Shown: positions 1 to 64,000 of the stretch, piece by piece
How positions within the stretch are numbered: position 1 is the first letter of the stretch
Layout of the letters: every line of letters starts with the position of its first letter
From: an uncultured delta proteobacterium
Lineage (GTDB): Bacteria > Desulfobacterota > Binatia > Binatales > Binataceae
DNA: 64,000 bases
Reading direction: 5' to 3'
NCBI GenBank assembly: GCA_963765675.1
Contig: CAVXXK010000005.1
Coordinates: 4,957-68,956, forward strand
Notes under the pieces: generated by a model
Database searches by the model: none
What the model saw: only the letters and a program-made list of their open reading frames with translations
Told to the model about the DNA's origin: nothing
Position numbers and translations under genes: made by a program

Positions 1-394
1 CCAGGGCTTGCTCGAACGTAACATCACCGAGATACGCACAATGCCGCAGCATCTTATACTGCGAGTATGCCCGGTCGACCGGGTTGCGCAGTGTAACGAT
101 TATTTTGCAATGAGGAAGATCGCGAGCGATCCGATCTAGTACGTCTTGACGGTGAAAATAAGTAGGACAAAACTCACCGATTCGCCGACCGGCCGGGCAG
201 TTGCGAAAATAGCCAGCATACCAAGTCAGCGATCGATCGTAGTACAAATCGAAGAATCGGCTTTCTTTGCTTAGAGGAAGGCCGACCTGATTCTTTAGTT
301 GTTCGTGCAGCCAGGTTGTCGCCGTTCGAATTGGACCTACTCCGATGAAATCAGGAAGTCGCGGCAAGCCGCTTTCATTCGGTATCGAATCCAT
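1..394 (-). CDS. sulfotransferase family protein (N-terminal 131 codons; gene runs off left edge)
   Basis: Own minus-strand translation from ATG at 394..392: MDSIPNESGLPRLPDFIGVGPIRTATTWLHEQLKN...CKIIVTLRNPVDRAYSQYKMLRH. GVGPIRTATTW resembles the PAPS 5'-phosphosulfate loop (PKxGTTW). RNPVDRAYSxY resembles the 3'-phosphate-binding motif. It is not in the ORF track because no stop codon lies inside the window. Confidence 0.7.
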   Translation of the reverse strand, partial: MDSIPNESGLPRLPDFIGVGPIRTATTWLHEQLKNQVGLPLSKESRFFDLYYDRSLTWYAGYFRNCPAGRRIGEFCPTYFHRQDVLDRIARDLPHCKIIVTLRNPVDRAYSQYKMLRHCAYLGDVTFEQAL

Positions 395-453
395 ATGCGG
401 GCGATCGAGGAGCGAAAAGTGAGACCAGACAGTAACTCCTGCCTGACAGCATT

Positions 454-1314
454 TCAGATGGACGCTGGCGATCCTTCGCTATCGTTCCGAAAGTACATTC
501 CGGAATAGGCCTTGACGGTGCGTTCGGGGTGAAACGGGATGATGCAGGAAAATTCCGGTGTTTCCCAGCTGTCGATTAAAGAATATCCAAGTTCTTCGAA
601 AGCTCTAATGAAAGCGGTCCGGCCGTATATTTGGTACACACAAATAGCCGGACCCAAATTGTGCAGCGTCGCAAAAGAACGGCCCTCGCATAACGGAGTT
701 CGATTGATCAGAAGGTGTCGGGGTTTCGAAGGCATTTTTGATAGCGAGCGCCACAACGGAACCTCCAGAAACTGAAGCGAGCCCGACGCAAAAAGAACGT
801 CCGCGCCTGAACCGTCTTGAATCTCGGTCGTAAAACACAACCCATGCGTCTTCATCTGCTCCGCCAGTTTGCGTCCGTAAATCGCGGTCGCAGGAACTTC
901 ACAGACGCGCCAAACCATCCCAGCCGGGTATTCGAGGTATTTGTGAAATGAGTAGAAAGAAATACCGACATTGCCTCCGAAGTCGAACACTGTTGAATTT
1001 TCTTTGAGAAGTGGGGAAAGCCAATAGAGAATTGGATAGTCACTAGGCCAAAGCTGATCTATTTCGGAAGTGTGGCGGTTGGCCACCTCCGGATGGTCGT
1101 GTCCAACTCTGGAACCAACCGGAATGGCGTTTCGCGCCGTCTCAAAGCTGTCATATACTCCGGCAAACATTCGTGCCTTCGGACACTCATGACCAAAATG
1201 CTGTTCGTACTCAAATCGATGCCACGCGCGTAGGGGAGGTAGCCTTTCTTCAAGGGCGTTGACCAACGAACGAACCGCGCGCGACTGGAGAAGCGAACTT
1301 GCTAACTTTGCCAT
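454..1314 (-). CDS. SAM-dependent methyltransferase (TIGR04325 / LIC12133-like family, from memory)
   Basis: 286-aa ORF with the glycine-rich SAM motif VFDFGGNVG and class I methyltransferase spacing (VWRVCEVP ... DVLFASGSLQFLE). The start lies 5 nt after the stop of the TE fragment, which suggests operon coupling. Confidence 0.65.
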   Translation of the reverse strand: MAKLASSLLQSRAVRSLVNALEERLPPLRAWHRFEYEQHFGHECPKARMFAGVYDSFETARNAIPVGSRVGHDHPEVANRHTSEIDQLWPSDYPILYWLSPLLKENSTVFDFGGNVGISFYSFHKYLEYPAGMVWRVCEVPATAIYGRKLAEQMKTHGLCFTTEIQDGSGADVLFASGSLQFLEVPLWRSLSKMPSKPRHLLINRTPLCEGRSFATLHNLGPAICVYQIYGRTAFIRAFEELGYSLIDSWETPEFSCIIPFHPERTVKAYSGMYFRNDSEGSPASI

Positions 1315-1319
1315 TGCTA

Positions 1320-1814
1320 TTATCGATGTGACTGCGCAAGCCGCCGCATCGGACCGCCGGACTTACCCAGATTGTCTGTCTGTCCAGCTTGAAGACCGAA
1401 ATGTTGGACCGAGCCGAGCGCCGCCGGAAGCTCGGATCGAGAAGGAAGTTGGCCAACCATGCAAAACTCCAGCTTTTGCGCAAGGGCTTGGGCATTGGGA
1501 CCGGAGGTCATGTCGTCGTGATCGCCGGGTACCTCGTGCACCTCGACGCCTCCCGAGGCGAGTCCGCCCCAGCCTAACTGATAGTCCTTTATGCTTACCT
1601 GGGAATCCGGACGCGTGCGCAAAAGAGTCAAGTGTCCCGGATATAACTGAGGCGTATAGTGAGCGGCAGCGAAGGCGTTGATGTCATGCATAGTTCCAAT
1701 ATGTTGCGGAACGGTCCGTCCCAACGCACGGTAGACTTCATAAATGATTTTAGTGACCCGCTTCTTCACGGCCGTGCGCGCATACTGCCATCGCCCCGGG
1801 CCGCGCAGCACCAT
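1320..1814 (-). CDS. C-terminal half of the NRPS thioesterase domain, out of frame with 1750..6918 (frame change near 1830-1845)
   Basis: The 164-aa ORF contains the TE catalytic-His region (VHEVPGDHDDM). The nucleophile motif GYSFGG lies in the other frame, at the end of the 1722-aa ORF. The two ORFs overlap by 65 nt. Confidence 0.75.
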   Translation of the reverse strand: MVLRGPGRWQYARTAVKKRVTKIIYEVYRALGRTVPQHIGTMHDINAFAAAHYTPQLYPGHLTLLRTRPDSQVSIKDYQLGWGGLASGGVEVHEVPGDHDDMTSGPNAQALAQKLEFCMVGQLPSRSELPAALGSVQHFGLQAGQTDNLGKSGGPMRRLAQSHR

Positions 1815-4800
1815 GCCGATCCGCGACCGGTAGCGATCCGATCTTCGCCCTCGCGTCCATCGATTTGAGTGACTGCCAGTGGTAGTGCCATTCGGGAGAA
1901 TCTAGCAGGGCCAAAAGACCAATAGTGTCTCCTTGCTGTATTAATTGGCGCCCCATTTCAAAAGTAACGAGGCCGCCGAACGAATACCCGGCTAGATAGT
2001 AAGGACCTGACGGCTGCTTTGTCTTGATTTCGCGAATATAGTGCGCCGCCATATCTTCCAGACGAGTCAGATATGGTTGCGACCCGTCCAGACCCGGTGG
2101 CTGCAAGGCAAACAAGGGACGGTCCGGGTGAAGGTAGCGCGTCAAGTCATTAAAGCGAATTACGTTTCCGCCAAGGCCGGAGATTATGTATAGCGGCGGG
2201 AGCGAACCACTGTGCCGGATTGCTACCAGTGACGACGACGGCGGCCTCCATCCATCCTGGCGCAAGATTTCAGCGAGCCCCTGGATGCTCGGTGTATCAA
2301 GCAGTGTGGATAGGGGCAACTTGGTCCCCCAACGCTGATTGATCCTCGAGAACAGCCGCATAGCAAGTAGCGAATGACCGCCGAGATGAAAGAAGTTGTC
2401 AGTAACCCTGATTTGTCGGACCCCGAGAACCTCCTCCCAGATTTCGATCAGCTCCGCTTCGAGCGAATCGCGATGTGCCTTGGGCAGGTGAGTGCGCTCG
2501 CTGTCGATTGCATCTTCTGTAGCCAATGCAGATCGACTTACGTGGCCATCCACATCTATCGGCAGCGAGTCTACGAATCGGAACTGAGAGACTTGAGGAC
2601 CATCTGGAAAAGATTCGGCTACTCGTTTCTTCAATCGCACCTCTAGTTCGCTTAAGGGCTTCGAAAAGGCAATCCGGGCATCAACCACTGCGTAGACTTC
2701 AACCTGCTGGCATTCCGAGGCCCGCCCACATGGCACCGCTAGGACTTCCGACAGCGACGGTTCGAGCATCAGGGCCGCTTCCAACTCGCCCACGTGGGTC
2801 CGGAAGCCGCCAATATTGACGTGTCGGCTGGACGGACCTAAAACGTCGATTTTGCCGTCGGACAAATAACGCCCCAGTTCGCCCGTCCTGAACCACGTTC
2901 CATTGAGCGCTTTGGAAAATCGAAAACTCGCCGCAGTAGATTTCTCGTCGCCCAGGTAGCCGCTCGCGAGTTCCGGCCCTGCGATACATATCATCGCCGG
3001 CACGCCCGCGGGCACCGGCTGCATATTCTCGTCGAGCAATCGAATCGCGAACCCTGGCGATGGAACGCCCAGAGTCAGGGCCTGATCTTCAACTCTGCCC
3101 TCGCTCCGCGCTTCAAAGATCGCCGCATGGTGCGACACTTCAACGCCTCCGTACGACACGAGCAGACGAATCTGTCCTCGCGCGACGCGTTGAAATGCAG
3201 CCACCGCGAGTTTCGACGGTCTGTCACCATAAAGGACAATCTTCTGAACGCATTGCGGAAAATCACGTCTCTCTTTCCCACCGCGCAATATCATGCGCTG
3301 CCAGAATCGAGTCGGCAGGATCAGCACACTGCATCGATGTCCTTCAACGAACTGCCGATAACGCGCGTCTGACTCCAATACGGTCGAAGGTACAAAAACG
3401 ATCGTGGCGCCAGCAATCAGCGATGAGAACACAAGCTCAACAGCAGGCGTCGAGTTAATCAATGCGATTCGATCCTCTGCGCGCAAACCGTAGGTCTCGA
3501 CGCCCGTCCATGCGCGGACATCAAACGCGCGCTGGCTGACTTGTGCTAGCTTTGAGTCGCTCGACGTCGACGATACCAACTGAATGATCGCCGTACGCGC
3601 GCCGTCCTCTTTGGACGACGTTCTCAGTGCGGCACACTCCGCGTTCACGTGCGTTTCATCGACACACACCACTTGCAGCCCGCGTCGGCGAAAAAGTTTT
3701 CGCCACCTTCTGCAAGTGATGACCGCCTTGATGCCATGCTCGTTCAACGCGCCCACACCGGCATTTTTCGAATCATCCGCGGGCAACAGCATAAACGCGG
3801 CACCGGCCTTGCCGGCCGCCAGCATGCCAATCACTAGATCTGGCAAATAGTCACTACAAATCGCGATTGTTCGGCTCGGAGCCAAATCCACTTTAACTAG
3901 CCGGCTCGCGAGTTGACTCGCACGATGATCAAGTTGCCCGTAGGTTAAAGTCTCATTGCCGGATATTATCGCTACTGCTTCAGACTTTTGACGAGCGAAC
4001 GATTCAATCCGACTGAGCGCCGGCTCGTGCTTCGCCGTTGCGGCGCCGAGACCGGCGCGGGAAATCATCTCGGACTCGTCAGTAGTCAGAATCGGAATTT
4101 GATTGATCCGCTGCTCCGGGTCGCAGAGAACGCAGTCTATGATCTGTTGAAAATGGCCGAGCATTCTCCGAGCCGTGCTCGCGTCAAACAAATCGGGCTT
4201 ATATTCCAATCGCGCAACGATCTCTCCGTCGCGCTCAAACGTTGCTAAATGGAGATCGAATTCGGTTCCAGAGCAATGCCACGTGATCGGAGTCCAACGA
4301 CACTCCTGAGTCTGTATGGTCTGCAAAAAGGCGACCTGATGAAAGAAATAGAATTGGAACAACGGATTGCGGCCTTGTATCTGCTCGACCTGTAGCTCGT
4401 CGACCAGATAGCGAAACGGTAAGTCCTTATGAGCCAACGCTTCTAGAGTCACCTCTCTGATGCGATGCACCAACTCGCTGAAAGAAGGATTTCCGTGAAG
4501 GCTGGTCCGCAGGCTTATCGGATACGCGAAGGATCCAACGATGCTCTCGGCGTCATCTGTCCGGCCCGACACGGGCGAACCTACTAAAATATCTTCCTGT
4601 CCGGTATAGCGTTTCAGCATCAACTTGAAGATCGCCAAGAAGAGCATGAAGGTCGTGATCTCCTCGCGTTTACAGAAGTCCTTCACAGCAACGACAGAAG
4701 CTCCGGCTATGTGGACGGTTTCGGTCGCACCTCGGGATACGAGTGCTGGCCGAAGCGGTCGGTCGCCCGGCAGATCGAGCAATGGTAGCCGGCCTTGAAG

Positions 4801-6918
4801 CTGCTTTTTCCAGTAGCTGAGGTACGGTTCAAAGTCGGCATTTTTGAGCCACTCGCTCTGCCAGTGCGAAAAGTCCGCGTACTGGAGAACGGAATCAGAA
4901 AGCGGCGAAGCCAAACCCTGTGAGTATGCGTCGTAGAGCGTGGTCAATTCGCGAACCACGATTCCGCTGGTCCATCCGTCGCAAACTATATGGGGCATCG
5001 TGAGCATCAAGATGTGCTCGCGCTCCTCCAGCTGGATAAGTCCCGCGCGAAAAATTGGACCTTGCGCGAGATTAAATGGCCGAACTGCCTCCTCACGAAT
5101 CAATTCTTGCGCCCTAGATTCTCGCTCGGTCTCGGAGGCGATTCGGAGATCCACCACTTCTAAGCTCGCGTCGTAGGGCGGGTGAATCACTTGCATCGGT
5201 TCGTCGTTCAACACGGAAAAAGTGGTCCGCAGCATCTCGTGACGCTTCACCAGATCCGTAAGACATCGGCGAAGCACAGTCGGGTCCAAGGTACCACTGA
5301 CCCTGAGCACTGCCGGCATATTGAGCATCGGATTACCCGGCATCAACTGCTCGAAAAGCCAAAAGCGCTGCTGGTTGATAGTGATCGGAAGGGCGTAGCT
5401 ATCAGACGCGGGCGACTCCGTCCCATCAGAGGCGTTGAGTGCTGTGCCACAAGAAGAGGCGTCTAACGAGTCGGACGTTCCGCGATTCGGAGCTAACAGA
5501 CCATCTAGAATTGCGCTCGTTCGCGTCGCCGGGAGATCAGTAGCTGTTTCCGACTTCGCTGGAACCAGCGCCAGCTGAAGTTCTGAGATCCGCTGATCTG
5601 GATTTCCTGCGACGCGCTCGAGCGTACCGCGATAGTTATCGAGCAATCCGCCGATAGTGCTAGGTTCGAATAGATCAGTATTGTATTCGCACGAGAGACG
5701 CCACCCCTCTGTGCGCATCACCAGGAAAATATTCAGTTCGTAGGGCGCGCCCTGCGATTTCGAGGGTATTGTGGTCAGCGTGATCCCTGAAAACTCCAGC
5801 GGTATGACCGCGTCGCGCTCGCAAATGAAGTTCAGCGGACAAAGGCCATGATGGCTCGGATAAACTTGAGGCTGAACCTCGGCAAGCAATTGTTCAAAGC
5901 GAAGGTTCTGGTTCACAAGCGATTCGGTTGCAGTCTTTTGTACGCGGCGCAGCAATTCGCAAAAGCTTGGATCGCCGGAAACATCGAACCGGAGAATCAC
6001 CGTGTTGATAAATAATCCGACCAGCGGCTCGAGGTCCAGGCTATCGCGTCCCGCTACTTGCGTGGACACTCCGAAGCTTGTTTGCCGCGTGTAGTGAAAC
6101 ACGAGGATGGCGAGGGCGGCCGCTGTAATCTGGAAAAACGTGGCACCTTCTTGATTAGCTATATGACCAAGGGAGTCACTGAGTTCCATTGGAAGCAGCG
6201 TCGATACGATCGCGGAATTGTAGGTTGGACGTTCAGATCTTGGACGGTCCGTAGGAAAGGTCGCAACGGGAAGTTGTGTTAGCTGTGTTCTCCAGTAAGA
6301 AAGATCATTTTTTACTTGTGCATCCTGCAAATGGTTGTGTTGCCAGATTGCATAGTCACCGTACTGAATCGTAAGTGGAGCAAGGTGCGGCTCCAGACGG
6401 TGGGAATATGCCGTGTAGAATTCTGCAAGTTCCTTTGCGATGACGCCGATCGACCAGTAGTCAGCAATCGAGTGATGAATCGTGAGAGTCATCACATAGT
6501 CGCAATCGCCGGCCTGCAGAAGACGGGCCCGCAGCAGAGGTCCGGCAGCCAAATCGAAGTGCTGATGTGCTGCCTCGAGGCAACGGCGGTCAACCGTGTC
6601 GGCGCGCTGAGCTTCAGGGAGGTGTCGGAGGTCTTCCATGGATAGCGTCACCGCCATCGAAGGAGCGATGATCTGAGATACGCGCCCATCGACGGTCGCG
6701 AGATTGGTTCGCAGGACCTCGTGGCGCTGGACGATTCCTTGTAGAGAGCGCTCGAGTATGGCCGGATCGAGCGGTCCCCGAAGTGCAAACCGCACAGCGA
6801 GATTCCATGCCGGATTGCCCGGACTTAGGCGGTCCAATGCCCAGAAACGTTCCTGTGCGAGCGATGCGGGCAGGACGTAGGTATCTCCGTGATCGAGATT
6901 CGTCGCATCACTGCTCAT
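1750..6918 (-). CDS. non-ribosomal peptide synthetase, C-C-A(degenerate)-T-TE(N-terminal half)
   Basis: 1722 aa. C1 is aa 13-445 (HHSIADYWS; nt ~5584-6882). C2 is aa 507-945 (PHIVCDGWTSG; nt ~4084-5400). The A-like domain is aa ~965-1465 (nt ~2524-4026) and has degenerate core motifs. T is aa ~1483-1552 (FFHLGGHSL). TE starts at aa ~1563 (GYSFGG). Confidence 0.93.
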   Translation of the reverse strand: MSSDATNLDHGDTYVLPASLAQERFWALDRLSPGNPAWNLAVRFALRGPLDPAILERSLQGIVQRHEVLRTNLATVDGRVSQIIAPSMAVTLSMEDLRHLPEAQRADTVDRRCLEAAHQHFDLAAGPLLRARLLQAGDCDYVMTLTIHHSIADYWSIGVIAKELAEFYTAYSHRLEPHLAPLTIQYGDYAIWQHNHLQDAQVKNDLSYWRTQLTQLPVATFPTDRPRSERPTYNSAIVSTLLPMELSDSLGHIANQEGATFFQITAAALAILVFHYTRQTSFGVSTQVAGRDSLDLEPLVGLFINTVILRFDVSGDPSFCELLRRVQKTATESLVNQNLRFEQLLAEVQPQVYPSHHGLCPLNFICERDAVIPLEFSGITLTTIPSKSQGAPYELNIFLVMRTEGWRLSCEYNTDLFEPSTIGGLLDNYRGTLERVAGNPDQRISELQLALVPAKSETATDLPATRTSAILDGLLAPNRGTSDSLDASSCGTALNASDGTESPASDSYALPITINQQRFWLFEQLMPGNPMLNMPAVLRVSGTLDPTVLRRCLTDLVKRHEMLRTTFSVLNDEPMQVIHPPYDASLEVVDLRIASETERESRAQELIREEAVRPFNLAQGPIFRAGLIQLEEREHILMLTMPHIVCDGWTSGIVVRELTTLYDAYSQGLASPLSDSVLQYADFSHWQSEWLKNADFEPYLSYWKKQLQGRLPLLDLPGDRPLRPALVSRGATETVHIAGASVVAVKDFCKREEITTFMLFLAIFKLMLKRYTGQEDILVGSPVSGRTDDAESIVGSFAYPISLRTSLHGNPSFSELVHRIREVTLEALAHKDLPFRYLVDELQVEQIQGRNPLFQFYFFHQVAFLQTIQTQECRWTPITWHCSGTEFDLHLATFERDGEIVARLEYKPDLFDASTARRMLGHFQQIIDCVLCDPEQRINQIPILTTDESEMISRAGLGAATAKHEPALSRIESFARQKSEAVAIISGNETLTYGQLDHRASQLASRLVKVDLAPSRTIAICSDYLPDLVIGMLAAGKAGAAFMLLPADDSKNAGVGALNEHGIKAVITCRRWRKLFRRRGLQVVCVDETHVNAECAALRTSSKEDGARTAIIQLVSSTSSDSKLAQVSQRAFDVRAWTGVETYGLRAEDRIALINSTPAVELVFSSLIAGATIVFVPSTVLESDARYRQFVEGHRCSVLILPTRFWQRMILRGGKERRDFPQCVQKIVLYGDRPSKLAVAAFQRVARGQIRLLVSYGGVEVSHHAAIFEARSEGRVEDQALTLGVPSPGFAIRLLDENMQPVPAGVPAMICIAGPELASGYLGDEKSTAASFRFSKALNGTWFRTGELGRYLSDGKIDVLGPSSRHVNIGGFRTHVGELEAALMLEPSLSEVLAVPCGRASECQQVEVYAVVDARIAFSKPLSELEVRLKKRVAESFPDGPQVSQFRFVDSLPIDVDGHVSRSALATEDAIDSERTHLPKAHRDSLEAELIEIWEEVLGVRQIRVTDNFFHLGGHSLLAMRLFSRINQRWGTKLPLSTLLDTPSIQGLAEILRQDGWRPPSSSLVAIRHSGSLPPLYIISGLGGNVIRFNDLTRYLHPDRPLFALQPPGLDGSQPYLTRLEDMAAHYIREIKTKQPSGPYYLAGYSFGGLVTFEMGRQLIQQGDTIGLLALLDSPEWHYHWQSLKSMDARAKIGSLPVADRHGAARPGAMAVCAHGREEAGH

Positions 6919-6946
6919 AAACGAACCTCATACTGGATTGTTAGGC

Positions 6947-9900
6947 TCATGAGGAGCCAACCTTCTGATCCGGTACTATCGTTTGGCTTAACCTATACTT
7001 TGCGCGAGAAACTGGAACGATGGCTGGCATCGGGATGGTAGTCCCGTTTTGATTTTCGTTTTCGGCGTGCGCAAGCAACCCTTCGATCGTCCTGTACTTA
7101 AAAAACAACGGCGCAGCTACGCGCATGCCTGCCCTGGTTGCACGCGCTGCGATTTGAAAGATGTGCAGAGAGTCTGCGCCCAATTCGAATAGATCGTCCC
7201 GGATTCCGACCCTCTCCAAGTGAAGAATCTCGGCCCAGATCTCTGCCAGCGTTCTCTCAGAGGCGGTCCGTGGACCGACAAACTCATGACTGCGCGAGAA
7301 TTGAACCGTGGCCGGAGCTGGGAGCGCACACCGGTCGAGTTTTCCGTTCGGCGTAAGTGGCATCGAGTCCAGACGCACCACTGCGGATGGCAGCATATAG
7401 TCGGGCAGCTTCCCGATCAGAAATTCGCGGACTGCTGTAACGGTCAGCGCCTGCTGATTGGAGACCACATAGGCAACCAGTCTCCGGTCGCCAGGGGTGT
7501 CCTCACGAAGAATTACCGCGGCACCGGTCACTCCCGGATGCTTAGCCAGCGCCGATTCAATCTCTCCGAGTTCGATGCGGAAACCGCGCAGCTTCACCTG
7601 ATTGTCGAACCTGCCCACAAACTCAAGAGTACCGTCGGTCAGCCGCCGAACCCGGTCACCCGTCCGATACAGGCGCTCATTTCCGTCGACCCGGAATGGA
7701 TCTCGGATAAACTTCTCCGAGGTCAGCGCCTGCTGGTGAAGATATCCGCGCGCGACGCCGGCACCGCCGATATACAATTCGCCATCACATCCTATCGGAG
7801 CGAGCTGCCCAGCTTGGTCGAGCACATAGAACTGCGTATTATCGATCGGGAATCCAATTGGCACAGGACCCGGTCCAGGTTCAACTCGGATCGCGGACGA
7901 CCAAATCGTAGTTTCGGTCGGACCGTACATATTCCAAACGGAACTCGTCCGCTCCAACAACTGGGTTGCCAGCTCGCGGGATAGGGCCTCGCCGCCACAC
8001 AAAACCTTAAGCGTAGAACGTTCCGCCCATCCTGCTTCGATCAGGAGTGCGAACGTAACTGGGGTTGCCTGGATTGCCGTTGCGCCGGACTGGCGCAGGC
8101 GAGCGAGGAGCTGACTGCCATCGGACGCCTCCGCACGACTCGCAATGACCATTTTCGCTCCGACCGTAAGGGGCAGGAATATTTCCAGCGCCGCGATGTC
8201 GAACGAGAGCGTAGTGACCGCGAGCAACGTATCGTGGCAGCCGAGACCGGGGGTCTTGCTCATCGAGTGTAAGAGATTGACGACCGCACGGTGCGGAATC
8301 TCGACGCCCTTGGGTTTACCCGTCGAGCCCGAGGTATATATGACATACGCAAGGTCTTCGGAACTGACCGTGGGCCTCGGATCGTTTTCGCTGTCTTCTC
8401 GCGTAATCGCGCTCCAATGACTATCCAGGTAAAGAACCCGTCTGGAGCCCGGCGGCACGCTACGAGCCAGACTCTCCTGCGTCAATAATATCGGGACCTT
8501 CGCGTCTTCGAGCACGAAGGAGATGCGTTCTGCAGGATAGGTCGGGTCCATCGGTACATACGCGGCACCAGTTTTGAGGACGCCGAGCAAAGCCGTGACC
8601 ATGTCCAGCGACCGTTCGACAAATACCCCGACCAGCATTCCGACACCGACGCCGAGTTTCTGCAAATGCCGCGCTAGTTGATCGGCACGGTGATTCAGTT
8701 CGAAGTATGTTAATTGCCGGCCCTCGTACACCACCGCCACCGCGTCGGGAGTGCGCTGGGCCTGAGCCTCGAAAAGCTGATGGACGCAGCGTTCGGTCGG
8801 AAACTCGGCCTGAGTATCATTCCAACTGGCGATGATGCGCTGATGCTCGGCGGTCGATAGCAATGGCAGCGAGGAGATCCTCTGATTCGGATCAGCGCTC
8901 ATCGCTCCCAACAAAGTAGCGTAGTGCCCCAACCAACGCTCTATCGTTGCTTGGTCGAACAGGCCGGTATTGTAGTCGCAGTCGAGCATCAGGCCGTCGG
9001 CCGACTCAATGATGTTCAGAAATAGGTCCTGATTGACGAACGATTTGGCATTTGGCTCGATCGTCAGCTCGAGTCCGGAAAACTCGATGCCGGAACCCAT
9101 TCGCTCGAGGTTGAATTGAACCTCCGTCAGTGGCAACCGACTCGGATCGCGCTTGATCGGCAGCTTTCGAATCAAACGGCCATAAGTATAGTTCTGATGT
9201 TCGTACGCATCGAGGAGGGTACGTCTTACCTGAGCGAGATATTGCGCTGCTGAAAGACTATTCACGACCTCGCCGCGCAATGGCAGAAAATTGACACAAT
9301 GACCAACCAGGCTCTCGCCGTCGAGTGCCGCCTGTCCGGCAGCGGGAATTCCGATAACAATGTCTTCCTGCCCGCTGAGGCGGCTCAGTAGAATCTGAAA
9401 TGCGGCCAGTAACATGACAAATAGCGTGCATTTTTGCTGCGCGCCGGCCAGTTTGATATCTCGATAAGATTCCGCCGGAATCCGCAGACGACAGGTAGCT
9501 CCCTCATAGGATCTGGTGGCGGGTCGTGGCCGATCCAGAGGCAACTCGAGAAAAGCCGGAAGCGTGCTGAACTGCTCCTGCCAATAGGTCTCTAGAGCGG
9601 AAAGGTTGGAGCTCTGGAAGTGCTTCGCTTGCGACTCCGCGTATGCGCCGAAAGTCATCGGCTCTGGAAGCTCGTATGAGCGTCCCGCGCACGCCGCATT
9701 GTAGAGTCGGCGAACTTCGTCAAGAATTATATTTGTCGACCATCCGTCACACACGATATGATGCGCGGTGAATATAAAACGATACTCGCCGGGTCTGACT
9801 ACTATGAGATTTGCGCGGACCAGCGGACCGCGTTCGAGATCGAAGGGCGATCTTGCATCATCGGCAATGAATTGTGCCAGCCGCTTTTCGCGTGATTGAC

Positions 9901-12900
9901 CGTCAAGCGGTGTCAAATCCACAATCGGAATTACAAGCTTGGGGTCGGGCACGAATTGTTGGTATTCGCCGTTAGCGTCGAATTTCGCCCTCAGCGCCTC
10001 GTGCCGGGCAACTACCCTGTCGACGGCTGCGAGAAATGCTGCTACGTCGAGATTGCCGCGTAGCTTCAAAGTGAACGATTCGTTGTAACAACACGACGCT
10101 TGTTCACTGAGCTTTGCGGAGAGCCAAATCTCCTTTTGTGATTCAGTCAAGGGCGCCTGCCGCACTGGAACCGTGTGCGTGTTCTCCTTGATCGAAGTCA
10201 ATCCAGGTTCGGGTGGCTCCGGAGTAATGCCGTTGCCATTCAGGTGCGAAACGGAGCCATTGCGCGGCAGTTCCATGGGCTCCGAGTGCGGAGCCGGCAG
10301 GAATCCCGCAGCCTGGATCTCGAGCACGGACTCCCTGAACGCCTGAATCACCCGCGCGATATCTTCGTCGCTGTGCGCGGTGGTCAGAAACAGAGGAAAC
10401 CCTTCTTGAATATGTACTCCGCGTGCGCGCAAATAATAGTACAGCAGGCCTGCATGGATCAGTTCAGCAGGTAGCGTGAAATACGCAATTGATCCGAAGG
10501 TATCAACATGCGCCTGAACCTCCCGCTCTTCAAACAATGCATTCAAGGCATCGGCCATGTGCGTGGTTTTATTCGCGAGGTGCTCCCATAGTTCAGGTCC
10601 CGCGGTGTTTAAGTGATTGAGTACTGCAAATGCCGCGGCCAGGGCGAGTGGATGTCGCACGAATGTTCCTGCGAAGAACGTCACGCCCGTCTCAGGATAT
10701 GAATTGTCGCCGTAGTTCCACGTTCCACCGTCGAGCGCGTCCATAAAGGCGCTTGTGCCAGCAAGGACGCCAATTGGCAGTCCGCCACCCAGAACCTTTC
10801 CGTAAATCGCGAGGTCGGCCTTGATTCCGAACAGCGCCTGACAGCCTCCGCGATGCACCCGAAACCCTGTAACTACTTCATCGAAGATGAGCGCGGTTCC
10901 TGATTGCCGCGTGATACGTCTGACCTCCTTCAGAAAGTCGATCGGCTGCAGCGCGGGATGGCGGCTCTGAACTGGCTCAACCAGAACCGCCGCGAGTTCG
11001 CCTGCGTGAGCTTCGATGTAGCGCAGAGCTTCGGGCGTGCCGTAGTCAAGGACGATTACGTTCTCAACTTTTTCGCGCGGAATGCCGGGCGCCACGGGCA
11101 GTGAGCGCGGCCCATTTGGACCGTTGACGCCCTTGACCACTACTTCGTCGAACATTCCGTGATAGGCGCCCGTAAAGAGGACTATCTTGCTACGGGCTGT
11201 GATAGTGCGTGCCACCCGTAACGCCGCGGTCACCGCTTCCGATCCGGTATTGCAGAAGGTTACACGCTCCATCCCGGTCATGTCGCAGATAAGATCAGCG
11301 ACCTTGCCGGCTAACGGCGATTGCGGTCCGGTCTCATAGCCATGATCGAGCTGTTCGCGAATCGCCCGATTGACGAAATCCGGCGCATGGCCAAACATGA
11401 TAGGGCCGTATCCGTTTACCAAGTCGATATACTCATTCCCGTCAACGTCCCAGAGCTTCGAGCCGCTGGAACGAACGGTCACGATCGGGTAAACGATTTC
11501 CTTCCACTGCAGGCGAAATCCCGCGGCGACTCGAGGGTCAGCCAGGTGGCTCCGATGCTGCTGTGTCAGCCGCTTGGAGCCTGCGGTCTTCCTGCTGTAA
11601 CTCTCCACGAGTGCGCGCAGATGTTGTGATTGAAGAGGAGTTAGCTCCCGGGCTTTCCCTGCTTCAACCGGTACGAATGGAATAAATTTTCTCGGAGTAG
11701 GTCCGTGTAGTTTGACGGCCGCGGAGCCGTTCAATCCGTCCACAGGTTCTCGTTGCGCAGTGGCTACATGGACAGTTCTCGGGTCTGTGATCTGGTCAGG
11801 CACCGCGACGAATGCCTTGGTTTCCGTGTTCCTGAGAACCTCCAACTGTTTCGCCATCAGGTCCGAAAGCGTCTGAAGTTGGGTTTTGAATAGAAGCTGA
11901 AGATCCGGGCCGCCTCCAGCAGACGCAACAGCCGCATCTGCAGGGCGCGTCGCTGCGCGAGTTCCGCCCGCTGGCCCAGCTTCATTAGAGCACGGCAATT
12001 GGTGTTCGGAACGCGAGCTTTCTAGTTCGGCAATATCCGAAGCCCCTGAGGGTAGAGCTTGTGGCGGCAGTTTCTCATCAAGGTAGGCGGCCAGCGCGTC
12101 GAGAGTAGCCAGTTGATCGAGTAGTTGTCTGAACGTGATCTTCAGGCCAAACTCGGCGTGCAACATTTGCGAGACCTGGGTCAAAAATAGCGAATCGAAT
12201 CCGAATTCGAGAAAAGTAACCCCGCTGGCTGCGTCGCCGAGTCTGAGACCCGACAAATCCTCGAAAATACATTCCAGCCTCGACAGGATTCGTGCCTTGC
12301 GAGTCTCCAGTCGGGGCGACTGGATCGCCGTACCTTCTGAACTACCGGCCGCGCGCGCATCTTCGGGTCGCTGCCCATTAACAGATGCATGGAGGGAAGC
12401 CTTGTAGCTCTCAAGATCAGAACCAGATTTTTCGGTTGAGCTGGTCCGGGATGAATCTTCTTGGCCCGCAAGTGTGTCCGCGTTTCGCGCGGCGGGTCGC
12501 GGGCCGCACCAAAACCGCTTGCGTTCGAACGGGTAGAGCGGCAGCGAAACCCTGCGCCGCGAGTCGCCCGCATAGATTTGCGACCAGTTGGGTTGAGCCC
12601 CGTGCAGCCAGAGTTGGCCGAGAGCGTTCAGCACCGATTCCTCTTCGGTTTGCTGACCGTTACGACCGGGCATCGACGCAATCACGAGTTGATCAGGATT
12701 GTTCGCCTGATGCTGTCGCGCGAGCACCGACAGAGTGTTGCCCGGCCCGACTTCCAGCAGGGCGAAGTCTTCGGCCCGCAGTTTGGCTGCGCCGATTGAG
12801 AATCGCACCGGTAGCCGAAGATGATTCGCCCAGTATTCCGGATCGGTCGCTTCACGCGCCGTAATCCAGTCGCCAGTCACACTCGATAAAAACGGAATCT

Positions 12901-15151
12901 CGGGAATACTTATCCGCACCGGATCCAGTAACCGGAGGAAGGGCTCCCGAGCCGTATCCATCATGCTCGAATGGAACGCGTGAGAGGTCCGCAGCCGCTG
13001 GCAGACGATTCCCTCGCTCCCAAGCCGCTGCTCCAGTTCCGCGATCGCTTCGCAGGGCCCCGCGACCACGGTGAGTGATGGACCATTGACCGCCGCGAGG
13101 TTCGCAGCGGGACCGATAAAGCGCGCGACATCATCCTCGCTCAGTCGGACCGATAGCATCGCTCCCCGAGGAAGGTCGTGCATCAAGGCGCCGCGCCCGG
13201 CGACCAGCTTAAGCGCGTCCTCGAGAGAAAAAACACCTGCCATGCATGCTGCGACGAATTCGCCAATGCTATGGCCGATCATTGCCTGTGGACGAATACC
13301 TAATTGAAGCCAGAGCTGCGCCAATGCGTATTCGACGACAAACAGCGCAGGTTGCGCGATGGCAGTATCGTTGATTTCTTCGTCGGTTGGCAATGTATAG
13401 TTGGAATCAAACAGATTTCTCAGATTCGGTCCCGAGCCTGCGACGAGGATCTGCAGACAAATGTCGACTTGCTTCCGAAACTCAGGCTCGGCGAAGTATA
13501 GTTGCCGCCCCATCCCAACGTATTGCGATCCCTGTCCAGGGAACATGAATGCGACCGCGAGACGATTAGACGGTGTGATCCGTGTGAGTACTCGTCGGCT
13601 GCCGCCTGCCAGCACCGTTACCGCGTCAGCGGTGTCGTGAATCACGGTCATTCGACGGGCCTCGAAAGAATGACGGCCCATCATAAGTGTATATGCAACG
13701 TCGGCTAATTCAGCAGTCGGATTGGCCACCAGACTATCGGCCAAGTTCGACGTCGCCGCGTTGAGTGCGGCCTCGGTTTTGGCGGACACCAATATCAGGT
13801 GGGCCCCACGCCTCGACTTTGTGGCGAGAGCTTCCGGCGCCTCTTCCATGACTACATGCGCGTTTGTGCCGCCGATTCCAAAGGCGCTCACGCCCGCGCG
13901 TAGGGGCGTGGTGCCGCGCTGCCACGGCGAGAGGGCCGTGTTCACATAGAACGGCGAGTCTTCCAGATTCAGTTTCGGATTGGCGCTCTCGAAGTGCAAT
14001 GTCGGCGGCAACATCCGATGATGCAGCGACATCGCGGTCTTAATCAGCCCGGTCACTCCCGCCGCAACGTCCAGATGCCCAACGTTGGTCTTTGCCGTAC
14101 CCAGCGCGCAGAACTGCCGCCGCGTGGTCGAACGTCGAAAGGCCTGTGTCAGTGCGGCAATCTCAATCGGATCGCCGAGCGGAGTTCCAGTGCCGTGCGC
14201 CTCGATATATGAGATCGAGGCCGGGTCCACGCCGGCCGCGGAATGTGCCATCGCGATTGCGCTGGCCTGGCCGTCGACTCCTGGTGCGGTAAAGCCGACC
14301 TTTGCGGCGCCATCGTTGGTTACTCCGAATCCTTTAATCACGGCGTAGATCCGATCCCGGTCGGCAACCGCCTCCTGAAAACGTTTCAGGAGAACCACCG
14401 CGGCGCCATCACCGAAAACTGTGCCCTGGCTCGCGGCGTCGAAGGTTCGGCAATGACCATCGGGCGATACCATCCCTCCCGGCTCGTATAGGTAGCCGCG
14501 CCTCTGCGGAAACGTGATCGAAACGCCGCCGGCTAGCGCCATATCACATTGATAGTTCTGCAGGCTGAGACATGCCTGCGATACGGCGACCAGTGAAGTA
14601 GAGCATCCGCAGTTAAGTGAGAATGCAGGTCCGCGCAAGTTCAGTTTGTAAGCGACCCGGGTCGGCAGAAATTCGAAATTGCTGCCCAGCGTAGTAATAA
14701 AGTTACTTACCTGATAACCGGCCGTATACTGAGAGATGTCATCGCGATTCGAGCATACGTGTTGTGCGAAGTAGCTATTGAAACTGCACCCCGCGAACAC
14801 CGCGGTAATACCCGTGTACACCAGCGGGTCATAGCCGGAATCTTCGAACGCATGCCAGCAGCACTCCAAAAACATCCGCTGTTGAGGGTCGATCAGCTCA
14901 GCCTCTTTCGGATAAATGCCGAAGAACGCGGCATCAAACTTGTCGGCATCCTCGATGATCGCGCGCGCGCGCACGTAGTTGGGCATCCCGGAAACCGCTG
15001 CGGCGTCATCGATTTCGAGCTCCCCCGGCGCAAAGTGAGTGATCGATTCAACGCCCGCGCATAGGTTGCGCCAGAACTCGTTGATGTCCCGAGCTCCCGG
15101 GAATCTGCCGGCCATCCCGATAATCGCGATGTCAGTCAGAGCGTCACTCAT
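6947..15151 (-). CDS. hybrid PKS-NRPS megasynthase, KS-AT-ACP-aminotransferase-C-A(Gly)-T
   Basis: 2734 aa. KS is aa 6-437 (GCSTSL Cys183, EAHGTGT, NVGH; nt 13841-15136). AT is aa 532-835 (GHSIGE, HAFH = malonyl type; nt 12647-13558). ACP is aa 951-1027 (GFDSL; nt 12071-12301). The PLP aminotransferase is aa ~1170-1617 (NTGSEAV, IFDEVVTGFR, YGKVLGGGLPIG; nt 10301-11644). C is aa 1664-2095 (HHIVCDGWS; nt 8867-10162). A is aa 2120-2610 (YTSGSTGKPKG, YGPTE, YRTGD, GRFDNQVKLRGFRIELGEIE, NGKLDR; nt 7322-8794). T is aa 2627-2695 (LGADSL; nt 7067-7273). Confidence 0.96.
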   Translation of the reverse strand: MSDALTDIAIIGMAGRFPGARDINEFWRNLCAGVESITHFAPGELEIDDAAAVSGMPNYVRARAIIEDADKFDAAFFGIYPKEAELIDPQQRMFLECCWHAFEDSGYDPLVYTGITAVFAGCSFNSYFAQHVCSNRDDISQYTAGYQVSNFITTLGSNFEFLPTRVAYKLNLRGPAFSLNCGCSTSLVAVSQACLSLQNYQCDMALAGGVSITFPQRRGYLYEPGGMVSPDGHCRTFDAASQGTVFGDGAAVVLLKRFQEAVADRDRIYAVIKGFGVTNDGAAKVGFTAPGVDGQASAIAMAHSAAGVDPASISYIEAHGTGTPLGDPIEIAALTQAFRRSTTRRQFCALGTAKTNVGHLDVAAGVTGLIKTAMSLHHRMLPPTLHFESANPKLNLEDSPFYVNTALSPWQRGTTPLRAGVSAFGIGGTNAHVVMEEAPEALATKSRRGAHLILVSAKTEAALNAATSNLADSLVANPTAELADVAYTLMMGRHSFEARRMTVIHDTADAVTVLAGGSRRVLTRITPSNRLAVAFMFPGQGSQYVGMGRQLYFAEPEFRKQVDICLQILVAGSGPNLRNLFDSNYTLPTDEEINDTAIAQPALFVVEYALAQLWLQLGIRPQAMIGHSIGEFVAACMAGVFSLEDALKLVAGRGALMHDLPRGAMLSVRLSEDDVARFIGPAANLAAVNGPSLTVVAGPCEAIAELEQRLGSEGIVCQRLRTSHAFHSSMMDTAREPFLRLLDPVRISIPEIPFLSSVTGDWITAREATDPEYWANHLRLPVRFSIGAAKLRAEDFALLEVGPGNTLSVLARQHQANNPDQLVIASMPGRNGQQTEEESVLNALGQLWLHGAQPNWSQIYAGDSRRRVSLPLYPFERKRFWCGPRPAARNADTLAGQEDSSRTSSTEKSGSDLESYKASLHASVNGQRPEDARAAGSSEGTAIQSPRLETRKARILSRLECIFEDLSGLRLGDAASGVTFLEFGFDSLFLTQVSQMLHAEFGLKITFRQLLDQLATLDALAAYLDEKLPPQALPSGASDIAELESSRSEHQLPCSNEAGPAGGTRAATRPADAAVASAGGGPDLQLLFKTQLQTLSDLMAKQLEVLRNTETKAFVAVPDQITDPRTVHVATAQREPVDGLNGSAAVKLHGPTPRKFIPFVPVEAGKARELTPLQSQHLRALVESYSRKTAGSKRLTQQHRSHLADPRVAAGFRLQWKEIVYPIVTVRSSGSKLWDVDGNEYIDLVNGYGPIMFGHAPDFVNRAIREQLDHGYETGPQSPLAGKVADLICDMTGMERVTFCNTGSEAVTAALRVARTITARSKIVLFTGAYHGMFDEVVVKGVNGPNGPRSLPVAPGIPREKVENVIVLDYGTPEALRYIEAHAGELAAVLVEPVQSRHPALQPIDFLKEVRRITRQSGTALIFDEVVTGFRVHRGGCQALFGIKADLAIYGKVLGGGLPIGVLAGTSAFMDALDGGTWNYGDNSYPETGVTFFAGTFVRHPLALAAAFAVLNHLNTAGPELWEHLANKTTHMADALNALFEEREVQAHVDTFGSIAYFTLPAELIHAGLLYYYLRARGVHIQEGFPLFLTTAHSDEDIARVIQAFRESVLEIQAAGFLPAPHSEPMELPRNGSVSHLNGNGITPEPPEPGLTSIKENTHTVPVRQAPLTESQKEIWLSAKLSEQASCCYNESFTLKLRGNLDVAAFLAAVDRVVARHEALRAKFDANGEYQQFVPDPKLVIPIVDLTPLDGQSREKRLAQFIADDARSPFDLERGPLVRANLIVVRPGEYRFIFTAHHIVCDGWSTNIILDEVRRLYNAACAGRSYELPEPMTFGAYAESQAKHFQSSNLSALETYWQEQFSTLPAFLELPLDRPRPATRSYEGATCRLRIPAESYRDIKLAGAQQKCTLFVMLLAAFQILLSRLSGQEDIVIGIPAAGQAALDGESLVGHCVNFLPLRGEVVNSLSAAQYLAQVRRTLLDAYEHQNYTYGRLIRKLPIKRDPSRLPLTEVQFNLERMGSGIEFSGLELTIEPNAKSFVNQDLFLNIIESADGLMLDCDYNTGLFDQATIERWLGHYATLLGAMSADPNQRISSLPLLSTAEHQRIIASWNDTQAEFPTERCVHQLFEAQAQRTPDAVAVVYEGRQLTYFELNHRADQLARHLQKLGVGVGMLVGVFVERSLDMVTALLGVLKTGAAYVPMDPTYPAERISFVLEDAKVPILLTQESLARSVPPGSRRVLYLDSHWSAITREDSENDPRPTVSSEDLAYVIYTSGSTGKPKGVEIPHRAVVNLLHSMSKTPGLGCHDTLLAVTTLSFDIAALEIFLPLTVGAKMVIASRAEASDGSQLLARLRQSGATAIQATPVTFALLIEAGWAERSTLKVLCGGEALSRELATQLLERTSSVWNMYGPTETTIWSSAIRVEPGPGPVPIGFPIDNTQFYVLDQAGQLAPIGCDGELYIGGAGVARGYLHQQALTSEKFIRDPFRVDGNERLYRTGDRVRRLTDGTLEFVGRFDNQVKLRGFRIELGEIESALAKHPGVTGAAVILREDTPGDRRLVAYVVSNQQALTVTAVREFLIGKLPDYMLPSAVVRLDSMPLTPNGKLDRCALPAPATVQFSRSHEFVGPRTASERTLAEIWAEILHLERVGIRDDLFELGADSLHIFQIAARATRAGMRVAAPLFFKYRTIEGLLAHAENENQNGTTIPMPAIVPVSRAKYRLSQTIVPDQKVGSS

Positions 15152-15193
15152 TGCAATCGATTCCGTTTGGACTCCATCATTTGAATCCGCGGA

Positions 15194-17125
15194 TCACCCC
15201 GCGCGTCGCGACAGCATTTCGCGCTGACGCCGAGCCCGAAGTTGCAGATCGTTGCCGACCGGCGAAAATTGGCTGTCGCCGCTCAGATGCTCGGCGAGGG
15301 TCGCAACGGTCGGGTATTGAAACAGATCCGTGATTATCAACTTTTCGGCGAGCAAGCGCTGCAGTTTGGAGTGGACCTCGATCAGTTGCAGCGAATCACC
15401 ACCGAGGTCGAAGAAGCTCGTGTCCACCTCAACCGCCGGCAGATGCAGGACATCGCGCCAGACCGAAGAGATTGTCGTTTCGATTTTGCTCAACCGCCCC
15501 GTGGGTTCTCGATTGGATTGTGAGGCCACCGCGTCTTCGCGAAGCCGCACGAGCGCATCACGATCGATCTTGCCATTGCGAGTCAGCGGAATTTCAGCGA
15601 CCGCCACGAACGCCGCCGGGATCATATAGTGCGGCAGCTTCTCCATAAGAAATGCGCGCAATTCTTGCTGCGCGGGTGCAGGGAACGAATGCGGCGTTAC
15701 ATATGCGACCAACCGCTTTTCCTCGCAGGTATCTTTTTCCGCCACGACCACGGCATCGCGGATGGCCGGATGCTGGCGCAGGGTCTCGGCAATCTCACCG
15801 GGTTCGATTCGATATCCAAATATTTTGACCTGATCGTCCATGCGTCCCAGAAATTCAAGGGCGCCATCGGCGCGATACCGGACGAGATCGCCGGTGCGAT
15901 AGAGGCGCTGCGAGGACTCCGCGGCCCAGGCGGGCACCACAAATTTTTCCGCAGTCAGATCGCCCTGGTTCAAGTACCCTCGAGCGACTCCATCACCACC
16001 GATGTAGAGCTCTCCAACTTCTCCCACCGCCACCTGATTGAACTCGGAATCCAGCACCCACACCGGGGTTCCGGCGATCGGAAATCCGATTGGAACCGAA
16101 GGTCCTTCCAGATATTCCGGGTGCGCAGTAAGACACACCGCAAAGGTCGTCGCCTCTGTCGGGCCATAACCATTTACGAGCCGGCAACCGGGCAACGCCG
16201 CGACCGCGGTGCGAAAATGCGCAAGCGATCCCGAATCGCCGCCAGTTACTAACTGCTTGAGTCGGCAGAGTGCATCTGGATGATGATCGATCATCAGATT
16301 GAACAATCCCGCCGGAAGCCAGACTGTGCTGATTTCATAACGGCGAATGGCCGCCGCGATATCCTCGAGCGCCGGCGTCCCCGGCGGCAGGAGCACCAGG
16401 CTGCCCCCGTTCAGCAAGGGTCCCCAGATTTCAAGTGTTGCCGCATCGAAGCAGACTGGCGCTAACTGCATGAACCGCTGGCCGGCGTCGAACGATAGAT
16501 AGTCCGTGTTTTTCACCAGGCGAATGACGCCGCGATGTTCGATCAGGACGCCCTTGGGCGAGCCGCTCGAGCCCGAGGTGTACATCACGTAGACAAGGTT
16601 GTTAGCAGCGACCCGTGCATTGAGATTAGCTCCGTCGCGTAATCCGATCGCGGCTGCTTCGCGATCGATTAGCAACAGCTTTGAGAGCTCATCCGGCAGT
16701 GACCCGATGCATGAGGAATCGGTGATCACGATCGGCGCGCGCGTATCCCTCAGCATGAATGCAAGGCGCTTGCGGGGATAATCGGGATCAAGCGGAACGT
16801 AAGCGCCACCGGCTTTGAGTACCGCGAGCATGGCGACCACTAAGTCGAATGAACGGCGCAGACAGACGCCGACCAATACTTCAGCCTGCACGCCCTGTGG
16901 GGCCAGATGGCGGGCCAGGCGATTGGCGCGCTCATTCAACTCACGGTATGTGATTTGCTCATCGCCCAGGATCAGCGCGATAGCCTCGGGGTTGTGAGCG
17001 GCCTGCTGCTCAAACCATCCATGGACCGTAGCGAGATGACTCTTTTCCGTACGCCGCCCGATGTCAGCCATTCGGCATTGGCCGTACCTCGATAGTGACG
17101 CTGACGATTCCGCACCCTTTACCAT
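15194..17125 (-). CDS. stand-alone NRPS adenylation-thiolation (A-T) protein
   Basis: Core motifs are YTSGSSGSPKG, GYGPTE, GELYIGGDGVARGY, YRTGD, GRMDDQVKIFGYRIEPGEI and NGKIDR, followed by the carrier motif LGGDSLQL. The ORF track extends to 17296 and overlaps the upstream gene. The ATG at 17125 (7 nt after the upstream stop) is preferred; the ATG at 17191 is an alternative. Confidence 0.9.
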   Translation of the reverse strand: MVKGAESSASLSRYGQCRMADIGRRTEKSHLATVHGWFEQQAAHNPEAIALILGDEQITYRELNERANRLARHLAPQGVQAEVLVGVCLRRSFDLVVAMLAVLKAGGAYVPLDPDYPRKRLAFMLRDTRAPIVITDSSCIGSLPDELSKLLLIDREAAAIGLRDGANLNARVAANNLVYVMYTSGSSGSPKGVLIEHRGVIRLVKNTDYLSFDAGQRFMQLAPVCFDAATLEIWGPLLNGGSLVLLPPGTPALEDIAAAIRRYEISTVWLPAGLFNLMIDHHPDALCRLKQLVTGGDSGSLAHFRTAVAALPGCRLVNGYGPTEATTFAVCLTAHPEYLEGPSVPIGFPIAGTPVWVLDSEFNQVAVGEVGELYIGGDGVARGYLNQGDLTAEKFVVPAWAAESSQRLYRTGDLVRYRADGALEFLGRMDDQVKIFGYRIEPGEIAETLRQHPAIRDAVVVAEKDTCEEKRLVAYVTPHSFPAPAQQELRAFLMEKLPHYMIPAAFVAVAEIPLTRNGKIDRDALVRLREDAVASQSNREPTGRLSKIETTISSVWRDVLHLPAVEVDTSFFDLGGDSLQLIEVHSKLQRLLAEKLIITDLFQYPTVATLAEHLSGDSQFSPVGNDLQLRARRQREMLSRRAG

Positions 17126-17132
17126 GCGCACG

Positions 17133-18824
17133 CTACGGCCCCAATTTGCCCGCGGTCTGTTCGCGTTCAATTCCGAAATCGCTTCTGACATTTCCAGCTC
17201 TAGCGACGCGGGTACGGTCTGCCCGACTCGGCAAGACTCTCTCCTTGCACCCGAATAATCTCTCCGCGACGATGCCGCGTTGGCAGGCCGTTGCAAGGAG
17301 CCGGTCTGATTCCACTATTGGATTGGAGAGATGGTCGTAGCGAATACTGCTGACGAACTGGAGCCACGGCTCCTGGCCCATCGCATATACGTAGAGCTCC
17401 CGGCAATTGAATTGCTCAACCAGGCCAAGCGCGCTCGAGTAGTCTGACGCGTTGGCTCGCCGCGACTGATCCATCGCTCGTTCCAACCGGCGGGTCAGCA
17501 ACGGACCATAGATCCAGCTTAGCGGTGCGCCGTCACATTCCATGCCGATGAACATCGTCTCGACATCGCCAATTTGATCGTGCACGTTCCGATACAGCGC
17601 GGGACTCAGGTTGCGCGAGTCCGCCAATAGCAGCATCGAATGGCAGCCACCCCGAACCAACCATGCGGTTTTGCTTCGGATAGCAAGGTCGCAGTGTTCA
17701 CCAGTGAATGGGATTGACTGGATGGAGCCGGAACCTAAGTCGATCGTTTCCATTTCGTCGATTTCGCGCACGTGTTTGAAGCCGCATGCCTCAAGGATCA
17801 GTTTCAGCGAAGGATCCTGAAGGGCACCGCCCGAGTTTTTAGGTACCAGGATGGTCCCGATTCGGTCCCGCAACTGGAGCAAAGTTTCCAGCAGGACATG
17901 ATCTTGATGCGCGTGCGTGAGCAGGACAAAGTCGATCGATTCAGGCAGGTCTGCGTAGGTGAATCGCTCGGACGCACCGTCGAAAGCGTAACCGATCGCC
18001 GGATCGGTGAGAATCGAGAAGTCACTGCTTTCAATAAGGACACATGCATGGCCGAAATATTTCCAGCTAACACCGGGCCCTTTATAGCTTGTAGATTTGC
18101 GGGGCTTTTCGTCTGTCAGGAATGACCTCAGGATAGCGTTGTTATGCTCTGATAGACCCAACACATCCCGAATTTCGCTGAAGGATGCCGGCTGGGACTT
18201 GAGGCGATATAAAGCGTCCACTGCGGCGCCGGCAAAGCGCACCCTCCAATTGATCGAATCCGGACTGGCGAGCCGCGGGGTGCTGAAAATGAACGGCCGA
18301 CCGTCGTCCTTGATTGCCGAAAGCATCAAGCTCTGGCCGTTCGGATCGTAGTATCGACTTGCATAAAGCAGCCGTTCGATAAACCTGTACGACGCCTGAT
18401 TTTGAAGATCGTAGCCGAGCTCAACGTAGCCCTGGAGCGCGGCCGGGACTAAACGATACAAGGGCTCCAGCGAGTACCCTTTCGCGTGATCGGTCAGCAA
18501 TGAATCGAGCTGGCCAATCGCGGCGGATAGCTCAATCAAATTATGCCGCGCAGCAATCGTATGATCGCGCAAAGCGGAAATTTCGGCGATTCGGGCATGC
18601 TCGAAACTCATGAACGGGCCGCCCGCCAGGTTTGGATCGCGTGCCGCTGCCGCGTGGCCATCTGGGTTGCTTAAGTAAGACTCCATTATCCGCAGATGAC
18701 GCTCAGTCAGATTGCGGGCGGAGGTTGCAGGCGCGACCAAATGCGGCCAAGCGTACCACTGATCGATCAGCGGTTCGACTGCGATATTTGGCCGCAGGTA
18801 TAGCTTGTCGGTACTACGATGCAC
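17133..18824 (-). CDS. MBL-fold diiron protein, CmlA-like amino acid beta-hydroxylase candidate
   Basis: 563 aa, with a ~250-aa N-terminal domain followed by a metallo-beta-lactamase fold. It has THAHQDH (H304, H306, D308, H309; nt 17898-17915) and downstream acidic residues E376 (FTGEH), D402 (LLADS) and E429 (GMECDG). It sits immediately upstream of a stand-alone A-T, like the CmlA/CmlP pair. Confidence 0.6.
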   Translation of the reverse strand: MHRSTDKLYLRPNIAVEPLIDQWYAWPHLVAPATSARNLTERHLRIMESYLSNPDGHAAAARDPNLAGGPFMSFEHARIAEISALRDHTIAARHNLIELSAAIGQLDSLLTDHAKGYSLEPLYRLVPAALQGYVELGYDLQNQASYRFIERLLYASRYYDPNGQSLMLSAIKDDGRPFIFSTPRLASPDSINWRVRFAGAAVDALYRLKSQPASFSEIRDVLGLSEHNNAILRSFLTDEKPRKSTSYKGPGVSWKYFGHACVLIESSDFSILTDPAIGYAFDGASERFTYADLPESIDFVLLTHAHQDHVLLETLLQLRDRIGTILVPKNSGGALQDPSLKLILEACGFKHVREIDEMETIDLGSGSIQSIPFTGEHCDLAIRSKTAWLVRGGCHSMLLLADSRNLSPALYRNVHDQIGDVETMFIGMECDGAPLSWIYGPLLTRRLERAMDQSRRANASDYSSALGLVEQFNCRELYVYAMGQEPWLQFVSSIRYDHLSNPIVESDRLLATACQRGIVAERLFGCKERVLPSRADRTRVARAGNVRSDFGIEREQTAGKLGP

Positions 18825-18944
18825 CGTGGTTTACGCCTTACTTCGTCATTAGAAACCTGATCTCATAAGCCATCCTCTGTCGCAGTTCCGCACCACGTGC
18901 CGCCCGTCCTCAGCGGATTGCAGACAAAGCTCCTCGAGCGGTGC

Positions 18945-19802
18945 CTAACGCGCCGCCGATGCACCAACGGCTCGGGAGGGTCGTACAAGTCGTGAAGGAT
19001 CAAGCTGCGTGAGCGGTTGCCGCCTCTCGGGCTTTGAATAGGCGGGCACGGCCTGAACCTGGCTTCCGACCTGTGTTTGGTTCCCGTTTGTGCCGAAGTT
19101 CCACTTGTTCAGCAAAAGGTATTGCTTCCCGCTGCGGCTCAGCAGTCCTGCTTCGGCCATTTCTGCGACCAGGCGGCTGACCATTGGTCTCGAGCACCCC
19201 ATCATCTCAGCCAAATCCTCATGTGCGAGGTCAGGAATCAGGATGGTTCCGCGGGCATCCTTTACCCCGAACCGCAGCGCCAGATCGCTCAGCACCACCT
19301 CAAGGCGCTGCCAGAAAGGCAGGTTGAGCAGTGTCGCGAACCAACGAAGATTCTGTGACCAGAAGGTATTTAGCGCCTGCAGAATTTCCACCAGCACCTC
19401 AGGTTCCAAGCCGCGTAGCAGGCGCGCCACTTGGTCACGGTTGATCAGCGCCACCGTGCATTTGCTCGCGCTTTGCACCTCGAAGAGCTGCGCACGTCGC
19501 GCCTTGGTATCGATATAATCGGCGTAGCCGATCAGTTCACCAGGTCCAGCCAAGCGCACCAATGTGCGGTTGCCGTCAGCGACCGAGCAATAGACCTTGA
19601 CGAAGCCGCTGAGAACGCAACCGAACAGATCATTGGTCGAGCCCTCGCTCAGGACCAAGACGCCTTTCTCGAAATTGACCGCTAAGTTGCGCTCGACGAT
19701 TTCGTCCGTGAATTCGGCGGAGATACCCCACGTAGCAAGATTGTTCCGAAGATGGGAAAACGCGTCGGCATGCATGCGGTTTGGGTTTGAGTTCAACTTC
19801 AT
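18945..19802 (-). CDS. Crp/Fnr family transcriptional regulator
   Basis: It has a cNMP-binding-like beta-roll (LVLSEGSTNDLFGCVLSGFVKVY...LAGPGELIGYAD) and a C-terminal HTH (HEDLAEMMGCSRPMVSRLVAEMAEAGLL). The start is set at ATG 19802, which is preceded by the strong RBS GGAGGAGAGG. The track ORF extends to 19994. Confidence 0.85.
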   Translation of the reverse strand: MKLNSNPNRMHADAFSHLRNNLATWGISAEFTDEIVERNLAVNFEKGVLVLSEGSTNDLFGCVLSGFVKVYCSVADGNRTLVRLAGPGELIGYADYIDTKARRAQLFEVQSASKCTVALINRDQVARLLRGLEPEVLVEILQALNTFWSQNLRWFATLLNLPFWQRLEVVLSDLALRFGVKDARGTILIPDLAHEDLAEMMGCSRPMVSRLVAEMAEAGLLSRSGKQYLLLNKWNFGTNGNQTQVGSQVQAVPAYSKPERRQPLTQLDPSRLVRPSRAVGASAAR

Positions 19803-20409
19803 TTTCGCCTCTCCTCCAAGCGCGATTATTTCAATTTTGGCATTTCCACCTCCACCTCCACCTCGTTGGCTTAGAGCGCCTATAAATACCTTTGAATGCC
19901 TATCACTTCTATTAGCGGCCTTACGGCTGCACACTCTACCTCCGAACTGCTTTGTATGTCCACGGTTAACAGTGGCTCTTCGATACCGCAGCATTAAATA
20001 GATAGATTTAGCTCCCCGTGTGACTAAAGGTGACGATAATGAGTAAAGTAAATCCAGCCTAACGGATCGAGCCGGATAGTCAATGAAAAATTTACGTACA
20101 TCGTGACCATCAGACCTCAGAATTTAGTGAAATATGACAGAGGAATTAGCGTCATGTTTCGAAAAGAGCTCCTGTCGGCTCGAGCCTGTCATCGTCTTGG
20201 TCTCCTCTGCTTGAAGCGATTCTCCTCAGCTATCCGCTCGCGTCGCCTACGCCGCGCAGCGTAGCCCTCAAGCTCCATAAAGCCCGCAGCTTCATGGCGG
20301 ACTGCCAGACATTGGATCTCAACGGCGGGTATTGTTAAGGCAGAGGAGCAACGGCGATTTTTGCTCAAAGTAGCAACGCCGAACCCGTCCGGATTTGAAG
20401 GAGCCAACG

Positions 20410-20799
20410 ATGACGCCAGTTCCGAGCGGAACAGAACTCGCCCGCCCATTTATGCCGGCGAAAGACTTTGATCTCTCGAAGAACTTCTATGAGACGCTAG
20501 GCTTCGAAAAACTTCTCGACGGAGACGTGGCGATCTTCAGGGCCGGATCCAGTAGTTTCATCCTTCAGCGCTATTATCAGAAGGACTGGGCTGAAAACTT
20601 TATGATGCAGCTCATGGTTGACGATCTTGATGCCTGGTGGACGCACATTGAGCGGCTTGATCTGCCGGGAAAATTCAAGGTTAAGCCTCCGCGCGCCCCG
20701 GCTATGCAGCCATGGGGCCTTCGGGTCGCTTATGTTTTCGATCCGTCCGGAGTGCTCTGGCACATCAGCGAACGGCGCGATGGCGCAATACAGGACTGA
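20410..20799 (+). CDS. VOC (glyoxalase/bleomycin-resistance) family protein
   Basis: ~129 aa with the pattern FYETLGFEK...FILQ...MQLMVDDLDAWW...DPSGVLWHI, typical of the VOC fold. The ATG at 20410 is preceded by GAAGGAG. Confidence 0.7.
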   Translation: MTPVPSGTELARPFMPAKDFDLSKNFYETLGFEKLLDGDVAIFRAGSSSFILQRYYQKDWAENFMMQLMVDDLDAWWTHIERLDLPGKFKVKPPRAPAMQPWGLRVAYVFDPSGVLWHISERRDGAIQD

Positions 20800-20829
20800 C
20801 GACCTGGCGCTCGCGAGAGTCCTGCTGAT

Positions 20830-21099
20830 TCAGGTTCCGAATCTTTCTGCGGCGCGAGCCTTCGCTTTTGCGGCCTCTTCTTCGCGATTTCTCAAGGGTG
20901 CAGCGGTTTCGAGCGAGCGAAGGAGACGCGCCGATATCCCCGCGATTTCATCAACCGCAGTCAGGAAGGTGGCTTCGTTCGCCTTCGACGGTTTATTGAA
21001 GCCGCTGATTTTTCTCACGAACTGAAGCGACGCAGCACGAATCTCTTCAGACGTGACCGGCGGATCGAAATTGAAGAGGATTTTGATATTTCTGCACAT
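20830..21099 (-). CDS. DUF2277 domain-containing protein
   Basis: The 89-aa ORF begins MCRNIKILFNFDPPVTSEEIRAASLQFVRKISGF, the characteristic N-terminus of the DUF2277 family as I recall it. Confidence 0.65.
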   Translation of the reverse strand: MCRNIKILFNFDPPVTSEEIRAASLQFVRKISGFNKPSKANEATFLTAVDEIAGISARLLRSLETAAPLRNREEEAAKAKARAAERFGT

Positions 21100-21189
21100 T
21101 TCCTTCCCGCTCTCCGATGTCGCCTGCTATATCACCGATAGTGAATTAACGTCGATAGTGGAGCGCTGTGACGCCGGAGACGATACGCG

Positions 21190-22198
21190 ATGCGCAAGAT
21201 AAAGGTTGGTTACCAGCTCGATTTCCGCAATCCCCCCGGCTCGTCGATTCCATCCCCGGAGCTATACCGCGAGATGCTTGGACAAGTGGAAGCCGCCGAG
21301 GCGTTTGGGTTCGATTCGATTTGGCTGACCGAGCATCATTTCACCGACGACGGCTATCTGCCTGCGATGATGCCGGCGGCGGCAGCGATCGCCGCGCGCA
21401 CGCAGCGGATCACTATCGGCACGTTCGTGCTGCTCGCGCCGATGCAGCATCCGCTCAGGCTGGCGGAGGACGCGGCGGTGGTCGACGTGATCTCCAACGG
21501 ACGGCTGCGCCTGGGGATCGGGCTCGGCTACCGCGCGGAGGAGTTCGCGGGTTTCGGCGTACCGCGCGCCGAGCGTCTTGGCCGCACGCTGGAGACGCTC
21601 GAAATATTGCGCCGCGCATGGACCGGCGAGCGCTTCAGCTTTGAGGGCAAATATTTCAAGTTCGCTGATGTCCGGATACTGCCGCGCCCCGCAAGCCGGC
21701 CCTATCCCGAGTTGCTCTGGGGCGCGGGCACGGCGAAAGCGATTCGGCGCGCCGCGAAACTCGATTTGGGATTCGCGTGCGTAGGCGGCCGCCGCGAGAT
21801 CGGCATCTACCTCGACGCGTTAAAGGCCGAAGAACGCGATCCCTCGCGCTACAGCATCATCAACAGCAGAGTCGTCTATGTTGCCGACAGCGAGGCCGAG
21901 GCGTGGAACGATACGCGCGACGCGCTGATGTACCAGGCGGAGCTCTACGCCAAATGGCTCAGCGCCTCATCGGGTGCCGACCCGTCGCAGCGTGCTGATT
22001 CGCCCCGATCCGGAGCGACTCAAACGCACCAGTATTCTGGGGCCGCCAGATTTTGTGCTCCACCGTCTGGCCGAGATTGTCGATTCCGTTCCGATGACCG
22101 AGCTGAACGTTGCGATGCAGCTTCCGGGCCTCGATCCGGCGCGCGCGCGGCGCTCGCTCGAACGCTTCGGCCGCGAAATTCTCCCGGCGATGAAGTGA
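21190..22198 (+). pseudogene. LLM-class (luciferase-like) flavin-dependent oxidoreductase, reading frame interrupted near 21960-21995 (or assembly indel)
   Basis: The N-terminal 260 aa (FGFDSIWLTEHHF..., ISNGRLRLGIGLGY) are in the frame of ORF 21190. The family-typical C-terminus (RTSILGPPDFVLHRLAEIV...ERFGREILPAMK) is in the frame of ORF 21974..22198. The rest of the 427-aa ORF is low-complexity Arg/Ser/Pro read-through. Confidence 0.8.
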
Positions 22199-22221
22199 CC
22201 TGTCGCAACCGGGGAGGTCGC

Positions 22222-22390
22222 TCAGGCGCGAATCTTCTCGATCCAGGCGGCGAACCGTCGATCCGATCTCGACGATTTCGAGCCCGAGCTCCGCGGGCGC
22301 AAGCGCCGCGAGAGTCTTCGCAACCAGACGATTATACGAACCCTTGCGAAGACTCCCGACCAGCACTGCTACTTCCCGTCTGGCGCTCAT
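22222..22390 (-). pseudogene. NADPH-dependent FMN reductase remnant (internal deletion plus frame change)
   Basis: MSARREVAVLVGSLRKGSYNRLVAKTLAALAPAELGLEIVEIG matches the N-terminus of the family. A second frame then gives ...RRFAAWIEKIRA-stop, which resembles the family C-terminus. Only ~170 nt are available here, against the ~540 nt a full gene needs. Confidence 0.4.
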
Positions 22391-22402
22391 CGATCTCACC
22401 AG

Positions 22403-23368
22403 CTAGAACGAAAAGCGTTCGCCGACCATTTCTTCGCTCTTGCGCCATAGATCGTTCGCATGCGCGAGGTTGAGCGCATACGAGCGCACCCCGACGCGCG
22501 AGGTCGCGTCGTCATTCACCTCGCACACGTGGCAATCTTCGGCGTAGCGCCCGCCGACCGCGTCGGCAGGCGCGACGAAGCCGCTCCATACGGACGTAGC
22601 CGAGCCCTGAGGCACCGTCTTGAAACGAAATGTTGGCGTTCCGCCACTCGCACCCTGGTTTATTCTGGCCGTCAGTTGCTGGATAAGCTCCGGCGTGAGA
22701 TGCCGCCCGAGCTCGGTCTGGATTCCGCCCGGATGCAATGCGGTCGCGCGCACGCCGCGTCCTTTGAGCCTGCTGTCGAGAGCCACTGCGTACAGGATAT
22801 TGGCGGTCTTCGAGCGGCCGTACGCGGTAAACGGCTGATACTCAGTCCGCTCAAAATTTGGATCGTCGATATTGACGTCGCTCTGTTGATGACCCGCCGA
22901 GGAGAGCAGCACGATTCGCGCGCCCGGTTTCAGCAACGGCACCAGCCGGTTGACGAATACGAAATGCCCCAGATGATTGGTTCCGAATTGCGTTTCGAAA
23001 CCGTCGTGAGTCTTGCCCTTGGGGCACGCCATCACGCCGGCGTTTGCGATGATCACGTCGAAGGGTTTGTTGCGCGCCAACAATTCGCTCGCCGCCTTGC
23101 GCACGCTCGGGAGTGACGCGAGATCCATTTCGACCAGCTCGATCGGTTGATTCTCCGGCTTTTGCTTGAATGCTTCCGCGAGCGCGCGGCGCGCCTTGTT
23201 CAGATCGCGCGCCGTGCCCACCACCGTCGCGCCGTGCGCGACCAGCGAGCGCGCGGTTTCCACGCCCAAGCCAGCCGACACGCCGGTCACGAGCACGCGC
23301 TTGCCAGAAAGATTGACGCCCTCGAGGACTTCATCCGCAGTTGATTCCGCTCCAAAGGTTTTTGCCAT
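22403..23368 (-). CDS. SDR family oxidoreductase
   Basis: VLVTGVSAGLGVETARSL (TGxxxGxG), NAG and YGRSKTAN (YxxxK); 321 aa. Confidence 0.9.
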   Translation of the reverse strand: MAKTFGAESTADEVLEGVNLSGKRVLVTGVSAGLGVETARSLVAHGATVVGTARDLNKARRALAEAFKQKPENQPIELVEMDLASLPSVRKAASELLARNKPFDVIIANAGVMACPKGKTHDGFETQFGTNHLGHFVFVNRLVPLLKPGARIVLLSSAGHQQSDVNIDDPNFERTEYQPFTAYGRSKTANILYAVALDSRLKGRGVRATALHPGGIQTELGRHLTPELIQQLTARINQGASGGTPTFRFKTVPQGSATSVWSGFVAPADAVGGRYAEDCHVCEVNDDATSRVGVRSYALNLAHANDLWRKSEEMVGERFSF

Positions 23369-23593
23369 TCTGATTCTCCCAATTTCGAAATTCGTTGGAT
23401 GAAAGTGAACGCCGCCTCGTGACGCTCAAGCGATTCGCAGCAAGCCGCGAGGGGTTTCAATTCGCGGTTCCGTTTCGTGCGCCCAAGTTACAATACATGG
23501 CGCGATGCCTTAAGGGAGACAAGCCTGCGCGGCGCCCCCACCGCTGCGTCCGCGGTTTCTGATTATGCCGACATAAGTGGTAAGAAAACATTT

Positions 23594-24571
23594 ATGGAAA
23601 AGCGCAAACTTGGAACGCAGGGATTGGTCGTGTCGGCGATCGGGCTGGGATGCATGGGGATGTCACAGAGCTATGGAACGCCTGACGAGAATGAATCGAT
23701 CGCGACGCTGAATCGCGCAATCGAGCTCGGGATCGATTTCTTCGACACCGCCGACGTGTACGGGAACCATCACAACGAAGAACTGGTCGGCAAAACGCTC
23801 AAGCCCTTTCGCAGCAAGATCCAGATCGCGACCAAGTTCGGCAACGTCTTCGCCGACGGTAAGCGCAGTGTCAACGGACGCCCGGAATACGTGCGCTCAG
23901 CTTGCGACGGATCGCTTTCGCGCCTCGGCGTGGACCATATCGATCTTTATTATCAGCATCGCGTGGACCGCAACGTACCGATCGAAGAGACCGTAGGTGC
24001 GATGGCGGAGCTCGTGCGCGCGGGCAAGGTGCGGTACCTGGGACTCTCGGAGGCGTCGGCCGCAACTATCCGCCGCGCGCAGAAGGTCCATCCGATCACC
24101 GCGGTGCAATCGGAATATTCGCTATGGACGCGCGACTACGAGGACGACGTGATCCCCACCCTGCGCGAGCTCGGAATTGGGTTCGTTCCGTTCAGTCCGC
24201 TGGGGCGCGGGATGCTGAGCGCCACGATCCGCTCGATTGACGAGTTCGGCACCGGCGACATGCGCGCGCGGATCTCGCCGCGGTTCGAGCGCGAGAATTT
24301 CGAGCGCAATCTCGGTGTCGTAGATCGGCTGAAACAGATCGCTGACGAAAAAAGAATCACGCCGAGCCAGCTCGCGCTCGCATGGGTGCTCGCGCAGGGC
24401 GACGACATGGTGCCGATTCCGGGGACCAAGCGCCGCAAGTATCTGGAGGAAAATGCCGCGGCGGCGAGCGTGAAACTCTCGAAGAGCGATCTGGCGCGAA
24501 TCCAGGAAGTCGCGCCCAAAGGATTCGCCGCCGGCGACCGCTACTACGACATGCGCCCGGTTAATGTTTAG
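23594..24571 (+). CDS. aldo/keto reductase
   Basis: [24 protein letters not shown]..., [18 protein letters not shown] and [13 protein letters not shown] are classical AKR motifs. The start is trimmed to ATG 23594. Confidence 0.9.
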
Positions 24572-24591
24572 TGGTTGAGGAGGTCTGTTTT

Positions 24592-24975
24592 CTGATCCCT
24601 CGCCCTGAAGAAACTGTCGATAAATGCCGAATTCTTGTCCGTCATCCTGAACGAAGGCTGCCCCTTTCGGCGTTGCTCAGGGCAGGCTCTGTGAAGGATC
24701 TCCGCGAAGCGATTAGTGCGAAGCCGTCGCGTTGGTTGCACTAATCGCTTCGCGGAGATCGTTCGCCTACGGCTCAGGATCACAACGGCGGCGGGTTTGC
24801 GAGAAAATCGACATCCTCCTGAAAGGGAGAGGTAAGGTGAGGGACCTTTTCCAGCGCGGCGCGAGCGCCGCGCGATCAAAAGATCAGAGCAGCACCCTCA
24901 CCCACGCGTCACGATGCTTGCGAAGAAAGCGCAAGCATCGCGCCGCGTCGCCCTCTCCCGGAGGGGAGAGGGTAT
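24592..24975. repeat. composite intergenic palindromic repeat element A (contains one copy of a ~155-bp unit, 24819-24975)
   Basis: It starts with CTGATCCCTCGCCCTGAA. The unit CTGAAAGGGAGAGGTAAGGTGAGGGACCTT..CAGCGCGGCGC.AGCGCCGCGCGAT ... CCCTCACCC.CGCGTCACGATGCTTGCGAA.GAA.GCGCAAGCATCGCGCCGC..GCCCTCTCCCGGAGGG recurs twice, in inverted orientation, at 39649-40072. Confidence 0.85.
24697..24760. repeat. perfect 23-bp inverted repeat (hairpin, 18-nt loop) inside element A
   Basis: GATCTCCGCGAAGCGATTAGTGC (24697-24719) is the exact reverse complement of GCACTAATCGCTTCGCGGAGATC (24738-24760). Confidence 0.9.
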
Positions 24976-25136
24976 CGAGCGAAACGGGTGCGATTTATTT
25001 TTCCGCGGATGCGAATGACGCTTCGCGTCGCCGACGGGCCGTCGGCATCCACTGGCAGACATAAGATGAGAGAGCCATCAGGACCGGCGTCGCGCCGGTC
25101 TCTCCTGAGCGTCGAGCGACATAGAATCCGCAATAG

Positions 25137-26883
25137 CTACTTCTTCGTGAAGGCGAAGTGTTCGTCCATCCGGACCTGCACCTCGGTCAGATGGTTGCAA
25201 TACTGGAAGAAGCCGCCGTTGTAGTTGCCATCCTGACGGCGCTGGAACTCGCCCTCGAAGTTGTAGTAGCCGGGAGTGCATTCCTGGTTGCGATTGGTCT
25301 TGCCGCGATGCTCGATCACTTCGCCGACCCACCATTCCTCGGCCTGCGGAGTCGCATCGAGCGACTGGTAGCCGTGGCGGCGCGCGTAGTCGATGCACGC
25401 GGCGATATGATCGCCCTGCGCCTGCAGCATGTCGGTCAGGTTGAATTGGAATGAAGCCTGGTAGCCGCCCATGATGAAAAGATTCGGATAGCCCTGCGAA
25501 TGAATTCCCAAGAGCGTGCGGATACCCTCGCGATACTTGTCGTTCAGCTCGAGGCCGTTCTCGCCCCTGATCTGATTGTAGATGCCGGTCTTCTGCACCT
25601 CGAAGCCGGTCGCGTAGATCAGGACGTCGAGCTCGTACTGCTTGCCCTCGAACACCGGACCCTTTTCGGTGATCTCGGTGATCCCCTTGCCGTTCGTGTC
25701 CACCAGATGAACGTTGGGCCGGTTGAAGGTCGGCAGGTAGTCGTTATGAAAGCACGGCCGCTTGCACATCAGCATGTACCACGGCTTGAGCGCCTCGGCG
25801 GTGGCTTTGTTTTTCACAATCGAATCGATGCGCTGATGGATTTTCATCATCGCTTCGATATTCGCGTTCTCCTGGCGGCGAATCTTTTCCTCGGGCGACA
25901 TCGCGGCCTGCTTGGCGCGCTGCTCTTCGCTTAGCTGCGGCGCCATCCGGGCGCGTTCGCGCCGTCTCGTCTGCCATCCGGGAGGAAGCCTCCGCGCCCA
26001 GTTGGGATCGGTCGGCCAATCGTCGCGAACGTCGATCGATGACGGCGTCCGCTGGAACACGTACAGCTCCTTGGCCGCCGCGCCGAGGCCGGGAATCGCC
26101 TGGACCGCCGTCGCTCCGGTGCCGATGATGCCGACGACTTTGTCTTCCAGTCCCGAGAGATCAGGCTTGGTGTAGGCGTAGTCCCATCGCGAAGTGTGAA
26201 AGGAATGGCCCTTGAACGTTTCCAGGCCTTTGATCTTCGCGAGCTTCGGCTTCGAGAGAGTGCCGTTGGCGCAGATGACGAACCGCGCTTTCATCCGATC
26301 GCCACGGTCGGTCGTGAGGTTCCACATCTGCTCGGTGGGATCCCACACGGTCGAGGTCACGGTAGTCTGAAAAGTCGCCAACTCGTAGAGATTGTATTTT
26401 CGGGCGATCGCCTGGCAGTGCGCGAAGATCTCCGGGACCCTTGGCGTAGTGGTCCTTCGGCACGTAGTCGAGCTCGTCGAGCAGCGGCAGGTAGTCATAC
26501 GCGACCACGTCGCACGCCACGCCGGGGTAGCGATTCCAATACCAGGTGCCGCCGACGTCAGCGCCGCGCTCGACAATCCTGATGCTCTCGACGCCACGCT
26601 CACGCAGCCGCGCGGAGGTCAGCAGCGCCGAGAATCCGCCGCCGATAAACAGGACCTCGACGGTATCGTTGATCGGCTCACGCGGCTTGATCTCGCCTGC
26701 GTATGGATCGACTTCGTACTTGGACAACGCACCGCTGAAGTCCGACGTGTACTGCGCGGTGCCGTCGGGACGATAGTTCAACCTGAGGTCGCGTTCCTCG
26801 GCGAACTTCCGCTTGATCTCGTCGTAGAATTCCTGCGGCCGCGTGGGTCTGGCCGCGAGCCCGATAGGCTTTTCCTGCGCCAT
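25137..26883 (-). pseudogene. Baeyer-Villiger (flavin-containing) monooxygenase, frame interrupted at ~26432 (or assembly indel)
   Basis: The N-terminal part (ORF 26161..26883) has FIGGGFSAL (GxGxxG) and [20 protein letters not shown]. The C-terminal part (ORF 25137..26603) has the BVMO fingerprint [12 protein letters not shown] and a second [11 protein letters not shown]. The junction reads ...HYAKGP / EIFAHCQ.... Confidence 0.88.
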
Positions 26884-26998
26884 GTATCTACTCTCCGTGC
26901 GTGGTGGTCATTGCGATGCTTTCAGCAGTGGTCAATGCCAACGAACCCCTTCCGATCGCAGCTTGCCACGAGATCGGGGCGATTTTCCAGCGCGCCCT

Positions 26999-28549
26999 TT
27001 AGTGCGCAACCGGGCCGGGCGAGGCGCGGACAGCGCGCTGGAAGGCCCATTGCCGGATGTGATTGATCTGCTCCTTCATCGAGCGCGAGAGCGGCACTCC
27101 CCCGACCGCCGCGTTGACCAGATCGTCCTCGGTCAGGTCGCGCTCGGCCAGGCGCGCTTTGGTCAGCGCTGAGATCACGCACTGCTCGATCTCGGCGCCG
27201 GTCCATCCGCGGGTGAACTCGATGATCTGTTGCAGGTTGAACTGCGCGGGATCGACGTTGCGGCGGCTCAGATGAACTTTGAAAATCGAGATCCGCTCGT
27301 CGTCGTGCGGCAGGTCAACGAAGAAGACTTCGTCGAAGCGCCCCTTGCGGATCATCTCGGCGGGGAGCAGATCGATTCGGTTCGCGGTCGCGGCGACAAA
27401 CAAGGCCCGGAAGCCTTTATCCTGCATCCACGTCAGAAAGAATGCGAAAATACGGCCCTGCTGGCTGCCGGTCTCCGAGGCGGTGATGCCCATCTCGATC
27501 TCGTCGAACCACACGATCGCGGGCGCCATGCTCTCGAGCGTGCGGCACGCCTCTACGAACGCCGCTTCGGGATTACCATGCCTGCCGGAGAAAATTTCGA
27601 TCATGTCGATCCGGTAGAGCGGGAGCTCGAAGCACGACGCGATCGCCCTGACCGACAGGCTTTTGCCGCATCCGGGGATTCCCATCACCAGGACGCCTTT
27701 GGGCACGATATCGGCGCTCAACTTGTCGCGCTGCTGAAATAATCGGCGGCGCTCGAGCAGCCACTTCTTGAGGTTCTCGAGACCGCCGATTTCTCCGATA
27801 TCGGTGCTCTCCGCGACGTAGTCGATAACGCCGCTGCGCTTGATCAGGACGCCTTTTTCCTCGAGCAGCGCCGGCATCGATTCGAGTCCCAGCCCGTGCC
27901 CGGCCGAGAGAGCGCGGCGAACGGCGTGGCGCGCGTCGTCGAGCGTCAGTCCCTGCAAAGCTCGCGCGAGCTGGTACAGAATTTCTTCGCTGGTGTCTGC
28001 TTTCTTTCCGTTCGGCGAGTTCTGCGCGGTCTCGGATCTGAGGAATTCCATCAGCTCGGTCAGGTCAGGCGGCAGAAGGTCGATAACGGCGAAGATCCGC
28101 TCGACTTCTTCCGGGATTGCGCGCACCGCCGAGGTGATCACGATGAACTTCTGCCGGTCCAGGCAGATCTGGTAGAGGTCGCGGATACGGCGGCGGACTT
28201 CCGCGGAGCTTCGCAGCGGTTCGTGAAAATCCTTCAGGTGAAAGATCGCAGGTTCGTTGTGCGACGCGATAAAGTCCAGCGCCTCGCGCGGATCAGAGGT
28301 GCCGGCTTCCGCCGCGTTGCGCAGCGCGTGGTCGCCAGCCTGTGCTTCAGCCGCGTCACTGCACAGCCCCTCGGTCAGGCTCCACGTCCAGACCGGAATT
28401 GGCTTCGATCCGCCCATCTGCCGCCCGACGTAGCGCAGCAGATCGCCCACTCGATCCTCTTCCGCGGAGCGCACATAGACCAGCGGCCGTCCGGACGTAA
28501 AGATTTCCAAAAACGATGCGGCCGCGCGGCTATTAGCGGGATTTTCCAT
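26999..28549 (-). CDS. AAA+ ATPase, Ycf46-like
   Basis: Walker A is GIPGCGKS, Walker B is IVWFDEIE and the arginine-finger region is IRKGRFDEVFFV. The N-terminal domain (RPLVYVRSAEEDRV...IFHLKDFHEPL...KFIVITS...IPEEVERIF) follows the layout I recall for cyanobacterial/plastid Ycf46. Confidence 0.75.
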   Translation of the reverse strand: MENPANSRAAASFLEIFTSGRPLVYVRSAEEDRVGDLLRYVGRQMGGSKPIPVWTWSLTEGLCSDAAEAQAGDHALRNAAEAGTSDPREALDFIASHNEPAIFHLKDFHEPLRSSAEVRRRIRDLYQICLDRQKFIVITSAVRAIPEEVERIFAVIDLLPPDLTELMEFLRSETAQNSPNGKKADTSEEILYQLARALQGLTLDDARHAVRRALSAGHGLGLESMPALLEEKGVLIKRSGVIDYVAESTDIGEIGGLENLKKWLLERRRLFQQRDKLSADIVPKGVLVMGIPGCGKSLSVRAIASCFELPLYRIDMIEIFSGRHGNPEAAFVEACRTLESMAPAIVWFDEIEMGITASETGSQQGRIFAFFLTWMQDKGFRALFVAATANRIDLLPAEMIRKGRFDEVFFVDLPHDDERISIFKVHLSRRNVDPAQFNLQQIIEFTRGWTGAEIEQCVISALTKARLAERDLTEDDLVNAAVGGVPLSRSMKEQINHIRQWAFQRAVRASPGPVAH

Positions 28550-28827
28550 TTTAAGTCCTGAACCCAATCGCAATAATCAAATCTAACCCTCCGACCGAGC
28601 CTGTTCCACTCGACCAGACGCCTCGGCCGGGCTTTGGTTGCTACTATCTTACCTCATTCCGAGATGGCGCCTGTCACGGTCGTGGCGTAGACTGCGGCCC
28701 AGATTAAGCCGAGGCAATCCTCTCTTCGAATTTCCGCCCGTACATAAGCACTTCTCCTTGATGGAATGCGAAACGATGGCTCATGATGCTATCTTCCCGT
28801 TAGGCGCACACGGCGGAGGGATCGTTG

Positions 28828-29605
28828 ATGGCGGAATACGTCGACATAGAAAAGGCGAGAAGCCTGCCCGGACTGCGAGTAGTCCTGCCGCCGGGAATCC
28901 CGGGACCCTGGGGCGAGGCGATCAAGGGCGTCCTGCACGTCAAGAAGATTCCCTTCATCAAGGTCCGCCACGATCGAGTTGACTACTCTCCGCTCATCCG
29001 ATGGACCGCACAGGCGAGCACGCCTGTCCTGGTTTACAACGACGAACGCCCGCGCAGCGTGTGGAACGATCAGATTAACTTTCGCCGAGCGATTGCAGCC
29101 CAACCCGCCGCTGGTTCCAGCGGCTCTCGACGATCGCGTGCTGATGTTCGGCCTGTGCAATCTGCTTGCTGGCGAGAACGGCTTCGGATGGACGCGGCGG
29201 CTGATCATTGTTCAGGGGATGCTGAAAGAATCGGGCGCCGACGAAGCCGCGCGCAATGCATCGCTCGCGTTCGGAGCCAAGTACGGCTACTCGCCGGAGG
29301 CGGCTTTAGCGGCGCCCGCAAAATGCGCGGACATGATCGCGGTCTTTGCGCGCCGCCTCGAGCGTCAGCAGGCGCTCGGCAGCCGCTTCTTTATCGGCGA
29401 CCGGATCTCCGCGCTGGATATCTATTGGGCCGCGTTCGCCGCAGTGATCAAACCGCTCCCCCACGAGCTGTGCCCGATGCGGCAGGGAATGCGAAAGGCT
29501 TACGACTGCGCCGATCCTCTGATTCTCGGCGCGATGACGCCGCAGCTCATGGCGCATCGCGACTTTATCTACCGCGAGTACCTCGAGCTGCCGGTCGATC
29601 TGTAG
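28828..29605 (+). pseudogene. glutathione S-transferase-like protein, frame interrupted near 29060-29080 (or assembly indel)
   Basis: The N-terminal thioredoxin-like part (MAEYVDIEKARSLPGLRVVL...KIPFIKV...TPVLVYNDERPRSVWNDQI) is in the frame of ORF 28825. The helical C-terminal part (FAERLQPNPPLVP...FFIGDRISALDIYWAAF...) is in the frame of ORF 28979..29605. Confidence 0.5.
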
Positions 29606-29681
29606 CTCGCGCAAGCTCCGCCGCTTTGATCGTTCCCCCTGTAGAGTCGCGGCTGCTTTTCGGTAACATCGATGGATTCAG

Positions 29682-30425
29682 ATGGAGCCCGCGACTGCCA
29701 CCATGCGATTCATGCCGATAATTCTCGCGTCGGTGACGTTGGTCTCGACCGGGCTCGGCGGGATGGCGGCGGTCAGGTTTCGTGATCGGCTGCATTTCCT
29801 GCTCGGATTCTCCTCCGGTGCCGTAATTGCGGTGGCGTTGTTCGACATCCTGCCGGAAGTCTTCGCGATTCACGGCGGGGCCTCGTACATGCCCTTGGCG
29901 GCGGTCGGCTTTCTCGCCTTTTTCGGGCTCGAACGGTACACCGCGATGCATCGGGCGCGCGAACATGTTCATCGGGCCAAAGCGCATGAGCAGGAGCTTG
30001 GCGCAATGTCGGCGGCGGGGCTGGTCTTCCACAGCTTCCTCGACGGCGTCGCGATTGGAGTTGGATTTCAAACCAGCGCGCAAATCGGACTTCTGATCGC
30101 GCTCGGAATTATCACCCACGACTTGAGTGACGGCCTCAACACGGTGACCGTGGTGCTGGCGCATGAAAATCCGCTGAGGCGCGCGATCTTCTGGCTCGCG
30201 CTCGACATGCTTGCGCCGGTGTTCGGCGCCACCGCGACGCTGCTACTTAATCTGCACGGAGTGCTGCCCTGGCTGCTGGCCTTTTTCGCCGGCTCGTTCT
30301 TGTATATCGGAGCGTCCGACCTCCTGCCGGAAGCCAAGGAGCACGATTCGCCATTGGTTGGCGTAGCAACCGCGGCGGGGATGCTCGCGATCCTGCTCGC
30401 GACGCGAGCGCTGCACGCCCTTTGA
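29682..30425 (+). CDS. ZIP family metal (zinc/iron) transporter
   Basis: A polytopic membrane protein with HSFLDGVAIGVGF and ITHDLSDGLN, the ZIP (ZupT-like) signature helices. Confidence 0.85.
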   Translation: MEPATATMRFMPIILASVTLVSTGLGGMAAVRFRDRLHFLLGFSSGAVIAVALFDILPEVFAIHGGASYMPLAAVGFLAFFGLERYTAMHRAREHVHRAKAHEQELGAMSAAGLVFHSFLDGVAIGVGFQTSAQIGLLIALGIITHDLSDGLNTVTVVLAHENPLRRAIFWLALDMLAPVFGATATLLLNLHGVLPWLLAFFAGSFLYIGASDLLPEAKEHDSPLVGVATAAGMLAILLATRALHAL

Positions 30426-30526
30426 AGCGGACAGCATCTGCCTTGACCGGCAGGGAACGGTATGGGACTAAGGTCGGGTTTTAGGCGCACGCGTATTCGA
30501 ATCTGTCTTCCCCGGAGGATCGATAA

Positions 30527-31444
30527 ATGGCCGCTAAAATGGGTGTCCTGCCACGGATGTCGAATCCCAAGACGGTAACGTATAGCGACGGTCATCCACT
30601 CGACGAGGTTCACTATCTCGAATGCAAGCTGATCCTGAAGCCCGATCGCTTCATCGCCCCGCCGAGCTTTCACGACTACTCCAAGATCGTGCGGCGTGCG
30701 GCCGAAGAGACCGGCGTGGATTTTTCAACCTCGGGCTTCAAGAATCTCAAACCGAAGATCAGGGAAGTGGTCTTCCTGGATACCAGGGATTTCGCGCTCT
30801 ACAACCACGCGTTCATCCTGCGCCGGCGTATCACGTATGAAGACGGCTTTCCGATTGGCGAGCCGGAAGTGGTCTTCAAGTTTCGCCATCCGGATTTCGA
30901 CACCGCGGCGGAACTCGATGTACGCCCGAATATCCGCGGCGAATATCGAATCAAGTTCAAGGCCGAGGCGTTGCCGCTCAAGAACAAGCTTGGCGGCCAG
31001 CGAATGCTGTTCTCTCACAACGTGGAATTCGGCCTGAACCAGGCGCGCGGAGTCGATTCGGCATCGTTGGCGACGCTGGTGAATCTGTTCCCGCTATTGG
31101 CGACGCTGAGGAAATCCGGAGCGCAAAAGATCGAGCTCGTGAACCACGAGATCGTCGAGGAAGTGCTGCAGGACCTGGGCGAGCTCGATTTCGGCAAAGG
31201 CGTCACCGCAAAGTGCAACGCCGCATTGTGGCGGCAACGAGGCGATCACAAGCTGCTGGTCGGCGAGTTCTCCTACGAGTGCAAGTTCAAGCGCGAAAAC
31301 GAGCTTCACGAAAAGGCGATGGAACGATGCAAGCGATTTTTCGTCGCGCTGCAGCAAATCGGCCGCGAATGGGTCTCGTTAGGCACGACCAAGACCGGCA
31401 TCGTCTATCGACTGAAAGGCAACCCTCCGCAAGCGCACGAGTAA
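30527..31444 (+). CDS. hypothetical protein (possible CYTH/triphosphate-tunnel-like beta-barrel)
   Basis: 305-aa ORF with the RBS GGAGGA 7 nt upstream. It has alternating charged beta-strand patterns (YLECKLILK, VVFKFRH, YRIKFKAE, EFSYECKFKRE). I recognise no firm family. Confidence 0.55.
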   Translation: MAAKMGVLPRMSNPKTVTYSDGHPLDEVHYLECKLILKPDRFIAPPSFHDYSKIVRRAAEETGVDFSTSGFKNLKPKIREVVFLDTRDFALYNHAFILRRRITYEDGFPIGEPEVVFKFRHPDFDTAAELDVRPNIRGEYRIKFKAEALPLKNKLGGQRMLFSHNVEFGLNQARGVDSASLATLVNLFPLLATLRKSGAQKIELVNHEIVEEVLQDLGELDFGKGVTAKCNAALWRQRGDHKLLVGEFSYECKFKRENELHEKAMERCKRFFVALQQIGREWVSLGTTKTGIVYRLKGNPPQAHE

Positions 31445-31460
31445 CGGCGCTCGCGAATGC

Positions 31461-33083
31461 CTAGTAGGCGGTGTAGGGACCGTTGCCGAGCGGCGAGGAC
31501 GTGCCCGCCATGCCGATATACACCGAGCGTCCGAAGAAAAACGGCAGGCCCCAATCAAAGCCGTCGTAGCTGCTGCCGCCGTCGTAGGTTCCGCCAAGGT
31601 CGTCGAACGCGGCGTCGTCCGTGTCGAACAGCGTGTTGGCGTCGGCGACGTTGAAATCGACCACGCCCGTCACCGACGAACCGACGCTCTGGTTGGTCGC
31701 GCTCTCAGAGAGCGTCGAGGAGGGGCAGTAAAATCCCGAGCCGTCTGAGCATTCTTTGATTGAGTTGTCATTGAAGAAGTATCCATTCGAGCCGGTATCG
31801 AAGAAGCCGCCCGCCGTGCTGCCGCTAAAGACTGTGTTGATATCGAGGAAGTTCTCGCTCTCGGTGTCGGAATTTGCCTGGAAAGTCTTTACCGAACCCG
31901 GCTGGTTGTCACTTTCGGTCCCGATACCAAAGTAGAGCGTGCCGCTGGCCGTCGCTTCGCCGCCGGCGGAAATCGACGGCAGGCTCACCATCACGCCGTT
32001 GTTATCAACCGGGAATGCCGCGATCGGGTTTGGAACGATGTCGCCGTTGGGCGCGCTGTCGAGAAGCGAGCAATCGCCACCCGAGCAATCGAAGTACTCA
32101 GTGAAAATGGCGTCGTTGGAGTACGGGCCGATACCAAAAATGCCGTTGAAGCCAGCGTCTTCCGGCGCCGCGATCAACTCCGTTCCCTCTGTGCAGTCGC
32201 GCGGCGCCGACGCGAACGCGTCGTTATCGTCCATCACCTGGATCGGAATCGTAATCTTGGGTTCACCCGCGACGGTTACATCGACGGTCGAGACCGCACC
32301 CCAGGTCGATCCAGAGCCGAAGAACGCGCATTCGCCGACCTCTTCACCCTTGTTGCTGTTCGGAACAATACCCAGACCGCTGATTTGCGATCCGTAAATA
32401 CGCAATCCGAACGATCCGGTATCGACCAGTACGTTGTTGACCGTCGTACAATTGCTGCTTCCCGTCGCACAGATTGTCAGCGACACGAATGGCATATCGA
32501 CCGTGCCGTAAGGTCCCGGGTTCACCGACATCGGGAGTGCGTTAGACGTCATTGGCGAAGGCGTTGCGGTCGGCGTCGGCGTCGGACCGCCCGGAGTCGG
32601 AGTAGGACCCGACGGGGTCGGCGTCGGACCGACGAAAGTTGGTGTCGCGACCGGTCCCTTCGCGTTGCCGTGCAGATGAACTATCTCGAATTCGTTTGCG
32701 GGTTTGCATCCGCTGCAATCGACCTCGAGCTCAGCTTCCACCGGGCCCTTGGCGGTCGGAGCGAACTCGATCGAGATAGCCTCCTCGGCGCCCGGTGCCA
32801 GCGAATACGATCCTCCACCCGCGACTAAGCTGAACGGAGCAGGCGGCTCGCTCACTGTGACGTTCGCGTCGATATCGCCGGTGTTCCTGATCGTCAGCGA
32901 TTTGATCGTCGCGACTTTGACGATTCCGAATCCGATCGATTTCCGCGAAAACGCCAGATGCGCATTGGAGGTCTGCGCGGCTGCCGTATCGGCTCCGGAC
33001 ACGTGCTGCGCGAGCGCGGCAGTCGCGATCATCGCGGAGCAGGTAACTAACACGAACGCTGCCCGGGCAATCGATCTCTTCAT
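31461..33083 (-). CDS. secreted DUF3443 family protein with N-terminal HYDIN/ASH-like Ig domain and Pro/Thr linker
   Basis: The signal peptide is MKRSIARAAFVLVTCSAMIATAALAQ and the linker is PTPTPSGPTPTPGGPTPTPTATP. Two D-T-G-S motifs are present (VLVDTGSFGLRIY and FFDTGSNGYFF). Confidence 0.7.
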   Translation of the reverse strand: MKRSIARAAFVLVTCSAMIATAALAQHVSGADTAAAQTSNAHLAFSRKSIGFGIVKVATIKSLTIRNTGDIDANVTVSEPPAPFSLVAGGGSYSLAPGAEEAISIEFAPTAKGPVEAELEVDCSGCKPANEFEIVHLHGNAKGPVATPTFVGPTPTPSGPTPTPGGPTPTPTATPSPMTSNALPMSVNPGPYGTVDMPFVSLTICATGSSNCTTVNNVLVDTGSFGLRIYGSQISGLGIVPNSNKGEEVGECAFFGSGSTWGAVSTVDVTVAGEPKITIPIQVMDDNDAFASAPRDCTEGTELIAAPEDAGFNGIFGIGPYSNDAIFTEYFDCSGGDCSLLDSAPNGDIVPNPIAAFPVDNNGVMVSLPSISAGGEATASGTLYFGIGTESDNQPGSVKTFQANSDTESENFLDINTVFSGSTAGGFFDTGSNGYFFNDNSIKECSDGSGFYCPSSTLSESATNQSVGSSVTGVVDFNVADANTLFDTDDAAFDDLGGTYDGGSSYDGFDWGLPFFFGRSVYIGMAGTSSPLGNGPYTAY

Positions 33084-33598
33084 TTCACTACCGCTTCGGG
33101 ATCGACGCCCGACGGAACCAGGCTCGGCGCGTAGGCGCGGCCGGTCAGGTTGCCCATATGGCCGGTTAGATAAACGACGGAATTAGGACCCGCGATCACA
33201 GCGTGATGCAGCCCGATCGGACCCTTATGTGCCCGCGCCGCCGCTTGATATTCCGGATAATACGAGCCCAGCAGCACGCTCAGATCGGGCGGCCGGTGCC
33301 CTTGCCATGCGACGCCGAATACCGGACCGGAGCGAGCGGAATATTCGCGCACCGTGACTCCGTTGCCGGTGACAAATGATTGAGTGGAGAACTTCGCGGG
33401 CTGTGCCGACTGAGTTGTAGCGGCCGATTGCGAAACCGCCGGCGACATTTTACCCGCCATCGCGGAGGCGTCGGCCGTGACCGATGCGGCATCGCCGCCT
33501 AGTCCGGCACGCGCGGGAATCGATCCGATGATTAGAACGCTCCCAGCCAGAAGCGCTGCGACAGCAAGTTTTCCGCCCCGTACACCGACCGTCTTCAT
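33080..33598 (-). CDS. DUF2844 domain-containing secreted protein
   Basis: MKTVGVRGGKLAVAALLAGSVLIIGSIPARA is a signal peptide. There is a 4-nt ATGA overlap with the downstream DUF3443 gene. I recall the DUF2844/DUF3443 pairing from other genomes. Confidence 0.55.
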   Translation of the reverse strand: MKTVGVRGGKLAVAALLAGSVLIIGSIPARAGLGGDAASVTADASAMAGKMSPAVSQSAATTQSAQPAKFSTQSFVTGNGVTVREYSARSGPVFGVAWQGHRPPDLSVLLGSYYPEYQAAARAHKGPIGLHHAVIAGPNSVVYLTGHMGNLTGRAYAPSLVPSGVDPEAVVK

Positions 33599-33793
33599 TT
33601 TCAAACCTGCAACGCCGAGCTGTCGGCGTGGTAGCACATGGTCTCTAGAGAAGACGTTCGGGATTGAGCTTTCGTTGCACCTCGCCGGAGAAAAAAACTA
33701 CCTTCCGTTTTTTATGAATGAAATTTAAGTTACTGAGTATTTTTTTCTTTCGCGGATAATCTTATGTATTCTGCGGCTCAAATTTCGTCATAG

Positions 33794-34603
33794 TCAGCGC
33801 AGATCGGCAGGGGTTTGTCCCTCGACGACGCGCTTGGCGATTTTCACGACTACCGAGCGCGGCGCCAGGCGCACGAAATTTGCGCGCACCCAGTTGAACC
33901 ATCCCGAGATTACCGACGGATGCTTTCCCAGCGCGTCGAAGGTCACCCGCACGACGTTCTCCGGCGGCTCGCCGTGGTTGGGACCGACGCTCTCTCCCGC
34001 GACCTGCTGAAACTCGGTCGCGGTCGATCCCGGCTCGAGAACGATCGCGTCGACGCCGGTCCCGCGCAGCTCGCCCCATAGACCCTCGCCGAACAGCAGA
34101 TCGAATCCCTTGGTCGCGCTGTACACCGCATGCAGCGGGAGCGGTTGGCGTCCCGCGACCGAGCCTACGACAATCACCGCGCCGCGCCCGCGCTTCAGCA
34201 TCCCGGGCAGAATCCTGCTGGTCAGGACGACCGGAACCTCGCAGTTGACGCGGACCATCATCCGAAGGCGCTCGGTGTCGAGCTTGTCGAAACGGCCCGC
34301 GTAGCCGAAGCCCGCGTTGTTAACGAGGATCGCGATCGGCAAATCCGCGACCGCACTCGCGAGCCGGTCGGCGCCATCGACGGCGGCAAGATCGGCGGCG
34401 ACGACGCGAGTCTCGATTTTGTATCGATCGCGCAGCTCGGCCGCGAGCGCGTTCAGCCGATCCTCGCGGCGCGCGGTCAGCACCACGGACAGGTTCTCGC
34501 GCGCGAGCGCGCGGGCGAATTCGAGCCCGATTCCGGCAGACGCGCCCGTGACCAGAGCCCAGTCGCCATAGCGCTGCCGCAGGTTCCATCGTGATTCAGC
34601 CAT
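33794..34603 (-). CDS. SDR family oxidoreductase
   Basis: ALVTGASAGIGLEFARAL, NNAG, YSATKGF. Confidence 0.9.
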   Translation of the reverse strand: MAESRWNLRQRYGDWALVTGASAGIGLEFARALARENLSVVLTARREDRLNALAAELRDRYKIETRVVAADLAAVDGADRLASAVADLPIAILVNNAGFGYAGRFDKLDTERLRMMVRVNCEVPVVLTSRILPGMLKRGRGAVIVVGSVAGRQPLPLHAVYSATKGFDLLFGEGLWGELRGTGVDAIVLEPGSTATEFQQVAGESVGPNHGEPPENVVRVTFDALGKHPSVISGWFNWVRANFVRLAPRSVVVKIAKRVVEGQTPADLR

Positions 34604-34859
34604 TCGCGATGCCTCCGATTTCCCGTCTCAGATTTCTCCCCCATTGTCTGACATGGGCAAGGATTAAAGGAGGGGGTGCAGCAACAAATTTAGCTAGATG
34701 CAAACTCGACAGAAACTGTGAATCTCTGCTTTACCAGCCACTGACTATCTGAAGCTTCAGCTCCGCCTCGATTGGATATACGTGCAGCTCCAGGAGGTTC
34801 GACAGCGCCGGTGGCGTTCGGGTAAGAGTAGCTGAGCGATACATCGGAGGCTCATCCAT

Positions 34860-36449
34860 ATGGCATCGGCTACTCTGCGCGAGGCGCAACCGGTCGTCGA
34901 AACGACCTGCGGCAAAGTTCGCGGAAAAATCGCCGGGGATGTCAGCGTCTTCAGAGGAGTTCCGTACGGCGCTTCGACCGCGGGCAAGAATCGCTTCATG
35001 CCGCCGGTCGCGGCGCCCGCGTGGACAGGTGTGCGCGACGCGTTCGAGTACGGACCGAGCGCGCCACAGAATCCCTCCTCGATGCGCGGCAAGGTCGATC
35101 CGCGTAGCGGGTTCGCCGCGTATGGCGATGCTGACGGCATCGCGGAAAGCGAAGACTGCCTTGTTCTCAATGTATGGACGCCCTCACCGGGCGACGGCGG
35201 CAAGCGGCCCGTGATGTTCTGGTGCCACGGCGGCGGTTTCGCGGCGAGCTCGGGTTCGCCCCTGATGTACGCCGGGGAGAGGCTGGCCAGTCGAGGCGAC
35301 GTGGTGGTGGTGACCGTCAACCATCGCCTCGGCTCACTTGGATATAGCTATATCGCGGGAGTTGGTGGCGAGCGGTTTGCCTCGTCGGTCAACGTCGGGA
35401 TGCTCGATCTGGTCGCGGCGCTTAAGTGGGTCCGCGACAATATCGCGCGGTTCGGCGGCGACCCGGGTTGCGTCACGATCTTCGGCGAATCGGGAGGAGG
35501 CGCGAAGGTCTCGACTCTGCTCGCGATGCCGTCGGCCAAAGGACTCTTTCATCGCGCGGTGATCCAGAGCGGTCCCGGCTTTCGGATGCTCGAGACCAAT
35601 AGTGCGATCGAGACCGCCGACATGCTGCTCGGCGAGTTGGGACTCGACCGCGCCCGCGTCGGCGAAATCCAGAACCTCTCGGTGCATCGGATTCTCGCGG
35701 CCGAGGCCGCGGTCGAGCGCAAGCTCGGCCGGCGCGTCGTCGGATTCCGGCAAGGCTTCGCACCGGTGGTCGACAGACAGACGCTCGAACAGCATCCGTT
35801 CGATCCGAAAGCGCCGGCGATATCCGCCGGCGTGCCGGTGATGATCGGATACAACCGCACCGAAACGACGCTGTTCCTGGCCGGCGACCGCGAAGCGTTC
35901 TCCCTCGACGAGGCGGGGCTTCAGCGCCGCGTCAAGTTTTTGCTGCGCGACAATTCCGAACGCGTCATAGAGGAGTTCCGCGCCGCAAATCCGGGCGCGA
36001 CCGCGTCGGAACTTTTCTTCCTGATCGGCACCGAATTTCCGACCGGCGCGTTCTCGCGCAAAATCGCGCAGCGCAAGAGTGAGCAAGGTGCTGCTCCGGC
36101 TTATCTCTACCGCTTCGACTGGGAGACGCCGATCGCGGGCGGCAGAATGAAATCGCCGCACGCGCTCGAAATCACTTTCGTGTTCGATCACGCGGGCGAG
36201 CCGCTCGCGCCACGGCTTGCGCCCGACAGTCCCGAGGTTCACGCCCTCGCGGCCGAGATGAGCAGCCGCTGGATCGCGTTTGCGCGCAGCGGCAATCCGA
36301 ACACCGGAAATGCGCCGCGCTGGCCCGAGTATTCCGCCGACGGACGCGCGACGATGATCTTCAATAGCAAGAGCAGGGTCGAGAACGATCCTGCGCGCCA
36401 GGAGCGGCTCGCGATCGATCGCGTCCTGTTCCCGTCGGAAACCGCGTGA
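34860..36449 (+). CDS. carboxylesterase/lipase family protein (type B, para-nitrobenzyl esterase-like)
   Basis: FRGVPYGAS, EDCLVLNVWTP, PVMFWCHGGGF and the nucleophile elbow FGESGGGA. Confidence 0.9.
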   Translation: MASATLREAQPVVETTCGKVRGKIAGDVSVFRGVPYGASTAGKNRFMPPVAAPAWTGVRDAFEYGPSAPQNPSSMRGKVDPRSGFAAYGDADGIAESEDCLVLNVWTPSPGDGGKRPVMFWCHGGGFAASSGSPLMYAGERLASRGDVVVVTVNHRLGSLGYSYIAGVGGERFASSVNVGMLDLVAALKWVRDNIARFGGDPGCVTIFGESGGGAKVSTLLAMPSAKGLFHRAVIQSGPGFRMLETNSAIETADMLLGELGLDRARVGEIQNLSVHRILAAEAAVERKLGRRVVGFRQGFAPVVDRQTLEQHPFDPKAPAISAGVPVMIGYNRTETTLFLAGDREAFSLDEAGLQRRVKFLLRDNSERVIEEFRAANPGATASELFFLIGTEFPTGAFSRKIAQRKSEQGAAPAYLYRFDWETPIAGGRMKSPHALEITFVFDHAGEPLAPRLAPDSPEVHALAAEMSSRWIAFARSGNPNTGNAPRWPEYSADGRATMIFNSKSRVENDPARQERLAIDRVLFPSETA

Positions 36450-36496
36450 GGGGCTGAGTATCTAGTACTGAGACGCGTCGCAATCTGAGAATCCGC

Positions 36497-38263
36497 TCAG
36501 CGCAGGAGCGACGAGTTATCGCGATGCTCGAGGATTGCGATCGTTTGCCGATAGCCTTCGTCGATCGCGCGCCGGTACCCCTTCCAGTCGAGCATCCCCA
36601 TCGGCTCGATCCGCGGCTCGATCAGCAGATCGACCTGCGGGCGCAGATGACGCACCTGCGCTTCGCTGCCCACCGTTCCGGCGCGCATCAGCAATGCGAC
36701 GATATTAGGCGAACCGCGACGCGCGGGCCGCAGCATGTTGAAAAGGCTCAATTCCTCGAGCGCCTGGGCGGCGGCGGCCAGCGCGTGGTCGCGCATCACG
36801 TCGACGGCGACGACCGGCCCGCGGCGCATCGCCAGCATCAGGTCGATTGGCATGTTGTTGAGCACCCCACCGTCGACCAGGATATGGCCGTTTTCGATCA
36901 CCGGCGTGAGCACGCCTGGAATTGCAACACTGGCGCGCAGCGCCTTCCAGATCGGACCGCTGCGAAAAATCCGCACCTGCCCGGTGGTCAAATCCGAGGC
37001 GGTGCAAACCAGAGTGCGCCAGCATTCCTCGAGATTTACGTCGCCGAAATGCTCGCGCAGCCGCCGCGACACTTTGCGTCCGCGAGCGAGCGCGATGATT
37101 GGAATCGTATAGTCGCTGAGCGGGTTGCTTTCGACGAAGGCGGGCACCAAGTGCTTCAGCGTCTGCTCGCGATCCCATTCGAGCGCCGCGGTGGCGGCGA
37201 TGATCGCGCCCATGCTCGCGCCGGCGTAGAGATCGATCTCGATTCCCGCTTCGTTCAGCGCCGCGATCACACCCAAATGTGCGAAGCCGCGCGCTCCTCC
37301 GCCCGACAGCACGATTCCGACCGCGTGCCCCGCGATTAGCCGCGCCATCCGCGCGAGGTCCGACGCGTTGCCCTCGCGCACGTGCGAATGATCGGCCTCG
37401 GGGAAGCGCTGCACGATCGCGGCGGTATGCGCGGCGCGAGGTGAGTCGCGCGGATGCAGGATCACCAGCTCGACGCCGGCGTGCCGGCGCGCTTTGATCA
37501 TTGTCTCAATCGGAGTGCTGTCGCGCGCGGCGGCAGACTCCGGCGCGGCGCGAACGATCGCGAGCACGCGATCGGCCTGCCGCAGGCATTGCCCGGTCCA
37601 TGCGGTAGGCTCACTCTCGCCGACGTAGAGGACCAGATCGTGCGCCTCTTCCAGTTGCGCAAACCATTCGGTTCCGCGGCCGGCGTCGGCCGCTCCCGTG
37701 ATGGCCGCCTTACCCCCGCGAGCCTCAATCGCGCGGGCCAGATCGCGGGCGAATGCAGCAGCGTCGACGTCGGGGCCTAGCGGCTGGATCGCAAGCGCGC
37801 GCGGCGCGTCGGCGCTCGCCGGCCGGCGCGAGGTGTTGCGCAAGCGGCTAACCAAAAGGCCGTTCATGAAGCGCATCGCCGCGGGGCTCGAATCGATCAA
37901 CTGGTCGAACGCACCCTTCGGCATCCGCAATAGTTCCGTATCGCGCAGCGCCTCGACCCGCGCCGAGCGCACCTCGCCCGAGAGCATCGCCATCTCGCCA
38001 ACCGTCTCGCCGGCGCCGATCTGCGCGATAACATGCTGGCCATTTTCGGCCGTGTTTGCGATCACGACCAGCCGCCCGGAGAGCACGATAAACATCGCGT
38101 CGCCAGGCTCCCCCGCGTCGAACAAGGTCCATCCTCCCGGCAGGCTTATCCATTCGAGCTGCTCGCAAATCGAGTCGCGGACCGCGGGCTCAAGGTCTTT
38201 GAAAATCGCAAGCGGAGCGATCTTCTCGGCGACAATCCGAACCAGGCCGGGATCATTCATCAC
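36497..38263 (-). CDS. cyclic nucleotide-binding domain / patatin-like phospholipase fusion protein
   Basis: The N-terminal cNMP domain has GDAMFIVLSGRLVV...GETVGEMAMLSG..RSARV. The patatin domain has SGGGARGFAHLGV (oxyanion), GASMGA (GxSxG) and VDGG. Confidence 0.9.
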   Translation of the reverse strand: MMNDPGLVRIVAEKIAPLAIFKDLEPAVRDSICEQLEWISLPGGWTLFDAGEPGDAMFIVLSGRLVVIANTAENGQHVIAQIGAGETVGEMAMLSGEVRSARVEALRDTELLRMPKGAFDQLIDSSPAAMRFMNGLLVSRLRNTSRRPASADAPRALAIQPLGPDVDAAAFARDLARAIEARGGKAAITGAADAGRGTEWFAQLEEAHDLVLYVGESEPTAWTGQCLRQADRVLAIVRAAPESAAARDSTPIETMIKARRHAGVELVILHPRDSPRAAHTAAIVQRFPEADHSHVREGNASDLARMARLIAGHAVGIVLSGGGARGFAHLGVIAALNEAGIEIDLYAGASMGAIIAATAALEWDREQTLKHLVPAFVESNPLSDYTIPIIALARGRKVSRRLREHFGDVNLEECWRTLVCTASDLTTGQVRIFRSGPIWKALRASVAIPGVLTPVIENGHILVDGGVLNNMPIDLMLAMRRGPVVAVDVMRDHALAAAAQALEELSLFNMLRPARRGSPNIVALLMRAGTVGSEAQVRHLRPQVDLLIEPRIEPMGMLDWKGYRRAIDEGYRQTIAILEHRDNSSLLR

Positions 38264-38366
38264 GCGCGATTGTACAATAGATAGTGCGCTTCATACATTG
38301 CGAAACGTGATTGCCCCAGGCGGCACACGCAGTTACGATCAAGCATCACGCGCCGGAGGTGTCTCG

Positions 38367-39614
38367 ATGAAGACCGAGCGGCCCGACAATAGATTCGATC
38401 GGCGTGAGTTCTTCAAACGCGGAGCGGTCGCGGGAATCGGTATCGCGCTCGCCCCTTTCGCTGCGGCGGCGGCGGAAGCCAGCACTCCACCACCTGGTCC
38501 TCCGGAAGTCCGGCGCTACGTGACGCTCGGAAACACCGGCATGAAAGTCTCCGACATCTCGTTCGGTTCGAGCCGGCTTCGCGCGGGCGAGGAAGCTATC
38601 GTCCTTCACGCTTTCGACGCCGGGATTAACTATTTCGATTCCGCCAATGAATACGGCGGTGGCGAATCGGAGACTACCATCGGAAACGCACTCAAGGGCA
38701 AGCGCGACAAAGTATATTTGACCTCGAAAGTGATTACCGCGCCAGATACTCCGCGCGGCGAAATGATGAGCGCGCTCGAAGCGAGCCTTAAGCGCCTGCA
38801 AACTGACTATGTGGATGTTTACTTCAATCACGCGGTGAACAATGTCGAGCGGCTCAAGAACCCCGAATGGCACGCATTCGTTGCCGACGCGCGCAAGCAG
38901 GGAAAGATTCGCCACGTCGGGATGTCGGGGCACGCGGGGCATCTGATCGAATGCCTTGATTACGCAATCGACAACAACCAGGTTGACGTGATTCTGGCGG
39001 CCTATAATTTCGGGCAGGACCCGCGCTTCTACCAACACTTCCTGGGCGGATTTGATTTCGTCGCACGCCAGCCCGATCTGCCGCGCGTGCTGGAGAAGGC
39101 GCATAGCAAGGGCGTCGGCGTGGTAGTGATGAAAACCCTGATGGGCGCGCGGCTGAACGACATGCGGCCCTACGAGAAAGACGGCGCGTCATTCGCTCCC
39201 GCGGCCTTCCGATGGGTGCTCTCGAATCCCAACGTGAACGCGCTGATCGTGTCGATGACCAGCAATGAGATCATCGACGAATATCTGGGCGCCTCCGGAT
39301 GGCGCGCCACCGCGGCGGCCGACTTGCCGCTGCTCCGGCGCTACGCGCGGATGAATGGAACCTCGTATTGCCGCCACGCGTGCGACGCATGCGAGAGCTC
39401 GTGCCCCAACGGCGTTCCGATCGCCGACGTGATGCGTACGCGAATGTATGCGAATGACTATGGCGACGTGCGCTTCGCGCGCGCCGAATATGCGATGCTC
39501 GCGAGCAACGCCGCCGCGTGTCTGTCGTGCACGGCAAAACCCTGCGCAAGCGCCTGCCCCCACGGCGTGCCGGTAGCCCAGCTCACGGCGCCAACGCATC
39601 AGATGCTCGCGTAG
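38367..39614 (+). CDS. Tat-signal aldo/keto reductase with C-terminal Cys-rich (4Fe-4S-like) extension
   Basis: The start ATG 38367 follows GGAGG. The twin-arginine motif is DRREFFKRGAVAG. The AKR core has YFDSANEYGGGESE and DVYFNHAV. The C-terminus has CRHACDACESSCP and CLSCTAKPCASACP. The track ORF from 37698 overlaps the patatin gene and was trimmed. Confidence 0.85.
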   Translation: MKTERPDNRFDRREFFKRGAVAGIGIALAPFAAAAAEASTPPPGPPEVRRYVTLGNTGMKVSDISFGSSRLRAGEEAIVLHAFDAGINYFDSANEYGGGESETTIGNALKGKRDKVYLTSKVITAPDTPRGEMMSALEASLKRLQTDYVDVYFNHAVNNVERLKNPEWHAFVADARKQGKIRHVGMSGHAGHLIECLDYAIDNNQVDVILAAYNFGQDPRFYQHFLGGFDFVARQPDLPRVLEKAHSKGVGVVVMKTLMGARLNDMRPYEKDGASFAPAAFRWVLSNPNVNALIVSMTSNEIIDEYLGASGWRATAAADLPLLRRYARMNGTSYCRHACDACESSCPNGVPIADVMRTRMYANDYGDVRFARAEYAMLASNAAACLSCTAKPCASACPHGVPVAQLTAPTHQMLA

Positions 39615-39648
39615 CTATTGCGCATCAGCGCAGTCTCTCGCCCCCTGT

Positions 39649-40072
39649 CTGATCCCTCGCCCAGTATGGGAGAGGTAAGGTGAGGGACCTTATTCAGCGC
39701 GGCGCAAAGCGCCGCGCGATTAGAGAAAGGAACCTACGCATCCAGCACGATCCACGATCGAGCAAGGCCGCCCTCACCCGCGCGAGGCTTCGCAACGCGA
39801 AGCCTCACGCGGCCTCTCCCGGGGGGAGAGGCGCAATCATTGTCTGTACTCTCCGGGCGGTGGGAGAGGCTATTCTGCCCCTCGCCCTCCGGGAGAGGGC
39901 AAGCGGCGCGATGCTTGCGCTTCTTTCGCAAGCATCGTGACGCGCGGGTGAGGGCGGCCTTGCTCGATCGCGGAGGCGGCTGAATACCCCGTTTCTTTCT
40001 TTAATCGCGCGGCGCTGCGCGCCGCGCTGAATAAGGTCCCTCACCTGGCCTCTCCCTTTCAGGGCGAGGAAT
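39649..40072. repeat. ~425-bp nested palindromic repeat element B (two inverted copies of the unit seen at 24819-24975)
   Basis: The left arm 39649-~39730 and the right arm ~39990-40072 are near-perfect reverse complements (CTGATCCCTCGCCC..GGGAGAGG.AAGGTGAGGGACCTTATTCAGCGCGGCGC..GCGCCGCGCGATTA.AGAAAG). Inner arms are GCAAGGCCGCCCTCACCCGCGCG (39762-39784) and CGCGCGGGTGAGGGCGGCCTTGC (39941-39963). Small hairpins include GCCTCTCCC-GGG-GGGAGAGGC. Confidence 0.9.
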
Positions 40073-41525
40073 TTAATAGTTGATCGCCGGGGATCCAGAT
40101 TGTGTGGAAGCCTACCGGGACGCGTTGCGGAATCTTCACGCGGGCTAACGGACCCTTCGCGATGTCCTTTGCGTCGAGGATTACTACTTCGCCGGAGTCT
40201 TTCGCATTTACGTCGGAGACGAAGGCTACTACGTAACCGTCGTCTTCGTCGCGCGCGCCTACGCGCGGCGCGAATGGACATTCGTTGGCGGTGCGGCCCG
40301 CGCCGAATAGATACTTCTCGGTCGAGTTGCGCTCGAGGTCGTACTTAACAATTCCCTCAAAGTGCGGGACCAGCGAATTGTATGCGTAGCGCGAGCGCCT
40401 GCCCATCCGGCCGCGATTGATCGTCGGCCATTCGGTGCGGGTGTCGTCGAGCTGCTCTTCCTTTACCTCACCCGTCCCGAGATTAAAGCGCCATCTGCAT
40501 ACCTGCGCTTCGAGCCGCAGGAACGCGCGCATCCGCGCCAACTCGCCCTCACCGCGCTTCGCGCCCGGCTCGGGCTGGATGACGCGGCACGCGTCCATCA
40601 CGATCACGTCGTTGCCGGCCGTGTCCTTTTCTTCCCACGAATTGATCACGTGATAGATGTAGCACGGCGACGCTTCGAACCATCGCACGTCGCGATTGGT
40701 TCCGAATCGCGGCAGGATACCGAAGCGGCTCGGCATCTCCGGATAGTAAGTTACTTTATGCACTCCGCGCTGAAGCAGTTCCGGATCCCAGAACAGCGGC
40801 AAATCCATCAGGACTGAGTATTTTTCGGTAAATGCCATATCGTGCGGCAACCGCGGGCCGGGAATCTCGATCGGCGCATGATGCGTCAATTCTCCCGCCG
40901 CCGAAACGACGTTGTAGGTCATGAATGGAGCGGCGGTCGAATAGTCAAAGAACAATAGCTCGTTGGTTACCGGATCAACCTTCGCATGCGCGGAGACCGT
41001 ACGCTTTAGGCCGCCGCGAAAAGTCTCGACGCCCAGAGTCTCGAGCGTGCGCGCATCGACCTTGTAGGGCAATCCGCACTGGTACCAGAGCGCGAGCGCG
41101 TAGCCGTTATGAAATACCACGTCGGTATTCGCGGTATCTTTGAGCCATCCGTCGGAACCCGCGCCTTTTGGCGCGCTCGGGTCGGGACGGTCCATCAGTC
41201 CGGGCCAGATAGCGTGCCCGGCCTCGCGCTCAGTGCGAAAACCGTCAGTGCGAATCCATCGGTTGCGATACGAGGCTTTGCCGCCTTCAAAATGAATCGC
41301 GTGGATCATCCCGTCGCCGTCAAACCAATGGTAGCGGCCGCGCGGCTGAAAAATCGGATTAGGTCCGTTGCGCAAATAGACGCCGGACAAGTCGTCGGGA
41401 ATCTCGCCGACGACCTCAAGTGCGTCAGCAGTTATTTCGCGTCCGATCGGTCCGAAGACTCCGCGCAGAAACGGATTCTCGCCCGGCTCGATATTGATCG
41501 GAATTTCGTTTTCGATTTTCAGCAT
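40059..41525 (-). CDS. carotenoid oxygenase family protein (carotenoid/lignostilbene cleavage dioxygenase-like)
   Basis: YHWFDGDGMIHAIHF, plus four conserved His contexts: SAHAKVDP, LPHDMAF, IYHVINSW and VGFHTIWIP. The start is trimmed to ATG 41525. Confidence 0.9.
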   Translation of the reverse strand: MLKIENEIPINIEPGENPFLRGVFGPIGREITADALEVVGEIPDDLSGVYLRNGPNPIFQPRGRYHWFDGDGMIHAIHFEGGKASYRNRWIRTDGFRTEREAGHAIWPGLMDRPDPSAPKGAGSDGWLKDTANTDVVFHNGYALALWYQCGLPYKVDARTLETLGVETFRGGLKRTVSAHAKVDPVTNELLFFDYSTAAPFMTYNVVSAAGELTHHAPIEIPGPRLPHDMAFTEKYSVLMDLPLFWDPELLQRGVHKVTYYPEMPSRFGILPRFGTNRDVRWFEASPCYIYHVINSWEEKDTAGNDVIVMDACRVIQPEPGAKRGEGELARMRAFLRLEAQVCRWRFNLGTGEVKEEQLDDTRTEWPTINRGRMGRRSRYAYNSLVPHFEGIVKYDLERNSTEKYLFGAGRTANECPFAPRVGARDEDDGYVVAFVSDVNAKDSGEVVILDAKDIAKGPLARVKIPQRVPVGFHTIWIPGDQLLNSSP

Positions 41526-41692
41526 CGCTCGTCGCCCTCGATTACAATCCGACTGCGCCGTCGATGCTAGCATAAGCGAGTATTTGCCAGTAGGACCGGC
41601 GCGCGCAGGTCTTTACCCCGAGGCGTCAGTGGAACTAGGATCGGGCACAGAGTGATCACAGACGCGATCGACACGCGAGGGAGACAGCCCCG

Positions 41693-42916
41693 ATGAGCGA
41701 GCATCTTACCGAAATCGATCAACCGAACCGCTGGCGGCTCGAAACCCCTGGGCATCAGGGATGGAAGCGCACCGCGCGGCCAGACGATCCCAACAAGTAC
41801 TTCATGGTCTCGGCCGATTGCCACGCCAACGAGCCCGGCGGCTTGTGGCATCAGCGGCTCGAAAAAGAATACGCAAAGCGCCTGCCGCGAATCGAGGTCG
41901 ATGAGAACGGCGTCAAGTGGCAGGTCTCCGAAGGATGGGCGCGCTCGCGGCTGCTCGACAACCGCCTCGAAGGCGAGGATCACGTCCGCTCGAAGGCGGG
42001 CGCCGATCCGGCCGAGCGGCTCATCGATCTGGATCACGACGGCGTCGATGTCGAAGTCATTTTTCCGAACAAGGGACTGATGATGTGGGCGACGTCCGAC
42101 GTGAAGTTCGCGGCGGCGCAGTGCCGCGTCTGGAATGATTGGGCCGCGGAGACCTACGGGCCGTATCGGGACCGGATGGTGCCGATGGCCTCGATCGCGA
42201 CCGGCGACCTGGAAGGATGCGTCGGCGAGGTCGAGCGCGTGGCCAAGCTGGGCTTTCGCGGCGTCACCCTGCCGTGCAAGCCGATCTTCGGAGCGCACGA
42301 CGCGCGCCATCCTAACTACAATCTGCCGATCTTCGATCCGCTGTGGGCGGCGCTGCAGGACCTGAACCTGTGCGTGACCTTCCACGTCTCGACCGGACGC
42401 GATCCGCGCGCGGCGCGCAAAGACGGCGGCGCGGTAATCAACTACGTATCGCATTCGCTCGCGCCGACGATCGAGCCGATCGCGAATCTGTGCGCGTCGG
42501 GCGTGATCGAGAAATATCCGAAGCTGCGCTTCGCCTCGATCGAGGCGGGCATCGGATGGGTTCCGTGGGCGCTGCAGGCGATGGACGAGGCGTACAAGAA
42601 GCATCACATGTGGGTGTTCCCAAAGCTGAAGCATCTGCCGAGTGAGTATTTCCGCAGCAACGGTTTCGCGTCGTTCCAGGAAGACGCTCCCGGGCTCGAC
42701 CTCGCGCCGAAGTACGACCTGTGCGGCAACTTCATGTGGGCCAACGACTATCCGCATCATGAAGGATCGTGGCCGCATTCGGCCGAGGCGATCGAACGCC
42801 AGATGGCGCATCTGAGCGACGAGCAGCGCGCGCAGATCCTCGGGCTCAACGCGGCGCGGATGTTCAACCTCGAGGTGCGCCGCCGCGTGCCGATGCCGGC
42901 CGCGCGCGCGAACTGA
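41693..42916 (+). CDS. amidohydrolase family protein (amidohydrolase-2 / ACMSD-LigW-like)
   Basis: VSADCHANEP (the HxH-like metal motif is CH here), DHDGVDVEVIFPN, VTFHVSTG and WANDYPHHEG are typical of the PF04909-type TIM-barrel metal hydrolase/decarboxylase family. Confidence 0.8.
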   Translation: MSEHLTEIDQPNRWRLETPGHQGWKRTARPDDPNKYFMVSADCHANEPGGLWHQRLEKEYAKRLPRIEVDENGVKWQVSEGWARSRLLDNRLEGEDHVRSKAGADPAERLIDLDHDGVDVEVIFPNKGLMMWATSDVKFAAAQCRVWNDWAAETYGPYRDRMVPMASIATGDLEGCVGEVERVAKLGFRGVTLPCKPIFGAHDARHPNYNLPIFDPLWAALQDLNLCVTFHVSTGRDPRAARKDGGAVINYVSHSLAPTIEPIANLCASGVIEKYPKLRFASIEAGIGWVPWALQAMDEAYKKHHMWVFPKLKHLPSEYFRSNGFASFQEDAPGLDLAPKYDLCGNFMWANDYPHHEGSWPHSAEAIERQMAHLSDEQRAQILGLNAARMFNLEVRRRVPMPAARAN

Positions 42917-42933
42917 GCGGGAGCCACGCGCCG

Positions 42934-43629
42934 TCAGAACAGTCGCTGGCCGAAGAAGAAGGCGTTGATGTCGCGTTTGCTGCCCTGTACTGCCGCGACC
43001 GGCTTCTTCGCAAGACGCCCGGCGAGCGCGCGAGCCTCGGATATCAGCTCTTCGCGCTTGACGATGCGGTTGATAAGGCCCATCGCGAGCAACTCTTCAG
43101 CACGGTAGTGGCGGCATTCGAGGATCGCCTCGCGCGCGCGCCACGGTCCCATCCGCGCCGCCATCAGTTGCGCGGGAGCGCCGCGATAAGGCACGCCCAT
43201 GTCGACCTCGGGCACCCAGAACTCCGCGCCCTCGGCCACCAGGCAGAAGTCGAACGCGAGCGCGAGCGACCATCCCCCGCCGACCGCGTAGCCGTTGATC
43301 GCGCCGATCGTCAGCGCGTCGAGATGAGTAATCGCTTCGAACGCGCGCCCAATCAGCCGCGGAAAGCGCCCCGCGGTCTCGCCCGTGATTCGCGCGCGCT
43401 CGCGCGGTTCGGTCACGCCGCGGGTCGCGGAGAGATCGGCACCGGCGGAAAATGCCGCGCCGGTGCCGGTCACGATCAGCACGCGGACCTCGCGGTCGTC
43501 GCGCACCTTATGGATGAGGCTCTCGAGCTCGAGGATGACCTCGTCGTTCAGAGGGTTGCGCTTCTCGGGCCGGTTGAAAGTGATCGTGACGATCGCGGCG
43601 TCTTTTTCAAAAGTGAAATGTGTCGGCAT
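42934..43629 (-). CDS. enoyl-CoA hydratase/isomerase (crotonase) family protein
   Basis: ITFNRPEKRNPLN, LIVTGTGAAFSAGADL, INGYAVGGG. Confidence 0.9.
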   Translation of the reverse strand: MPTHFTFEKDAAIVTITFNRPEKRNPLNDEVILELESLIHKVRDDREVRVLIVTGTGAAFSAGADLSATRGVTEPRERARITGETAGRFPRLIGRAFEAITHLDALTIGAINGYAVGGGWSLALAFDFCLVAEGAEFWVPEVDMGVPYRGAPAQLMAARMGPWRAREAILECRHYRAEELLAMGLINRIVKREELISEARALAGRLAKKPVAAVQGSKRDINAFFFGQRLF

Positions 43630-43749
43630 CTCGGTTCCTTGCGCGGATGGCGCGGCGTCGATGCTAGCGCCGCGCGCGATTTCCCGCGATAGCCCGGGCG
43701 CGAGCCGCGTGCTCTACTTGATCGCGGTAACCTCAAGGAGCGCAGCGCG

Positions 43750-44280
43750 ATGGACGTCAGCAAGATCACGCCGGGGCGGAACCCGCCCGACGAAATTCAC
43801 GTGGTGGTCGAGATTCCGCAGGGCGGAGTGCCGATCAAGTACGAGCTCGACAAGGTTTCGGGCGCGCTGTTCGTCAACCGCTTTCTGCACACCTCGATGT
43901 ACTATCCGGCCAACTACGGCTTTATTCCGAACACCCTCTCCGAGGACGGCGACCCCGCGGACGCGATGGTGCTCTCGCAGGTTCCGGTGGCTCCAGGAGC
44001 GGTCATCCGATGCCGTCCGGTTGGCGCACTGCTGATGGAAGACGAAAACGGCGTGGACGAGAAAATCCTCGCGGTGCCGGTCGATGAACTCAATCCATAC
44101 TTCGACGGAATCAACGAACTGGCGGATATGCCGCCGATCGTGCGCGACCAGATCGATCACTTTTTCCGCCATTACAAAGATCTGGAAAAAGGCAAATGGG
44201 TAAAGGTCAATGGATGGGTCGATCGCGCCGCCGCGCGCGAGCTGATCAATCAGGCGATCGCGCGCTATCCAAAGAAGTAA
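43750..44280 (+). CDS. ppa: inorganic pyrophosphatase
   Basis: VVVEIPQGGVPIKYELDK, YPANYGFIPNTLSEDGDPADAMVL and LAVPVDE form the family I PPase signature. Confidence 0.95.
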   Translation: MDVSKITPGRNPPDEIHVVVEIPQGGVPIKYELDKVSGALFVNRFLHTSMYYPANYGFIPNTLSEDGDPADAMVLSQVPVAPGAVIRCRPVGALLMEDENGVDEKILAVPVDELNPYFDGINELADMPPIVRDQIDHFFRHYKDLEKGKWVKVNGWVDRAAARELINQAIARYPKK

Positions 44281-44317
44281 CGGTGCGCCCCGCCCCGCTC
44301 GCCGCGCAATATCCACG

Positions 44318-45217
44318 ATGCCGGAATTGCCTGACATTACCGTGTACGTCGAAGCGCTTCGGGAGCGAATCTGTGCCCACACACTGAGCCGCGCATCCGT
44401 CAGATCTCCATTTTTGTTGCGTTCGGCCGAGCCTCCGCTTAGCGCCGCGTACGGCAAGACAGTCCGCGAAGTCAGACGGCTCGGCAAGCGAATCGCGATC
44501 GGACTCGACGACGGTCTATGGCTCGTGTTGCATCTCATGATCGCGGGGCGGCTTCATTGGGACACAGCCGCGCCCAAAGCAAAGGGCCGGAATATCCTCG
44601 CGGCGTTTGAGTTCGACAACGGATGGCTCTGGCTCACGGAAGCAGGCACGCAGCATCGCGCCTCGCTGCACTTGATCGCCGGGGAAGCCGCGCTCGCCGC
44701 GCTTAGTGCGGGCGGACTCGAGCCGCTCGCGGCCAGCCTGGACGAATTCGCCGCCGCGCTGCGCTCGGAAAACCACACGCTCAAGCGCTCGCTTACCGAC
44801 CCGCACATCTTGAGCGGAATCGGCAACGCGTATTCCGACGAGATACTCCATCGCGCGCAACTCTCGCCGATCGCGATGACGCAGAAGCTCGGCGAGGCGG
44901 AGATCGCAAGGCTGTACGACGCCACGCGCGTGACACTGGTCGAATGGACCGATCGCCTGCGCGCGGAATCCGCCGGCGCATTCCCCGAAAAGGTTACGGC
45001 CTTTCGCCCCGAGATGGCGGTGCACGGCCGCTACGGTTTGCCGTGTCCGCGATGCGGCGCCAAGGTTCAGCGCATCCGCCACGCGAACAACGAGACCAAC
45101 TATTGCGCCCGATGCCAGACCGGAGGCCGCTTGCTCGCAGACCGCGCGCTCTCGCGCCTCCTGCATGAGGACTGGCCGCGCACTCTCGACGAGATGGAAG
45201 CGCGCAAGCGTCGATGA
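44318..45217 (+). CDS. Fpg/Nei family DNA glycosylase
   Basis: It has the N-terminal MPELPD (catalytic Pro2/Glu3), the H2TH region LTDPHILSGIGNAYSDEILHRAQL and the C-terminal zinc finger CPRCGAKVQRI...NYCARCQTGG. Confidence 0.85.
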   Translation: MPELPDITVYVEALRERICAHTLSRASVRSPFLLRSAEPPLSAAYGKTVREVRRLGKRIAIGLDDGLWLVLHLMIAGRLHWDTAAPKAKGRNILAAFEFDNGWLWLTEAGTQHRASLHLIAGEAALAALSAGGLEPLAASLDEFAAALRSENHTLKRSLTDPHILSGIGNAYSDEILHRAQLSPIAMTQKLGEAEIARLYDATRVTLVEWTDRLRAESAGAFPEKVTAFRPEMAVHGRYGLPCPRCGAKVQRIRHANNETNYCARCQTGGRLLADRALSRLLHEDWPRTLDEMEARKRR

Positions 45218-45613
45218 ACCTAGAGTAGTCAGTCCGTCCTGAGTAATGATCGAATGCCAGTTCGCGGACTGTCAGAGCCGCCGCACTGACGACAAGCTAG
45301 TATCCACGCAGGATCCGGGTCTGCTGATAAAGCTCAATTCGGTGGGTTCGTTTGGTATCTTTTGGGGTCGCCATCAAGACCCCGAAAGCAGTTTTTGCCT
45401 TGAAATCATTGGCTTTTCATTTCGCCGTTGGCTTCGTTTGGTCGACATTTTGGATAGTTAATATTTCCTTTCGCCGCTCGATCGCTTTACGCAATACCTA
45501 CTCAATTCGTTCGCCATTCATCTCGCCCTCGCACCGCATTACTCAGTATACACGTTTAGTGCCAAATAGCAAGATTGATCTCATCCAGGATGAATCAAAC
45601 ATCGACTCGTTGT

Positions 45614-45651
45614 GATAGTCCCTCTCCCCGAAGATTGGGGGAGGGACTATC
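45614..45651. repeat. REP-like hairpin (CCCTCTCCCC / GGGGGAGGG type)
   Basis: GATAGTCCCTCTCCCC - GAAGATT - GGGGGAGGGACTATC forms a ~15-bp stem with one bulge. It lies between the convergent Fpg/Nei and GST genes and shares the CCTCTCCC...GGGAGAGG core with hairpins in elements A and B. Confidence 0.7.
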
Positions 45652-45691
45652 CAACGCGCGCCAGTGCGAGGACGAAGCGGCGATCGACGGC

Positions 45692-46318
45692 TCAATTGCC
45701 CAGGTTGTACGCGCCGCCGCGTTCCAGCGCTTTCTTGTAGGCGGGGCGTTCGTGCAGGCGCTTGATCCATGCGTCGAGGTTTGGGTACGCAGCGCGCACT
45801 CCAAATGCACCTGCTACCTCGGCGACAAAACTCATCTGGATGTCCGCGCCGGTCAGGCTATCTCCAACCAGAAATTGGCGGCCGGCGAGCGACTTCTCGA
45901 TGTACCCGAGATGATTCGCGATCTCGCTGTCGATCCGCGGGCGCAGCGCGGCGCCGGACTCTCCCAGACGCGCGACGTAGAGATTTAGCATCAGCGGCAG
46001 CATCGCGGAGCCTTCCGAGTAGTGCAGCCATTGCTGGTACTCGTCGTAGGCGGGAGTGTTGGCGGGGGGCTGCAGGCGGCCGCCCCCATGATGGCGCAAA
46101 ATATAATCGACGATCGCGCCCGATTCGATAATCGTGCGTCCATCCTCGGTGATAACGGGAGATTTGCCAAGCGGATGAATCTCCTTCAAGGCCGGAGGCG
46201 CAAGGCGAGTCTGCGCGTCGCGTTCATACTTCTTGATCTGGTAGGCGAGTCCAAGTTCCTCGAGCAACCACAAAATCCGCTGCGACCGAGAGTCGTTAAG
46301 ATGATGGACAGTAATCAC
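45692..46318 (-). CDS. glutathione S-transferase
   Basis: MITVHHLNDSRSQRILWLLEELGLAY...HPLGKSPVI.EDG..IIESGAI.DY is the GST N-terminal thioredoxin fold, followed by a helical C-domain. Confidence 0.9.
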   Translation of the reverse strand: MITVHHLNDSRSQRILWLLEELGLAYQIKKYERDAQTRLAPPALKEIHPLGKSPVITEDGRTIIESGAIVDYILRHHGGGRLQPPANTPAYDEYQQWLHYSEGSAMLPLMLNLYVARLGESGAALRPRIDSEIANHLGYIEKSLAGRQFLVGDSLTGADIQMSFVAEVAGAFGVRAAYPNLDAWIKRLHERPAYKKALERGGAYNLGN

Positions 46319-46643
46319 GAAATTTTCTCCCTCAGCATAATCTGGCGTTAACAGATTCCTCTACGATCGCAGCCATAGCAACAAAGCCCCCCGGAATCTC
46401 GCGCTCAAGGCGTGGGCACCGGCCGGGTATCCAGGTTGGACGAGACACGCCGGTTGAGGATCGTTCGGGCTCGAACCGGCGATCGAATACTGCCCGTATT
46501 CTCGATTTCGGCAGAACCAGGTCTGCGCCTCCACAAAGACACGACCGCGGTCAGCACGGCGAGGAGGCCCACTGAAACCAAGAGAGGATTCGAGTGCAGC
46601 GCTCCAGTGCCGCCGGTTGTTCCTCGCTAACTATGCGAAACTA

Positions 46644-46674
46644 TTGACTTTATTTCCAAATTTATGCATAAAAT
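46644..46674 (+). promoter_or_regulatory. candidate sigma70-type promoter upstream of the GH30 gene
   Basis: TTGACT (46644-46649), then a 17-nt spacer to CATAAA or a 19-nt spacer to TAAAAT. It lies in a locally AT-rich tract ~215 nt upstream of the ATG at 46887. This is pattern match only. Confidence 0.25.
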
Positions 46675-46886
46675 GTGTAAATGTGTGTCTAGAATTTGAA
46701 AAGCGGTTCTATGGCACTAAGAACGGATTAAACTATGATTTTGAGTGTCAAGTCCACGCCGAACATCGCATTTGCATATCGTCTGACCCGATGCGAATCT
46801 GATCGGCATTCAAATTGGAAATTCCGATCTGGTTAGTGCTGGTTTACCCGGGGAAGAAGAAAGTGGGCAGGTACGGAGAAAAATCA

Positions 46887-48672
46887 ATGACCTCGGCCAT
46901 TGCGCCCCCCACCATGGTTCCCACGCCTTCGAATCGCAAGGCAGAGCGGGCTTATAGGATAGCGGGCGGGTACCCGATTCTCGTAGGCGCTCTGCTCCTA
47001 TTACTCTCCGGATTTGGCAGCAGCGCGTGTGCGCAAACCGTGGCGGTTATCAACTGGACGAATGCTCACCAGATTATCGACGGCTTTGGAGGAGCTGATA
47101 CATTGGTCGGCCCGTTCACGCCGGCGCAGCAAGCCTTCTTTTTTGGGACAGGGGCAGGGCAGCTTGGACTGTCTTTACTGAGAACCCAAGTTCCCAACAA
47201 TGGCGACGTTTCCGGAAATTGTTCGACGGTCAACGCAGGATGCGCCGGTCCGTACGTTAGTGATATGAAGGCGGTCATTGCGAACGGAGGAAGAGTCTAT
47301 TCGTCTCCCTGGACACCGCCCGCAATCTACAAAACAAACGGGCTCGCGACCTGTACCGGCGGTGGCGGCAATGGCGCTTTGGTAACTGACGACTATGCTG
47401 CGTATGCGACCTGGCTGGCTAATTATGTCCAGAGCTTAAAAACCGAAGACAACATTACTCTCTACGCGATATCCATCCAGAATGAGCCGAATATATGCAC
47501 TAACTACGATAGCTGTTACTGGACCGCGTCCGATATCGATACTTTCGTAGCGATCAATCTGGGTTCCACGTTTGCGTCGGCTGGGTTATCCACGCTGATT
47601 TTCGCGCCGGAGGGCAGCGGCTACAACGAGACGAGTTTTTTGAGTAGTACCTGTGCTGGCGATTCGTCCTGTACTCAGTACGTCGCCGGCATCAATTGGC
47701 ATGACTATGATGCCAATCTTAGCGGAACAAATACAATTGCCGCGGATCCCTACCCTTCCTACTGGCCTTCGGGCAAGAAATATTGGGAAACAGAAGCCTC
47801 TTGTTATACTGGAGGTGGACCGAGCTTCTGCCAAGCCGGGGTCCACAATGACATGGCAGATGCGCTCAATTGGGCGGCGGTGGTTGACCAGCGGATGGCC
47901 GTCGACGATGCGAATGCATGGCTTTATTGGTGGCTGATCAACATCGGCAGCGACGATGACGAAGGTTTAGTGACCAAAGACGGCAGCATTGCAAAGCGTG
48001 CCTACATGATGGGGCAGTACAGCAAATTTGTGCGGCCCGGATATTACCGTATAGATGCGACGCATCTTCCAGAACCTCAGGTCAGCGTCTCGGCGTACCA
48101 GAACACTGCCACTAGCACCCTGGCCATCATTGCGACCAACTACAGCGGTTCTGAAGTATCTCAGAAATTCACCATCACCAACGCTCCGGCATTTTCGAGC
48201 CTGACTCCGTGGATTACTTCCGCGAGTTTGAGTCTCGCCGAACAAGCTAGCGTACCGGTATCATCCAATTCGTTTACCTATACATTGCCTGCTGACAGCA
48301 TTACGACGTTTTCCACGATCGCACCCGACGACTACTGTCGATGCCAAGCTCGAGATTTCGCCCAAGGTCTTGAAATTCGGCAAATCGGTCAAGGTCAATT
48401 CGGTCAGCAAGCCGAAGAAGGTGACGATCAAGAACGCGAGCTCGAGGAAATCCGCGATTACCGTATCCATCTCCGGTGAGACCTCGGTCGCGCCATTTGC
48501 GGTCGCCAATCAATGCATTACGTCATTGGCGCCGGGACAGAGCTGTAAAGTTCTGGTGACCTTCAGTCCTACGAATACCGCGGCACAGAGCGGGGAGTTG
48601 ATCATCAATGACGACGAGCAGGGAGCGCCACAGCAGATCCCGCTGTCCGGTACCGGCAAGGCACCGAAATAA
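46887..48672 (+). pseudogene. glycoside hydrolase family 30 protein with C-terminal HYDIN/ASH-like Ig domain, frame interrupted near 48324-48328 (or assembly indel)
   Basis: It has a signal/TM segment (ILVGALLLLLSGFGSSACAQ) and the GH30 motifs IDGFGGA, YAISIQNEPN (acid/base Glu) and YWETEAS (nucleophile Glu). After ...SITTFSTIAP the frame of ORF 48370..48672 continues TTTVDAKLEISPKVLKFGKSVKV...LAPGQSCKVLVTFSPT...LSGTG. Confidence 0.8.
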
Positions 48673-48703
48673 CGGATGTCGCGAAAATGTGAGGCGTGAA
48701 TCT

Positions 48704-49561
48704 CTAGCCGAGCTTCATCGCCTCAAAACCTCCGATCATGTCCAGTATCTCGGTAGTGACGGCCTCCTGACGCATCCGGTTCATGGTGCGACTAAGTTCC
48801 GTCGCTTTGTTGGAGATATTTTCGTGCGCCGCCTCCATTGTGCGGAATCGTGCGGCGTTCTCGCTTGCGAATGATTCCATCGCGGCTGACTCGAGGATTG
48901 CGAACATGTATTCCTCCGCCAGCTCGTCGAGGAGCCGGCGCGGCTTCATGTTCACGATAGGAGGCAGCCCGTTTTGATTTTTTTCGACGGATGGCGTTTC
49001 TAACGGCAGAAGTTTCAATCTGACAAGCTCGGCGTGCTGACCAGCTGCTTCGCGAGTGAAGATCGCTTCGACGCTCGTAAGCGTTCCAGCGATGAACATC
49101 CGGTATAGCTCGGCCGCCACCCGGCGGGCCGTCGCGGTGACGCCCCCGCTATAAGTGGCCATAGGAAGTATCAGCGCGGGTACGAGTCCGCACTCGGAGG
49201 CACGCTGCGCTCCGCGGGTCCCGACGAAGATCAACCGGAGATTCGGCTCGGTCCGGGACGCGTTTATGGCGGCACGGATGACGGACTCGTTGAAGGCGCC
49301 GCAAAATCCATGCTCCGAGCAGAAAACGACGAGGCCGGGCTTCAGCACACTGCTGATGACCGAGGCAACATCTTTGTCTGGGACCAAAATCGCTGCCTCG
49401 CCAACTGCACTGCGGATTATGATGGAGTAATCGCGAATCGCATCGAGCGAGCGCTGGCTCTGCTGCATCTGCACCGCGGCCATCGCACGGAGTGCCGCGA
49501 CTATCTCAAGCAACTCCTTGAGCGAGGCGATTTGCGTGGCGATGTCCTGTGCTCGTGCCAT
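48704..49561 (-). CDS. atpG: N-type F1 ATPase gamma subunit
   Basis: 285 aa with N- and C-terminal coiled-coil helices (IASLKELLEIVAALRAMAAVQMQQ ... ELSRTMNRMRQEAVTTEILD). It is the last gene of the atpDCQRBEFAG array. Confidence 0.85.
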   Translation of the reverse strand: MARAQDIATQIASLKELLEIVAALRAMAAVQMQQSQRSLDAIRDYSIIIRSAVGEAAILVPDKDVASVISSVLKPGLVVFCSEHGFCGAFNESVIRAAINASRTEPNLRLIFVGTRGAQRASECGLVPALILPMATYSGGVTATARRVAAELYRMFIAGTLTSVEAIFTREAAGQHAELVRLKLLPLETPSVEKNQNGLPPIVNMKPRRLLDELAEEYMFAILESAAMESFASENAARFRTMEAAHENISNKATELSRTMNRMRQEAVTTEILDMIGGFEAMKLG

Positions 49562-49568
49562 CGTAGTG

Positions 49569-51128
49569 TCATTTTGTGGGAGCCTGCGTGATAGCGGAGC
49601 CGCCCAGATGCGCGATCAATTCCGCCATCAGACATCGCAGAGCCACATGTGTATCGTCGTCGAGTTCACCGGTCGATTTAATCCGTTCAATCAGCGCAGC
49701 ATTTGTTTCGCCAAGCTTTTGCGCAAGCGAGTTGCGGAGTTCGGTCACCTTATTCAAGGGCAACGGATCGAGCATCGCCTCGTTGAGGGCCAGAAGCAGC
49801 GCAACTTGATGAGGCATCGCCAACCCCGAGAATTGCGGCTGTGTCAGGACGGCGCGGATCCGGCGGCCGTGTTCAATGATGCGGCGCGTACGCTCGTCAA
49901 CCATACCGCCGAAGCGCGTGAAAATCTCCAGTTCGAGAAACTGCGTATACTCAAGGCGCAGGTTCTCCGCCAGCTTGCGCAAGGCCGGGGCCTGGGTTTT
50001 GCCGCCCACGCGCGACACGCTTTTTCCGACATTGATGGCAGGCTTCTGGCCCTCCTGAAAAAGCCGGGGCTCGAGAACGATCTGCCCGTCGGTAATCGAA
50101 ATCAGATTGGTCGGAATGTACGCCGAGATGTTGCCCTCTTCGATCGCGGCAATCGGGAGCGCCGTGAGCGAACCGCCACCGCGCTCGTGGCTCAACTTCG
50201 CCGCGCGTTCGAGCAGGCGGGAATGGATATAGAAGATGTCTCCCGGGTAAGCTTCCCGTCCGGGCGGATTCCGTAACAGCAGCGAGAGCTGCCGATAAAT
50301 GACGGCGTGGCTGGTGAGATCGTCGATAACGAGCAGCGCATCGCCGCCGCGTTCGCTGAAATACTCCGCCATCGTGCAGGCAGCATACGGCGCGAGCCAT
50401 TGCAGCCCCGGAGGATCATCCGATGCGGCGATCACGAAGATGCATCGCTCAGGCGCACCGTAACCTTTGACCGCTTCGATTACCTGAGTGACGGAAGAGA
50501 TCTTCTGCCCGACCGCGCAGTATACGCATATAACGCCCGAGTCGCGCTGATTGACGATCGTATCGAGGGCGATCGCGGTCTTGCCGGTCTCGCGGTCGCC
50601 GATGATCAGCTCGCGCTGGCCCCGTCCAAGCGCGAGCATGGAATCGATCACCACCAGCCCGGTCTGGAGCGCCTGGCTCACGAGGTCGCGCTCGATGATG
50701 CCCGGGGCGGCCCTTTCGACCGGTTCGAAATTTTTGAGCTTTAGTTCCGCGCCGCCGTCAAGCGGAATACCGAGTGGATTAACCACGCGCCCCAGCAGCA
50801 TCTCTCCAACCGGCACTCTGGCGACCGCTCGAGTTCCGCGAACGCGATTGCCCGCCGCGATTCCTTCCGCCGGGCCGAGCATGGCACAACCGATTAGATC
50901 GCGATCCAGCGCGAGCGCCATCCCCGTTACAGGTTGGCCGCCGTCTTTTCGTTCGAACAGCAGCAACTCATTGAGTCGCGTCGTTGGCAGGCCGGATACC
51001 GTCGCAACCTCGTCGCCGATGCTCTCGACGCACCCGAGCAGATCGACCGTTGGCGCGGGAATGAGATTCTCAACGCGCCGCGCGGCTTCATCCAACCGTT
51101 GCCTCACATTCTCAGACAGCGTGCTCAT
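49569..51128 (-). CDS. atpA: N-type F1 ATPase alpha subunit
   Basis: GDRETGKTAIALDTI (P-loop), LLVIDDLTSHA, PGREAYPGDIFYIHSRLLERA. Confidence 0.95.
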   Translation of the reverse strand: MSTLSENVRQRLDEAARRVENLIPAPTVDLLGCVESIGDEVATVSGLPTTRLNELLLFERKDGGQPVTGMALALDRDLIGCAMLGPAEGIAAGNRVRGTRAVARVPVGEMLLGRVVNPLGIPLDGGAELKLKNFEPVERAAPGIIERDLVSQALQTGLVVIDSMLALGRGQRELIIGDRETGKTAIALDTIVNQRDSGVICVYCAVGQKISSVTQVIEAVKGYGAPERCIFVIAASDDPPGLQWLAPYAACTMAEYFSERGGDALLVIDDLTSHAVIYRQLSLLLRNPPGREAYPGDIFYIHSRLLERAAKLSHERGGGSLTALPIAAIEEGNISAYIPTNLISITDGQIVLEPRLFQEGQKPAINVGKSVSRVGGKTQAPALRKLAENLRLEYTQFLELEIFTRFGGMVDERTRRIIEHGRRIRAVLTQPQFSGLAMPHQVALLLALNEAMLDPLPLNKVTELRNSLAQKLGETNAALIERIKSTGELDDDTHVALRCLMAELIAHLGGSAITQAPTK

Positions 51129-51867
51129 TACGAATCAATTCCCGTTGCGCGTCGGCTAAAGCGTCGCGCCAACTGAAATGCAGAACCGCATGAGGAAACT
51201 TCAGCTCCGCGCCGGCAATCAGATCCTTGTCAGTGGCAAACGTGATTTGCGAATGCCCGAGTCGTTCACTCAGTGCCGCGCGCCATTTGGACTCACCCGC
51301 TGGGCTCAGCGGATATGCGGTCGTCACGATCAGTTGCGCGCCGTCGCGTCCGAACTCGCTGGCAAACGCTGCGCGGTCAGCCGCCGCCAGATGGTCCAGA
51401 TGATCAAGCACGCGTTCCAGGAATAGTTCGTCGAGACCCGGCGCAAAGAACTGCTGCAAGAGTCGTTGCGCGAGTCCGACGGCAATTTGTATCGAGCGTT
51501 CGAACAGTTCACGCGACGCGGTGTCCCGTTCTTCCTCCACCCGCTTGGAGGCGGCAGCTTTCAGCTTCTCGATGTCGGTGCGCGCCGCTTCGATCAAATT
51601 CGCACGTTCGGCGGCAAGCTGAGTACGTGCTTGATCGATAATGGCTTGCCGTTCGGACGCGATTTGAGCCTGGCGCGACTCGAAATCCTTACGCGCCGCT
51701 TCGGCGCTTTGGCGAGCGGTTTCCGCCTCGGACTGAACCCGAGCGATTTCCGTTTTGCGCTCGGCAACGATCGCGCCCACCGGCTTGAATAGGAAGCGCT
51801 TGAGCAGCCAGACCAGGACGAGAAAGTTAATCGCCTGCAGCGCAAATGTTGTCCAACTGAAAGACAT
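51112..51867 (-). CDS. atpF: N-type ATPase subunit b (long form; no separate delta gene present)
   Basis: It has an N-terminal TM helix (TFALQAINFLVLVWLLKRFLF), a long Ala/Glu/Arg-rich coiled coil and an extra C-terminal domain; 251 aa. Confidence 0.8.
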   Translation of the reverse strand: MSFSWTTFALQAINFLVLVWLLKRFLFKPVGAIVAERKTEIARVQSEAETARQSAEAARKDFESRQAQIASERQAIIDQARTQLAAERANLIEAARTDIEKLKAAASKRVEEERDTASRELFERSIQIAVGLAQRLLQQFFAPGLDELFLERVLDHLDHLAAADRAAFASEFGRDGAQLIVTTAYPLSPAGESKWRAALSERLGHSQITFATDKDLIAGAELKFPHAVLHFSWRDALADAQRELIRNEHAV

Positions 51868-52112
51868 CAGCGGACGGCGAAAGGATTGGCGAACAGCAGC
51901 AGCAATGCCACGACCAGGCAGTAAATGGCCATCGTCTCGATCATGGCCAGGCCTACGAAGAGCGTGCGCGACAACGCACCCGCCGATTCCGGCTGCCGTG
52001 CGATACCCTCCATCGCCGCCGCAATCGCGCGCCCTTCGGCGAGGGCCGGACTGATCGAGCCGACCGCGACAGCCACCACGGCGCCAATTATGCTGATCAC
52101 CTGCACGGTCAT
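51867..52112 (-). CDS. atpE: N-type ATPase c subunit (81 aa)
   Basis: A helical hairpin with the loop ARQPE and the second-helix motif [14 protein letters not shown]. The start is ATG 52112 after GGAGG. The track ORF to 52208 was trimmed. Confidence 0.9.
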
Positions 52113-52128
52113 AACTGATCCTCCATTA

Positions 52129-52797
52129 CTACTTCTCGATTGAACCGACTGCGCCACCGATATAGACCGCCGCCAGCACCGTGAATATGTAGGCCTGCAC
52201 GAGGCCAACCAGGATTTCGAACGCCATGAACGGAATTGGCACCAGCAATCCAGCCAGCGCCACTACTATCGCGATGACGAGTTCGTCACTCATGATATTG
52301 CCGAACAGCCTCATCATCAGCGAGAACGAACGGGTGAATTCCGAGAGTATGTTGAGTGGCAGCAACAGCGGATTGGGCTTCAGATAGCCCTTGAGATAAC
52401 CTCCGAGCCCATTCTGCTTCACGCCGAAAACATGCACGGAGAAAAAGACGATTACGGCCAATGCCGCCGGGGTTTCGATCACAGCGGTAGGTGCGCGAAC
52501 TCCGGGCAGGACGCCCGAGAGATTAGCTACGACAAGAAACACGAATAGCGAGCCGAGCAGCGGCACAAACGGCGCTGGGTCGCGATTGACTATTCCTCGA
52601 ACCTGCTCCTCGATGGCGCCCACGAGCGTCTCAATCATCGCCTGCACGCTATTGGGTACCGCGCTCAATCGGCGCGTCGCGAGACGGCACGCGATAGCCA
52701 ATACCGCTATCAGCACCCAGGTCGTGACGACAGGACCCGTAATCGGAACCGGGCCGATGCGAAACACGACCATCGCTTCGAGGGGAGAACCGATCAC
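52129..52797 (-). CDS. atpB: N-type ATPase a subunit
   Basis: A polytopic protein with the essential-Arg helix [14 protein letters not shown]. Confidence 0.9.
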
Positions 52798-53078
52798 GAC
52801 ACCCCCTCTAACACCGCAGTTTTCGTAATGATGGCGAAAATCCTCACCAACTGAAATCCGGCCAAGGCTGAAAACAATGGCGCGGCGCCTAATTCGGCAA
52901 ATCCAAGGAAAACTACTGCGATGACGACGAATCGCGTCAGGTGAATGAACGACGCAAGCCGGGTTGCGGCGTTCCTGCTATAGAGGCGAACGTTCCATTC
53001 GAGCGCGCCGAAGAATGCCGCCCCGAATGCCGCTCCCAGGATGAGACAACCCAATAGTTTCAGATCAAGGATATTCAC
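52794..53078 (-). CDS. atpR: N-ATPase accessory membrane protein AtpR
   Basis: ~94 aa with hydrophobic helices (LLGCLILGAAFGAAFFGAL; FVVIAVVFLGFAELGAAPLF). The GTG start at 53078 overlaps the TGA of atpQ (GTGA). Its position between atpQ and atpB is diagnostic of N-ATPase operons. Confidence 0.6.
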   Translation of the reverse strand: MNILDLKLLGCLILGAAFGAAFFGALEWNVRLYSRNAATRLASFIHLTRFVVIAVVFLGFAELGAAPLFSALAGFQLVRIFAIITKTAVLEGVS

Positions 53079-53383
53079 GCGTCCGCCTGCATCCTTTTCC
53101 AGACCATGTAAAAGCCCACCGCCGCACCGAGGAAGACAAGAGTTGCGCTCCAGAAAACTCCGGAGTGAAAGGTCCGGTCCAGCCATCGGCCAATGAAAGC
53201 GCCCAGTAACGTTGGACCAACTATGGTCCATCCGAACCTACCCATCATCCCGAGGGCACGTCCGAGCGGCAGTTCGCCGGTTCGTTTCCAGTATTCGTGT
53301 CTGGCACTGATTTGATCGACAACGTTCACCAGCTTGCGTTCCTCCGGGTCGGAAGGTCCGCCACTTTTGCCATCCGGCGTCAC
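53075..53383 (-). CDS. atpQ: N-ATPase accessory protein AtpQ (AtpZ/AtpI-like)
   Basis: 102 aa with two TM helices (FGWTIVGPTLLGAFIGRWLD; ATLVFLGAAVGFYMVW), following atpC. Confidence 0.65.
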   Translation of the reverse strand: MTPDGKSGGPSDPEERKLVNVVDQISARHEYWKRTGELPLGRALGMMGRFGWTIVGPTLLGAFIGRWLDRTFHSGVFWSATLVFLGAAVGFYMVWKRMQADA

Positions 53384-53808
53384 GGTTTGCGCACCAGCGG
53401 ATCCCGTCGCTGCTCGCCGGGACGCAGATAGCGATAAAGCTTCTGAATCGCGGCGCGCTGCAGGCCCAAAGCTCCGAACCGCGCGGCCTGTTCCGTTTCC
53501 GCGTTTTTCTTCATGTGCGCTAGAACGACCTCGCGAAGATCTTTGAGGTTCTCGCCGAGAACGGCCTCGCGCGTCGCAACCTCCACGGAATTGCCGTTAC
53601 GCGCACGAAAAACGCCGCCACGAACCGCTGCCCAACGTTCCAGGCCGGTCGCGTCACGCCAGGTCAGCACGCTGATCGCGAGTGCGGTCAGGAAATCCGC
53701 GTGTTCCTGCTGTATCCCGAACGCTCCGGTCGAATCCTCGGCGCGCACGTAGCTGACATTGTCAGCGTCCACTACGATCGCGGTGGGTGTGGTGATGACT
53801 AGTTTCAT
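53380..53808 (-). CDS. atpC: N-type F1 ATPase epsilon subunit
   Basis: MKLVITTPTAIVVDADNVSYVRAEDSTGAFGIQQEHADFLTAL... is an epsilon beta-sandwich followed by helices. The start is trimmed to ATG 53808. Confidence 0.8.
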   Translation of the reverse strand: MKLVITTPTAIVVDADNVSYVRAEDSTGAFGIQQEHADFLTALAISVLTWRDATGLERWAAVRGGVFRARNGNSVEVATREAVLGENLKDLREVVLAHMKKNAETEQAARFGALGLQRAAIQKLYRYLRPGEQRRDPLVRKP

Positions 53809-53818
53809 CGGGACTTTT

Positions 53819-57807
<3,989 letters not shown>

Positions 57808-58180
57808 GTATCATCAGTCTCCACGATCGATATTCAAAACCATGAATTGAATACATTTTGATATTCCTGGCCAGCAATCCGTATGCCGCCATCCTTGCAA
57901 CGATTTGCATATCGCATAGCCCGATTTCTCACCATCACGCGCCGGTCAAGATAAATCGGCGCTCTTGCCGAGAATGTATCCGAACGCGCCATAACGCGGA
58001 TTGACTGATTCCAATCGAGACGCTTGGATCGGCGGTAGTCCGGGAATCTAAGCATCCGGGGATCAGGACTGGCGTGGCAACCTAATTGCTCGTTGTTGAA
58101 ACGATTTACGATGATTCGAATCGCAGGACTCAATCGCCGGGAGAACCAAGGCATGACGAAGCAGAATTTCAACTCGCCTG

Positions 58181-58618
58181 GTGCGCGGTCGCGACTTGGT
58201 AGCCGCGATCCGCATATGCGCGCCTGGCGCTATCGGCATAGCTGCGATGCTCACATTGGCGACCGGTACGGTGAGCGCCACTGAGCCTCCCGGGAAAGCC
58301 GATTATCAGCGTTACTGTGCCGATTGCCACGGCCAAGACGCGAAAGGAAATGGACAGCTCAAGACAATGGTTCCGATGACGCCGCCGCCGAGCGACCTGA
58401 CCTTGCTCGCGAGCGAGCACGGCGGAAAGTTTCCATTCGATGAAGTGGTAAATGCGATCGATGGGCGAAAGGCGATTCCTTCACACGCACGTATCCAGAT
58501 GCCTTTCTGGGGCGTAACCCTTCAAAAACCCGGCGAGGAATTCACACCTCCGAGCGATGCCGAAGTAAAACGCAGGATCGATGCGATGGCAACATACATA
58601 GAAAGCCTCCAACGATGA
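58181..58618 (+). CDS. c-type cytochrome (class I, monohaem)
   Basis: It has a signal peptide ending VSA, the haem motif CADCH and the distal Met context IQMPFWG. The start is the GTG at 58181. Confidence 0.8.
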   Translation: MRGRDLVAAIRICAPGAIGIAAMLTLATGTVSATEPPGKADYQRYCADCHGQDAKGNGQLKTMVPMTPPPSDLTLLASEHGGKFPFDEVVNAIDGRKAIPSHARIQMPFWGVTLQKPGEEFTPPSDAEVKRRIDAMATYIESLQR

Positions 58619-58706
58619 GTATTGCGTCGCGAAGGCGGCAAGATTGGCATCCGTCAAGTTTCCGGGGCTTTTTCTTTGCAATAGTTCATCGAGTGCCAGA
58701 CTTCCT

Positions 58707-59186
58707 TTATTTCGCAGCCGTAGATCGCGCGCCGATTCGACCTCGAGACACCGCCAAAAAAACCTCGGCGACCTGATCGCGTAGCTGCCAATTAACTCCG
58801 CCACGAAGCGGCCGTCCCGCCTCATACGCCAGATCGTCCAGCGAGAGGACTCCAACGAGTTTGCCGTCCGGCCCAATCACCGGCAGGCGGCGAACATGCT
58901 TCTGGCCCATCAGCCGCATCGCGTAGTCGAGTTCATCGCTGACCTGGCAGCAAACAACTTCGCGAGCCATCGCGGCTTCGACCGTGATTGCGTGTATGGG
59001 CTTGCCTTGAGTGTAGGCGGCCATGCAGATGTCTCGATCGGTTAAGAATCCGATAGGTTTGGAATGCGGATCCACCACCGGAACCGCGCCACAAACATTC
59101 TCCCACATAAGTTGAGCTGCTTTGTTAAGTGAGTCTTGGGGGCTACAGGCTTTCACCGCGCGATTCATCATTTGTTCAACTTTCAT
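58707..59186 (-). CDS. CBS domain pair protein
   Basis: Two CBS repeats are present (VPVVD...IGFLTDRDI; RRLPVIGPDGKLVGVLSLDDL). The ATG at 59186 follows GCGGAGGA. Confidence 0.85.
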   Translation of the reverse strand: MKVEQMMNRAVKACSPQDSLNKAAQLMWENVCGAVPVVDPHSKPIGFLTDRDICMAAYTQGKPIHAITVEAAMAREVVCCQVSDELDYAMRLMGQKHVRRLPVIGPDGKLVGVLSLDDLAYEAGRPLRGGVNWQLRDQVAEVFLAVSRGRIGARSTAAK

Positions 59187-59251
59187 TGTGTCCTCCGCAC
59201 GCAAATCCTGCTCCGATATCTCGAACGAGGATCGATCTCGCAGATCGATCT

Positions 59252-60883
59252 TCATGCGTACGACTGAAACAGGCCGCGAAGCGAGCCTTCGATCCGTTCC
59301 AAGGCCGGTTCAATATCTTCGCTGGTGTCGACTTCCAAATGACGACCGGCTCGCACCTCGGTTATCGGTTCGAAATCTGCGCGTTGATTCAAATATATTT
59401 CCGCAGTCGCATCCGAAACCTCACTATCCTTGGTTGCACGCTCGCGCAACCGCCTCAACACTTCGCGCTCAGGCGTTTGGCATTCTACAAACAGGACCGG
59501 TTTTCCGGCCTGTGCGCCGACGCCCAGGGCGTCGCGCCGGTCCTCCGGTCTTTTGAACGTCGCATCGATGATGACCCCGCAACCATCGCATAGGTAATCG
59601 CGCGCTTCTGTCAGCAGAGAGTCATAGGTCAGCCGGTCGAAACTTGGAGAATAGATCCCGGCGCCGTAAGCAGCCCTGGCGCGAGCGGTTTCAGACAAGC
59701 CCGCAAGTCGCTTGCGGATACGATCGGAGCTGAGAATAGTGAACCCGGTGCGGTAGCTGAGTCTTCGGCTGATCGTCGATTTGCCGGTGCCGGCAAGCCC
59801 GCAAACGATCACGAGCGCCGGCCTGCCGCGCAATGCGTAACGAAACGCCAGGGAGAAATTGGCACGCGCGCGCTCGCGCGCCTGCTCGCGCTCCGACGGC
59901 GGCACTTCATCCTCAAGACTTTTGATGCTCTCCACTTTACCGCGAACGCAGGCGCGGTAGCATTTGTAAAACGTGGTCAAGGTTGCGAGCGTCTCATCCC
60001 CGGATTCTTTTGCGTAGGTATCGATCAATTCATCGGCCAAATGCGGAGCGCCCAGCGCGTCGAGGTCCATCGCCAAAAATGCGATGTCCGAAGCGACGTC
60101 GCCGTAACGCAGGCGTTCGCTGAATTCGACGCAATCGAAGATCTGAATTCCATTGCTCATGCAGACGTGTTCGCATCTGAGGTCTCCATGCCCCTCTCGC
60201 ACACGTCCCGCGCGGACTCGATCGTTCAGCAATGCCCAGTGCGCTCCGATGAAGCCTTTCAGATAATCTTCGATTGCGGAGAACTGCGGCCTGGTAACTG
60301 TGTAACCCGCAAAGCGCTCGCTCTCATCGAGGTTGCCGAGTACTGAGCGCCAAACTGACGTTGCAGACCCATAACGCAAGCCGCCGGCGGTAGAAGCCTC
60401 GCGATGAAAGGCGGCCAGGGTTTTCGCAAGAGCCTCGATCATCGCGGCGTTCGCTTCTCCGGAACGTAGCAACCGGTCAAGCATTCGGCTGTCCGGAAGC
60501 CGCCGCATCTTGACCGCATACTCGTGTGCCTGAGGATTGAAGTCGCGACTCTCCGCGCCCAGAACAAAGCGCTCGCCTTCGCGGAGGATTGGCAGAACGC
60601 CGAGATAGACTTCGCGCGCAAGACGCCGATTCAGGCGTACCTCTTCGCGACAGAGCGCATAGCGAGTAGCGAGAGTGGAACAGTCGGCAAAATCAAACCG
60701 AACCGGCTTCTTGATCTTGTAGACGTACTCATCCGCGAGGAACACACAAGACATATGAGTTTGCCTGAATTCGACCCGTGAAGGGTGATCCGGATAAAAT
60801 TCCGGCCTCATCATCGCGTCCACGAGGCGCGCAGTGGGCGCCCTTGCGCTGGCTCCTCCGTCAGGCATCGCCAACCCTCTCAA
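59252..60883 (-). CDS. bifunctional aminoglycoside phosphotransferase-like / P-loop ATP-binding protein
   Basis: The N-terminal kinase-like domain has YKIKKP..., HGDLRCEHV and FDCVEF. The C-terminal P-loop kinase domain has VCGLAGTGKSTISRRL. Confidence 0.8.
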   Translation of the reverse strand: MRGLAMPDGGASARAPTARLVDAMMRPEFYPDHPSRVEFRQTHMSCVFLADEYVYKIKKPVRFDFADCSTLATRYALCREEVRLNRRLAREVYLGVLPILREGERFVLGAESRDFNPQAHEYAVKMRRLPDSRMLDRLLRSGEANAAMIEALAKTLAAFHREASTAGGLRYGSATSVWRSVLGNLDESERFAGYTVTRPQFSAIEDYLKGFIGAHWALLNDRVRAGRVREGHGDLRCEHVCMSNGIQIFDCVEFSERLRYGDVASDIAFLAMDLDALGAPHLADELIDTYAKESGDETLATLTTFYKCYRACVRGKVESIKSLEDEVPPSEREQARERARANFSLAFRYALRGRPALVIVCGLAGTGKSTISRRLSYRTGFTILSSDRIRKRLAGLSETARARAAYGAGIYSPSFDRLTYDSLLTEARDYLCDGCGVIIDATFKRPEDRRDALGVGAQAGKPVLFVECQTPEREVLRRLRERATKDSEVSDATAEIYLNQRADFEPITEVRAGRHLEVDTSEDIEPALERIEGSLRGLFQSYA

Positions 60884-61686
60884 TCCTCTTCCAGGAACGC
60901 TCTGAGGATGTCGCTGGCAGTGATCATCCCGACTAATTGACCGTCTTCCAGCACGGGCAAGCCATCGACTTTCCTTTCGGATAGAATTCGCGCGGCGTCA
61001 TGGACCGGCGTCGTCGGCGACACCGTCACCGGATCTTCACCCATCGCTACCCGAACTTCGGTATGCTCCAGACTGGATGAGTATTTGTACAGGTCGTGAT
61101 AACTGACAAGGCCGGCTAGACGCCCCTTTTCGATCACCGGCGCGCAGCGAAAATTGCCCTCTTGCATGCGTGCTTGAACGGTTGAGAGTTTCTCGTCCGG
61201 AGTAGTCGTCACAGGGTTAGAACTCATCCATCTGGCGACAAGATGTTTGTCCGCTTCGCCGCGGCGAACGCAGAGCACGGGGCATGGCGCCGCGCGAAGA
61301 ACCATTTCCGCCACGCTGCCGAGCATGACGCGAGAAAATCCCCGCCGCCCATGCGTCGCCATTACGATCAGGTCGGCCGCGCTCCGCTTGGCAATCCTGA
61401 GGATTCCGCCAGCAGGATCGCCCATGTAAGTCAGTTGCTCGGACTTAATACCCGGAAGTCGCTGGGTCGCAATTTCGCGCAGTTTCTCCCGCGCCGCTTC
61501 CTCCTGTCCCTGGTAGATGTCGACATAGACAGGCATACCGGTCGGTGGAATTACCATTGGCACGACGTGCAGCAACAGGATTGTGCCGTCATTTTGGTGA
61601 GCGATCCGTGTTGCCACATCTAAGGCCGCCAGAGAGCTGTCGTCGAAATCGACCGGGCTCAGGATTCTCCTGAATGGAAAGGGCAT
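60880..61686 (-). CDS. universal stress protein - CBS pair fusion protein
   Basis: The USP domain has RILSPVDFDDSS...LLLHVV...MATHGRRGFSRVMLGSVAEMVLRAAPCPVLCV. It is followed by two CBS repeats (APVIEKGRLAGLVSYHDL; LPVLEDGQLVGMITASDIL). Confidence 0.85.
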   Translation of the reverse strand: MPFPFRRILSPVDFDDSSLAALDVATRIAHQNDGTILLLHVVPMVIPPTGMPVYVDIYQGQEEAAREKLREIATQRLPGIKSEQLTYMGDPAGGILRIAKRSAADLIVMATHGRRGFSRVMLGSVAEMVLRAAPCPVLCVRRGEADKHLVARWMSSNPVTTTPDEKLSTVQARMQEGNFRCAPVIEKGRLAGLVSYHDLYKYSSSLEHTEVRVAMGEDPVTVSPTTPVHDAARILSERKVDGLPVLEDGQLVGMITASDILRAFLEED

Positions 61687-61900
61687 TGAAACGCCTCCGT
61701 TTCTGAAACAACTCGCAATACTCTATAGCCAGCGTCGTGCCAGCCGATCTCAGGCAGGGTCTCGGACAACTCCCGGCGCGACGATTCGGGTGCCCTTTGG
61801 ATGCACGCGATGCTTTTTCAGAGTGTATCGAACGGAGCCAATCTTCAGTTTGCCTTTGGCAAGCGATTTGCGACGATTTTGAAGCAACGAGGAGGACTCA

Positions 61901-62293
61901 ATGGACATTACCCACTGGATGACTTGCAACCCTGTTTGCGTAACGTCTCACGACACGCTGGCCAAGGCCAAGTCGCTGATGGATGCTGGACACTTCCGGC
62001 GGCTTCCAGTTATGGATCGCGGAAAGCTCGAAGCAATTATCACCGAGCGCGACATTCGCCAGCATCTGGGCCACCTCGACTCGACCAAAGTGAGTGCGGC
62101 GATGACGCCGAATCCGATCACGATCACTTCACGCATCACGGCGGAAGATGCGACCCGCTTGATGCTCCAGCATAAAATCGGCGGACTACCAGTCATCGAG
62201 AACGGCAAACTCGTCGGGATCGTAAGCACCAGCGATCTGCTAAGAGCACTTCTGGATGTGCTGCAGGCGGCCCAACATATAATGGACGCTTGA
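61901..62293 (+). CDS. CBS domain pair protein
   Basis: RRLPVMDRGKLEAIITERDI and GGLPVIENGKLVGIVSTSDLL; 130 aa. Confidence 0.85.
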   Translation: MDITHWMTCNPVCVTSHDTLAKAKSLMDAGHFRRLPVMDRGKLEAIITERDIRQHLGHLDSTKVSAAMTPNPITITSRITAEDATRLMLQHKIGGLPVIENGKLVGIVSTSDLLRALLDVLQAAQHIMDA

Positions 62294-62406
62294 GGCCGCT
62301 ACATCGTATCCTCGCCCAAATAGGGATTTCCGCCAAATGCCGCCATTTTGGTGATTTCTATCTCGATCAAGCCGCGCTTACATGACGCTTCATATTCAGA
62401 AACCGA

Positions 62407-62994
62407 TCAAGCGATCTCGTCACGGGCCGAGTTATCCTGCCTGACCGTGAGCACCGGGCACGCGGCTTCCCTGATCACCCGCTCTGCGACACTGCCCAGG
62501 AAAAGGCGCGGAACCCCGCGGCGTCCATGCGTGCCTATCACGATCAGATCTGCCTTCAATCCTGACTGAACCGCGTTCACTCTTTCGGCAACATCACCCG
62601 TCGTGACGAACAGGTCATATCGAATATCGTGAAGCTGCCGGTCGGCGATTTCCTTAATCCTCCGTTTGGCCGAATGTTCTTCCGTATCCCAATCAGGAAC
62701 GGATATGCCCGCGGTGGAACATGTATGAAGGAGATAAAGTTCTGCGGCGTTTTGAGACGCCAACCGGCCCGCCATGCCGAGCGCCTTCAGCGAGTTCTCG
62801 TCAAAATCAATCGGGCACAGAATTCGATGAAAGAGTTTCAACGGCTCCCCCTGTTGACGATCTGTCGCCGCTCGCTTCTCTGCGCGACCGCGTAGCTGCG
62901 TTAGCAGCTTCTCGTCTCTCTGTGCGGCCCACTGACGCTCACGCGCCTGCTCCGCCTGCCGAAGTTTCTCCCCGTACCGATCCTTTTCGTCCAT
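62407..62994 (-). CDS. universal stress protein with N-terminal charged coiled-coil extension
   Basis: RILCPIDFDENS...LYLLH...VIGTHGRRGVPRLFLGSVAERVIREAACPVLTV. Confidence 0.85.
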   Translation of the reverse strand: MDEKDRYGEKLRQAEQARERQWAAQRDEKLLTQLRGRAEKRAATDRQQGEPLKLFHRILCPIDFDENSLKALGMAGRLASQNAAELYLLHTCSTAGISVPDWDTEEHSAKRRIKEIADRQLHDIRYDLFVTTGDVAERVNAVQSGLKADLIVIGTHGRRGVPRLFLGSVAERVIREAACPVLTVRQDNSARDEIA

Positions 62995-63519
62995 GGATGT
63001 TGTACCTCTAGCGCTATGGCCAACTGGTCACGCAGACTCGCCTCCGGTTCGTGATCTCGGCAATCATTGTGCCATTACCATTTCCTTAGTGTGTGGGCGG
63101 GCGGGGAGAACTGATGCTCCGTGATTATGACGCTTAAATGCACAGCCCTCCTGACACAGGTTGGTTCCTAAAGCACCATCGATCCTGCGCCGCGGCGAGC
63201 GATCTGCAATAGCCCCAAGGGAACTGATGCTGGCAGAATTCTTGCGATGACGGTCTCTCAGTTCAGCGACACCGGCTCTCAACAACAGGGCGCCCTGAAC
63301 TTACGCTGATTCTTCGATGACCAGATCCTCGGCTATGCTGATTTGTCCTGGGCTCTGGCAGATACGCGAATGGGCTCCGCACGCGCCGTCGGCGTCCACC
63401 ACTATATTTCTAAACCGATCGACGCGGGGCGCTTCTCGCAAGTAGTCTCCTTTCTCGAGCTCCGGACACCGGCCATCATTGCGATTCGGCGCTCGACTCA
63501 TCCGAGGAGTACTGCACCC

Positions 63520-64000
63520 ATGAAAGCGTTCGTCATGAAAAGCTTAAACCGGGTTGGATTCATCGATAAACCCGTCGCCAAACCGGGCATCCGCGACGCG
63601 ATTATCAAAACGACCAAGGCGCTGATATGCACATCCGACTCACACACTGTGCGCGGAGCGATCGGTCCAAGGGAAAACCTGACCCTCGGGCACGAAGCGG
63701 TCGGCGTAGTCCATGAAATCGGATCTGAAGTCCGGCTGTTCAAGCCGGGAGACCGTGTGGTCGTGGGAGCCATCACGCCCGATTGGAGTGATATGGCTTC
63801 CCAGGCGGGCCATTCCTCACAATCCGGAGGACCGTTGGGAGGCTGGAAATTCGCCAACGGTAAAGACGGGGTATTCGCCGAATACTTTCATGTTAACGAC
63901 GCTGACGCCAACATGGCTCGCATCCCCGACAGCGTCACCGATGAATGCGCGGTGTACTGTTGTGACATGATGTCAACCGGATTCATGGCCGCGGAAAACG
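63520..64000 (+). CDS. zinc-dependent NAD(P)-alcohol dehydrogenase (TbADH/CbADH-like secondary ADH), 5' part; runs off right edge
   Basis: Own translation from ATG 63520 (GAGGAG 10 nt upstream): MKAFVMKSLNRVGFIDKPVAKPGIRDAIIKTTKALICTSDSHTV...LGHEAVGVVHEIGSEVRLFKPGDRVVV...GWKFANGKDGVFAEYFHVNDADANMA. It is nearly collinear with the Thermoanaerobacter brockii secondary ADH N-terminus as I recall it (CTSDIHTV, GHEAVG, GWKFSN.KDGVFGEYFHVNDAD). Confidence 0.88.
   Translation, partial: MKAFVMKSLNRVGFIDKPVAKPGIRDAIIKTTKALICTSDSHTVRGAIGPRENLTLGHEAVGVVHEIGSEVRLFKPGDRVVVGAITPDWSDMASQAGHSSQSGGPLGGWKFANGKDGVFAEYFHVNDADANMARIPDSVTDECAVYCCDMMSTGFMAAEN

Follow-up and report, generated by a model that had tools for sequence, protein, structure and literature searches.

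A hybrid NRPS–PKS gene cluster from a Binatia-like bacterium as an apparent lineage-specific elaboration of a small cross-phylum assembly line

What is made by the seven co-directional minus-strand genes at the left end of the window (the whole 64,000-nucleotide stretch of DNA analysed here), and is their combination as novel as an earlier note on this sequence proposed? The genes are separated by gaps of 5, 7, 28, 42, 59 and 120 nt. All seven, with their domain strings, proved to be real, one gene model (1320–6918) requiring correction, and together they appear to form a genuine hybrid NRPS–PKS biosynthetic gene cluster that is cut by the window edge. The closest homologues of the window genes carry the label Candidatus Binataceae, and the host would be a Binatia-like soil bacterium. 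Our best overall explanation, to which we assign a probability of roughly 60%, is a genuine truncated cluster following the collinear pathway described below.

Gene content and extent of the cluster

The right-hand limit of conserved synteny is a Crp/Fnr-family regulator (18945–19802, minus strand), confirmed by its cNMP_binding and HTH_Crp_2 domains (Pfam); its start at 19802 is backed by orthologues of 78 and 76% identity that align from residue 1, and the genes beyond it are not syntenic with those of the relative L055. On the left, the cluster does not stop at base 1 as the earlier note had it. It is truncated there, within a PAPS-type sulfotransferase gene (1–394, minus strand) of which only the N-terminal 131 codons are present, and in relatives it runs on leftward with a JmjC/cupin hydroxylase followed either by a carbamoyltransferase and further NRPS/PKS genes or by glycosyltransferase/Wzx genes. 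The sulfotransferase assignment holds in HMM searches (Sulfotransfer_3, 35.9 bits; Sulfotransfer_1, 24.8 bits), and the fragment has both PAPS motifs (5'-PSB, GVGPIRTATT; 3'-PB, RNPVDRAYS) and is 92% identical to P0256, full-length orthologues being 282 aa long.

The adjacent gene (454–1314, minus strand) encodes a 286 aa protein that scores 199.7 bits against NCBIfam TIGR04325 (cutoff 80 bits), in agreement with its earlier designation as a methyltransferase. Searches with the protein gave no Pfam match and no PDB sequence match; its AF2 model (pLDDT 91.5) matches many class I SAM methyltransferases with a Foldseek probability of 1.0, and on this model it is predicted to be a class I SAM methyltransferase. 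Orthologues conserve the N-terminal 48 residues, and in 19 loci, drawn from several phyla, a homologue adjoins the same synthetase.

The assembly line and its predicted product

The stand-alone A-T module (15194–17125, minus strand; Pfam) has intact A3, A5, A7 and A10 motifs, and its A-domain code, DALWVGGTFK, upholds the Val-like starter predicted previously. In 20 related loci a homologous A-T forms an in-frame fusion with the KS, and in 28 more it lies directly upstream; it is thus assigned as the loader of the PKS module, and the fusions also support the collinear reading. Loader specificity differs between lineages of the family (Val, Thr, Pro, Ser and Ile-like).

Only 7 nt separate this gene from that of a putative CmlA-type non-haem diiron β-hydroxylase (17133–18824, minus strand), which was correctly called CmlA-like: it has the CmlA_N domain (280.7 bits) and a metallo-β-lactamase (MBL) fold by Pfam and retains the metal motif HAHQDH (HxHxDH). 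It is homologous over its full length to CmlA of the chloramphenicol pathway (PDB entry 4jo0, E = 2.5e-122) and to the diiron monooxygenase 8a90 (E = 1e-132), sharing the CmlA_N domain, the MBL fold and the HxHxDH motif with both. As in the CmlA/CmlP pair, the hydroxylase gene abuts the A-T gene, but its partner's A domain carries a Val-like code in place of an aryl amino acid code, and this partner loads a PKS module whereas CmlP is an A-T-R protein. The characterised CmlA substrate is an aryl amino acid. A CmlA homologue was seen in only 6 family loci, and in 6/6 the loader is of Val type. This context fits the earlier proposal that Val may be β-hydroxylated on the carrier; the Val-like starter is probably β-hydroxylated.

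The KS-AT-ACP-AMT-C-A-T string of the PKS–NRPS gene (6947–15151) was recovered by Pfam with every catalytic motif present: KS (13988–15133; GCSTSL, HGTGT and NVGH), AT (12713–13549; GHSIG and HAFH), ACP (Ser at about 12188–12202; GFDSL), the class III aminotransferase AMT (10403–11488; Aminotran_3, 172.7 bits, with the PLP lysine motif YGKVLGGG), C (8834–10159; HHIVCDG), A (7340–8773; A3, A5, A7 and A10) and T (7067–7252), all on the minus strand. The HAFH motif of the AT is of malonyl type and the A-domain code, DILQLGMIWK, specifies Gly, both as had been predicted; the Gly code (DILQLGMIWK or DILQLGMVWK) is nearly invariant throughout the family.

In the pathway that we propose, the stand-alone A-T would activate a Val-like amino acid, the adjacent CmlA-type diiron enzyme would hydroxylate its β-carbon on the carrier, and the KS would take the aminoacyl starter and add one malonyl unit. 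The in-line class III aminotransferase would then convert the β-keto group to an amine, giving a carrier-bound 3,4-diamino(-5-hydroxy-5-methyl)hexanoyl unit, a β,γ-diamino acid, to which Gly would be added by C-A-T. The iturin/mycosubtilin (MycA/ItuA) and microcystin (McyE) systems likewise place a class III PLP aminotransferase after the ACP of a type I PKS module and before the C domain that follows, with the same role of turning a β-keto thioester into a β-amine. Their starter is a fatty acyl or polyketide chain (FAAL/AL loading), whereas the window's line begins with an aminoacyl carrier and is for this reason predicted to yield a vicinal β,γ-diamino acid; unlike them, the window's assembly line has only three modules.

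The C-C-A*-T-TE string given earlier for the terminal NRPS (1320–6918, minus strand) stands (Pfam finds Condensation twice, AMP-binding at only 145 bits, PP-binding and Thioesterase), but the single gene does not: the sequence is split into two ORFs, 1750–6918 and 1320–1814, by a +1 frameshift. The first condensation domain, C3a (5554–6879), has the motif HHSIADY, in which Tyr replaces the Gly of HHxxxDG; L055 and Rhizobium and Bradyrhizobium relatives have Q or L at the second His. The second, C3b (4063–5391; Pfam Condensation, residues 510–952), follows with no carrier domain in between and has the motif PHIVCDG. From these motifs C3a appears non-canonical and C3b canonical-looking. Beyond the adenylation domain A* (2509–4005) lie the carrier domain T3 (2266–2454; GGHSL) and a type I thioesterase (1320–2196) whose Ser (GYSFGG, 1972–1989) and His (GDH, 1518–1526) motifs are in different frames; all five domains are on the minus strand. 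A* had been described as non-functional-looking, and it indeed has neither TSGxTGxPKG (A3) nor NxYGPTE (A5), with FRTGE replacing YRTGD and DGHVSR replacing NGKxDR (His at the A10 Lys). It is 37% identical to its L055 orthologue, compared with 61–90% for every other domain, and is absent (C-C-T-TE) in L003/4, L013, L016, L019, L027, L037, L042, L063 and L075. Given this loss of motifs, the low identity and the absence from ten or more relatives, A* appears to be inactive and dispensable.

The last module would thus be unable to activate its own substrate. Our guess is that the upstream Gly A domain probably charges T3 in trans with Gly, a choice made because the last A domain, where intact in family loci (L023, L052 and L060), is for Gly. 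The second C domain would form the last bond and the TE would release a short peptide; methylation by the TIGR04325 enzyme and sulfation would follow, with JmjC-type hydroxylation and carbamoylation also expected in relatives.

Syringomycin (SyrB1/SyrB2/SyrC/SyrE) exemplifies an established pattern in which a stand-alone A-T with on-carrier tailoring feeds a terminal module lacking an A domain, and tandem Cy-Cy domains are known from VibF of vibriobactin. With the former the window shares a terminal module unable to load itself, and with the latter two tandem C-type domains for one carrier, although its own are not cyclisation domains. The last module, having no working A domain, could invite a non-collinear reading on SyrB1/SyrE lines, with the A-T and CmlA making β-hydroxy-Val for it and the KS being acyl-primed from elsewhere. 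However, the window has no shuttle acyltransferase and no fatty acyl-AMP ligase, and its stand-alone A-T is the PKS loader, homologues of which are fused in frame to the KS in 20 loci and otherwise always lie directly upstream of it. Relatives without CmlA retain the same A-less last module, and the intact last A domains are for Gly, not Val. We consider this reading very improbable and disfavour it against the collinear one.

The frame break in the thioesterase

The break lies inside the thioesterase at about 1836 (minus strand), where alignment to the near-orthologue L091 places a single extra base (GGATCGC versus GGACGC); tblastn with the L055 protein maps the change of frame as well. Were it real, the thioesterase would be truncated past its serine, no product would be released and the cluster would be dead in this genome. 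The reading frame is indeed broken in the sequence as given, and the site, not being a long homopolymer, is not of the kind most typical of sequencing errors. Against this, the alignment to L091, 2,058 nt with 208 substitutions (89.8% identity), has no gap other than the extra base, the terminal gene is intact in L055, L087 and L091, and we take it to have been functional recently on these grounds; orthologues are single ORFs of 1875–1878 aa. The 164 codons past the shift are still conserved as protein in the second frame. Several further genes within 10 kb in the window also look frame-split; the same genes are split in L001, another long contig, and intact in L055, which looks like the same taxon as L001, their percent identities to the window being identical. 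A dead cluster is therefore rather unlikely in our view, and an assembly error or a very recent lesion is more likely than old decay.

A cross-phylum family and its polysaccharide context

The cluster had been called an orphan with an unusual combination of genes, which is not borne out. The core (A-T, KS-AT-ACP-AMT-C-A(Gly)-T and C-(C)-(A*)-T-(TE)) with the TIGR04325 methyltransferase constitutes a widespread cross-phylum family, of which about 60 loci from at least eight phyla were examined; near-full-length homologue clusters number about 100. Nor is the set of hydroxylase, sulfotransferase and Crp regulator unique, as it recurs in Binataceae-labelled relatives, to which, as close relatives of the window, the sulfotransferase and regulator are confined. 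The view that the product is undescribed fared better: we found no paper or NCBIfam equivalog naming it, and no characterised orthologue of the cluster. One family member, Pedobacter heparinus C6XWU5, is listed as 'A-CP-KS-AT-CP-PLP1, Nrp-Mal-Gly' with no product (PMC3870968). The family, C6XWU5 included, shares with the window its domain order, Gly code and methyltransferase family, and has with the window's branch a common tendency to lose the last A domain. The window's branch differs in its extra CmlA-type hydroxylase, sulfotransferase and Crp regulator and in keeping the dead A domain; most other members sit among polysaccharide genes.

This setting suggests that the assembly line may instead make a peptide–polyketide substituent or primer for attachment to, or co-export with, a Wzx/Wzy-built surface polysaccharide or glycolipid, with the methyltransferase, the sulfotransferase and the relatives' carbamoyltransferase acting on the sugar part. 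Within 10 kb, 34 of the 60 loci have at least one polysaccharide gene and 26 at least two (counting Wzx, Wzy, Wzz, Bac_transf, GT2, GT4, DegT aminotransferase, sugar epimerase/dehydratase and GFO oxidoreductase), a pattern seen in Alpha-, Beta- and Gammaproteobacteria, Acidobacteriota, Bacteroidota, Rhodothermales, Polyangiaceae and a cyanobacterium. UDP-sugar dehydrogenase genes occur in L013, L019, L037, L062 and L063, a GINT1-like glycosyltransferase follows the synthetase in Rhizobium loci, and the sulfotransferase-bearing relative L089 has GT4, Wzx and YdjC 5–9 kb past the last NRPS. TIGR04325 is named from the Leptospira gene LIC12133, and we take the family to be typical of O-antigen/LPS loci. 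Loader specificity varies by lineage, as do surface antigens. The best solved relatives of a full-length sulfotransferase orthologue, heparan-sulfate 3-O- and N-sulfotransferases (E about 1e-13), sulfate glycans, although this similarity, found by comparison with solved relatives only, does not identify the substrate. A precedent is the carenaemin (cpl) locus of Collimonas arenae Cal35, a PKS–NRPS that also opens with KS-AT-aminotransferase and whose activity depends genetically on a Wzy-type sugar-repeat locus; cpl and the window cluster are not orthologous, cpl being a much larger, 11-gene supraoperon with Gln/Ser/Leu modules and no aminoacyl loader, and the structure of carenaemin is unsolved (PMC8313283). 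On the other side, neither the window nor the compared stretches of L001, L055, L087, L002 and L091 show a glycosyltransferase or Wzx/Wzy gene, the TE domain suggests ordinary release, and a Wzx-type protein could be a mere exporter. The in-data control (P = 0.10) is not clean, since those 'control' loci that have polysaccharide genes are Gly-NRPS relatives too. We regard the glycoconjugate as a tentative, less likely possibility and retain the collinear pathway with ordinary release.

From the comparison of loci, the window cluster appears to build, in a lineage-specific way, on a small assembly line that many phyla share. As more than half of the loci examined lie near polysaccharide genes, the product, with its methyl and sulfate tailoring, may belong to a glycoconjugate.

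Gene set and domain content

ORF listing, Pfam and a motif scan confirm the seven co-directional minus-strand genes, and their domain assignments, that an earlier note had read from the sequence. They are a Crp/Fnr regulator (cNMP_binding and HTH_Crp_2; 18945-19802, with an alternative start at 19994), a CmlA-type hydroxylase with a metallo-β-lactamase fold (17133-18824), a stand-alone A-T loader (15194-17125), a large synthetase of 2734 aa with the order KS-AT-ACP-Aminotran_3-C-A-T (6947-15151), a terminal NRPS with the order C-C-A-T-TE (ORFs 1750-6918 and 1320-1814), a methyltransferase that matches TIGR04325 of NCBIfam and no Pfam family (454-1314) and a 131-aa edge fragment of a sulfotransferase, the frame of which runs open off the window edge (1-394). 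In the ORF listing the intergenic gaps from regulator to sulfotransferase are 120, 7, 42, 28, 5 and 59 nt. The cluster is a hybrid modular NRPS/type I PKS, and all of its KS, AT, carrier, C, A, T and TE domains were found by Pfam and the motif scan. The scan located the KS Cys/His/His, the AT GHSIG and malonyl-type HAFH motifs, the ACP and T serines and the HHxxxDG motif of the internal C domain; A3/A5/A7/A10 are intact in two of the three A domains, and the TE Ser and His are both found, in a gene that is split between frames. The class III aminotransferase domain occupies residues 1222-1583 of the large synthetase (PLP-lysine motif YGKVLGGG at 1450-1457), between the ACP (Ser at 984-988) and the C domain (from 1665). 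Read against GrsA numbering, the loader code DALWVGGTFK is Val-like (with Asp235 present) and the internal-module code DILQLGMIWK specifies Gly.

HMM searches also uphold the aminotransferase, CmlA-like and sulfotransferase assignments. The hydroxylase scores 280.7 bits against CmlA_N and E = 2.5e-122 against the CmlA structure (PDB entry 4jo0), and carries the diiron motif HxHxDH as HAHQDH at residues 304-309. The source of PDB entry 8a90 was not named in the literature search. A CmlA homologue occurs in only six family loci, all of which have a Val-type loader, and the window gene abuts the A-T gene across the 7-nt gap; it is therefore reasonable to infer that the enzyme would β-hydroxylate Val on T1, the loader carrier.

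The methyltransferase exceeds the TIGR04325 cutoff comfortably (199.7 bits versus 80) and has the motif VFDFGGNVG. Its AlphaFold (AF2) model, built on 26 homologues, has a pLDDT of 91.5 and is that of a class I SAM-binding fold, matching many class I SAM methyltransferases in Foldseek with a probability of 1.0, none of them close. A TIGR04325 methyltransferase lies beside the synthetase in 19 loci from several phyla; in the cyanobacterium Alkalinema (L068:15079-16991) it sits with a cupin-like gene between the A-T-KS-AT-ACP-AMT and C-A-T genes, a placement that links both enzymes closely to the assembly line. The sulfotransferase fragment has Pfam matches above cutoff and both PAPS-binding motifs (5'-PSB and 3'-PB), and a full-length orthologue matches solved sulfotransferases. 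A CurM-like leaving-group role was considered and rejected: apart from a weak match to the PKS sulfotransferase 4gox (E = 1e-5), there is no evidence in its favour. Among the family loci, the sulfotransferase and the Crp regulator are found only in close relatives of the window.

A synthetase family spanning several phyla

The cluster had been taken for an orphan with an unusual combination of genes, a description that fails for its core. About 100 clusters of homologues match the 2734-aa PKS-NRPS nearly end to end (53-77% identity across at least 97% of the length) and share its 11 Pfam families. Homologues with organism labels are mostly from Acidobacteriota MAGs; the closest (77%) are labelled Candidatus Binataceae, as are close homologues of the methyltransferase and sulfotransferase. 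Because the closest homologues carry this label, the window is probably from Binatia, and an acidobacterial origin was rejected. The window has no tRNA or Rfam match and thus offers no RNA marker for taxonomy.

Scanning species-representative genomes, with local domain mapping, gave the recurring string A-T, KS-AT-ACP-AMT-C-A-T, C-(C)-(A)-T-(TE). The window shares this domain order and the Gly-coded A domain, and has the kind of terminal module that tends to lose its A domain. Members occur in Acidobacteriota, Planctomycetes, Rhodothermales, Polyangiaceae and one cyanobacterium, in Alpha-, Beta- and Gammaproteobacteria (Rhizobium, Bradyrhizobium, Agrobacterium, Rhodobacteraceae, Aquabacterium, Janthinobacterium, Nevskia and Dokdonella) and in Bacteroidota (Parapedobacter, Hymenobacter, Spirosoma and Mucilaginibacter). 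A 2013 survey lists a member from Pedobacter heparinus as ‘Nrp-Mal-Gly’, without a product (PMC3870968). Neither the literature searched nor the NCBIfam equivalogs named a product for this architecture; every named NRPS/PKS equivalog was far below its cutoff, and Antarctic-soil and peatland BGC surveys and a Pseudovibrio paper held nothing specific to it.

The collinear reading of the earlier note is supported. In 20 loci the A-T homologue and the KS form one in-frame fusion, and in 28 others the A-T lies directly upstream of the KS, which identifies the stand-alone A-T as the loader of the KS. These fusions also led us to reject a non-collinear supply of the SyrB1/SyrE type to the module that lacks a working A domain, and no SyrC-like shuttle acyltransferase gene was found in the window cluster. 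The loader code varies by lineage (Val-, Thr-, Pro-, Ser- or Ile-like), and a Gly code follows almost without exception in the next A domain.

The last module and the predicted product

The terminal NRPS had been described as one gene at 1320-6918, but the TE Ser lies in a 1722-aa ORF and the TE His in a 164-aa ORF of another frame; each orthologue is one uninterrupted ORF (1875-1878 aa). The near-orthologous locus L091 has 89.8% DNA identity, gene gaps of 5 and 59 nt as in the window and a 92% identical sulfotransferase. Over 2,058 aligned nt it differs by 208 substitutions and a single gap, which reflects an additional window base at about 1836 (GGATCGC in the window versus GGACGC). The codons beyond the frameshift are still conserved. 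Three further genes within the next 10 kb look frame-split in the window: a luciferase-like monooxygenase whose last 130 aa or so look out of frame (21190-22473), an FMO/BVMO-like gene in two overlapping ORFs (25137-26883) and an overlapping same-strand ORF pair (28825-29721). These suggest an indel-prone assembly. The same genes are split in another long contig, L001, and intact in the close relative L055; L001 and L055 match the window at equal percent identities and so look like one taxon. Together, the single gap, the conserved codons, the neighbouring splits and the difference between L001 and L055 lead us to rate an assembly error or a very recent lesion above old pseudogenization.

The third A domain (A*) lacks the P-loop and NxYGPTE, has FRTGE for YRTGD and has His for the A10 lysine; it shares 37% identity with the L055 orthologue, against 61-90% for every other domain, and it is absent altogether in at least ten relatives. 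We judge from its sequence that A* is dead and that the last module cannot load its own carrier, T3. Where family loci keep a working A domain at this position (L023, L052 and L060) it is Gly-coded, and our best guess is that T3 would be loaded in trans with Gly. No carrier separates the two tandem C domains of this NRPS. In the group to which the window belongs, DG of the first domain is replaced by DY, and in L055, Rhizobium and Bradyrhizobium its second His is missing; the second domain has PHxxxDG, with the catalytic His kept.

The individual parts of the cluster are standard members of their families. The iturin/mycosubtilin module likewise has a class III aminotransferase with a PLP lysine between ACP and C, but there FAAL/acyl loading leads to a β-amino fatty acid lipopeptide, and microcystin systems also start from acyl chains, whereas the window has an aminoacyl starter, an amino-acid A-T with a Val-like code, and no fatty acyl-AMP ligase in the cluster. 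By analogy with the mycosubtilin-type domain, the aminotransferase would transaminate the β-keto group left by a single malonyl extension, giving a β,γ-diamino acid. For the intact Binataceae cluster (L055/L087 type) the predicted unit is 3,4-diamino-5-hydroxy-5-methylhexanoyl-Gly(-Gly). We know of no characterized pathway in which a vicinal β,γ-diamino acid arises by way of a transaminated aminoacyl-malonyl intermediate.

Flanking genes and polysaccharide loci

The cluster does not end at base 1 but is truncated there by the window edge, and relatives carry further genes past the sulfotransferase. L091 has a convergent JmjC/cupin hydroxylase; L055 and L087 have a JmjC/cupin gene and a carbamoyltransferase. 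The contig carrying P0258 has genes for a PAF-AH-like hydrolase and a carbamoyltransferase and a further NRPS, with a cupin gene preceding the sulfotransferase, and the relative L089 has cupin, PAF-AH, GT4 glycosyltransferase, Wzx-type flippase and YdjC genes. In the Binataceae relative L087 (13830-20849) and in L088, a second A-T and a KS-AT-KR PKS follow the carbamoyltransferase; two clusters may stand side by side here, or a single supercluster. Towards the right, the gene order shared with relatives stops at the Crp gene. The 1.4 kb or so before the next gene (19803-21189) contains no convincing gene and, by tblastn, no remnant of the second Crp paralogue present in L055. The G+C content is 53-59% over the cluster (1-20000) and 60-66% over much of the rest of the window, which is compatible with horizontal acquisition. 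Unrelated neighbours include a patatin-like phospholipase with a cyclic-nucleotide-binding domain (36497-38263), an RPE65-type carotenoid oxygenase (40059-41573) and two ATP-synthase alpha/beta-family genes (49569-51128 and 53819-55393).

All flanking ORFs of about 60 family loci were clustered (61 counting the window; 60 in the tblastn count). Recurrent neighbours are Wzx flippase, Wzy, Wzz/GNVR, an initiating sugar transferase (Bac_transf), GT2 and GT4 glycosyltransferases, a DegT-type sugar aminotransferase, a sugar epimerase/dehydratase, a GFO oxidoreductase and a UDP-sugar dehydrogenase. By tblastn, at least one polysaccharide family lies within 10 kb in 34 of 60 loci, and at least two in 26. 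An in-data control gave a Fisher P of 0.10, which we reject as a clean test of the association because the control loci include Gly-NRPS relatives: polysaccharide genes occur at nine of them, eight of which are single-module C-A(Gly)-T-TE relatives, and at none of the multimodular loci from cyanobacteria and Chloroflexi.

Such single-module NRPSs stand beside Bac_transf, and mostly also GT4 and sugar-epimerase genes, at L069-L073, L081 and L084 (for example L070:10001-13600), in Acidobacteriaceae, Sulfotelmatobacter and Verrucomicrobiia MAGs. Their A domains are 60-62% identical to the window Gly A domain (40-60% in L069), and Gly-NRPSs in polysaccharide loci seem to be a wider theme. In Rhizobium and Agrobacterium (L009:22443-24080, with homologues in L015, L026, L040 and L041) a GINT1_N glycosyltransferase-like protein follows a terminal C-T that has no TE and has the C motif HQxxxDG.

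The product of the window cluster might itself be a glycan-linked unit, in which case methylation and sulfation may act on a sugar. We keep this reading as a tentative one, on the whole unlikely, because of the polysaccharide neighbours across the family, the glycan genes of L089, the heparan-sulfate sulfotransferases that are the nearest solved relatives of the sulfotransferase and the carenaemin KS-AT-AMT PKS-NRPS, which depends genetically on a Wzy locus (PMC8313283). Against it, no glycan genes are visible in 1-30 kb of the window, the left flank of which is cut, or in the available flanks of its closest relatives, and the control comparison is not clean. For the family as a whole, we give a probability of roughly 0.25 to a cross-phylum class of NRPS-PKS-built β,γ-diamino-acid-Gly units attached to, or exported via, Wzx/Wzy surface-polysaccharide pathways. 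In that case the loader amino acid, being variable, would resemble a serotype determinant, and the window lineage would make a β-hydroxylated, sulfated version, carbamoylated in relatives.

Orphan BGCs are common in MAGs, so a single such cluster on one metagenomic contig is unexceptional and only moderately interesting; the family-level pattern is more so. If the prediction holds, the family adds a vicinal β,γ-diamino acid building block. It is abundant in soil Acidobacteriota and Binatia and is also carried by culturable genera (Rhizobium, Bradyrhizobium, Janthinobacterium, Parapedobacter and Hymenobacter), which makes its chemistry directly testable. Its recurrent position in polysaccharide loci means that NRPS-PKS chemistry may decorate bacterial surface glycans, which, if so, would be relevant to soil and plant-microbe ecology.

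Follow-up and report, generated by a model that had tools for sequence, protein, structure and literature searches.

The last NRPS gene of the small hybrid PKS-NRPS cluster described here raises two connected questions: how the final carrier (T) domain obtains its aminoacyl group when the adenylation-like domain beside it (A*) is eroded at its catalytic motifs, and what two adjacent condensation (C) domains do in front of a single carrier. The gene lies on the reverse strand of a 64,000-nucleotide stretch of DNA from an uncultured delta proteobacterium; this whole stretch is referred to as the window.

Domain organization and the split thioesterase

A first-pass annotation placed the gene at 2524–6882; we correct this to 1320–6918, as the thioesterase (TE) continues past a frameshift. 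The features of the gene are:

1750–6918, reverse strand: main open reading frame, 1722 aa, C1-linker-C2-A*-T-TE
5569–6882, reverse strand: C1, full-length condensation-type domain (aa 13–450; Pfam PF00668)
5401–5568, reverse strand: C1–C2 linker of 56 aa, rich in Ser/Thr/Ala/Asp, no Pfam match
4063–5400, reverse strand: C2, full-length condensation domain (aa 507–952; Pfam profile positions 5–455 of 456)
2494–4005, reverse strand: A*, adenylation-like domain (aa 972–1475; Pfam AMP-binding at aa 972–1322)
2266–2454, reverse strand: T, carrier domain (GGHSL, Ser1516; Pfam PF00550, PP-binding, at aa 1489–1551)
1837–2196, reverse strand: N-terminal part of the TE in the main frame, with GYSFGG (Ser1646) and the Asp of LLDS (Pfam PF00975)
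1836–1836, reverse strand: frameshift base inside the TE domain
1320–1835, reverse strand: C-terminal part of the TE in the shifted frame, with the catalytic His of GDH

Pfam confirms the tandem arrangement that the annotation had reported, that is, two full-length C domains with no A or T domain between them (jointly 611 bits; the C2 match covers aa 510–952). The AMP-binding match of A* scores 145 bits vs 303 and 277 bits for the other two A domains in the window. The individual motifs were likewise recovered in place: HHSIADYWS in C1 (aa 148–156, nt 6451–6477), PHIVCDGWTSG in C2 (aa 642–652, nt ~4963–4995), LVSSTSSDSKLAQV at the A3 site of A* (aa 1114–1127, nt 3538–3579), and DGHVSR at its A10 site (aa 1457–1462, nt 2533–2550). 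The T domain is intact, as reported, and its Ser1516 is invariant among the orthologues.

The TE nucleophile, also described as intact, is present (Ser1646), but the domain as sequenced is split: one surplus base at nt 1836 (gga-t-cgc) causes a +1 change of frame, so the Ser and Asp of the triad are in the main frame and the His is in the +1 frame, and the Pfam thioesterase match (aa 1575–1682 of the main frame) covers profile positions 2–110 of 226 only. When the orthologue P0002 is aligned over the break by tblastn (...AKIG/RYRSR...), no residue is lost; the N-terminal part is 78% identical to P0002, the C-terminal part is 65% identical over 171 aa with zero stop codons, and the frame-repaired protein has 1865 aa vs 1881 aa in P0002. 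The frameshift is most likely an assembly indel error, because the shifted part is conserved and free of stop codons, because a conserved, housekeeping-type gene in the window, encoding a Baeyer-Villiger monooxygenase (~26.4–26.5 kb), is also cut by a frameshift, and because many genes are split in several of the closest relatives, which are MFD metagenome-assembled genomes. If the frameshift is genuine, this copy of the terminal NRPS would be inactive.

The adenylation-like domain has lost its catalytic motifs

A* deviates at all six core sites (A3, Asp235, A5, A7, A8, and the A10 Lys517). The motif loss noted in the annotation is real and not a misalignment; it holds both in a phmmer alignment to LgrA and when MAFFT aligns A* with a PheA fragment, which reproduces the known code DAWTIAAICK, and with both good A domains of the window. 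In one detail the earlier reading shifts: Asp235 is indeed lost, but FDxS aligns to S-T-P-A and not to NSTP, one residue off. The specificity code of A* reads TPEIVYSHHH, with Asp235 replaced by Thr and Lys517 by His.

The A10 Lys and Asp235 are missing from A* in 21/21 orthologues, with H, R, N, S, or E in place of the Lys. The other motifs are more varied: A8 has a conserved, family-specific form (GPxxRHxNxxG), most orthologues have a reasonably well preserved A5 (YGTAE) and A7 (FRTGD), and across the family A3 shows variable erosion or partial deletion, with near-canonical forms in the closest relatives of the window. The copy in the window is more eroded than these nearest relatives (LVSSTSSDSK vs FTSGSGGDPK in A3, YGGVE vs YGTAE in A5, TGE vs TGD in A7). 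Residues of the specificity pocket are unconserved between orthologues, and 12 of the 404 columns of the A core are invariant.

The remainder of the protein is better conserved. Among the 21 orthologues, the mean pairwise identity is 58–68% for C1, C2, T, and TE (58% for C1, 62% for C2, 67% for T) and 34–39% for A* (39% in the core, 34% in the sub region); 83 columns of C1 are invariant, and the C1–C2 linker has 16% mean identity and zero invariant columns. In a comparison of the window with L011, its closest relative, the functional A domain of module 2 is 80% identical and A* is 37% identical. This pattern suggests that both C domains are under strong purifying selection.

Because the A10 Lys and Asp235 are gone in all of the orthologues, A* is predicted to be non-catalytic throughout the family, that is, the loss would be ancient and not a decay private to this genome. 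The proposal that the last carrier is unable to load itself agrees with these absences and also with relatives that have half an A domain or none and keep the C-C...T-TE frame. An AF2 model of A* (pLDDT 74.5, pTM 0.79) superposes on PheA and TycB with TM values of 0.73–0.79, which indicates that the A-domain fold is retained; the P-loop region (model residues 136–166) has pLDDT values of ~30–50.

The cluster and its relatives

The genes on either side of the terminal NRPS are:

6947–15151, reverse strand: upstream megasynthase, KS-AT-ACP-AmT-C-A-T (AmT, aminotransferase; Pfam)
15194–17125, reverse strand: stand-alone A-T with the Val/Ile-like code DALWVGGTFK (Pfam)
17133–18824, reverse strand: CmlA-like diiron β-hydroxylase (Pfam CmlA_N, 281 bits)
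454–1314, reverse strand: cluster-linked methyltransferase of the TIGR04325 family (NCBIfam, 199.7 bits)
2–394, reverse strand: start of a sulfotransferase gene, cut at the window edge (Pfam Sulfotransfer_1 and Sulfotransfer_3)

The KS of the megasynthase has its Cys/His/His, its AT carries the motif GHSIG...HAFH (malonyl), and its A domain has the code DILQLGMIWK (Gly). The listed open reading frame of the stand-alone A-T reaches 17296; its orthologues have 647–655 aa, and the start is likely Met58 at nt 17125. The CmlA-like hydroxylase co-occurs with Val-type loading A domains. The methyltransferase is 33–56% identical to genes of five related clusters, and the sulfotransferase is likewise present in related clusters (L003, L011, and L012). 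In Pfam scans, the remaining 20–64 kb of the window encodes oxidoreductases, esterases, an ATP synthase operon, and other unrelated genes; these scans found no further A domain or shuttle enzyme.

The C-C-A*-T-TE string recurs in other genomes, and it belongs to a family of clusters in ~100 species-level genomes of soil bacteria. Cultured strains are among them: Lichenicoccus roseus, whose tail is C-A*-T-TE, and Granulicella aggregans M8UP14 and Bradyrhizobium sp. STM 3843, both with C-C-T-TE. The tails of the sister clusters are C-C-(half A)-T-TE, C-C-T-TE, C-A*-T-TE, C-A-T-TE, or a lone C. In the half-deleted form (P0050, P0052, P0056, L007, and L052) an A7–A10 remnant is left between C2 and T; in C-C-T-TE (~45 species) ~20 aa separate these two domains. 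Truly A-less tails (C-C-T-TE and C-T-TE) are the majority of the sister clusters. Others, including L076–L088, end in a lone canonical C domain without T or TE, and in one (L005) another module, C-A-T-TE, comes after a C1-C2-T unit. Lichenicoccus and related Acetobacteraceae also have an eroded terminal A domain, with the Gly-like code E-LQLGLIWH; this erosion is apparently independent. A* thus appears to be dispensable, as it is half-deleted or absent in sister clusters. A second C domain occurs exclusively where the following A domain of the tail is dead or absent. The possibility that the C1–C2 linker is the remnant of a deleted T domain was considered and rejected: P0021, first read as C-T-C-A-T-TE, proved by tblastn to be C1-C2-T-C-A-T-TE.

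The intact terminal A domains all (7/7) have the code DILQLG[MV]IWK (Gly), which is also the code of the module-2 A domain in the same clusters, and they nest within the module-2 A clade. In some C-C-T-TE clusters the module-2 A domain is not Gly-specific (DVWCIAMIYK, DFWNIGMVYK, and others). The A* domains of the window family have 25–27% identity to every A class and sit on a long branch, and the A-domain distance tree found no placement for them; their descent from a Gly-activating A domain would follow from gene position, not sequence. The stand-alone A-T is located directly upstream of the KS gene in every tail type.

C2 keeps its catalytic His and C1 departs from the canonical motif

We assigned the C domains to subtypes by ranking their similarity to solved structures and NCBIfam models. 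Both are LCL-like: the best PDB matches are Txo2 and TycC6 for C1 and Txo1, Txo2, and TycC6 for C2, with Txo and TycC6 scores of 163–225 bits for C1 and 223–237 bits for C2. The X domain (4tx2) gives 146 bits with C1 and 140 bits with C2, and the McyA C domain gives 76–78 bits; lower still are the Cy domains (46–49 bits for C1, 54–60 bits for C2) and the CDA starter C domain (56 bits for C1, 48 bits for C2). E domains give no match to C1 at an E-value of 1e-10 and 45 bits with C2, and the AmbE Cmod domain (7r9x) scores 75 bits against C2 and has no match to C1 at the same 1e-10 threshold. The DxxxxD motif is absent from C1 and C2, and neither is positioned between T and TE; the scores do not identify the second C domain as an E or X domain.

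C2 is an ordinary LCL-like condensation domain. The first His of its motif (PHIVCDGWT) is replaced by Pro, and the catalytic second His (His643), Asp647, and Gly648 are kept; the second His is present in 56/56 tandem loci. In C1, which is full-length in fold, the HHxxxDG motif of canonical catalysis is not conserved among the orthologues. Tyr replaces the Gly (HHSIADYWS) here and in all close orthologues, and in four of the latter the second His is Gln or Leu. Across the family, C1 has a canonical motif in 13/57 tandem loci vs 22/23 single-C tails; the second His is lost in 12/57 tandem loci and kept in 45/57, including this window (non-canonical variants include HQ, HL, NQ, YQ, and DY). The C1 clade also has a signature of its own, PSKSQGAPY...GWRLSCEY.

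The overall conservation of C1 means that it surely does something, and its sequence makes a non-canonical role most likely; with the second His kept in the window and most other tandem loci, C1 may still be catalytically active. The earlier suggestion that one of the two C domains is non-canonical is therefore supported in part, by C1, but one of the roles it named, dehydration, here of a β-hydroxy residue, is disfavored: both domains are far closer to LCL domains than to the AmbE Cmod, E, X, Cy, or starter types, and tandem C domains are present with and without the CmlA-like hydroxylase. We also considered C1 as a domain that recruits or contacts the hydroxylase and rejected this reading, together with the dehydrating C, as the tandem occurs equally in clusters without CmlA.

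A model for the terminal module

The domain anatomy, motif loss, family-wide conservation pattern, architecture series, and specificity codes are observed; the loader of the last carrier, the identity of the catalytic C domain, and the role of C1 are inferred. The terminal NRPS would be the termination subunit of a four-gene assembly line, in the order CmlA-like hydroxylase; A-T (Val/Ile-like); KS-AT-ACP-aminotransferase-C-A(Gly)-T; C1-C2-A*-T-TE. The stand-alone A-T, because it is present in all variants, would be the loading module. A* would be a structural fossil that performs no adenylation, its fold probably kept as a platform between C2 and T. The last carrier would receive its aminoacyl group in trans; the most likely source is the preceding module, whose Gly-specific A domain would supply glycine. 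In sister clusters with an intact terminal A domain that domain would be redundant, because its Gly code is the same as that of the preceding module. C2 would be the working catalyst, forming the peptide bond between the chain carried by the upstream T and the aminoacyl group of the last T, and the TE would release the product by hydrolysis or by cyclization onto the β-amine made by the aminotransferase domain. In simpler sister clusters a canonical C domain ends or elongates the line, and C1 would be derived from it; beside C2 it would be freed from canonical catalysis but is strongly conserved, and it would presumably dock or position the upstream carrier or carry out another non-canonical step. 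We give this model as a whole an even chance of being correct. The predicted product is a small peptide with a 3,4-diamino acid, possibly hydroxylated, methylated, and sulfated.

The annotation had instead suggested that one C domain may use an acceptor delivered in trans, for example by the stand-alone A-T; in such a scheme a Val/Ile-like residue, hydroxylated by the CmlA-like enzyme, would be passed directly to one C domain or shuttled onto the last T. The cluster does encode a free A-T as well as a CmlA-like hydroxylase, one of the two C domains that share a carrier would be available to a trans partner, and the kutzneride, cystobactamid, and syringomycin systems are precedents. However, clusters with a complete C-A-T-TE or a C-only tail also keep the A-T beside the KS gene, so it does not serve to make up for a dead A domain; the N-terminal KS would otherwise have no starter donor, the intact terminal A domains are Gly-specific and not Val-like, the tandem C also occurs in clusters without CmlA, and no SyrC- or CmaE-like shuttle was identified within the window. 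With the A-T preceding the KS in every variant, we regard its delivery of the acceptor as unlikely. We are equally doubtful that the last T is never aminoacylated, with C1 and/or C2 performing non-canonical chemistry (cyclization via the amines of the chain, coupling of two chains on a dimeric PKS-NRPS, or chain transfer) and T-TE serving as an off-loading station. Most tails lack a cis A domain, both C domains appear to be strongly selected, the chain would have two free amines after the aminotransferase step, and, because simpler sister clusters stop at a canonical C that stands alone without T or TE, this C clade can off-load unaided; against this, in the C-A(Gly)-T-TE clusters the same clade takes part in ordinary elongation onto Gly-S-T, the T of the C1-C2-T unit in L005 is followed by another module and therefore behaves as a normal intermediate carrier, and we know of no C domain that catalyzes transfer onto a bare phosphopantetheine thiol.

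Two further explanations concern A* and the gene itself. The frameshift that parts the Ser and Asp of the TE from its His, and the most eroded A domain in the family, with A3, A5, and A7 further decayed than in the nearest relatives, would fit a decaying pseudogene and a dead pathway in this genome; but the reading frame runs for 5.2 kb without a stop codon, C1, C2, T, and TE are conserved to the level of orthologues, the shifted TE part is open and resembles P0002, the 8.2-kb upstream gene is intact, as are the two smaller genes, and the second frameshifted gene in the window points to assembly indels, so decay strikes us as quite improbable. We give very little credence to a still active A* that adenylates or ligates a substrate other than an α-amino acid. 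Its predicted fold is intact, A5 and A7 are fairly kept in most orthologues, A3 is near-canonical in the closest relatives, and the family-specific A8 motif is conserved; set against these, at least five different residues replace the universally required A10 Lys, 12 of 404 core columns are invariant, the specificity pocket is unconserved, and otherwise identical sister clusters have a core deletion or have lost the domain completely.

A bolder reading of C1 seems less likely than not: C1 (with a PSKSQGALY signature) may be a new condensation-fold subtype, derived from the canonical terminal C, in which the catalytic His is dispensable and which is required whenever the terminal carrier has no A domain of its own; C-C-T-TE would then be a previously undescribed A-less termination module. 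Such a C1 could hold the upstream A-T didomain in place for its A domain to charge the downstream carrier, or it could catalyze a second step that does not form an amide.

Relation to known assembly lines

Trans loading of defective modules has precedents. In kutzneride biosynthesis, the KtzH module has a truncated A*, for which KtzN, a stand-alone A domain, compensates in trans; in cystobactamid biosynthesis, module 3 of CysK has an inactive A domain and is fed from CysH via the shuttle CysB; and SyrE of syringomycin is served in trans by SyrB1 and SyrC. Like KtzH and CysK, the terminal NRPS has a defective A domain inside C-A*-T, a carrier predicted to be loaded by another A domain, and a β-hydroxylase in the cluster. 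It differs in that the aminoacyl group would probably come not from a dedicated stand-alone A but from the preceding module, whose A domain shares the Gly specificity; the stand-alone A-T would serve as loading module, the working C domain has an extra C domain before it, and no shuttle was found. In yersiniabactin biosynthesis, HMWP2 loads carriers on HMWP1, and in thalassospiramide biosynthesis A-less modules are served by a neighboring A domain of the same specificity. Here, too, a single A domain appears to serve at least two carriers and most sister clusters are A-less, but the window keeps a full-size fossil A, the family spans the range from intact to absent, and trans loading is a prediction.

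Adjacent condensation folds, one with lost or changed catalysis yet conserved, are also known from the tandem Cy1-Cy2 of vibriobactin VibF, with its division of labor, and from the catalytically dead, C-like X domain of glycopeptide synthetases. C1 and C2 differ from both: they are LCL-like without DxxxxD and are neither Cy nor X domains, and C1 lies upstream of the working C domain, not between T and TE; also, the tandem C does not track with the hydroxylase and therefore a role in enzyme recruitment is not indicated. The upstream subunit follows the logic of the KS-(AT)-ACP-aminotransferase-C-A-T subunits of mycosubtilin/iturin MycA and microcystin McyE, in which a β-amino acyl unit is condensed to an amino acid; however, the starter here would be an amino acid from the stand-alone A-T and not a fatty acid, and the line is very short, with C-C-A*-T-TE as its termination subunit.

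The known logic of trans-loaded NRPSs would be found here in a new form. If the bolder reading of C1 is true, C-C-T-TE would be an A-less termination module, widespread in Acidobacteriota, that makes β-amino-acid-containing peptides. Inactive or missing A domains with trans loading are, to our knowledge, known only as isolated cases; this one family preserves each stage, that is, an intact Gly-activating A domain, point-eroded, heavily eroded, and half-deleted forms, and no A domain. It is therefore a natural experiment on the structural contribution of the A domain, on trans loading of carriers, and on functions of the C fold beyond peptide-bond formation, and these questions can be tested because the family occurs in cultured strains.

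An eroded adenylation domain in the terminal NRPS

As sequenced, the terminal NRPS is a 1722-aa protein in which Pfam identifies two condensation domains (C1 and C2), an adenylation-like domain (A*), a carrier (T), and part of a thioesterase (TE).

Pfam domains of the terminal NRPS
ORF 1750..6918, minus strand: condensation domain, two copies (C1 and C2), both full-length
ORF 1750..6918, minus strand: AMP-binding domain (A*), 145 bits
ORF 1750..6918, minus strand: PP-binding domain (T)
ORF 1750..6918, minus strand: thioesterase (TE), first half only

By comparison, the other two A domains of the window score 303 and 277 bits. The first-pass annotation had described A* as having lost most of its motifs, and that observation is real and accurately described: the motifs it quoted all lie where it placed them, by residue and by nucleotide, and the losses are not a result of misalignment, that is, they are visible both in the phmmer alignment to LgrA and in a MAFFT alignment with the two good A domains of the window and a PheA fragment that yields the textbook code DAWTIAAICK. 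The 10-residue code of A* is TPEIVYSHHH, with Asp235 replaced by Thr and Lys517 by His; the A domain of module 2 (the C-A-T part of the upstream KS-AT-ACP-AmT-C-A-T subunit, where AmT is an aminotransferase) has the Gly code DILQLGMIWK, and that of the stand-alone A-T (a separate loading gene) has the Val/Ile-like code DALWVGGTFK.

A search of the protein collection identified ~25 related proteins (1810–1897 aa; 38–59% identity over 97–100% of the length) encoded in soil metagenome-assembled genomes, among them those of Binataceae and Bryobacteraceae. Conservation by region was calculated as the mean pairwise identity across 21 orthologues.

Mean pairwise identity by region (21 orthologues)
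C1: 58%
C2: 62%
T: 67%
TE: 68%
A-like core: 39% (12/404 columns invariant)
A-like C-terminal subdomain: 34%
C1-C2 linker: 16%

Asp235 is lost and the A10 lysine is replaced by H, R, N, S, or E in all 21 orthologues. A8 has taken a form peculiar to the family (GPxxRHxNxxG). A3 is close to canonical in some members (FTSGSGGDPK) and partly deleted at the other extreme, and in three relatives of ~1490 aa the entire A core up to A7 is deleted. In the closest genome relative, the working Gly A domain is 80% identical to that of the window, and A* is 37% identical. When A* was modeled with AlphaFold and eight family sequences (pLDDT 74.5, pTM 0.79), the structure could be superposed on PheA, TycB, and further A domains at TM 0.73–0.79; its P-loop region is poorly defined. 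Given the family-wide loss of motifs, the divergence, and the modeled fold, A* is therefore an old, catalytically dead domain with a preserved fold and not a case of decay private to the window genome; the earlier proposal of a dead A domain was right. We are confident that A* does not adenylate; that it is an active ligase of an unconventional kind, its fold retained and both Asp235 and the A10 lysine gone, is very improbable.

A frameshift within the thioesterase

The first-pass annotation located the TE nucleophile motif correctly and overlooked a break in the domain: at nt 1836 an additional base (aag atc gga / t / cgc tac) interrupts the TE of the minus-strand gene (1320-6918), so that its Ser and Asp are in one frame and its GDH histidine is in the next (ORF 1320..1835). 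The shifted part has no stop codons and shows 65% identity with the closest orthologue; after repair of the frame, the protein has 1865 aa, compared with 1881 aa for the orthologue P0002. A conserved Baeyer-Villiger-type flavin monooxygenase at ~26.4–26.5 kb of the window is likewise split (ORFs 26161..26883 and 25137..26603, minus strand; break at about 26,420–26,500), with the GGGFSAL Rossmann part in one frame and segments of 14 and 13 residues in another, a pattern suggestive of assembly indels. Because this second gene is split in the same way and the metagenome assemblies that hold the nearest relatives contain many split genes, the extra base at nt 1836 is more likely an assembly indel than a real mutation, and we consider it quite unlikely, the frame break notwithstanding, that the window copy is a pseudogene.

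The gene cluster and its tail architectures

The conserved neighborhood includes the stand-alone A-T, a CmlA-like diiron hydroxylase, the KS-AT-ACP-aminotransferase-C-A-T subunit (KS with Cys/His/His; AT with the malonyl motif HAFH), the terminal NRPS, and a TIGR04325 methyltransferase; in many cases there is also a sulfotransferase, along with JmjC/cupin proteins and a PAF-acetylhydrolase-like hydrolase. The methyltransferase and the sulfotransferase of the window are probably tailoring enzymes of the same pathway.

Putative tailoring genes
454-1314, minus strand: TIGR04325 methyltransferase (relatives in related clusters 33–56% identical)
2-394, minus strand: start of a sulfotransferase gene (sulfotransferase also in related clusters)

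An ATP synthase operon, with genes for gamma, alpha, a b/delta fusion, and a second subunit of the alpha/beta type, lies at 48,704-55,393 (minus strand) of the window together with a glucan phosphorylase-like gene; neither is related to the terminal NRPS.

When one genome per species was scanned for the C1 signature PSKS[QP]GA[LI]Y...GWRL[SA]CEY, 99 loci were identified, mostly in Acidobacteriota but also in Binataceae, Gemmatimonadetes, and MFD genomes labeled 'uncultured delta proteobacterium'; the named strains are Bradyrhizobium sp. STM 3843, Lichenicoccus roseus, and Granulicella aggregans M8UP14. The tails were classified by tblastn with the domains of the window for 80 of the 99 loci and for loci fetched earlier.

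Tail architectures in related clusters
C1-C2-T-TE, no A, ~20 residues between C2 and T: about 45 loci
C1-C2-A*-T-TE: the window and about 6 species
C1-C2-(A7-A10 remnant)-T-TE: L007, L052
C1-A-T-TE, A intact: 6 loci
C1-A*-T-TE, no C2: L073-L075
C1 alone, no T or TE: about 13 loci
C1-T-TE: seen among related clusters
C1-C2-T-C-A-T-TE: L005

The stand-alone A-T and the upstream KS-AT-ACP-AmT-C-A-T subunit are kept in all of these variants. In about 13 species (L009, 10001-11569; L076-L088), all that comes after them is a canonical C domain on its own (480–520 aa), without T or TE. In three genomes a second A-T-KS unit with the A code DILQFGM[VI]W(K) is located just downstream of the cluster (L003, about 21,980–25,643; L011, about 21,270 onward; L051, about 23,590 onward) and may be an adjacent related assembly line.

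Loading of the last carrier

The code DILQLG[MV]IWK is shared by all seven intact terminal A domains; it is the glycine code that the module-2 A domain of these clusters also carries, and in a distance tree the terminal domains nest within the module-2 A clade. In Lichenicoccus roseus and its relatives (L073-L075, about 14,700–16,200), the terminal A domain has the code E-LQLGLIWH, has lost A3 and A5, has a 26-residue deletion before A7, and has His in place of the A10 Lys; judged by these residues, it is visibly an eroded Gly domain. Because this erosion occurs without a neighboring C2 and with a single, canonical C1, the terminal Gly-A domain apparently decayed at least twice, independently in the Lichenicoccus group. 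The simplest reason for the decay would be redundancy with an A domain of the same specificity one module upstream that could charge the last carrier in trans. In the window family, A* is 25–27% identical to every A class (28% versus 25.5% in tblastn), too diverged to be placed by sequence, so its putative Gly origin is taken from its position in the gene. Tentatively, we propose that the last carrier receives Gly from the module-2 A domain.

The first-pass annotation had named instead the stand-alone A-T as one possible supplier of the terminal module in trans. This is probably wrong, and we regard such feeding as unlikely, because the A-T is present with all tail types, even those with a complete terminal module, and adjoins the KS gene, and because no other starter donor is visible for the KS. 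The specificity of this loading A domain covaries with the hydroxylase, i.e., Val/Ile-like codes (DA[LF]W[LVI]GGTFK) occur with CmlA (L001, L019, L021, L053, L059, and others), and CmlA is absent where the code is DMYNFGVVWK or DFWNIGMVHK (Thr-like) (L014-L017, L077-L088); this pattern fits hydroxylation of the starter amino acid. We also doubt that the last T is never aminoacylated, with the C domains performing non-canonical chemistry, e.g., cyclization or chain coupling; clusters that end in a C domain only lend this some weight, but the C-A(Gly)-T-TE clusters, like L005, favor elongation of the ordinary kind.

The two condensation domains

Compared with solved structures and NCBIfam models, C1 and C2 are ordinary LCL-like domains (nearest Txo1/2, TycC6, fuscachelin, PvdL, and AusA) that are far from E, Cy, starter, X, and AmbE-type Cmod domains; PDB 8z0q ('Special condensation domain in NRPS') matches both at about 166 bits. 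They form two separate clades, 34% identical to one another and each 28% identical to the module-2 C domain.

The earlier suggestion that one C domain is unusual holds for C1, which is canonical in only 13/57 loci with tandem tails, compared with 22/23 loci with HHxxxDG in single-C tails. The variants in tandem tails include HHxxxDY[WILQ]S (the window type), HQxxCDGWS, HLxxADGWS, NQ..., and YQ...; the second His is lost in 12/57 loci. C2 is fully canonical in 44/56 loci, and only its first His is changed in the window family (PHIxCDGWS). Since the catalytic second His of C2 is kept in 56/56 loci, C2 is probably the bond-forming catalyst. C1 appears to have been released from canonical catalysis and must have another role, because its overall conservation is as high as that of C2 (83 invariant columns) despite the relaxed motif.

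Proposed pathway and comparison with known systems

We propose the following pathway, which, taken as a whole, we believe and doubt in equal measure. As its code shows, the stand-alone A-T is loaded with a Val/Ile-like amino acid, which would be β-hydroxylated by the CmlA-like enzyme. As the domain order suggests, malonate extension by KS-AT-ACP and transamination to a β-amine would yield a 3,4-diamino acid unit, which would be condensed to the Gly specified by the module-2 code on the module-2 carrier. The last carrier would be charged in trans, plausibly with Gly from the module-2 A domain, and C2 would join the upstream chain and the aminoacyl group on this carrier; the TE would release the product by hydrolysis or by lactamization onto the β-amine, and the methyltransferase and sulfotransferase would tailor it.

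The closest analogues are kutzneride KtzH and cystobactamid CysK, which reportedly contain defective A* modules with carriers loaded by other A domains (KtzN for KtzH; CysH and CysB for CysK). The A-less modules of yersiniabactin and thalassospiramide, which are said to be served by a neighboring A domain of the same specificity, also resemble this family. VibF Cy1-Cy2 and the glycopeptide X domain are, like C1-C2, tandem condensation-fold domains with one non-canonical partner, but they differ from C1-C2 in type, order, and context. To our knowledge, no termination module of the C-C-(A*)-T-TE type has been characterized, and no product has been assigned to the cluster family. The terminal NRPS with its dead A domain would be a variation on a known trans-loading logic, to which the family, in about 100 species, adds a tandem-C unit that recurs and a natural series in the loss of the A domain.

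Follow-up and report, generated by a model that had tools for sequence, protein, structure and literature searches.

The window, by which we mean the whole 64-kb stretch of DNA that was analysed, carries a hybrid PKS/NRPS gene cluster whose features are listed in Table 1. At its centre is P0001, in which Pfam recovers the order KS-AT-PP-Aminotran_3-C-A-PP, with an aminotransferase (AMT) domain placed after the ACP of a PKS module and before the C domain. Its neighbors are a stand-alone A-T protein (P0003), the stop codon of which lies 42 nt ahead of the start of the KS gene, a CmlA-like diiron enzyme (P0004), a terminal NRPS (P0002), a TIGR04325-family protein (P0006) and a sulfotransferase; the cluster also encodes a JmjC-like protein. 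The hydroxylase is conserved in a sister cluster from the same genus, G005 (82%), and in the related locus L002 (57%), and in G005 an orthologue of the sulfotransferase (72%) occupies the corresponding place. The 286-aa P0006 gave no Pfam match even at E 5 and no match to PDB sequences; its homologues adjoin AMT genes in L001, L002, L014 and L075.

Table 1. Coordinates of genes, domains and catalytic codons of the cluster in the window.
Feature	Position (nt)	Strand	Evidence
Sulfotransferase gene, 3' part, extends past window start (G000:C5:4502-5350)	1..394	-	Pfam Sulfotransfer_1/_3
P0006, TIGR04325-family methyltransferase	454..1314	-	NCBIfam 199.7 bits, cut-off 80
P0002, terminal NRPS, C-C-A*-T-TE	1320..6918	-	Pfam, code, frame comparison with G005
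P0001 gene, 2734-aa hybrid PKS/NRPS, KS-AT-ACP-AMT-C-A-T	6947..15151	-	Single open frame; Pfam
Thiolation domain, aa 2634-2695	7067..7252	-	Best PF00550 stretch; Ser2661 in GADSLH
Adenylation domain, aa 2127-2604	7340..8773	-	PF00501 + PF13193; code DILQLGMIWK (Gly)
Condensation domain, aa 1665-2106	8834..10159	-	PF00668 E 3.8e-93; HHIVCDG at 1797-1803
AMT domain, MycA-type class-III aminotransferase, aa 1170-1617	10301..11644	-	6kfm match; PF00202 E 1.4e-50
Lys1452 codon, PLP Schiff-base lysine	10796..10798	-	Aligned to GK Lys of MycA and B. subtilis GSAM
Asp1424 codon (LIFDEV), PLP pyridine-N contact	10880..10882	-	Aligned to DE(V/I) Asp of GSAM and MycA
ACP, aa about 946-1035	12047..12316	-	One of two PP-binding stretches (Pfam)
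AT domain, aa 535-813	12713..13549	-	PF00698 E 4.8e-49; motifs
KS domain, aa 7-388	13988..15133	-	PF00109/PF02801; motifs; KS tree
P0003, stand-alone A-T protein, proposed KS loader	15194..17125	-	Pfam A + T; code DALWVGGTFK
P0004, CmlA-like diiron beta-hydroxylase	17133..18824	-	PF18456 CmlA_N E 1e-83 + metallo-beta-lactamase fold

The first-pass annotation had placed a class-III aminotransferase at about residues 1170-1617 of P0001, and this assignment holds. The Pfam model Aminotran_3 covers residues 1222-1583 of the protein, and the crystallised AMT domain of MycA (6kfm, residues 8-454) aligns over its full length to aa 1170-1617 with E 1.3e-135, as does a second MycA AMT structure, 6kfu (E 1e-135). 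GSA aminomutases (GSAM) match the same span with E 1e-57. Judged from these alignments, the similarity to MycA and GSAM is far above chance. The four motifs quoted for the domain are located at residues 1246-1257, 1299-1307, 1421-1431 and 1450-1461. The lysine presumed to form the Schiff base is residue 1452, at exactly the nucleotides claimed for it; it stands within YGKVLGGG and is matched by the Lys in MycA 6kfm and in GSAM 3bs8, while Asp1424, within LIFDEVVTGFR, has its counterparts in IFDEV of GSAM and IMDEI of MycA. Both residues are invariant in embedded AMTs (61/61 each). The domain is further extended at its N-terminus by some 50 aa, residues 1170-1220, which pair with MycA 8-58 and not with GSAM; ahead of the AGT motif it carries an insert of some 12 aa, GGTWNYGDNSYP, opposite which GSAM has a gap. 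The embedded-AMT insert, of the form DGGxW..D..P, lies at residues 1474-1486; its positions D1474, G1475, G1476, W1478 and P1486 are invariant among embedded AMTs and D1482 is present in 60 of 61. The lysine, the aspartate, the insert and the N-terminal extension are all shared with the MycA AMT structures 6kfm, 6kfr and 6kfu. Compared with the orthologue in G005, dN/dS is 0.064 for the AMT domain and 0.117 for the whole of P0001, values that show purifying selection. As far as sequence can tell, the AMT is a genuine, intact, PLP-dependent domain of the MycA type. Because its likeness to the biochemically characterised MycA domain amounts to 456 bits, we infer that it would transaminate a beta-keto thioester on the ACP.

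The remaining domains of P0001 are in accordance with such a role. As annotated, the protein starts straight at the KS, with no N-terminal docking region. The catalytic residues of the KS are Cys183 (CSTSL), His319 (HGTG) and His359 (GHL). The AT, which had been described as malonyl-type on account of its HAFH motif, has HAFH at residues 724-727 and also GHSIGE at 626-631 (Ser628). The phosphopantetheine serine of the ACP is Ser987 in GFDSLF, with DSL at residues 986-988, and that of the thiolation domain lies in the DSL at 2660-2662; conservation of the ACP across related loci is 30-57%. Pfam gave no match to KR, DH or ER anywhere in P0001, therefore the 3-keto group would persist in this module. 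Column mapping of the A domain, which for related loci yields the canonical codes of Asn, Thr, Ser, Pro, Cys and Gly, returned the same Gly-type code (DILQLGxIWK class) that had been obtained by hand, with Asp235 and Lys517 in place, and this code is an exact published Gly signature (PMC12283262). The closest solved KS-AT structures, 8xjy and 8xju (E 1e-237), are titled just "Polyketide synthase" and therefore give no information on the type of primer that the KS accepts.

That the module lacks an acyl-ligase loader, as the first-pass annotation stated, was borne out: FAAL, acyl ligase, free ACP and other ANL or loading domains were sought in the window and in 5 kb past its start and, apart from the NRPS A domains, none was found, and a Bacillus FAAL-ACP query matched only the two NRPS A domains in the window (22%). 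Gene fusions, synteny and the KS tree speak for the proposal that the starter is supplied in trans by the A-T protein next to P0001. An amino-acid-type A-T stands immediately before the KS in the domain maps drawn for about 60 related loci. In 11 loci (L014, L019, L021, L026, L031, L033, L036, L038, L045, L058 and L075) the A-T is fused to the KS in one ORF, and in about 30 further related loci the KS gene follows closely on the end of a T-domain gene. The spacing from T to KS, 106 nt in the window, is mostly 83-165 nt in the related loci without fusion. In the KS tree a branch with 100% SH-aLRT support divides 47 NRPS-fed KSs, four of which have no AMT after them, from nine KSs before which there is either a FAAL-like domain or none, but no A domain of the amino-acid type; the Bacillus iturin-type loci belong to these nine. 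The window KS is nested inside the NRPS-fed clade, beside those of L001 and L002. The idea that the missing loader is unusual was therefore rejected, as 47 of the 56 KSs among the retrieved relatives are NRPS-fed and doing without an acyl ligase is the usual state.

A single conservative substitution separates the code of the P0003 A domain from DALWIGGTFK, the Val code met most often. The domain is most likely a Val-type one of the DA(L/F)W(I/L)GGTFK code class, although by code alone Ile or Leu are also possible. L004, L014 and L075 also pair a Val-type starter (Val/Ile-like in L004) with the Gly code found in P0001. The fusions and the synteny leave room for the A-T protein, which may also, or instead, serve the A-less terminal carrier. 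Taking these data together, we consider, with a probability of roughly 0.75, that the AMT is functional and transaminates a beta-keto thioester, and that the PKS module around it receives its starter from an NRPS carrier protein and not from a fatty acyl ligase.

Two other readings of the module have to be weighed against this. Primary metabolism could prime the KS in trans with a fatty acyl-ACP or acyl-CoA, as in an iturin-like line, so that the AMT would produce a beta-amino fatty acid while the A-T protein and the hydroxylase supply a residue at another place, such as between the tandem C domains or on the A-less/dead-A terminal carrier. Such priming would suit a protein which begins at its KS without a docking region, has the MycA core layout, and is accompanied by a terminal protein whose two C domains and dead A domain require an A domain acting in trans. 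It is quite improbable, however, when set against the absence of any FAAL, acyl ligase or free ACP in the window or the 5 kb beyond its start, the place of the KS on the NRPS-fed side of the fully supported branch that parts it from FAAL-fed KSs, the covalent fusion of homologous A-Ts to the same KS type in the 11 loci, and the agreement of the T-to-KS spacing with the fused linkers. The other reading changes the chemistry, making the AMT a GSA-aminomutase-like or other PLP enzyme that would shift the amino group within the carrier-bound chain or racemise it. The best NCBIfam PLP matches are indeed GSA aminomutase models, at about 260-270 bits although all under their cut-offs, and the vicinal amino-ketone intermediate would be similar to the substrate of an aminomutase. 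Nevertheless, the MycA AMT scores 456 bits against 199 bits for the best GSAM, the domain has both the insert and the N-terminal extension that GSAMs lack, and it is placed between ACP and C in a KR-less module, which makes an activity of this kind hardly credible.

A different question is whether a sound module still belongs to a functioning pathway, or whether the AMT is an intact part of a dying accessory cluster that gives no finished product in this strain. The A* domain of P0002 has the code TPEIVYSHHH, in which the equivalents of Asp235 and Lys517 are both lost, and by this code it is dead. A shift of one base near positions 1835-1843 breaks the reading frame of the TE, so that its nucleophile motif GYSFGG and its His region GDHDDM stand in different frames in the window and in one frame in G005. 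Logan contigs from soil metagenomes over this break are shallow and fragmented, and none bridges positions 1743-1836. Lacking a live terminal A domain and an unbroken TE, the assembly line may therefore not release its product in this genome; moreover, the cluster is present in only 2 of 40 relatives and is flanked by conjugation genes. On the other hand, P0001 is one open frame with the low dN/dS values given above, the single-base break in the TE may be an assembly error, and the dead A* does not in itself speak of decay because intact relatives, e.g. L001-L004, repeatedly show terminal modules that lack an A domain. We therefore regard decay of the pathway as unlikely.

Under the preferred reading, that of an NRPS-primed module with a beta-keto transaminase, the stand-alone A-T protein would activate a Val-type amino acid and tether it on its T domain, where the neighboring CmlA-like diiron enzyme would hydroxylate the beta carbon. 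The KS would then accept the aminoacyl group while the AT places malonate on Ser987 of the ACP, and Claisen condensation would yield a 4-amino-5-hydroxy-5-methyl-3-oxohexanoyl thioester. With PLP on Lys1452 and Asp1424 at its pyridine nitrogen, the AMT would turn the ketone into an amine, giving 3,4-diamino-5-hydroxy-5-methylhexanoyl-S-ACP, a vicinal diamine. The C domain would couple this unit to the Gly carried by the last T domain, from which the chain would pass to the C-C-A*-T-TE protein. MycA uses Gln as amine donor, and we have borrowed both the donor and the mechanism from MycA as summarised in PMC3870968. We infer this course as regards which substrates are really used, when hydroxylation takes place, what donates the amine and what product results; the specificity for Val and the hydroxylation are predictions from code and family membership. 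A beta-amino-acid module had been proposed for this protein. The beta-keto amination design stands, but the starter is probably an alpha-amino acid (Val-type and probably beta-hydroxylated), therefore the product would be a beta,gamma-diamino acid; the Val-type code and the adjacent CmlA-like enzyme thus lead to a predicted 3,4-diamino-5-hydroxy-5-methylhexanoyl-Gly and not to a beta-amino fatty acid. Against this route, a free gamma-amino beta-keto thioester could cyclise by itself to a pyrrolidinedione before amination. The cluster has no starter C domain for N-capping of the valine.

The closest characterised layout is that of MycA, ItuA and BmyA, subunits A of the mycosubtilin, iturin and bacillomycin synthetases of Bacillus, which share the KR-less KS-AT-ACP-AMT-C-A-T core with C right after AMT. 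These proteins start with a fatty-acyl ligase and an ACP, whereas P0001 starts at the KS; their KSs form a separate clade, in the Bacillus loci L047 and L049 the A-like matches are only 21-22% identical, and the residue following the AMT is Asn (DLTKIGEVGK) instead of Gly. They make a beta-amino fatty acid, in contrast to the beta,gamma-diamino acid predicted here. McyE and NdaF of microcystin and nodularin biosynthesis hold the same domain series in mid-line without a loader of their own and turn a beta-keto thioester into a beta-amino acid (Adda). What reaches their KS is a long polyketide chain built by upstream PKS modules, in place of an aminoacyl group handed on by an NRPS carrier; we liken them to P0001, and set them apart from it, by description and not by sequence. 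The use of a stand-alone or terminal A-T with a CmlA_N and MBL-fold enzyme is paralleled by CmlP/CmlA of chloramphenicol and by FrsH-type carrier-dependent diiron beta-hydroxylases. Hydroxylases of the CmlA family take the T-bound amino acid as substrate. In those systems the aminoacyl group is passed to a C domain or a reductase, while in the window we propose its handover to a KS for C-C extension.

Lines of the same logic, running from an amino-acid A-T over a malonyl KS-AT-ACP and a GSAM-like AMT to an NRPS module, are those of Pedobacter heparinus C6XWU5 (A-CP-KS-AT-CP-PLP) and Salinisphaera F7QBN5, both predicted to be NRPS-primed (PMC3870968), and of Pseudanabaena galeata OA858_07105 (C-A(Val)-T-KS-AT-ACP-AMT), with Val as predicted starter (PMC11356792). 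The amino-acid-primed AMT layout is thus already catalogued, in a survey of 2013 and a genome-mining paper of 2024, with no known product there. In these lines the A-T is fused to the KS, while in the window it is a separate protein, and the window cluster has in addition the CmlA-like hydroxylase, the sulfotransferase, the JmjC-like protein, the TIGR04325 methyltransferase and the C-C-A*-T-TE end. Searches of the literature turned up neither a natural product with a vicinal or beta,gamma-diamine made by a PKS nor a characterised assembly line that builds one. The transaminases of microsclerodermin and solanimycin were set aside as precedents because their substrates are polyketide parts and not amino-acid-primed ketones.

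The AMT domain itself is textbook, and the window cluster opens no long-standing question; some value lies in its context. More than 120 protein clusters with the same layout of roughly 2700 aa are found in soil metagenomes, a family without known product, all predicting a vicinal diamino acid by way of amino acid, malonyl extension and transamination. Matches at 85-90% identity are the proteins P0007-P0010. To this amino-acid-primed AMT design the window cluster adds a carrier-dependent beta-hydroxylase and a sulfotransferase. The sister cluster G005 has an intact thioesterase and is therefore a reasonable candidate for heterologous expression of the chemotype. We suggest tentatively, at somewhat less than even odds, that the soil family makes small peptides built round a vicinal beta,gamma-diamino acid, here derived from Val and hydroxylated, to which the co-conserved sulfotransferase, JmjC-like and TIGR04325 enzymes might add O-sulfate and methyl groups. 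If this is true, the JmjC and methyltransferase genes that recur right after the AMT gene would be dedicated enzymes for tailoring of the diamine.

The gene at 6947-15151 on the minus strand is one unbroken frame of 2734 amino acids, in which Pfam recovered KS, AT, Aminotran_3 and C in the order claimed by the first-pass annotation, and every motif quoted there was found at its proposed residues. Pfam detected no KR, DH or ER in this protein, while the catalytic residues of the KS (Cys183, His319, His359), the AT motifs GHSIGE and HAFH and the C-domain motif HHIVCDG are all present.

Domains of the 2734-aa protein
Domain	Residues	Strand	Evidence
KS	7-388	-	Pfam
AT	535-813	-	Pfam
First carrier domain	between AT and Aminotran_3	-	Pfam; carrier serine 987
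Aminotran_3	1222-1583	-	Pfam, E 1.4e-50
C	1665-2106	-	Pfam
A (in-line)	2127-2604	-	Pfam
Second carrier domain	2634-2695	-	Pfam; carrier serine 2661

Residues 1170-1617, exactly the bounds first proposed for the embedded aminotransferase (AMT), align over their full length with the crystallised AMT of mycosubtilin synthase MycA (6kfm residues 8-454; E 1.3e-135, 456 bits) and far more weakly with free glutamate-1-semialdehyde aminomutases (GSAMs; 199 bits). In both alignments K1452 (codon 10796-10798), already presumed to be the PLP lysine, lines up with the Schiff-base Lys and D1424 (LIFDEV) with the Asp that binds the pyridine nitrogen, and the GSEA phosphate loop and YHG motif are also kept. 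MycA and the window AMT share about 50 extra N-terminal residues and a 12-residue insert (GGTWNYGDNSYP), both absent in GSAM. K1452, D1424 and, within the insert, D1474, G1475, G1476, W1478 and P1486 are invariant among 61 aligned embedded AMT domains. Compared with the orthologue in G005, a genome of the same genus, the domain is 88% identical with a dN/dS of 0.064, and dN/dS for the whole gene is 0.117. The AMT is a genuine, complete domain that purifying selection maintains.

The KS was proposed to receive its starter in trans from the adjacent A-T protein, with no acyl-ligase loader, and five observations decide for this: gene order, fusions, the KS tree, lack of another loader and the start site in G005. 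The serious rival is a KS loaded in trans with a fatty acid, as in iturins. An AMT-domain search returned 80 loci from many phyla, and about 60 with an embedded AMT were domain-mapped by searching them with the domains of the window. In nearly all of these an amino-acid-type A-T lies immediately ahead of the KS, and in 11 loci (L014, L019, L021, L026, L031, L033, L036, L038, L045, L058 and L075) A-T and KS-AT-ACP share a single reading frame, which argues against fatty-acid loading. Where the genes are separate, the distance from T to KS lies mostly between 83 and 165 nt; it is 106 nt in the window, so the gene break falls within the linker. The G005 orthologue likewise starts at MSDALTDIAIIG, immediately after a stop.

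In a maximum-likelihood tree, 56 KS domains fell into two groups, split at 100% SH-aLRT. The nine KSs of one group, Bacillus iturin-type loci included, have either a FAAL-like domain or none upstream in place of an amino-acid-type A domain, whereas the other 47 are fed by NRPS carriers, and the window KS is nested among these beside L001 and L002, again contrary to fatty-acid loading. Since four KSs of the NRPS-fed clade are not followed by an AMT, the clades track the type of donor and not the AMT. A Bacillus acyl-ligase-ACP query matched only the cluster's own A domains (22% identity), and Pfam found no other adenylate-forming or loading domain in 20 further large window ORFs and 5 kb beyond the window start. 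Loading by the neighbouring A-T protein is thus the most likely reading.

Other layouts occur among the retrieved loci. In six cyanobacterial ones (L032, L037, L039, L046, L052 and L053, at about 8500-11350) C-A-T and a downstream MycA-like AMT (48-54% identical) are about 1.3 kb apart; neither KS nor AT was detected in this gap, which matched no domain query. In L029:6731-13743 (Nostoc sp. FACHB-110) KS-AT-ACP-AMT is directly followed by a TE-like segment and a second AMT-like segment (44% identical); the AMT module here seems to end with no NRPS module after it.

The ten Stachelhaus positions were taken from a MAFFT alignment with the conserved A4, A5 and A10 motifs as anchors, to which, as our assumption, PheA numbering was assigned. 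The mapping is validated by the canonical codes recovered in other loci, namely DLTKIGEVGK (Asn) for Bacillus post-AMT domains and Thr, Ser, Pro, Cys and Gly codes elsewhere. It returned for the in-line A domain the same Gly-type string as the earlier hand alignment, DILQLGMIWK, reported exactly for Gly-activating domains (PMC12283262). The stand-alone A domain has DALWVGGTFK, one conservative change from DALWIGGTFK, which is among the commonest Leu/Ile/Val-group codes and is used as a Val-domain sequence (PMC12283262). The terminal A* domain (TPEIVYSHHH), with neither the Asp nor the Lys, is by its code dead. A Val-type starter together with the identical Gly code is also found in L004 (Val/Ile-like), L014 and L075.

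The gene before A-T encodes a CmlA_N and metallo-beta-lactamase-fold protein (E 1e-83). CmlA and FrsH are hydroxylases of carrier-bound amino acids, and because this CmlA-like gene adjoins the A-T gene, a hydroxylated Val is placed in the proposed route. With domain chemistry inferred from homology and substrates from codes and neighbouring genes, the line is most likely Val-primed, hydroxylated, malonyl-extended and aminated, leading to a diamino-acyl-Gly. Val would be loaded onto the T domain of the stand-alone A-T protein and hydroxylated to 3-hydroxy-Val-S-T, which would move to the KS and condense with malonyl-ACP; the AMT would then aminate the 3-keto group (the amine donor in MycA is Gln; PMC3870968). 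The resulting 3,4-diamino-5-hydroxy-5-methylhexanoyl group would be condensed with Gly and passed to C-C-A*-T-TE. The proposed beta-amino-acid module is thereby upheld, more precisely as a predicted vicinal beta,gamma-diamino-acid module.

In the assembled window one extra base near 1835-1843 (minus strand, region 1750-1880) splits the terminal NRPS's TE, leaving GYSFGG in the frame of ORF 1750-6918 and GDHDDM in that of ORF 1320-1814; in the same-genus orthologue (L086, G005:C2, 6173-6931) the TE is in a single frame. Public contigs over this stretch were shallow, and the extra base may be an error or a mark of decay. Downstream are a TIGR04325 methyltransferase (199.7 bits) and a sulfotransferase gene, and just outside the window start, on the opposite strand, a JmjC/cupin-like gene (contig positions 3565-4533, plus strand; Cupin_8, E 6e-8). 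Homologues of the JmjC and methyltransferase genes adjoin related AMT genes, immediately after them in Nostoc, Alkalinema and Chamaesiphon, which suggests that these enzymes may tailor the diamino unit; the JmjC/cupin-like protein is a candidate dedicated tailoring enzyme.

The methyltransferase gene (454-1314, minus strand) has no Pfam match and is co-conserved with amino-acid-primed AMT clusters (L014:11548-12342; duplicated in L075, 11527-12378 and 12456-13274); in two cyanobacterial loci it separates the AMT gene from the NRPS gene that follows. The JmjC/cupin-like protein recurs at 35-46% identity beside amino-acid-primed AMT genes of several phyla (L014:12456-13277, L022:11624-12463, L002:18674-19558, L004:1117-1965), directly after the AMT gene in Nostoc and after an intervening methyltransferase in Alkalinema.

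G005 retains the full set from the Crp regulator through JmjC. Its contig C2 (L087 region, combined coordinates 23691-24536 and 24991-25851) carries two tandem Crp/Fnr-type regulator genes, each sharing about 78% identity with the one copy in the window. Beyond the JmjC/cupin-like gene are conjugation genes, VirB8, VirB9 (CagX) and VirB10 (TrbI), at positions 1-3129 of the window's contig (L082), 1.5-5 kb past the window start; TrbI is split across two overlapping ORFs (2-922 and 211-1179). As the AMT is present in only two of 40 related genomes, the cluster is accessory and probably mobile, and this patchy distribution with the flanking conjugation genes suggests a mobile accessory region.

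A 2013 survey of assembly-line PLP domains lists an A-CP-KS-AT-CP-PLP layout (PMC3870968), and a Val-primed C-A-T-KS-AT-ACP-AMT line of Pseudanabaena galeata was described in silico in 2024 (PMC11356792). The literature searched describes no characterised compound made by an amino-acid-primed KS-AT-ACP-AMT route. In the protein database, more than 120 clusters of about 2700-aa proteins share this Pfam set and have an AMT at least 65% identical; all bear generic names, and most come from soil metagenomes and Acidobacteriota MAGs. From all this we can conclude that the initial finding is correct and that the layout belongs to a known and catalogued kind that is still orphan.

Follow-up and report, generated by a model that had tools for sequence, protein, structure and literature searches.

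The window analysed here, a 64,000-nucleotide stretch of contig CAVXXK010000005.1 from an uncultured member of the Binataceae, encodes a predicted CmlA/FrsH-family diiron hydroxylase next to a free-standing adenylation-carrier (A-T) protein. The hydroxylase probably acts in trans on a valyl residue tethered to the A-T, and the modified residue would prime the ketosynthase (KS) of an uncharacterised peptide-polyketide pathway. We give this reading a probability of about 0.7. The function proposed for the hydroxylase is supported by homology and by gene context.

The predicted hydroxylase and its metal site

The hydroxylase gene (17133..18824, minus strand) begins with a GTG codon, ends with a stop codon at 17133-17135, and encodes a protein of 563 amino acids. 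The protein consists of an N-terminal domain followed by a metallo-beta-lactamase (MBL) fold, as the original prediction had described. In a Pfam search, CmlA_N (PF18456) matches residues 9-239 (nt 18108-18800) with an E value of 1e-83, scoring 280.7 bits against a cutoff of 25 and covering positions 1-231 of the 232 in the profile. The MBL families Lactamase_B_2 and Lactamase_B_3 match residues 255-410, and the MBL-fold domain spans approximately residues 255 to 530. Searches with phmmer match the protein to FrsH (8a90) at an E value of 1e-132 and to CmlA (4jo0) at 1e-122, both far beyond chance. An AF2 model of the protein (pLDDT 89.4, pTM 0.90) was compared with known structures by Foldseek, a check that had been proposed with the original prediction, and it is placed with FrsH 8a90 (TM 0.91/0.97, rmsd 1.6 A, 42% identity) and with CmlA (TM 0.87/0.93). 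The family comprises more than 7000 sequences in public databases, and the characterised enzymes nearest to the window protein are about 42% identical to it. Judged by alignment and model, the protein is an ordinary, well-preserved member of the known CmlA/FrsH family of non-heme diiron monooxygenases.

The names given to its homologues suggest a different identity. JGI and NCBI label most of them 'UlaG' or 'MBL fold metallo-hydrolase', and the NCBIfam 'metal-dependent hydrolase' model gives a weak match of 29 bits against a cutoff of 144, as might be expected of a hydrolytic MBL of the thioesterase, lactonase or nuclease kind. However, the full-length match is to CmlA/FrsH only, CmlA_N is present, and MBL motifs 3 and 5 carry Glu in place of His, as in CmlA. 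Hydrolytic MBLs come next in the Foldseek results after FrsH and CmlA, align over the core only, and reach a TM of at most 0.36. A hydrolytic identity, with the carboxylate ligands unaligned, had been named in advance as the outcome that would speak against the prediction; profile, sequence and fold searches all lead to CmlA/FrsH instead, and we regard that identity as effectively refuted.

The seven candidate metal ligands lie at the predicted positions. The HxHxDH motif (17898..17915, minus strand), which reads THAHQDH, supplies H304, H306, D308 and H309, equivalent to H305, H307, D309 and H310 of CmlA. FTGEH contains E376 (codon 17697..17699, minus strand; CmlA E377). LLADS contains D402 (17619..17621, minus strand; CmlA D403), which lies in MBL motif 4 and is taken as the bridging carboxylate, and GMECDG contains E429 (17538..17540, minus strand; CmlA E430) at the motif 5 position. 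All seven are invariant among 61 homologues of 54-83% identity, and in the alignment to CmlA and FrsH each position, carboxylates included, has the same residue in both enzymes. The original prediction had placed each ligand exactly one number below its CmlA counterpart. This offset is directly visible at E376, which aligns with the Glu of wild-type CmlA and FrsH and with the Asp of PDB entry 5kil, titled 'CmlA E377D mutant'. Since the alignment to CmlA is free of gaps over residues 304-429, the same offset holds for the other six. Those six are reportedly iron ligands in CmlA (Makris et al. 2013), in line with the general MBL motifs. By this comparison, the MBL fold of the hydroxylase would hold a carboxylate-rich site for two iron atoms, with CmlA_N making up the rest of the fold known from CmlA and FrsH.

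The A-T partner and its co-variation with the hydroxylase

The A-T gene (15194..17125, minus strand) encodes 643 amino acids from an ATG at 17125, leaving 7 nt after the hydroxylase stop codon, which agrees with the spacing first reported. Other in-frame starts are present at 17296 (TTG), 17191 (ATG) and 17071 (ATG). Pfam identifies AMP-binding, AMP-binding_C and PP-binding domains. The core motifs A3-A10 are intact (YTSGSSGSPKG, FDAATLE, NGYGPTE, YRTGD, GRMDDQVKIFGYRIEPGEI and NGKIDR), and the equivalents of D235 and K517 are present, unlike in the degenerate adenylation domain (A*) of the terminal NRPS. The carrier domain (PP-binding, E 1e-15) has GGDSL from residue 575, including the Ser to which phosphopantetheine is attached. 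The protein is an intact loading didomain.

Its specificity code was read by anchoring on the A4, A5 and A10 motifs. Residues 227, 228, 231, 269, 293, 295, 319, 327, 328 and 519 give DALWVGGTFK, the same code that had been derived by hand in the original prediction. Eight of these ten positions are identical to DAFWLGGTFK, the nearest code documented for valine (PMC9113097), and two differ. Orthologous loaders have the Val/Ile-type codes DALWLGGTFK, DAFWLGGTFK or DAFFFGVTFK, and the A-T of one related locus (L081) is 72% identical with the code unchanged. At the level of the specificity code, the predicted substrate is thus aliphatic, as had been suggested, and more precisely a branched-chain L-amino acid; valine is most likely, and isoleucine or another branched residue is possible.

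The same prediction implied that an aliphatic substrate would be unusual for the CmlA family, and here it does not hold. FrsH acts in vitro on Leu-S-T, with Ile also accepted (PMC7794379), HynC of the hypeptin pathway hydroxylates T-bound Leu and Tyr in vitro (PMC8252469), and CrpA of the cryopeptin pathway is proposed to hydroxylate Val (PMC12181424). A Val-type partner therefore fits what is known or proposed for these enzymes, and the implied novelty is unsupported.

Comparison of related loci provides further support for the pairing. In 41 related loci, a number that includes some duplicates of one contig, a Val/Ile-type loader gene directly follows the hydroxylase gene. The hydroxylase gene always abuts the loader gene, and every loader linked to it has a Val/Ile-type code. 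The order hydroxylase, A-T and KS-AT-ACP-aminotransferase-C-A(Gly)-T is kept, and on at least 8 contigs the four core genes sit together in one unbroken run. The hydroxylase gene is absent from 10 sister loci, nine of which have loaders with the code DMYWFGVVWK or DMYWFGVLWK and one of which has a loader with the Thr code DFWNIGMVHK. One or two sister clusters have a Thr-code loader, and Thr already bears a beta-hydroxyl. This co-variation between hydroxylase and loader type may help to show what the pathway requires. It is a weak signal, however: a further twelve related clusters have a Val-type loader and no hydroxylase gene within 10 kb, which also means that hydroxylation is not obligatory for this assembly line.

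The downstream assembly line

A Crp/Fnr-type regulator (18945..19994, minus strand; Pfam cNMP_binding and HTH_Crp_2) is encoded directly upstream of the hydroxylase gene. Two such regulator genes lie upstream in L081, and one of them is 79% identical to the window copy. On the other side of the pair, a 2734-aa PKS/NRPS hybrid (6947..15151, minus strand) has the domain order KS-AT-ACP-aminotransferase(class III)-C-A-T by Pfam and motifs, and this order is conserved in relatives. Its KS (GCSTS, HGTGT, NVGH), AT (GHSIG, HAFH) and C (HHIVCDG) motifs are present, and its A-domain code, about DILQLGMIWK, is Gly-like. The next gene (1750..6918, minus strand) encodes a terminal NRPS of 1722 aa with the Pfam domain order C-C-A*-T-TE, in which the thioesterase (TE) is shortened by a frameshift. 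A TIGR04325-family methyltransferase (454..1314, minus strand; NCBIfam E 3.9e-59) is likely a tailoring gene; its homologues (32-72% identity) adjoin the terminal NRPS in many relatives.

This gene order suggests the following route. The A-T would adenylate a branched aliphatic L-amino acid, with valine the likeliest, and attach it through a thioester bond to the phosphopantetheine of the A-T itself. The hydroxylase, acting in trans and consuming O2 and two electrons, would hydroxylate the beta-carbon of the tethered residue to give 3-hydroxyvalyl-S-T. No reductase partner of the hydroxylase was identified, a point against this route. By gene order, the 3-hydroxyvalyl unit would then prime the KS of the hybrid, where malonate extension and transamination of the beta-keto group would yield a 3,4-diamino-5-hydroxy acyl chain that is joined to glycine. 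The terminal C-C-A*-T-TE protein would process the chain further.

The hydroxyl group might instead be transient. In cryopeptin biosynthesis, hydroxylated Val is proposed to be dehydrated to dehydrovaline through CrpA and C_modAA domains (PMC12181424). A specialised condensation domain could do the same to beta-hydroxyvaline here, and the terminal NRPS does have an extra C domain without an obvious job. However, the domain that follows the loader by gene order is a KS and not a C_modAA-type C domain, and the extra C domains look ordinary. The best PDB matches of C1 and C2 are Txo1/Txo2 and TycC at 200-237 bits, whereas AmbE C_modAA (7r9x) scores only 75 bits on C2 and is absent from the C1 matches at an E cutoff of 1e-10. 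We consider such a dehydration very improbable.

The hydroxylase might also have another target, or an additional one. In every family member examined, A* is without the A3 P-loop, the A4 FD motif, the A8 motif and the A10 Lys. The carrier that follows it (T3) must consequently be loaded from outside, which leaves room for a second site of hydroxylation, for example if the loader A domain charges T3 in trans. Service to more than one carrier is known in the family, FrsH serving both FrsA and FrsD and HynC serving modules 6 and 7. On the other hand, the hydroxylase gene is never separated from the loader gene, and the minimal variant L142 consists of the hydroxylase, the A-T, the hybrid and a lone C domain. 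Variants of this kind keep the hydroxylase and A-T without an A*-T-TE, so T3 cannot be the conserved target, and in L142 the A-T is the sole aminoacyl carrier whose residue has a beta-carbon. Together with the gene order kept in the 41 loci, L142 favours the originally predicted action in trans on the A-T-bound residue, and a different or further carrier appears improbable.

The frameshift in the TE of this copy may mean that the pathway no longer works in this genome. The C-terminal half of the TE, with its conserved GDHD motif, was found by tblastn in another reading frame (1320..1837, minus strand). Alignment of the P0122 C-terminus places the switch from frame -2 to frame -3 at 1835-1837, inside the TE and ahead of GDHD, and homologues of the terminal NRPS, at 1810-1897 aa, are 90-175 aa longer. 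The genes of the pair would then be intact remnants of a pathway that can no longer release its product. However, one extra base could also be an error of the metagenome assembly, and the available reads have no coverage at this site. All other domains are intact, and the 164-aa TE continuation is 65% identical to P0122, so any decay would be very recent. We judge a non-functional pathway unlikely.

Relation to known systems and significance

FrsH, from the FR900359 pathway of Chromobacterium vaccinii, is the nearest solved structure. It shares the two-domain architecture and ligand set of the window protein, and its T-domain-bound substrate, Leu, is aliphatic. Unlike the window enzyme, FrsH serves the C-A-T modules FrsA and FrsD, and a starter C domain subsequently N-acylates what it makes. 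The window A-T is free-standing and has no C domain, Val is its predicted residue, and gene order puts a ketosynthase next. CmlA (4jo0, 5kik, 5kil), from the chloramphenicol pathway of Streptomyces venezuelae, is the prototype of the family. It has the same ligands, offset by one, but its substrate, L-p-aminophenylalanine, is aromatic, whereas that predicted for the window enzyme is aliphatic. Its partner CmlP is an A-T-R protein that, like the window A-T, has no C domain. CmlP releases its product reductively without chain extension, while the residue in the window appears to start a PKS/NRPS line. HynC, CrpA and KasD (kasumigamide), the last proposed to act on Phe, are likewise products of CmlA-family genes within NRPS clusters. 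They differ in acting on modules inside multimodular NRPSs, and none of them feeds a KS-AT-ACP-aminotransferase module.

The logic of the window pair resembles that of SyrB1/SyrB2, CmaA/CmaB and BarD/BarA/BarB, in which a non-heme iron enzyme tailors the aminoacyl thioester on a free-standing adenylation-carrier unit ahead of its entry into the assembly line. The tailoring enzymes of those systems are cupin-fold halogenases of the mononuclear Fe(II)/2-oxoglutarate type, not diiron monooxygenases of the MBL fold, and they act on gamma or delta carbons. Downstream, the hybrid has the domain order of the MycA/ItuA/McyE-type proteins (KS-AT-ACP-aminotransferase-C-A-T), which convert a beta-ketoacyl chain into a beta-amino acyl unit and join it to an amino acid. 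MycA and ItuA start from a fatty acid, which an acyl-AMP ligase loads; the code of the window loader, by comparison, is of the amino-acid type, and D235 and K517 are present. As a result, the predicted unit would be a vicinal 3,4-diamine with a 5-hydroxyl. We know of no characterised pathway to such a 3,4-diamino-5-hydroxy acid.

The cluster family is common in soil Acidobacteriota and also occurs in MAGs of Binataceae, Gemmatimonadota, Planctomycetota and Acetobacteraceae. It often adjoins glycosyltransferase and polysaccharide-export genes, neighbours which suggest that its product could be linked to a glycan or to a component of the envelope. More broadly, and tentatively, the pair could open the biosynthesis of a natural-product family not yet described. 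On a free carrier, a CmlA-type enzyme would produce 3-hydroxyvaline or 3-hydroxyisoleucine, either of them a tertiary alcohol, and a PKS aminotransferase would turn the unit into a 3,4-diamino-5-hydroxy acid. A conserved pseudo-adenylation module would complete the chain, a task that in short variants would fall to a lone releasing C domain, and the product might be joined to a glycan or the envelope.

The enzyme itself offers little that is new: it extends the CmlA/FrsH family by a member that can be assigned with confidence. The cluster context is more interesting: the family is an orphan in which a degenerate A domain has been conserved, C domains occur in tandem, and the copy in the window also carries a frameshift in its TE. 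The practical value of these results lies in annotation and genome mining, where the hydroxylase with its Val/Ile-type A-T is the signature of one coherent family of orphan clusters from uncultured soil bacteria.

Family, predicted metal ligands and fold of the hydroxylase

The 563-aa protein encoded at 17133-18824 on the minus strand belongs to the CmlA/FrsH family with a probability of about 0.97, and it agrees with that family at each level of sequence and structure. Its N-terminal region (residues 9-239) matches CmlA_N (PF18456, 'diiron non-heme beta-hydroxylase N-terminal domain') in Pfam with an E value of 1e-83, and three MBL families match residues 255-410. A search of PDB sequences gave full-length matches to 8a90 (E 1e-132) and to the chloramphenicol hydroxylase CmlA (4jo0, 5kik and 5kil; E about 1e-122), with NAPE-PLD ranking next at E 5.6e-4. 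Two lines identify 8a90 as FrsH, an enzyme of the FR900359 pathway: the entry matches Chromobacterium vaccinii MWU205 at 100%, and its Foldseek title is 'Crystal structure of FrsH'.

The original prediction named seven candidate metal ligands, each numbered one residue lower than in CmlA, and both points are confirmed. H304, H306, D308, H309, E376, D402 and E429 lie opposite identical residues in CmlA and 8a90, and none of the seven varies among 61 aligned homologues at 54-83% identity. The CmlA numbering was anchored on 5kil, whose Foldseek entry title is 'CmlA beta-hydroxylase E377D mutant'. The sole changed residue in the alignment to 5kil, the Asp of 'lpflgDhgdl', lies opposite E376 of the window protein. 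The offset of one is therefore direct at E377, and it carries over to the other six ligands because the alignment to CmlA and 8a90 is gap-free across residues 304-429. Beyond E377, the remaining six residues are said to ligate iron in CmlA, reportedly in the work of Makris et al. of 2013. In the MBL motif scheme, HxHxDH forms motif 2 and an Asp forms motif 4, with Glu in place of His at motifs 3 and 5. FrsH has an oxo-bridge band at 300-400 nm that disappears when the enzyme is reduced with dithionite/methyl viologen.

The 61-homologue alignment was used for an AlphaFold2 model, which has a mean pLDDT of 89.4 and a pTM of 0.90, with values below 50 only at residues 1-3 and 546-563. FrsH and CmlA are its top Foldseek matches in the PDB. 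FrsH aligns with TM scores of 0.91 (query) and 0.97 (target) at an rmsd of 1.6 A, and CmlA with 0.87 and 0.93. All other MBL-fold proteins reach a query TM of at most 0.36 and align to the core only. A hydrolytic MBL identity was considered and rejected, as the Pfam, PDB-sequence and fold searches all point to CmlA/FrsH; the outcome that would have spoken against the original prediction, a placement among hydrolytic MBLs with unaligned carboxylates, did not arise. The hydroxylase has more than 7000 protein matches at E 1e-20 or better; Acidobacteriota MAGs supply most of them, and 'UlaG' or 'MBL fold metallo-hydrolase' is their usual name. The CmlA-type homologues retrieved in the searches (P0004-P0120) are named 'L-ascorbate metabolism protein UlaG' (JGI) or 'MBL fold metallo-hydrolase' (NCBI).

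Organization of the gene cluster and its loader

Between 454 and 19994 on the minus strand, the genes are all co-oriented, running from a regulator to a methyltransferase. The hydroxylase gene comes immediately after a Crp-type (Crp/Fnr) regulator gene (18945-19994) and is followed by genes for a stand-alone A-T protein (15194-17125; AMP-binding, AMP-binding_C and PP-binding in Pfam), a 2734-aa PKS/NRPS hybrid with the domains KS-AT-ACP-aminotransferase-C-A-T (6947-15151), a 1722-aa terminal NRPS with the domains C-C-A*-T-TE, in which A* is a degenerate A domain (1750-6918), and, directly downstream, a TIGR04325-family methyltransferase (454-1314; E 3.9e-59). Methyltransferase homologues with 32-72% identity are similarly placed in many related loci. 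On this side, the cluster is visible only to window position 1. Its right border lies near the Crp-type regulator, since the genes in the 20-64 kb part of the window encode ATP synthase subunits, a glycogen phosphorylase-like protein, esterases and similar proteins. No polysaccharide genes were found in this 20-64 kb part by annotation of the encoded proteins, and no reductase or ferredoxin gene adjoining the hydroxylase gene is evident. A luciferase-like monooxygenase is encoded near the cluster (21190-22473, plus strand) and also in the related locus L081 (5311-9975), which carries two Crp/Fnr-type regulator genes. The Crp-type regulator and the luciferase-like monooxygenase may be members of the cluster.

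As originally described, the A-T gene starts 7 nt after the hydroxylase stop codon (17133-17135) when it is read from the ATG at 17125. Further in-frame starts exist at 17296 (TTG), 17191 (ATG) and 17071, and each start is a candidate only. The hydroxylase tail extends about 30 residues past the family consensus, within 17133-17296 (minus strand), and overlaps the possible upstream A-T starts at 17296 and 17191. Given this overlap and a length of only 543-548 aa in close relatives, it is uncertain where the hydroxylase gene truly ends and where the A-T gene begins.

The A-T protein has canonical adenylation core motifs throughout, together with the carrier motif GGDSL. Anchoring on A4 (FDAATLEIW), A5 (NGYGPTEATTF) and A10 (NGKIDR) reproduced the predicted specificity code, DALWVGGTFK. 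DALWLGGTFK and DAFWIGGTFK specify Val, and DAFFYGITFK specifies Ile. For DAFWLGGTFK, published tabulation gives Val, and for DFWNVGMVHK it gives Thr (PMC9113097). When LgrA A1 was taken as a Val reference, its aligned residues yielded an atypical code, which was of no help in calling the window code. On balance, the code favors Val as the residue loaded by the A-T protein. This carrier-bound residue is, with good likelihood, the target of the hydroxylase.

Related clusters and the company of the hydroxylase gene

A tblastn comparison of the window proteins with 169 fetched loci identified a coherent cluster family in which the hydroxylase, the A-T protein and the KS-AT-ACP-aminotransferase-C-A-T hybrid are followed by a C-domain protein. 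The nearest relatives are L081 (82-87% identity) and the loci L001 and L099 (65-74%). Hydroxylase searches and terminal-NRPS searches, each run separately, led to overlapping loci on shared contigs in at least 8 cases. A metagenome scan with the terminal NRPS gave relatives at no more than 40% identity, and an alignment-based genome scan was far more productive.

The loader code was read in every locus, and absence of the hydroxylase was judged within the fetched 10 kb. The hydroxylase gene lies directly upstream of the loader gene in 41 loci, some of which are duplicates of one contig. Their loader codes are DALWLGGTFK (19), DAFFFGVTFK (10), DAFWLGGTFK (7) and single Val- or Ile-like variants. 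Loci lacking the hydroxylase gene in the fetched 10 kb have DMYWFGVVWK or DMYWFGVLWK (9), DAFWLGGTFK (8), DAFWIGGTFK (4), DALWTGGVFK (2) and the Thr code DFWNIGMVHK (1). Five loci were set aside because the upstream region was too short; these include one further Thr-code loader and three further DMYWFGVVWK loaders. Among the judged loci, the hydroxylase gene thus occurs only with branched-aliphatic loaders and never with Thr-type or DMYW-type loaders. The hydroxylase is not obligatory for Val-type loaders, as 12 clusters with such loaders lack its gene within 10 kb.

Several sister clusters, among them L106 (3198-5114), L134 (3180-5087), L163 and L149, have the same KS-AT-ACP-aminotransferase hybrid, no hydroxylase gene and other loader codes. 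These codes are DMYWFGVVWK or DFWNIGMVHK, the code for Thr, which is already beta-hydroxylated. The short variant L142 consists of the hydroxylase, the A-T protein, the hybrid and a lone 506-aa C domain. The residue bound to the A-T protein is the only plausible aminoacyl substrate in L142, since the sole other aminoacyl carrier holds Gly, which has no beta-carbon. The lone domain, encoded after the hybrid at 13180-14700, stands free and is homologous to the first of the two C domains in the terminal NRPS. Since T-TE is lacking, clusters of this type may release the chain through condensation with a free nucleophile.

Polysaccharide and glycosyl-transfer genes repeatedly adjoin the relatives, encoding Poly_export and Wzy_C proteins, Polysacc_synt_3 flippases, GT2/GT4 enzymes, a PMT_2-like membrane transferase and GtrA. 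Such neighbors occur in L001 (1648-9967), L106 (190-1758), L134 (35-1495), L092 (18979-22749), L089 (19500-20198) and L142 (14697-21573). A Cupin_8/JmjC-type gene is also recurrent near related clusters. The cluster product might be glycosylated or bound to an envelope glycan.

Putative pathway and its relation to known systems

Homology and conserved context suggest that the A-T protein would activate and tether Val or a close branched analogue, and that the diiron enzyme would then hydroxylate C-beta of the thioester in trans, as CmlA, FrsH and HynC do. Homology, fold and comparative genomics all speak for the originally proposed partnership of hydroxylase and A-T protein. By collinearity, the hydroxylated residue would prime the KS of the hybrid; judged from gene order and domain content, this hand-off from the A-T protein is somewhat favored. 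The KS retains its Cys/His/His residues, and the AT has the motifs GHSIG and HAFH, the latter of which suggests the use of malonyl-CoA. The class-III aminotransferase domain could then turn the beta-keto group into an amine, for a predicted 3,4-diamino-5-hydroxy-5-methylhexanoyl-ACP intermediate, and the C-A-T module would add Gly. The code of the hybrid A domain, obtained by motif anchoring, is about DILQLGMIWK; the MAFFT column gave C at 299 through a one-residue shift.

Less probably, the hydroxylated residue could be led to dehydrovaline by a dehydrating C domain, a route like that proposed for cryopeptin (PMC12181424). The tandem C domains of the terminal NRPS (4039-6918, minus strand) argue against this route, because both are of the ordinary condensation type, unlike the dehydrating AmbE. 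C1 keeps HHSIAD and C2 PHIVCD, and identities as E, Cy, X or C_modAA domains were rejected for both.

The A* domain (2479-4041, minus strand; residues about 960-1480) lacks the glycine-rich A3 P-loop and the A4 FD motif. Its A5 has lost Pro-Thr (YGGVE), the A8 motif GRxDxQVK is absent (GPSSRHVN), and a His stands in place of the A10 Lys. The same losses are seen in all homologues examined (42-59% identity), in which the flanking C, T and TE domains show strong conservation. A* looks like a conserved pseudo-adenylation domain, and the T domain must consequently be loaded in trans or used unconventionally.

The reading frame of the thioesterase shifts by one base at about 1835-1837 (…aagatcgga-t-cgctaccgg…). 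The match to the C-terminus of the homologue P0122 runs in frame -2 as far as 1837 and continues in frame -3 between 1835 and 1323. The C-terminal half, in the other frame on the minus strand (1320-1837, with a 164-aa ORF at 1320-1814), carries the conserved GDHD motif. Homologues of the terminal NRPS are 1810-1897 aa long versus 1722 aa in the window, and relatives of the L081 or L098 type have an unbroken TE. A check against reads matched only related soil metagenomes, at no more than 20% of the sampled words, with contigs that do not span 1836. The frameshift could be a real mutation that makes a pseudogene, or an assembly error.

The original view that an aliphatic substrate would set this enzyme apart is not supported. 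FrsH, the closest solved structure, is itself a leucine hydroxylase that also acts on Ile in vitro (PMC7794379), HynC accepts the aliphatic Leu as well as Tyr (PMC8252469), and CrpA was proposed for Val (PMC12181424). A further homologue, KasD, has Phe as its proposed substrate. The setting differs from the characterized cases in the free-standing A-T protein, which is apparently the loading module of a PKS-aminotransferase hybrid. No published description of this architecture was found in a limited literature search.

The naming of the hydroxylase family amounts to a systematic under-annotation of thousands of sequences. The clusters form an orphan family whose members come almost exclusively from uncultured soil bacteria. 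Among cultured organisms, only Lichenicoccus roseus KEBCLARHB70R (locus L136, NZ_VCDI01000010.1) turned up with a distant version of the cluster. This version comprises an A-T protein with a Val-type code, the KS-AT-ACP-aminotransferase hybrid and a terminal NRPS that shares 28% identity with that of the window. There is no hydroxylase gene nearby, and the organism may offer an experimental way into the product class.
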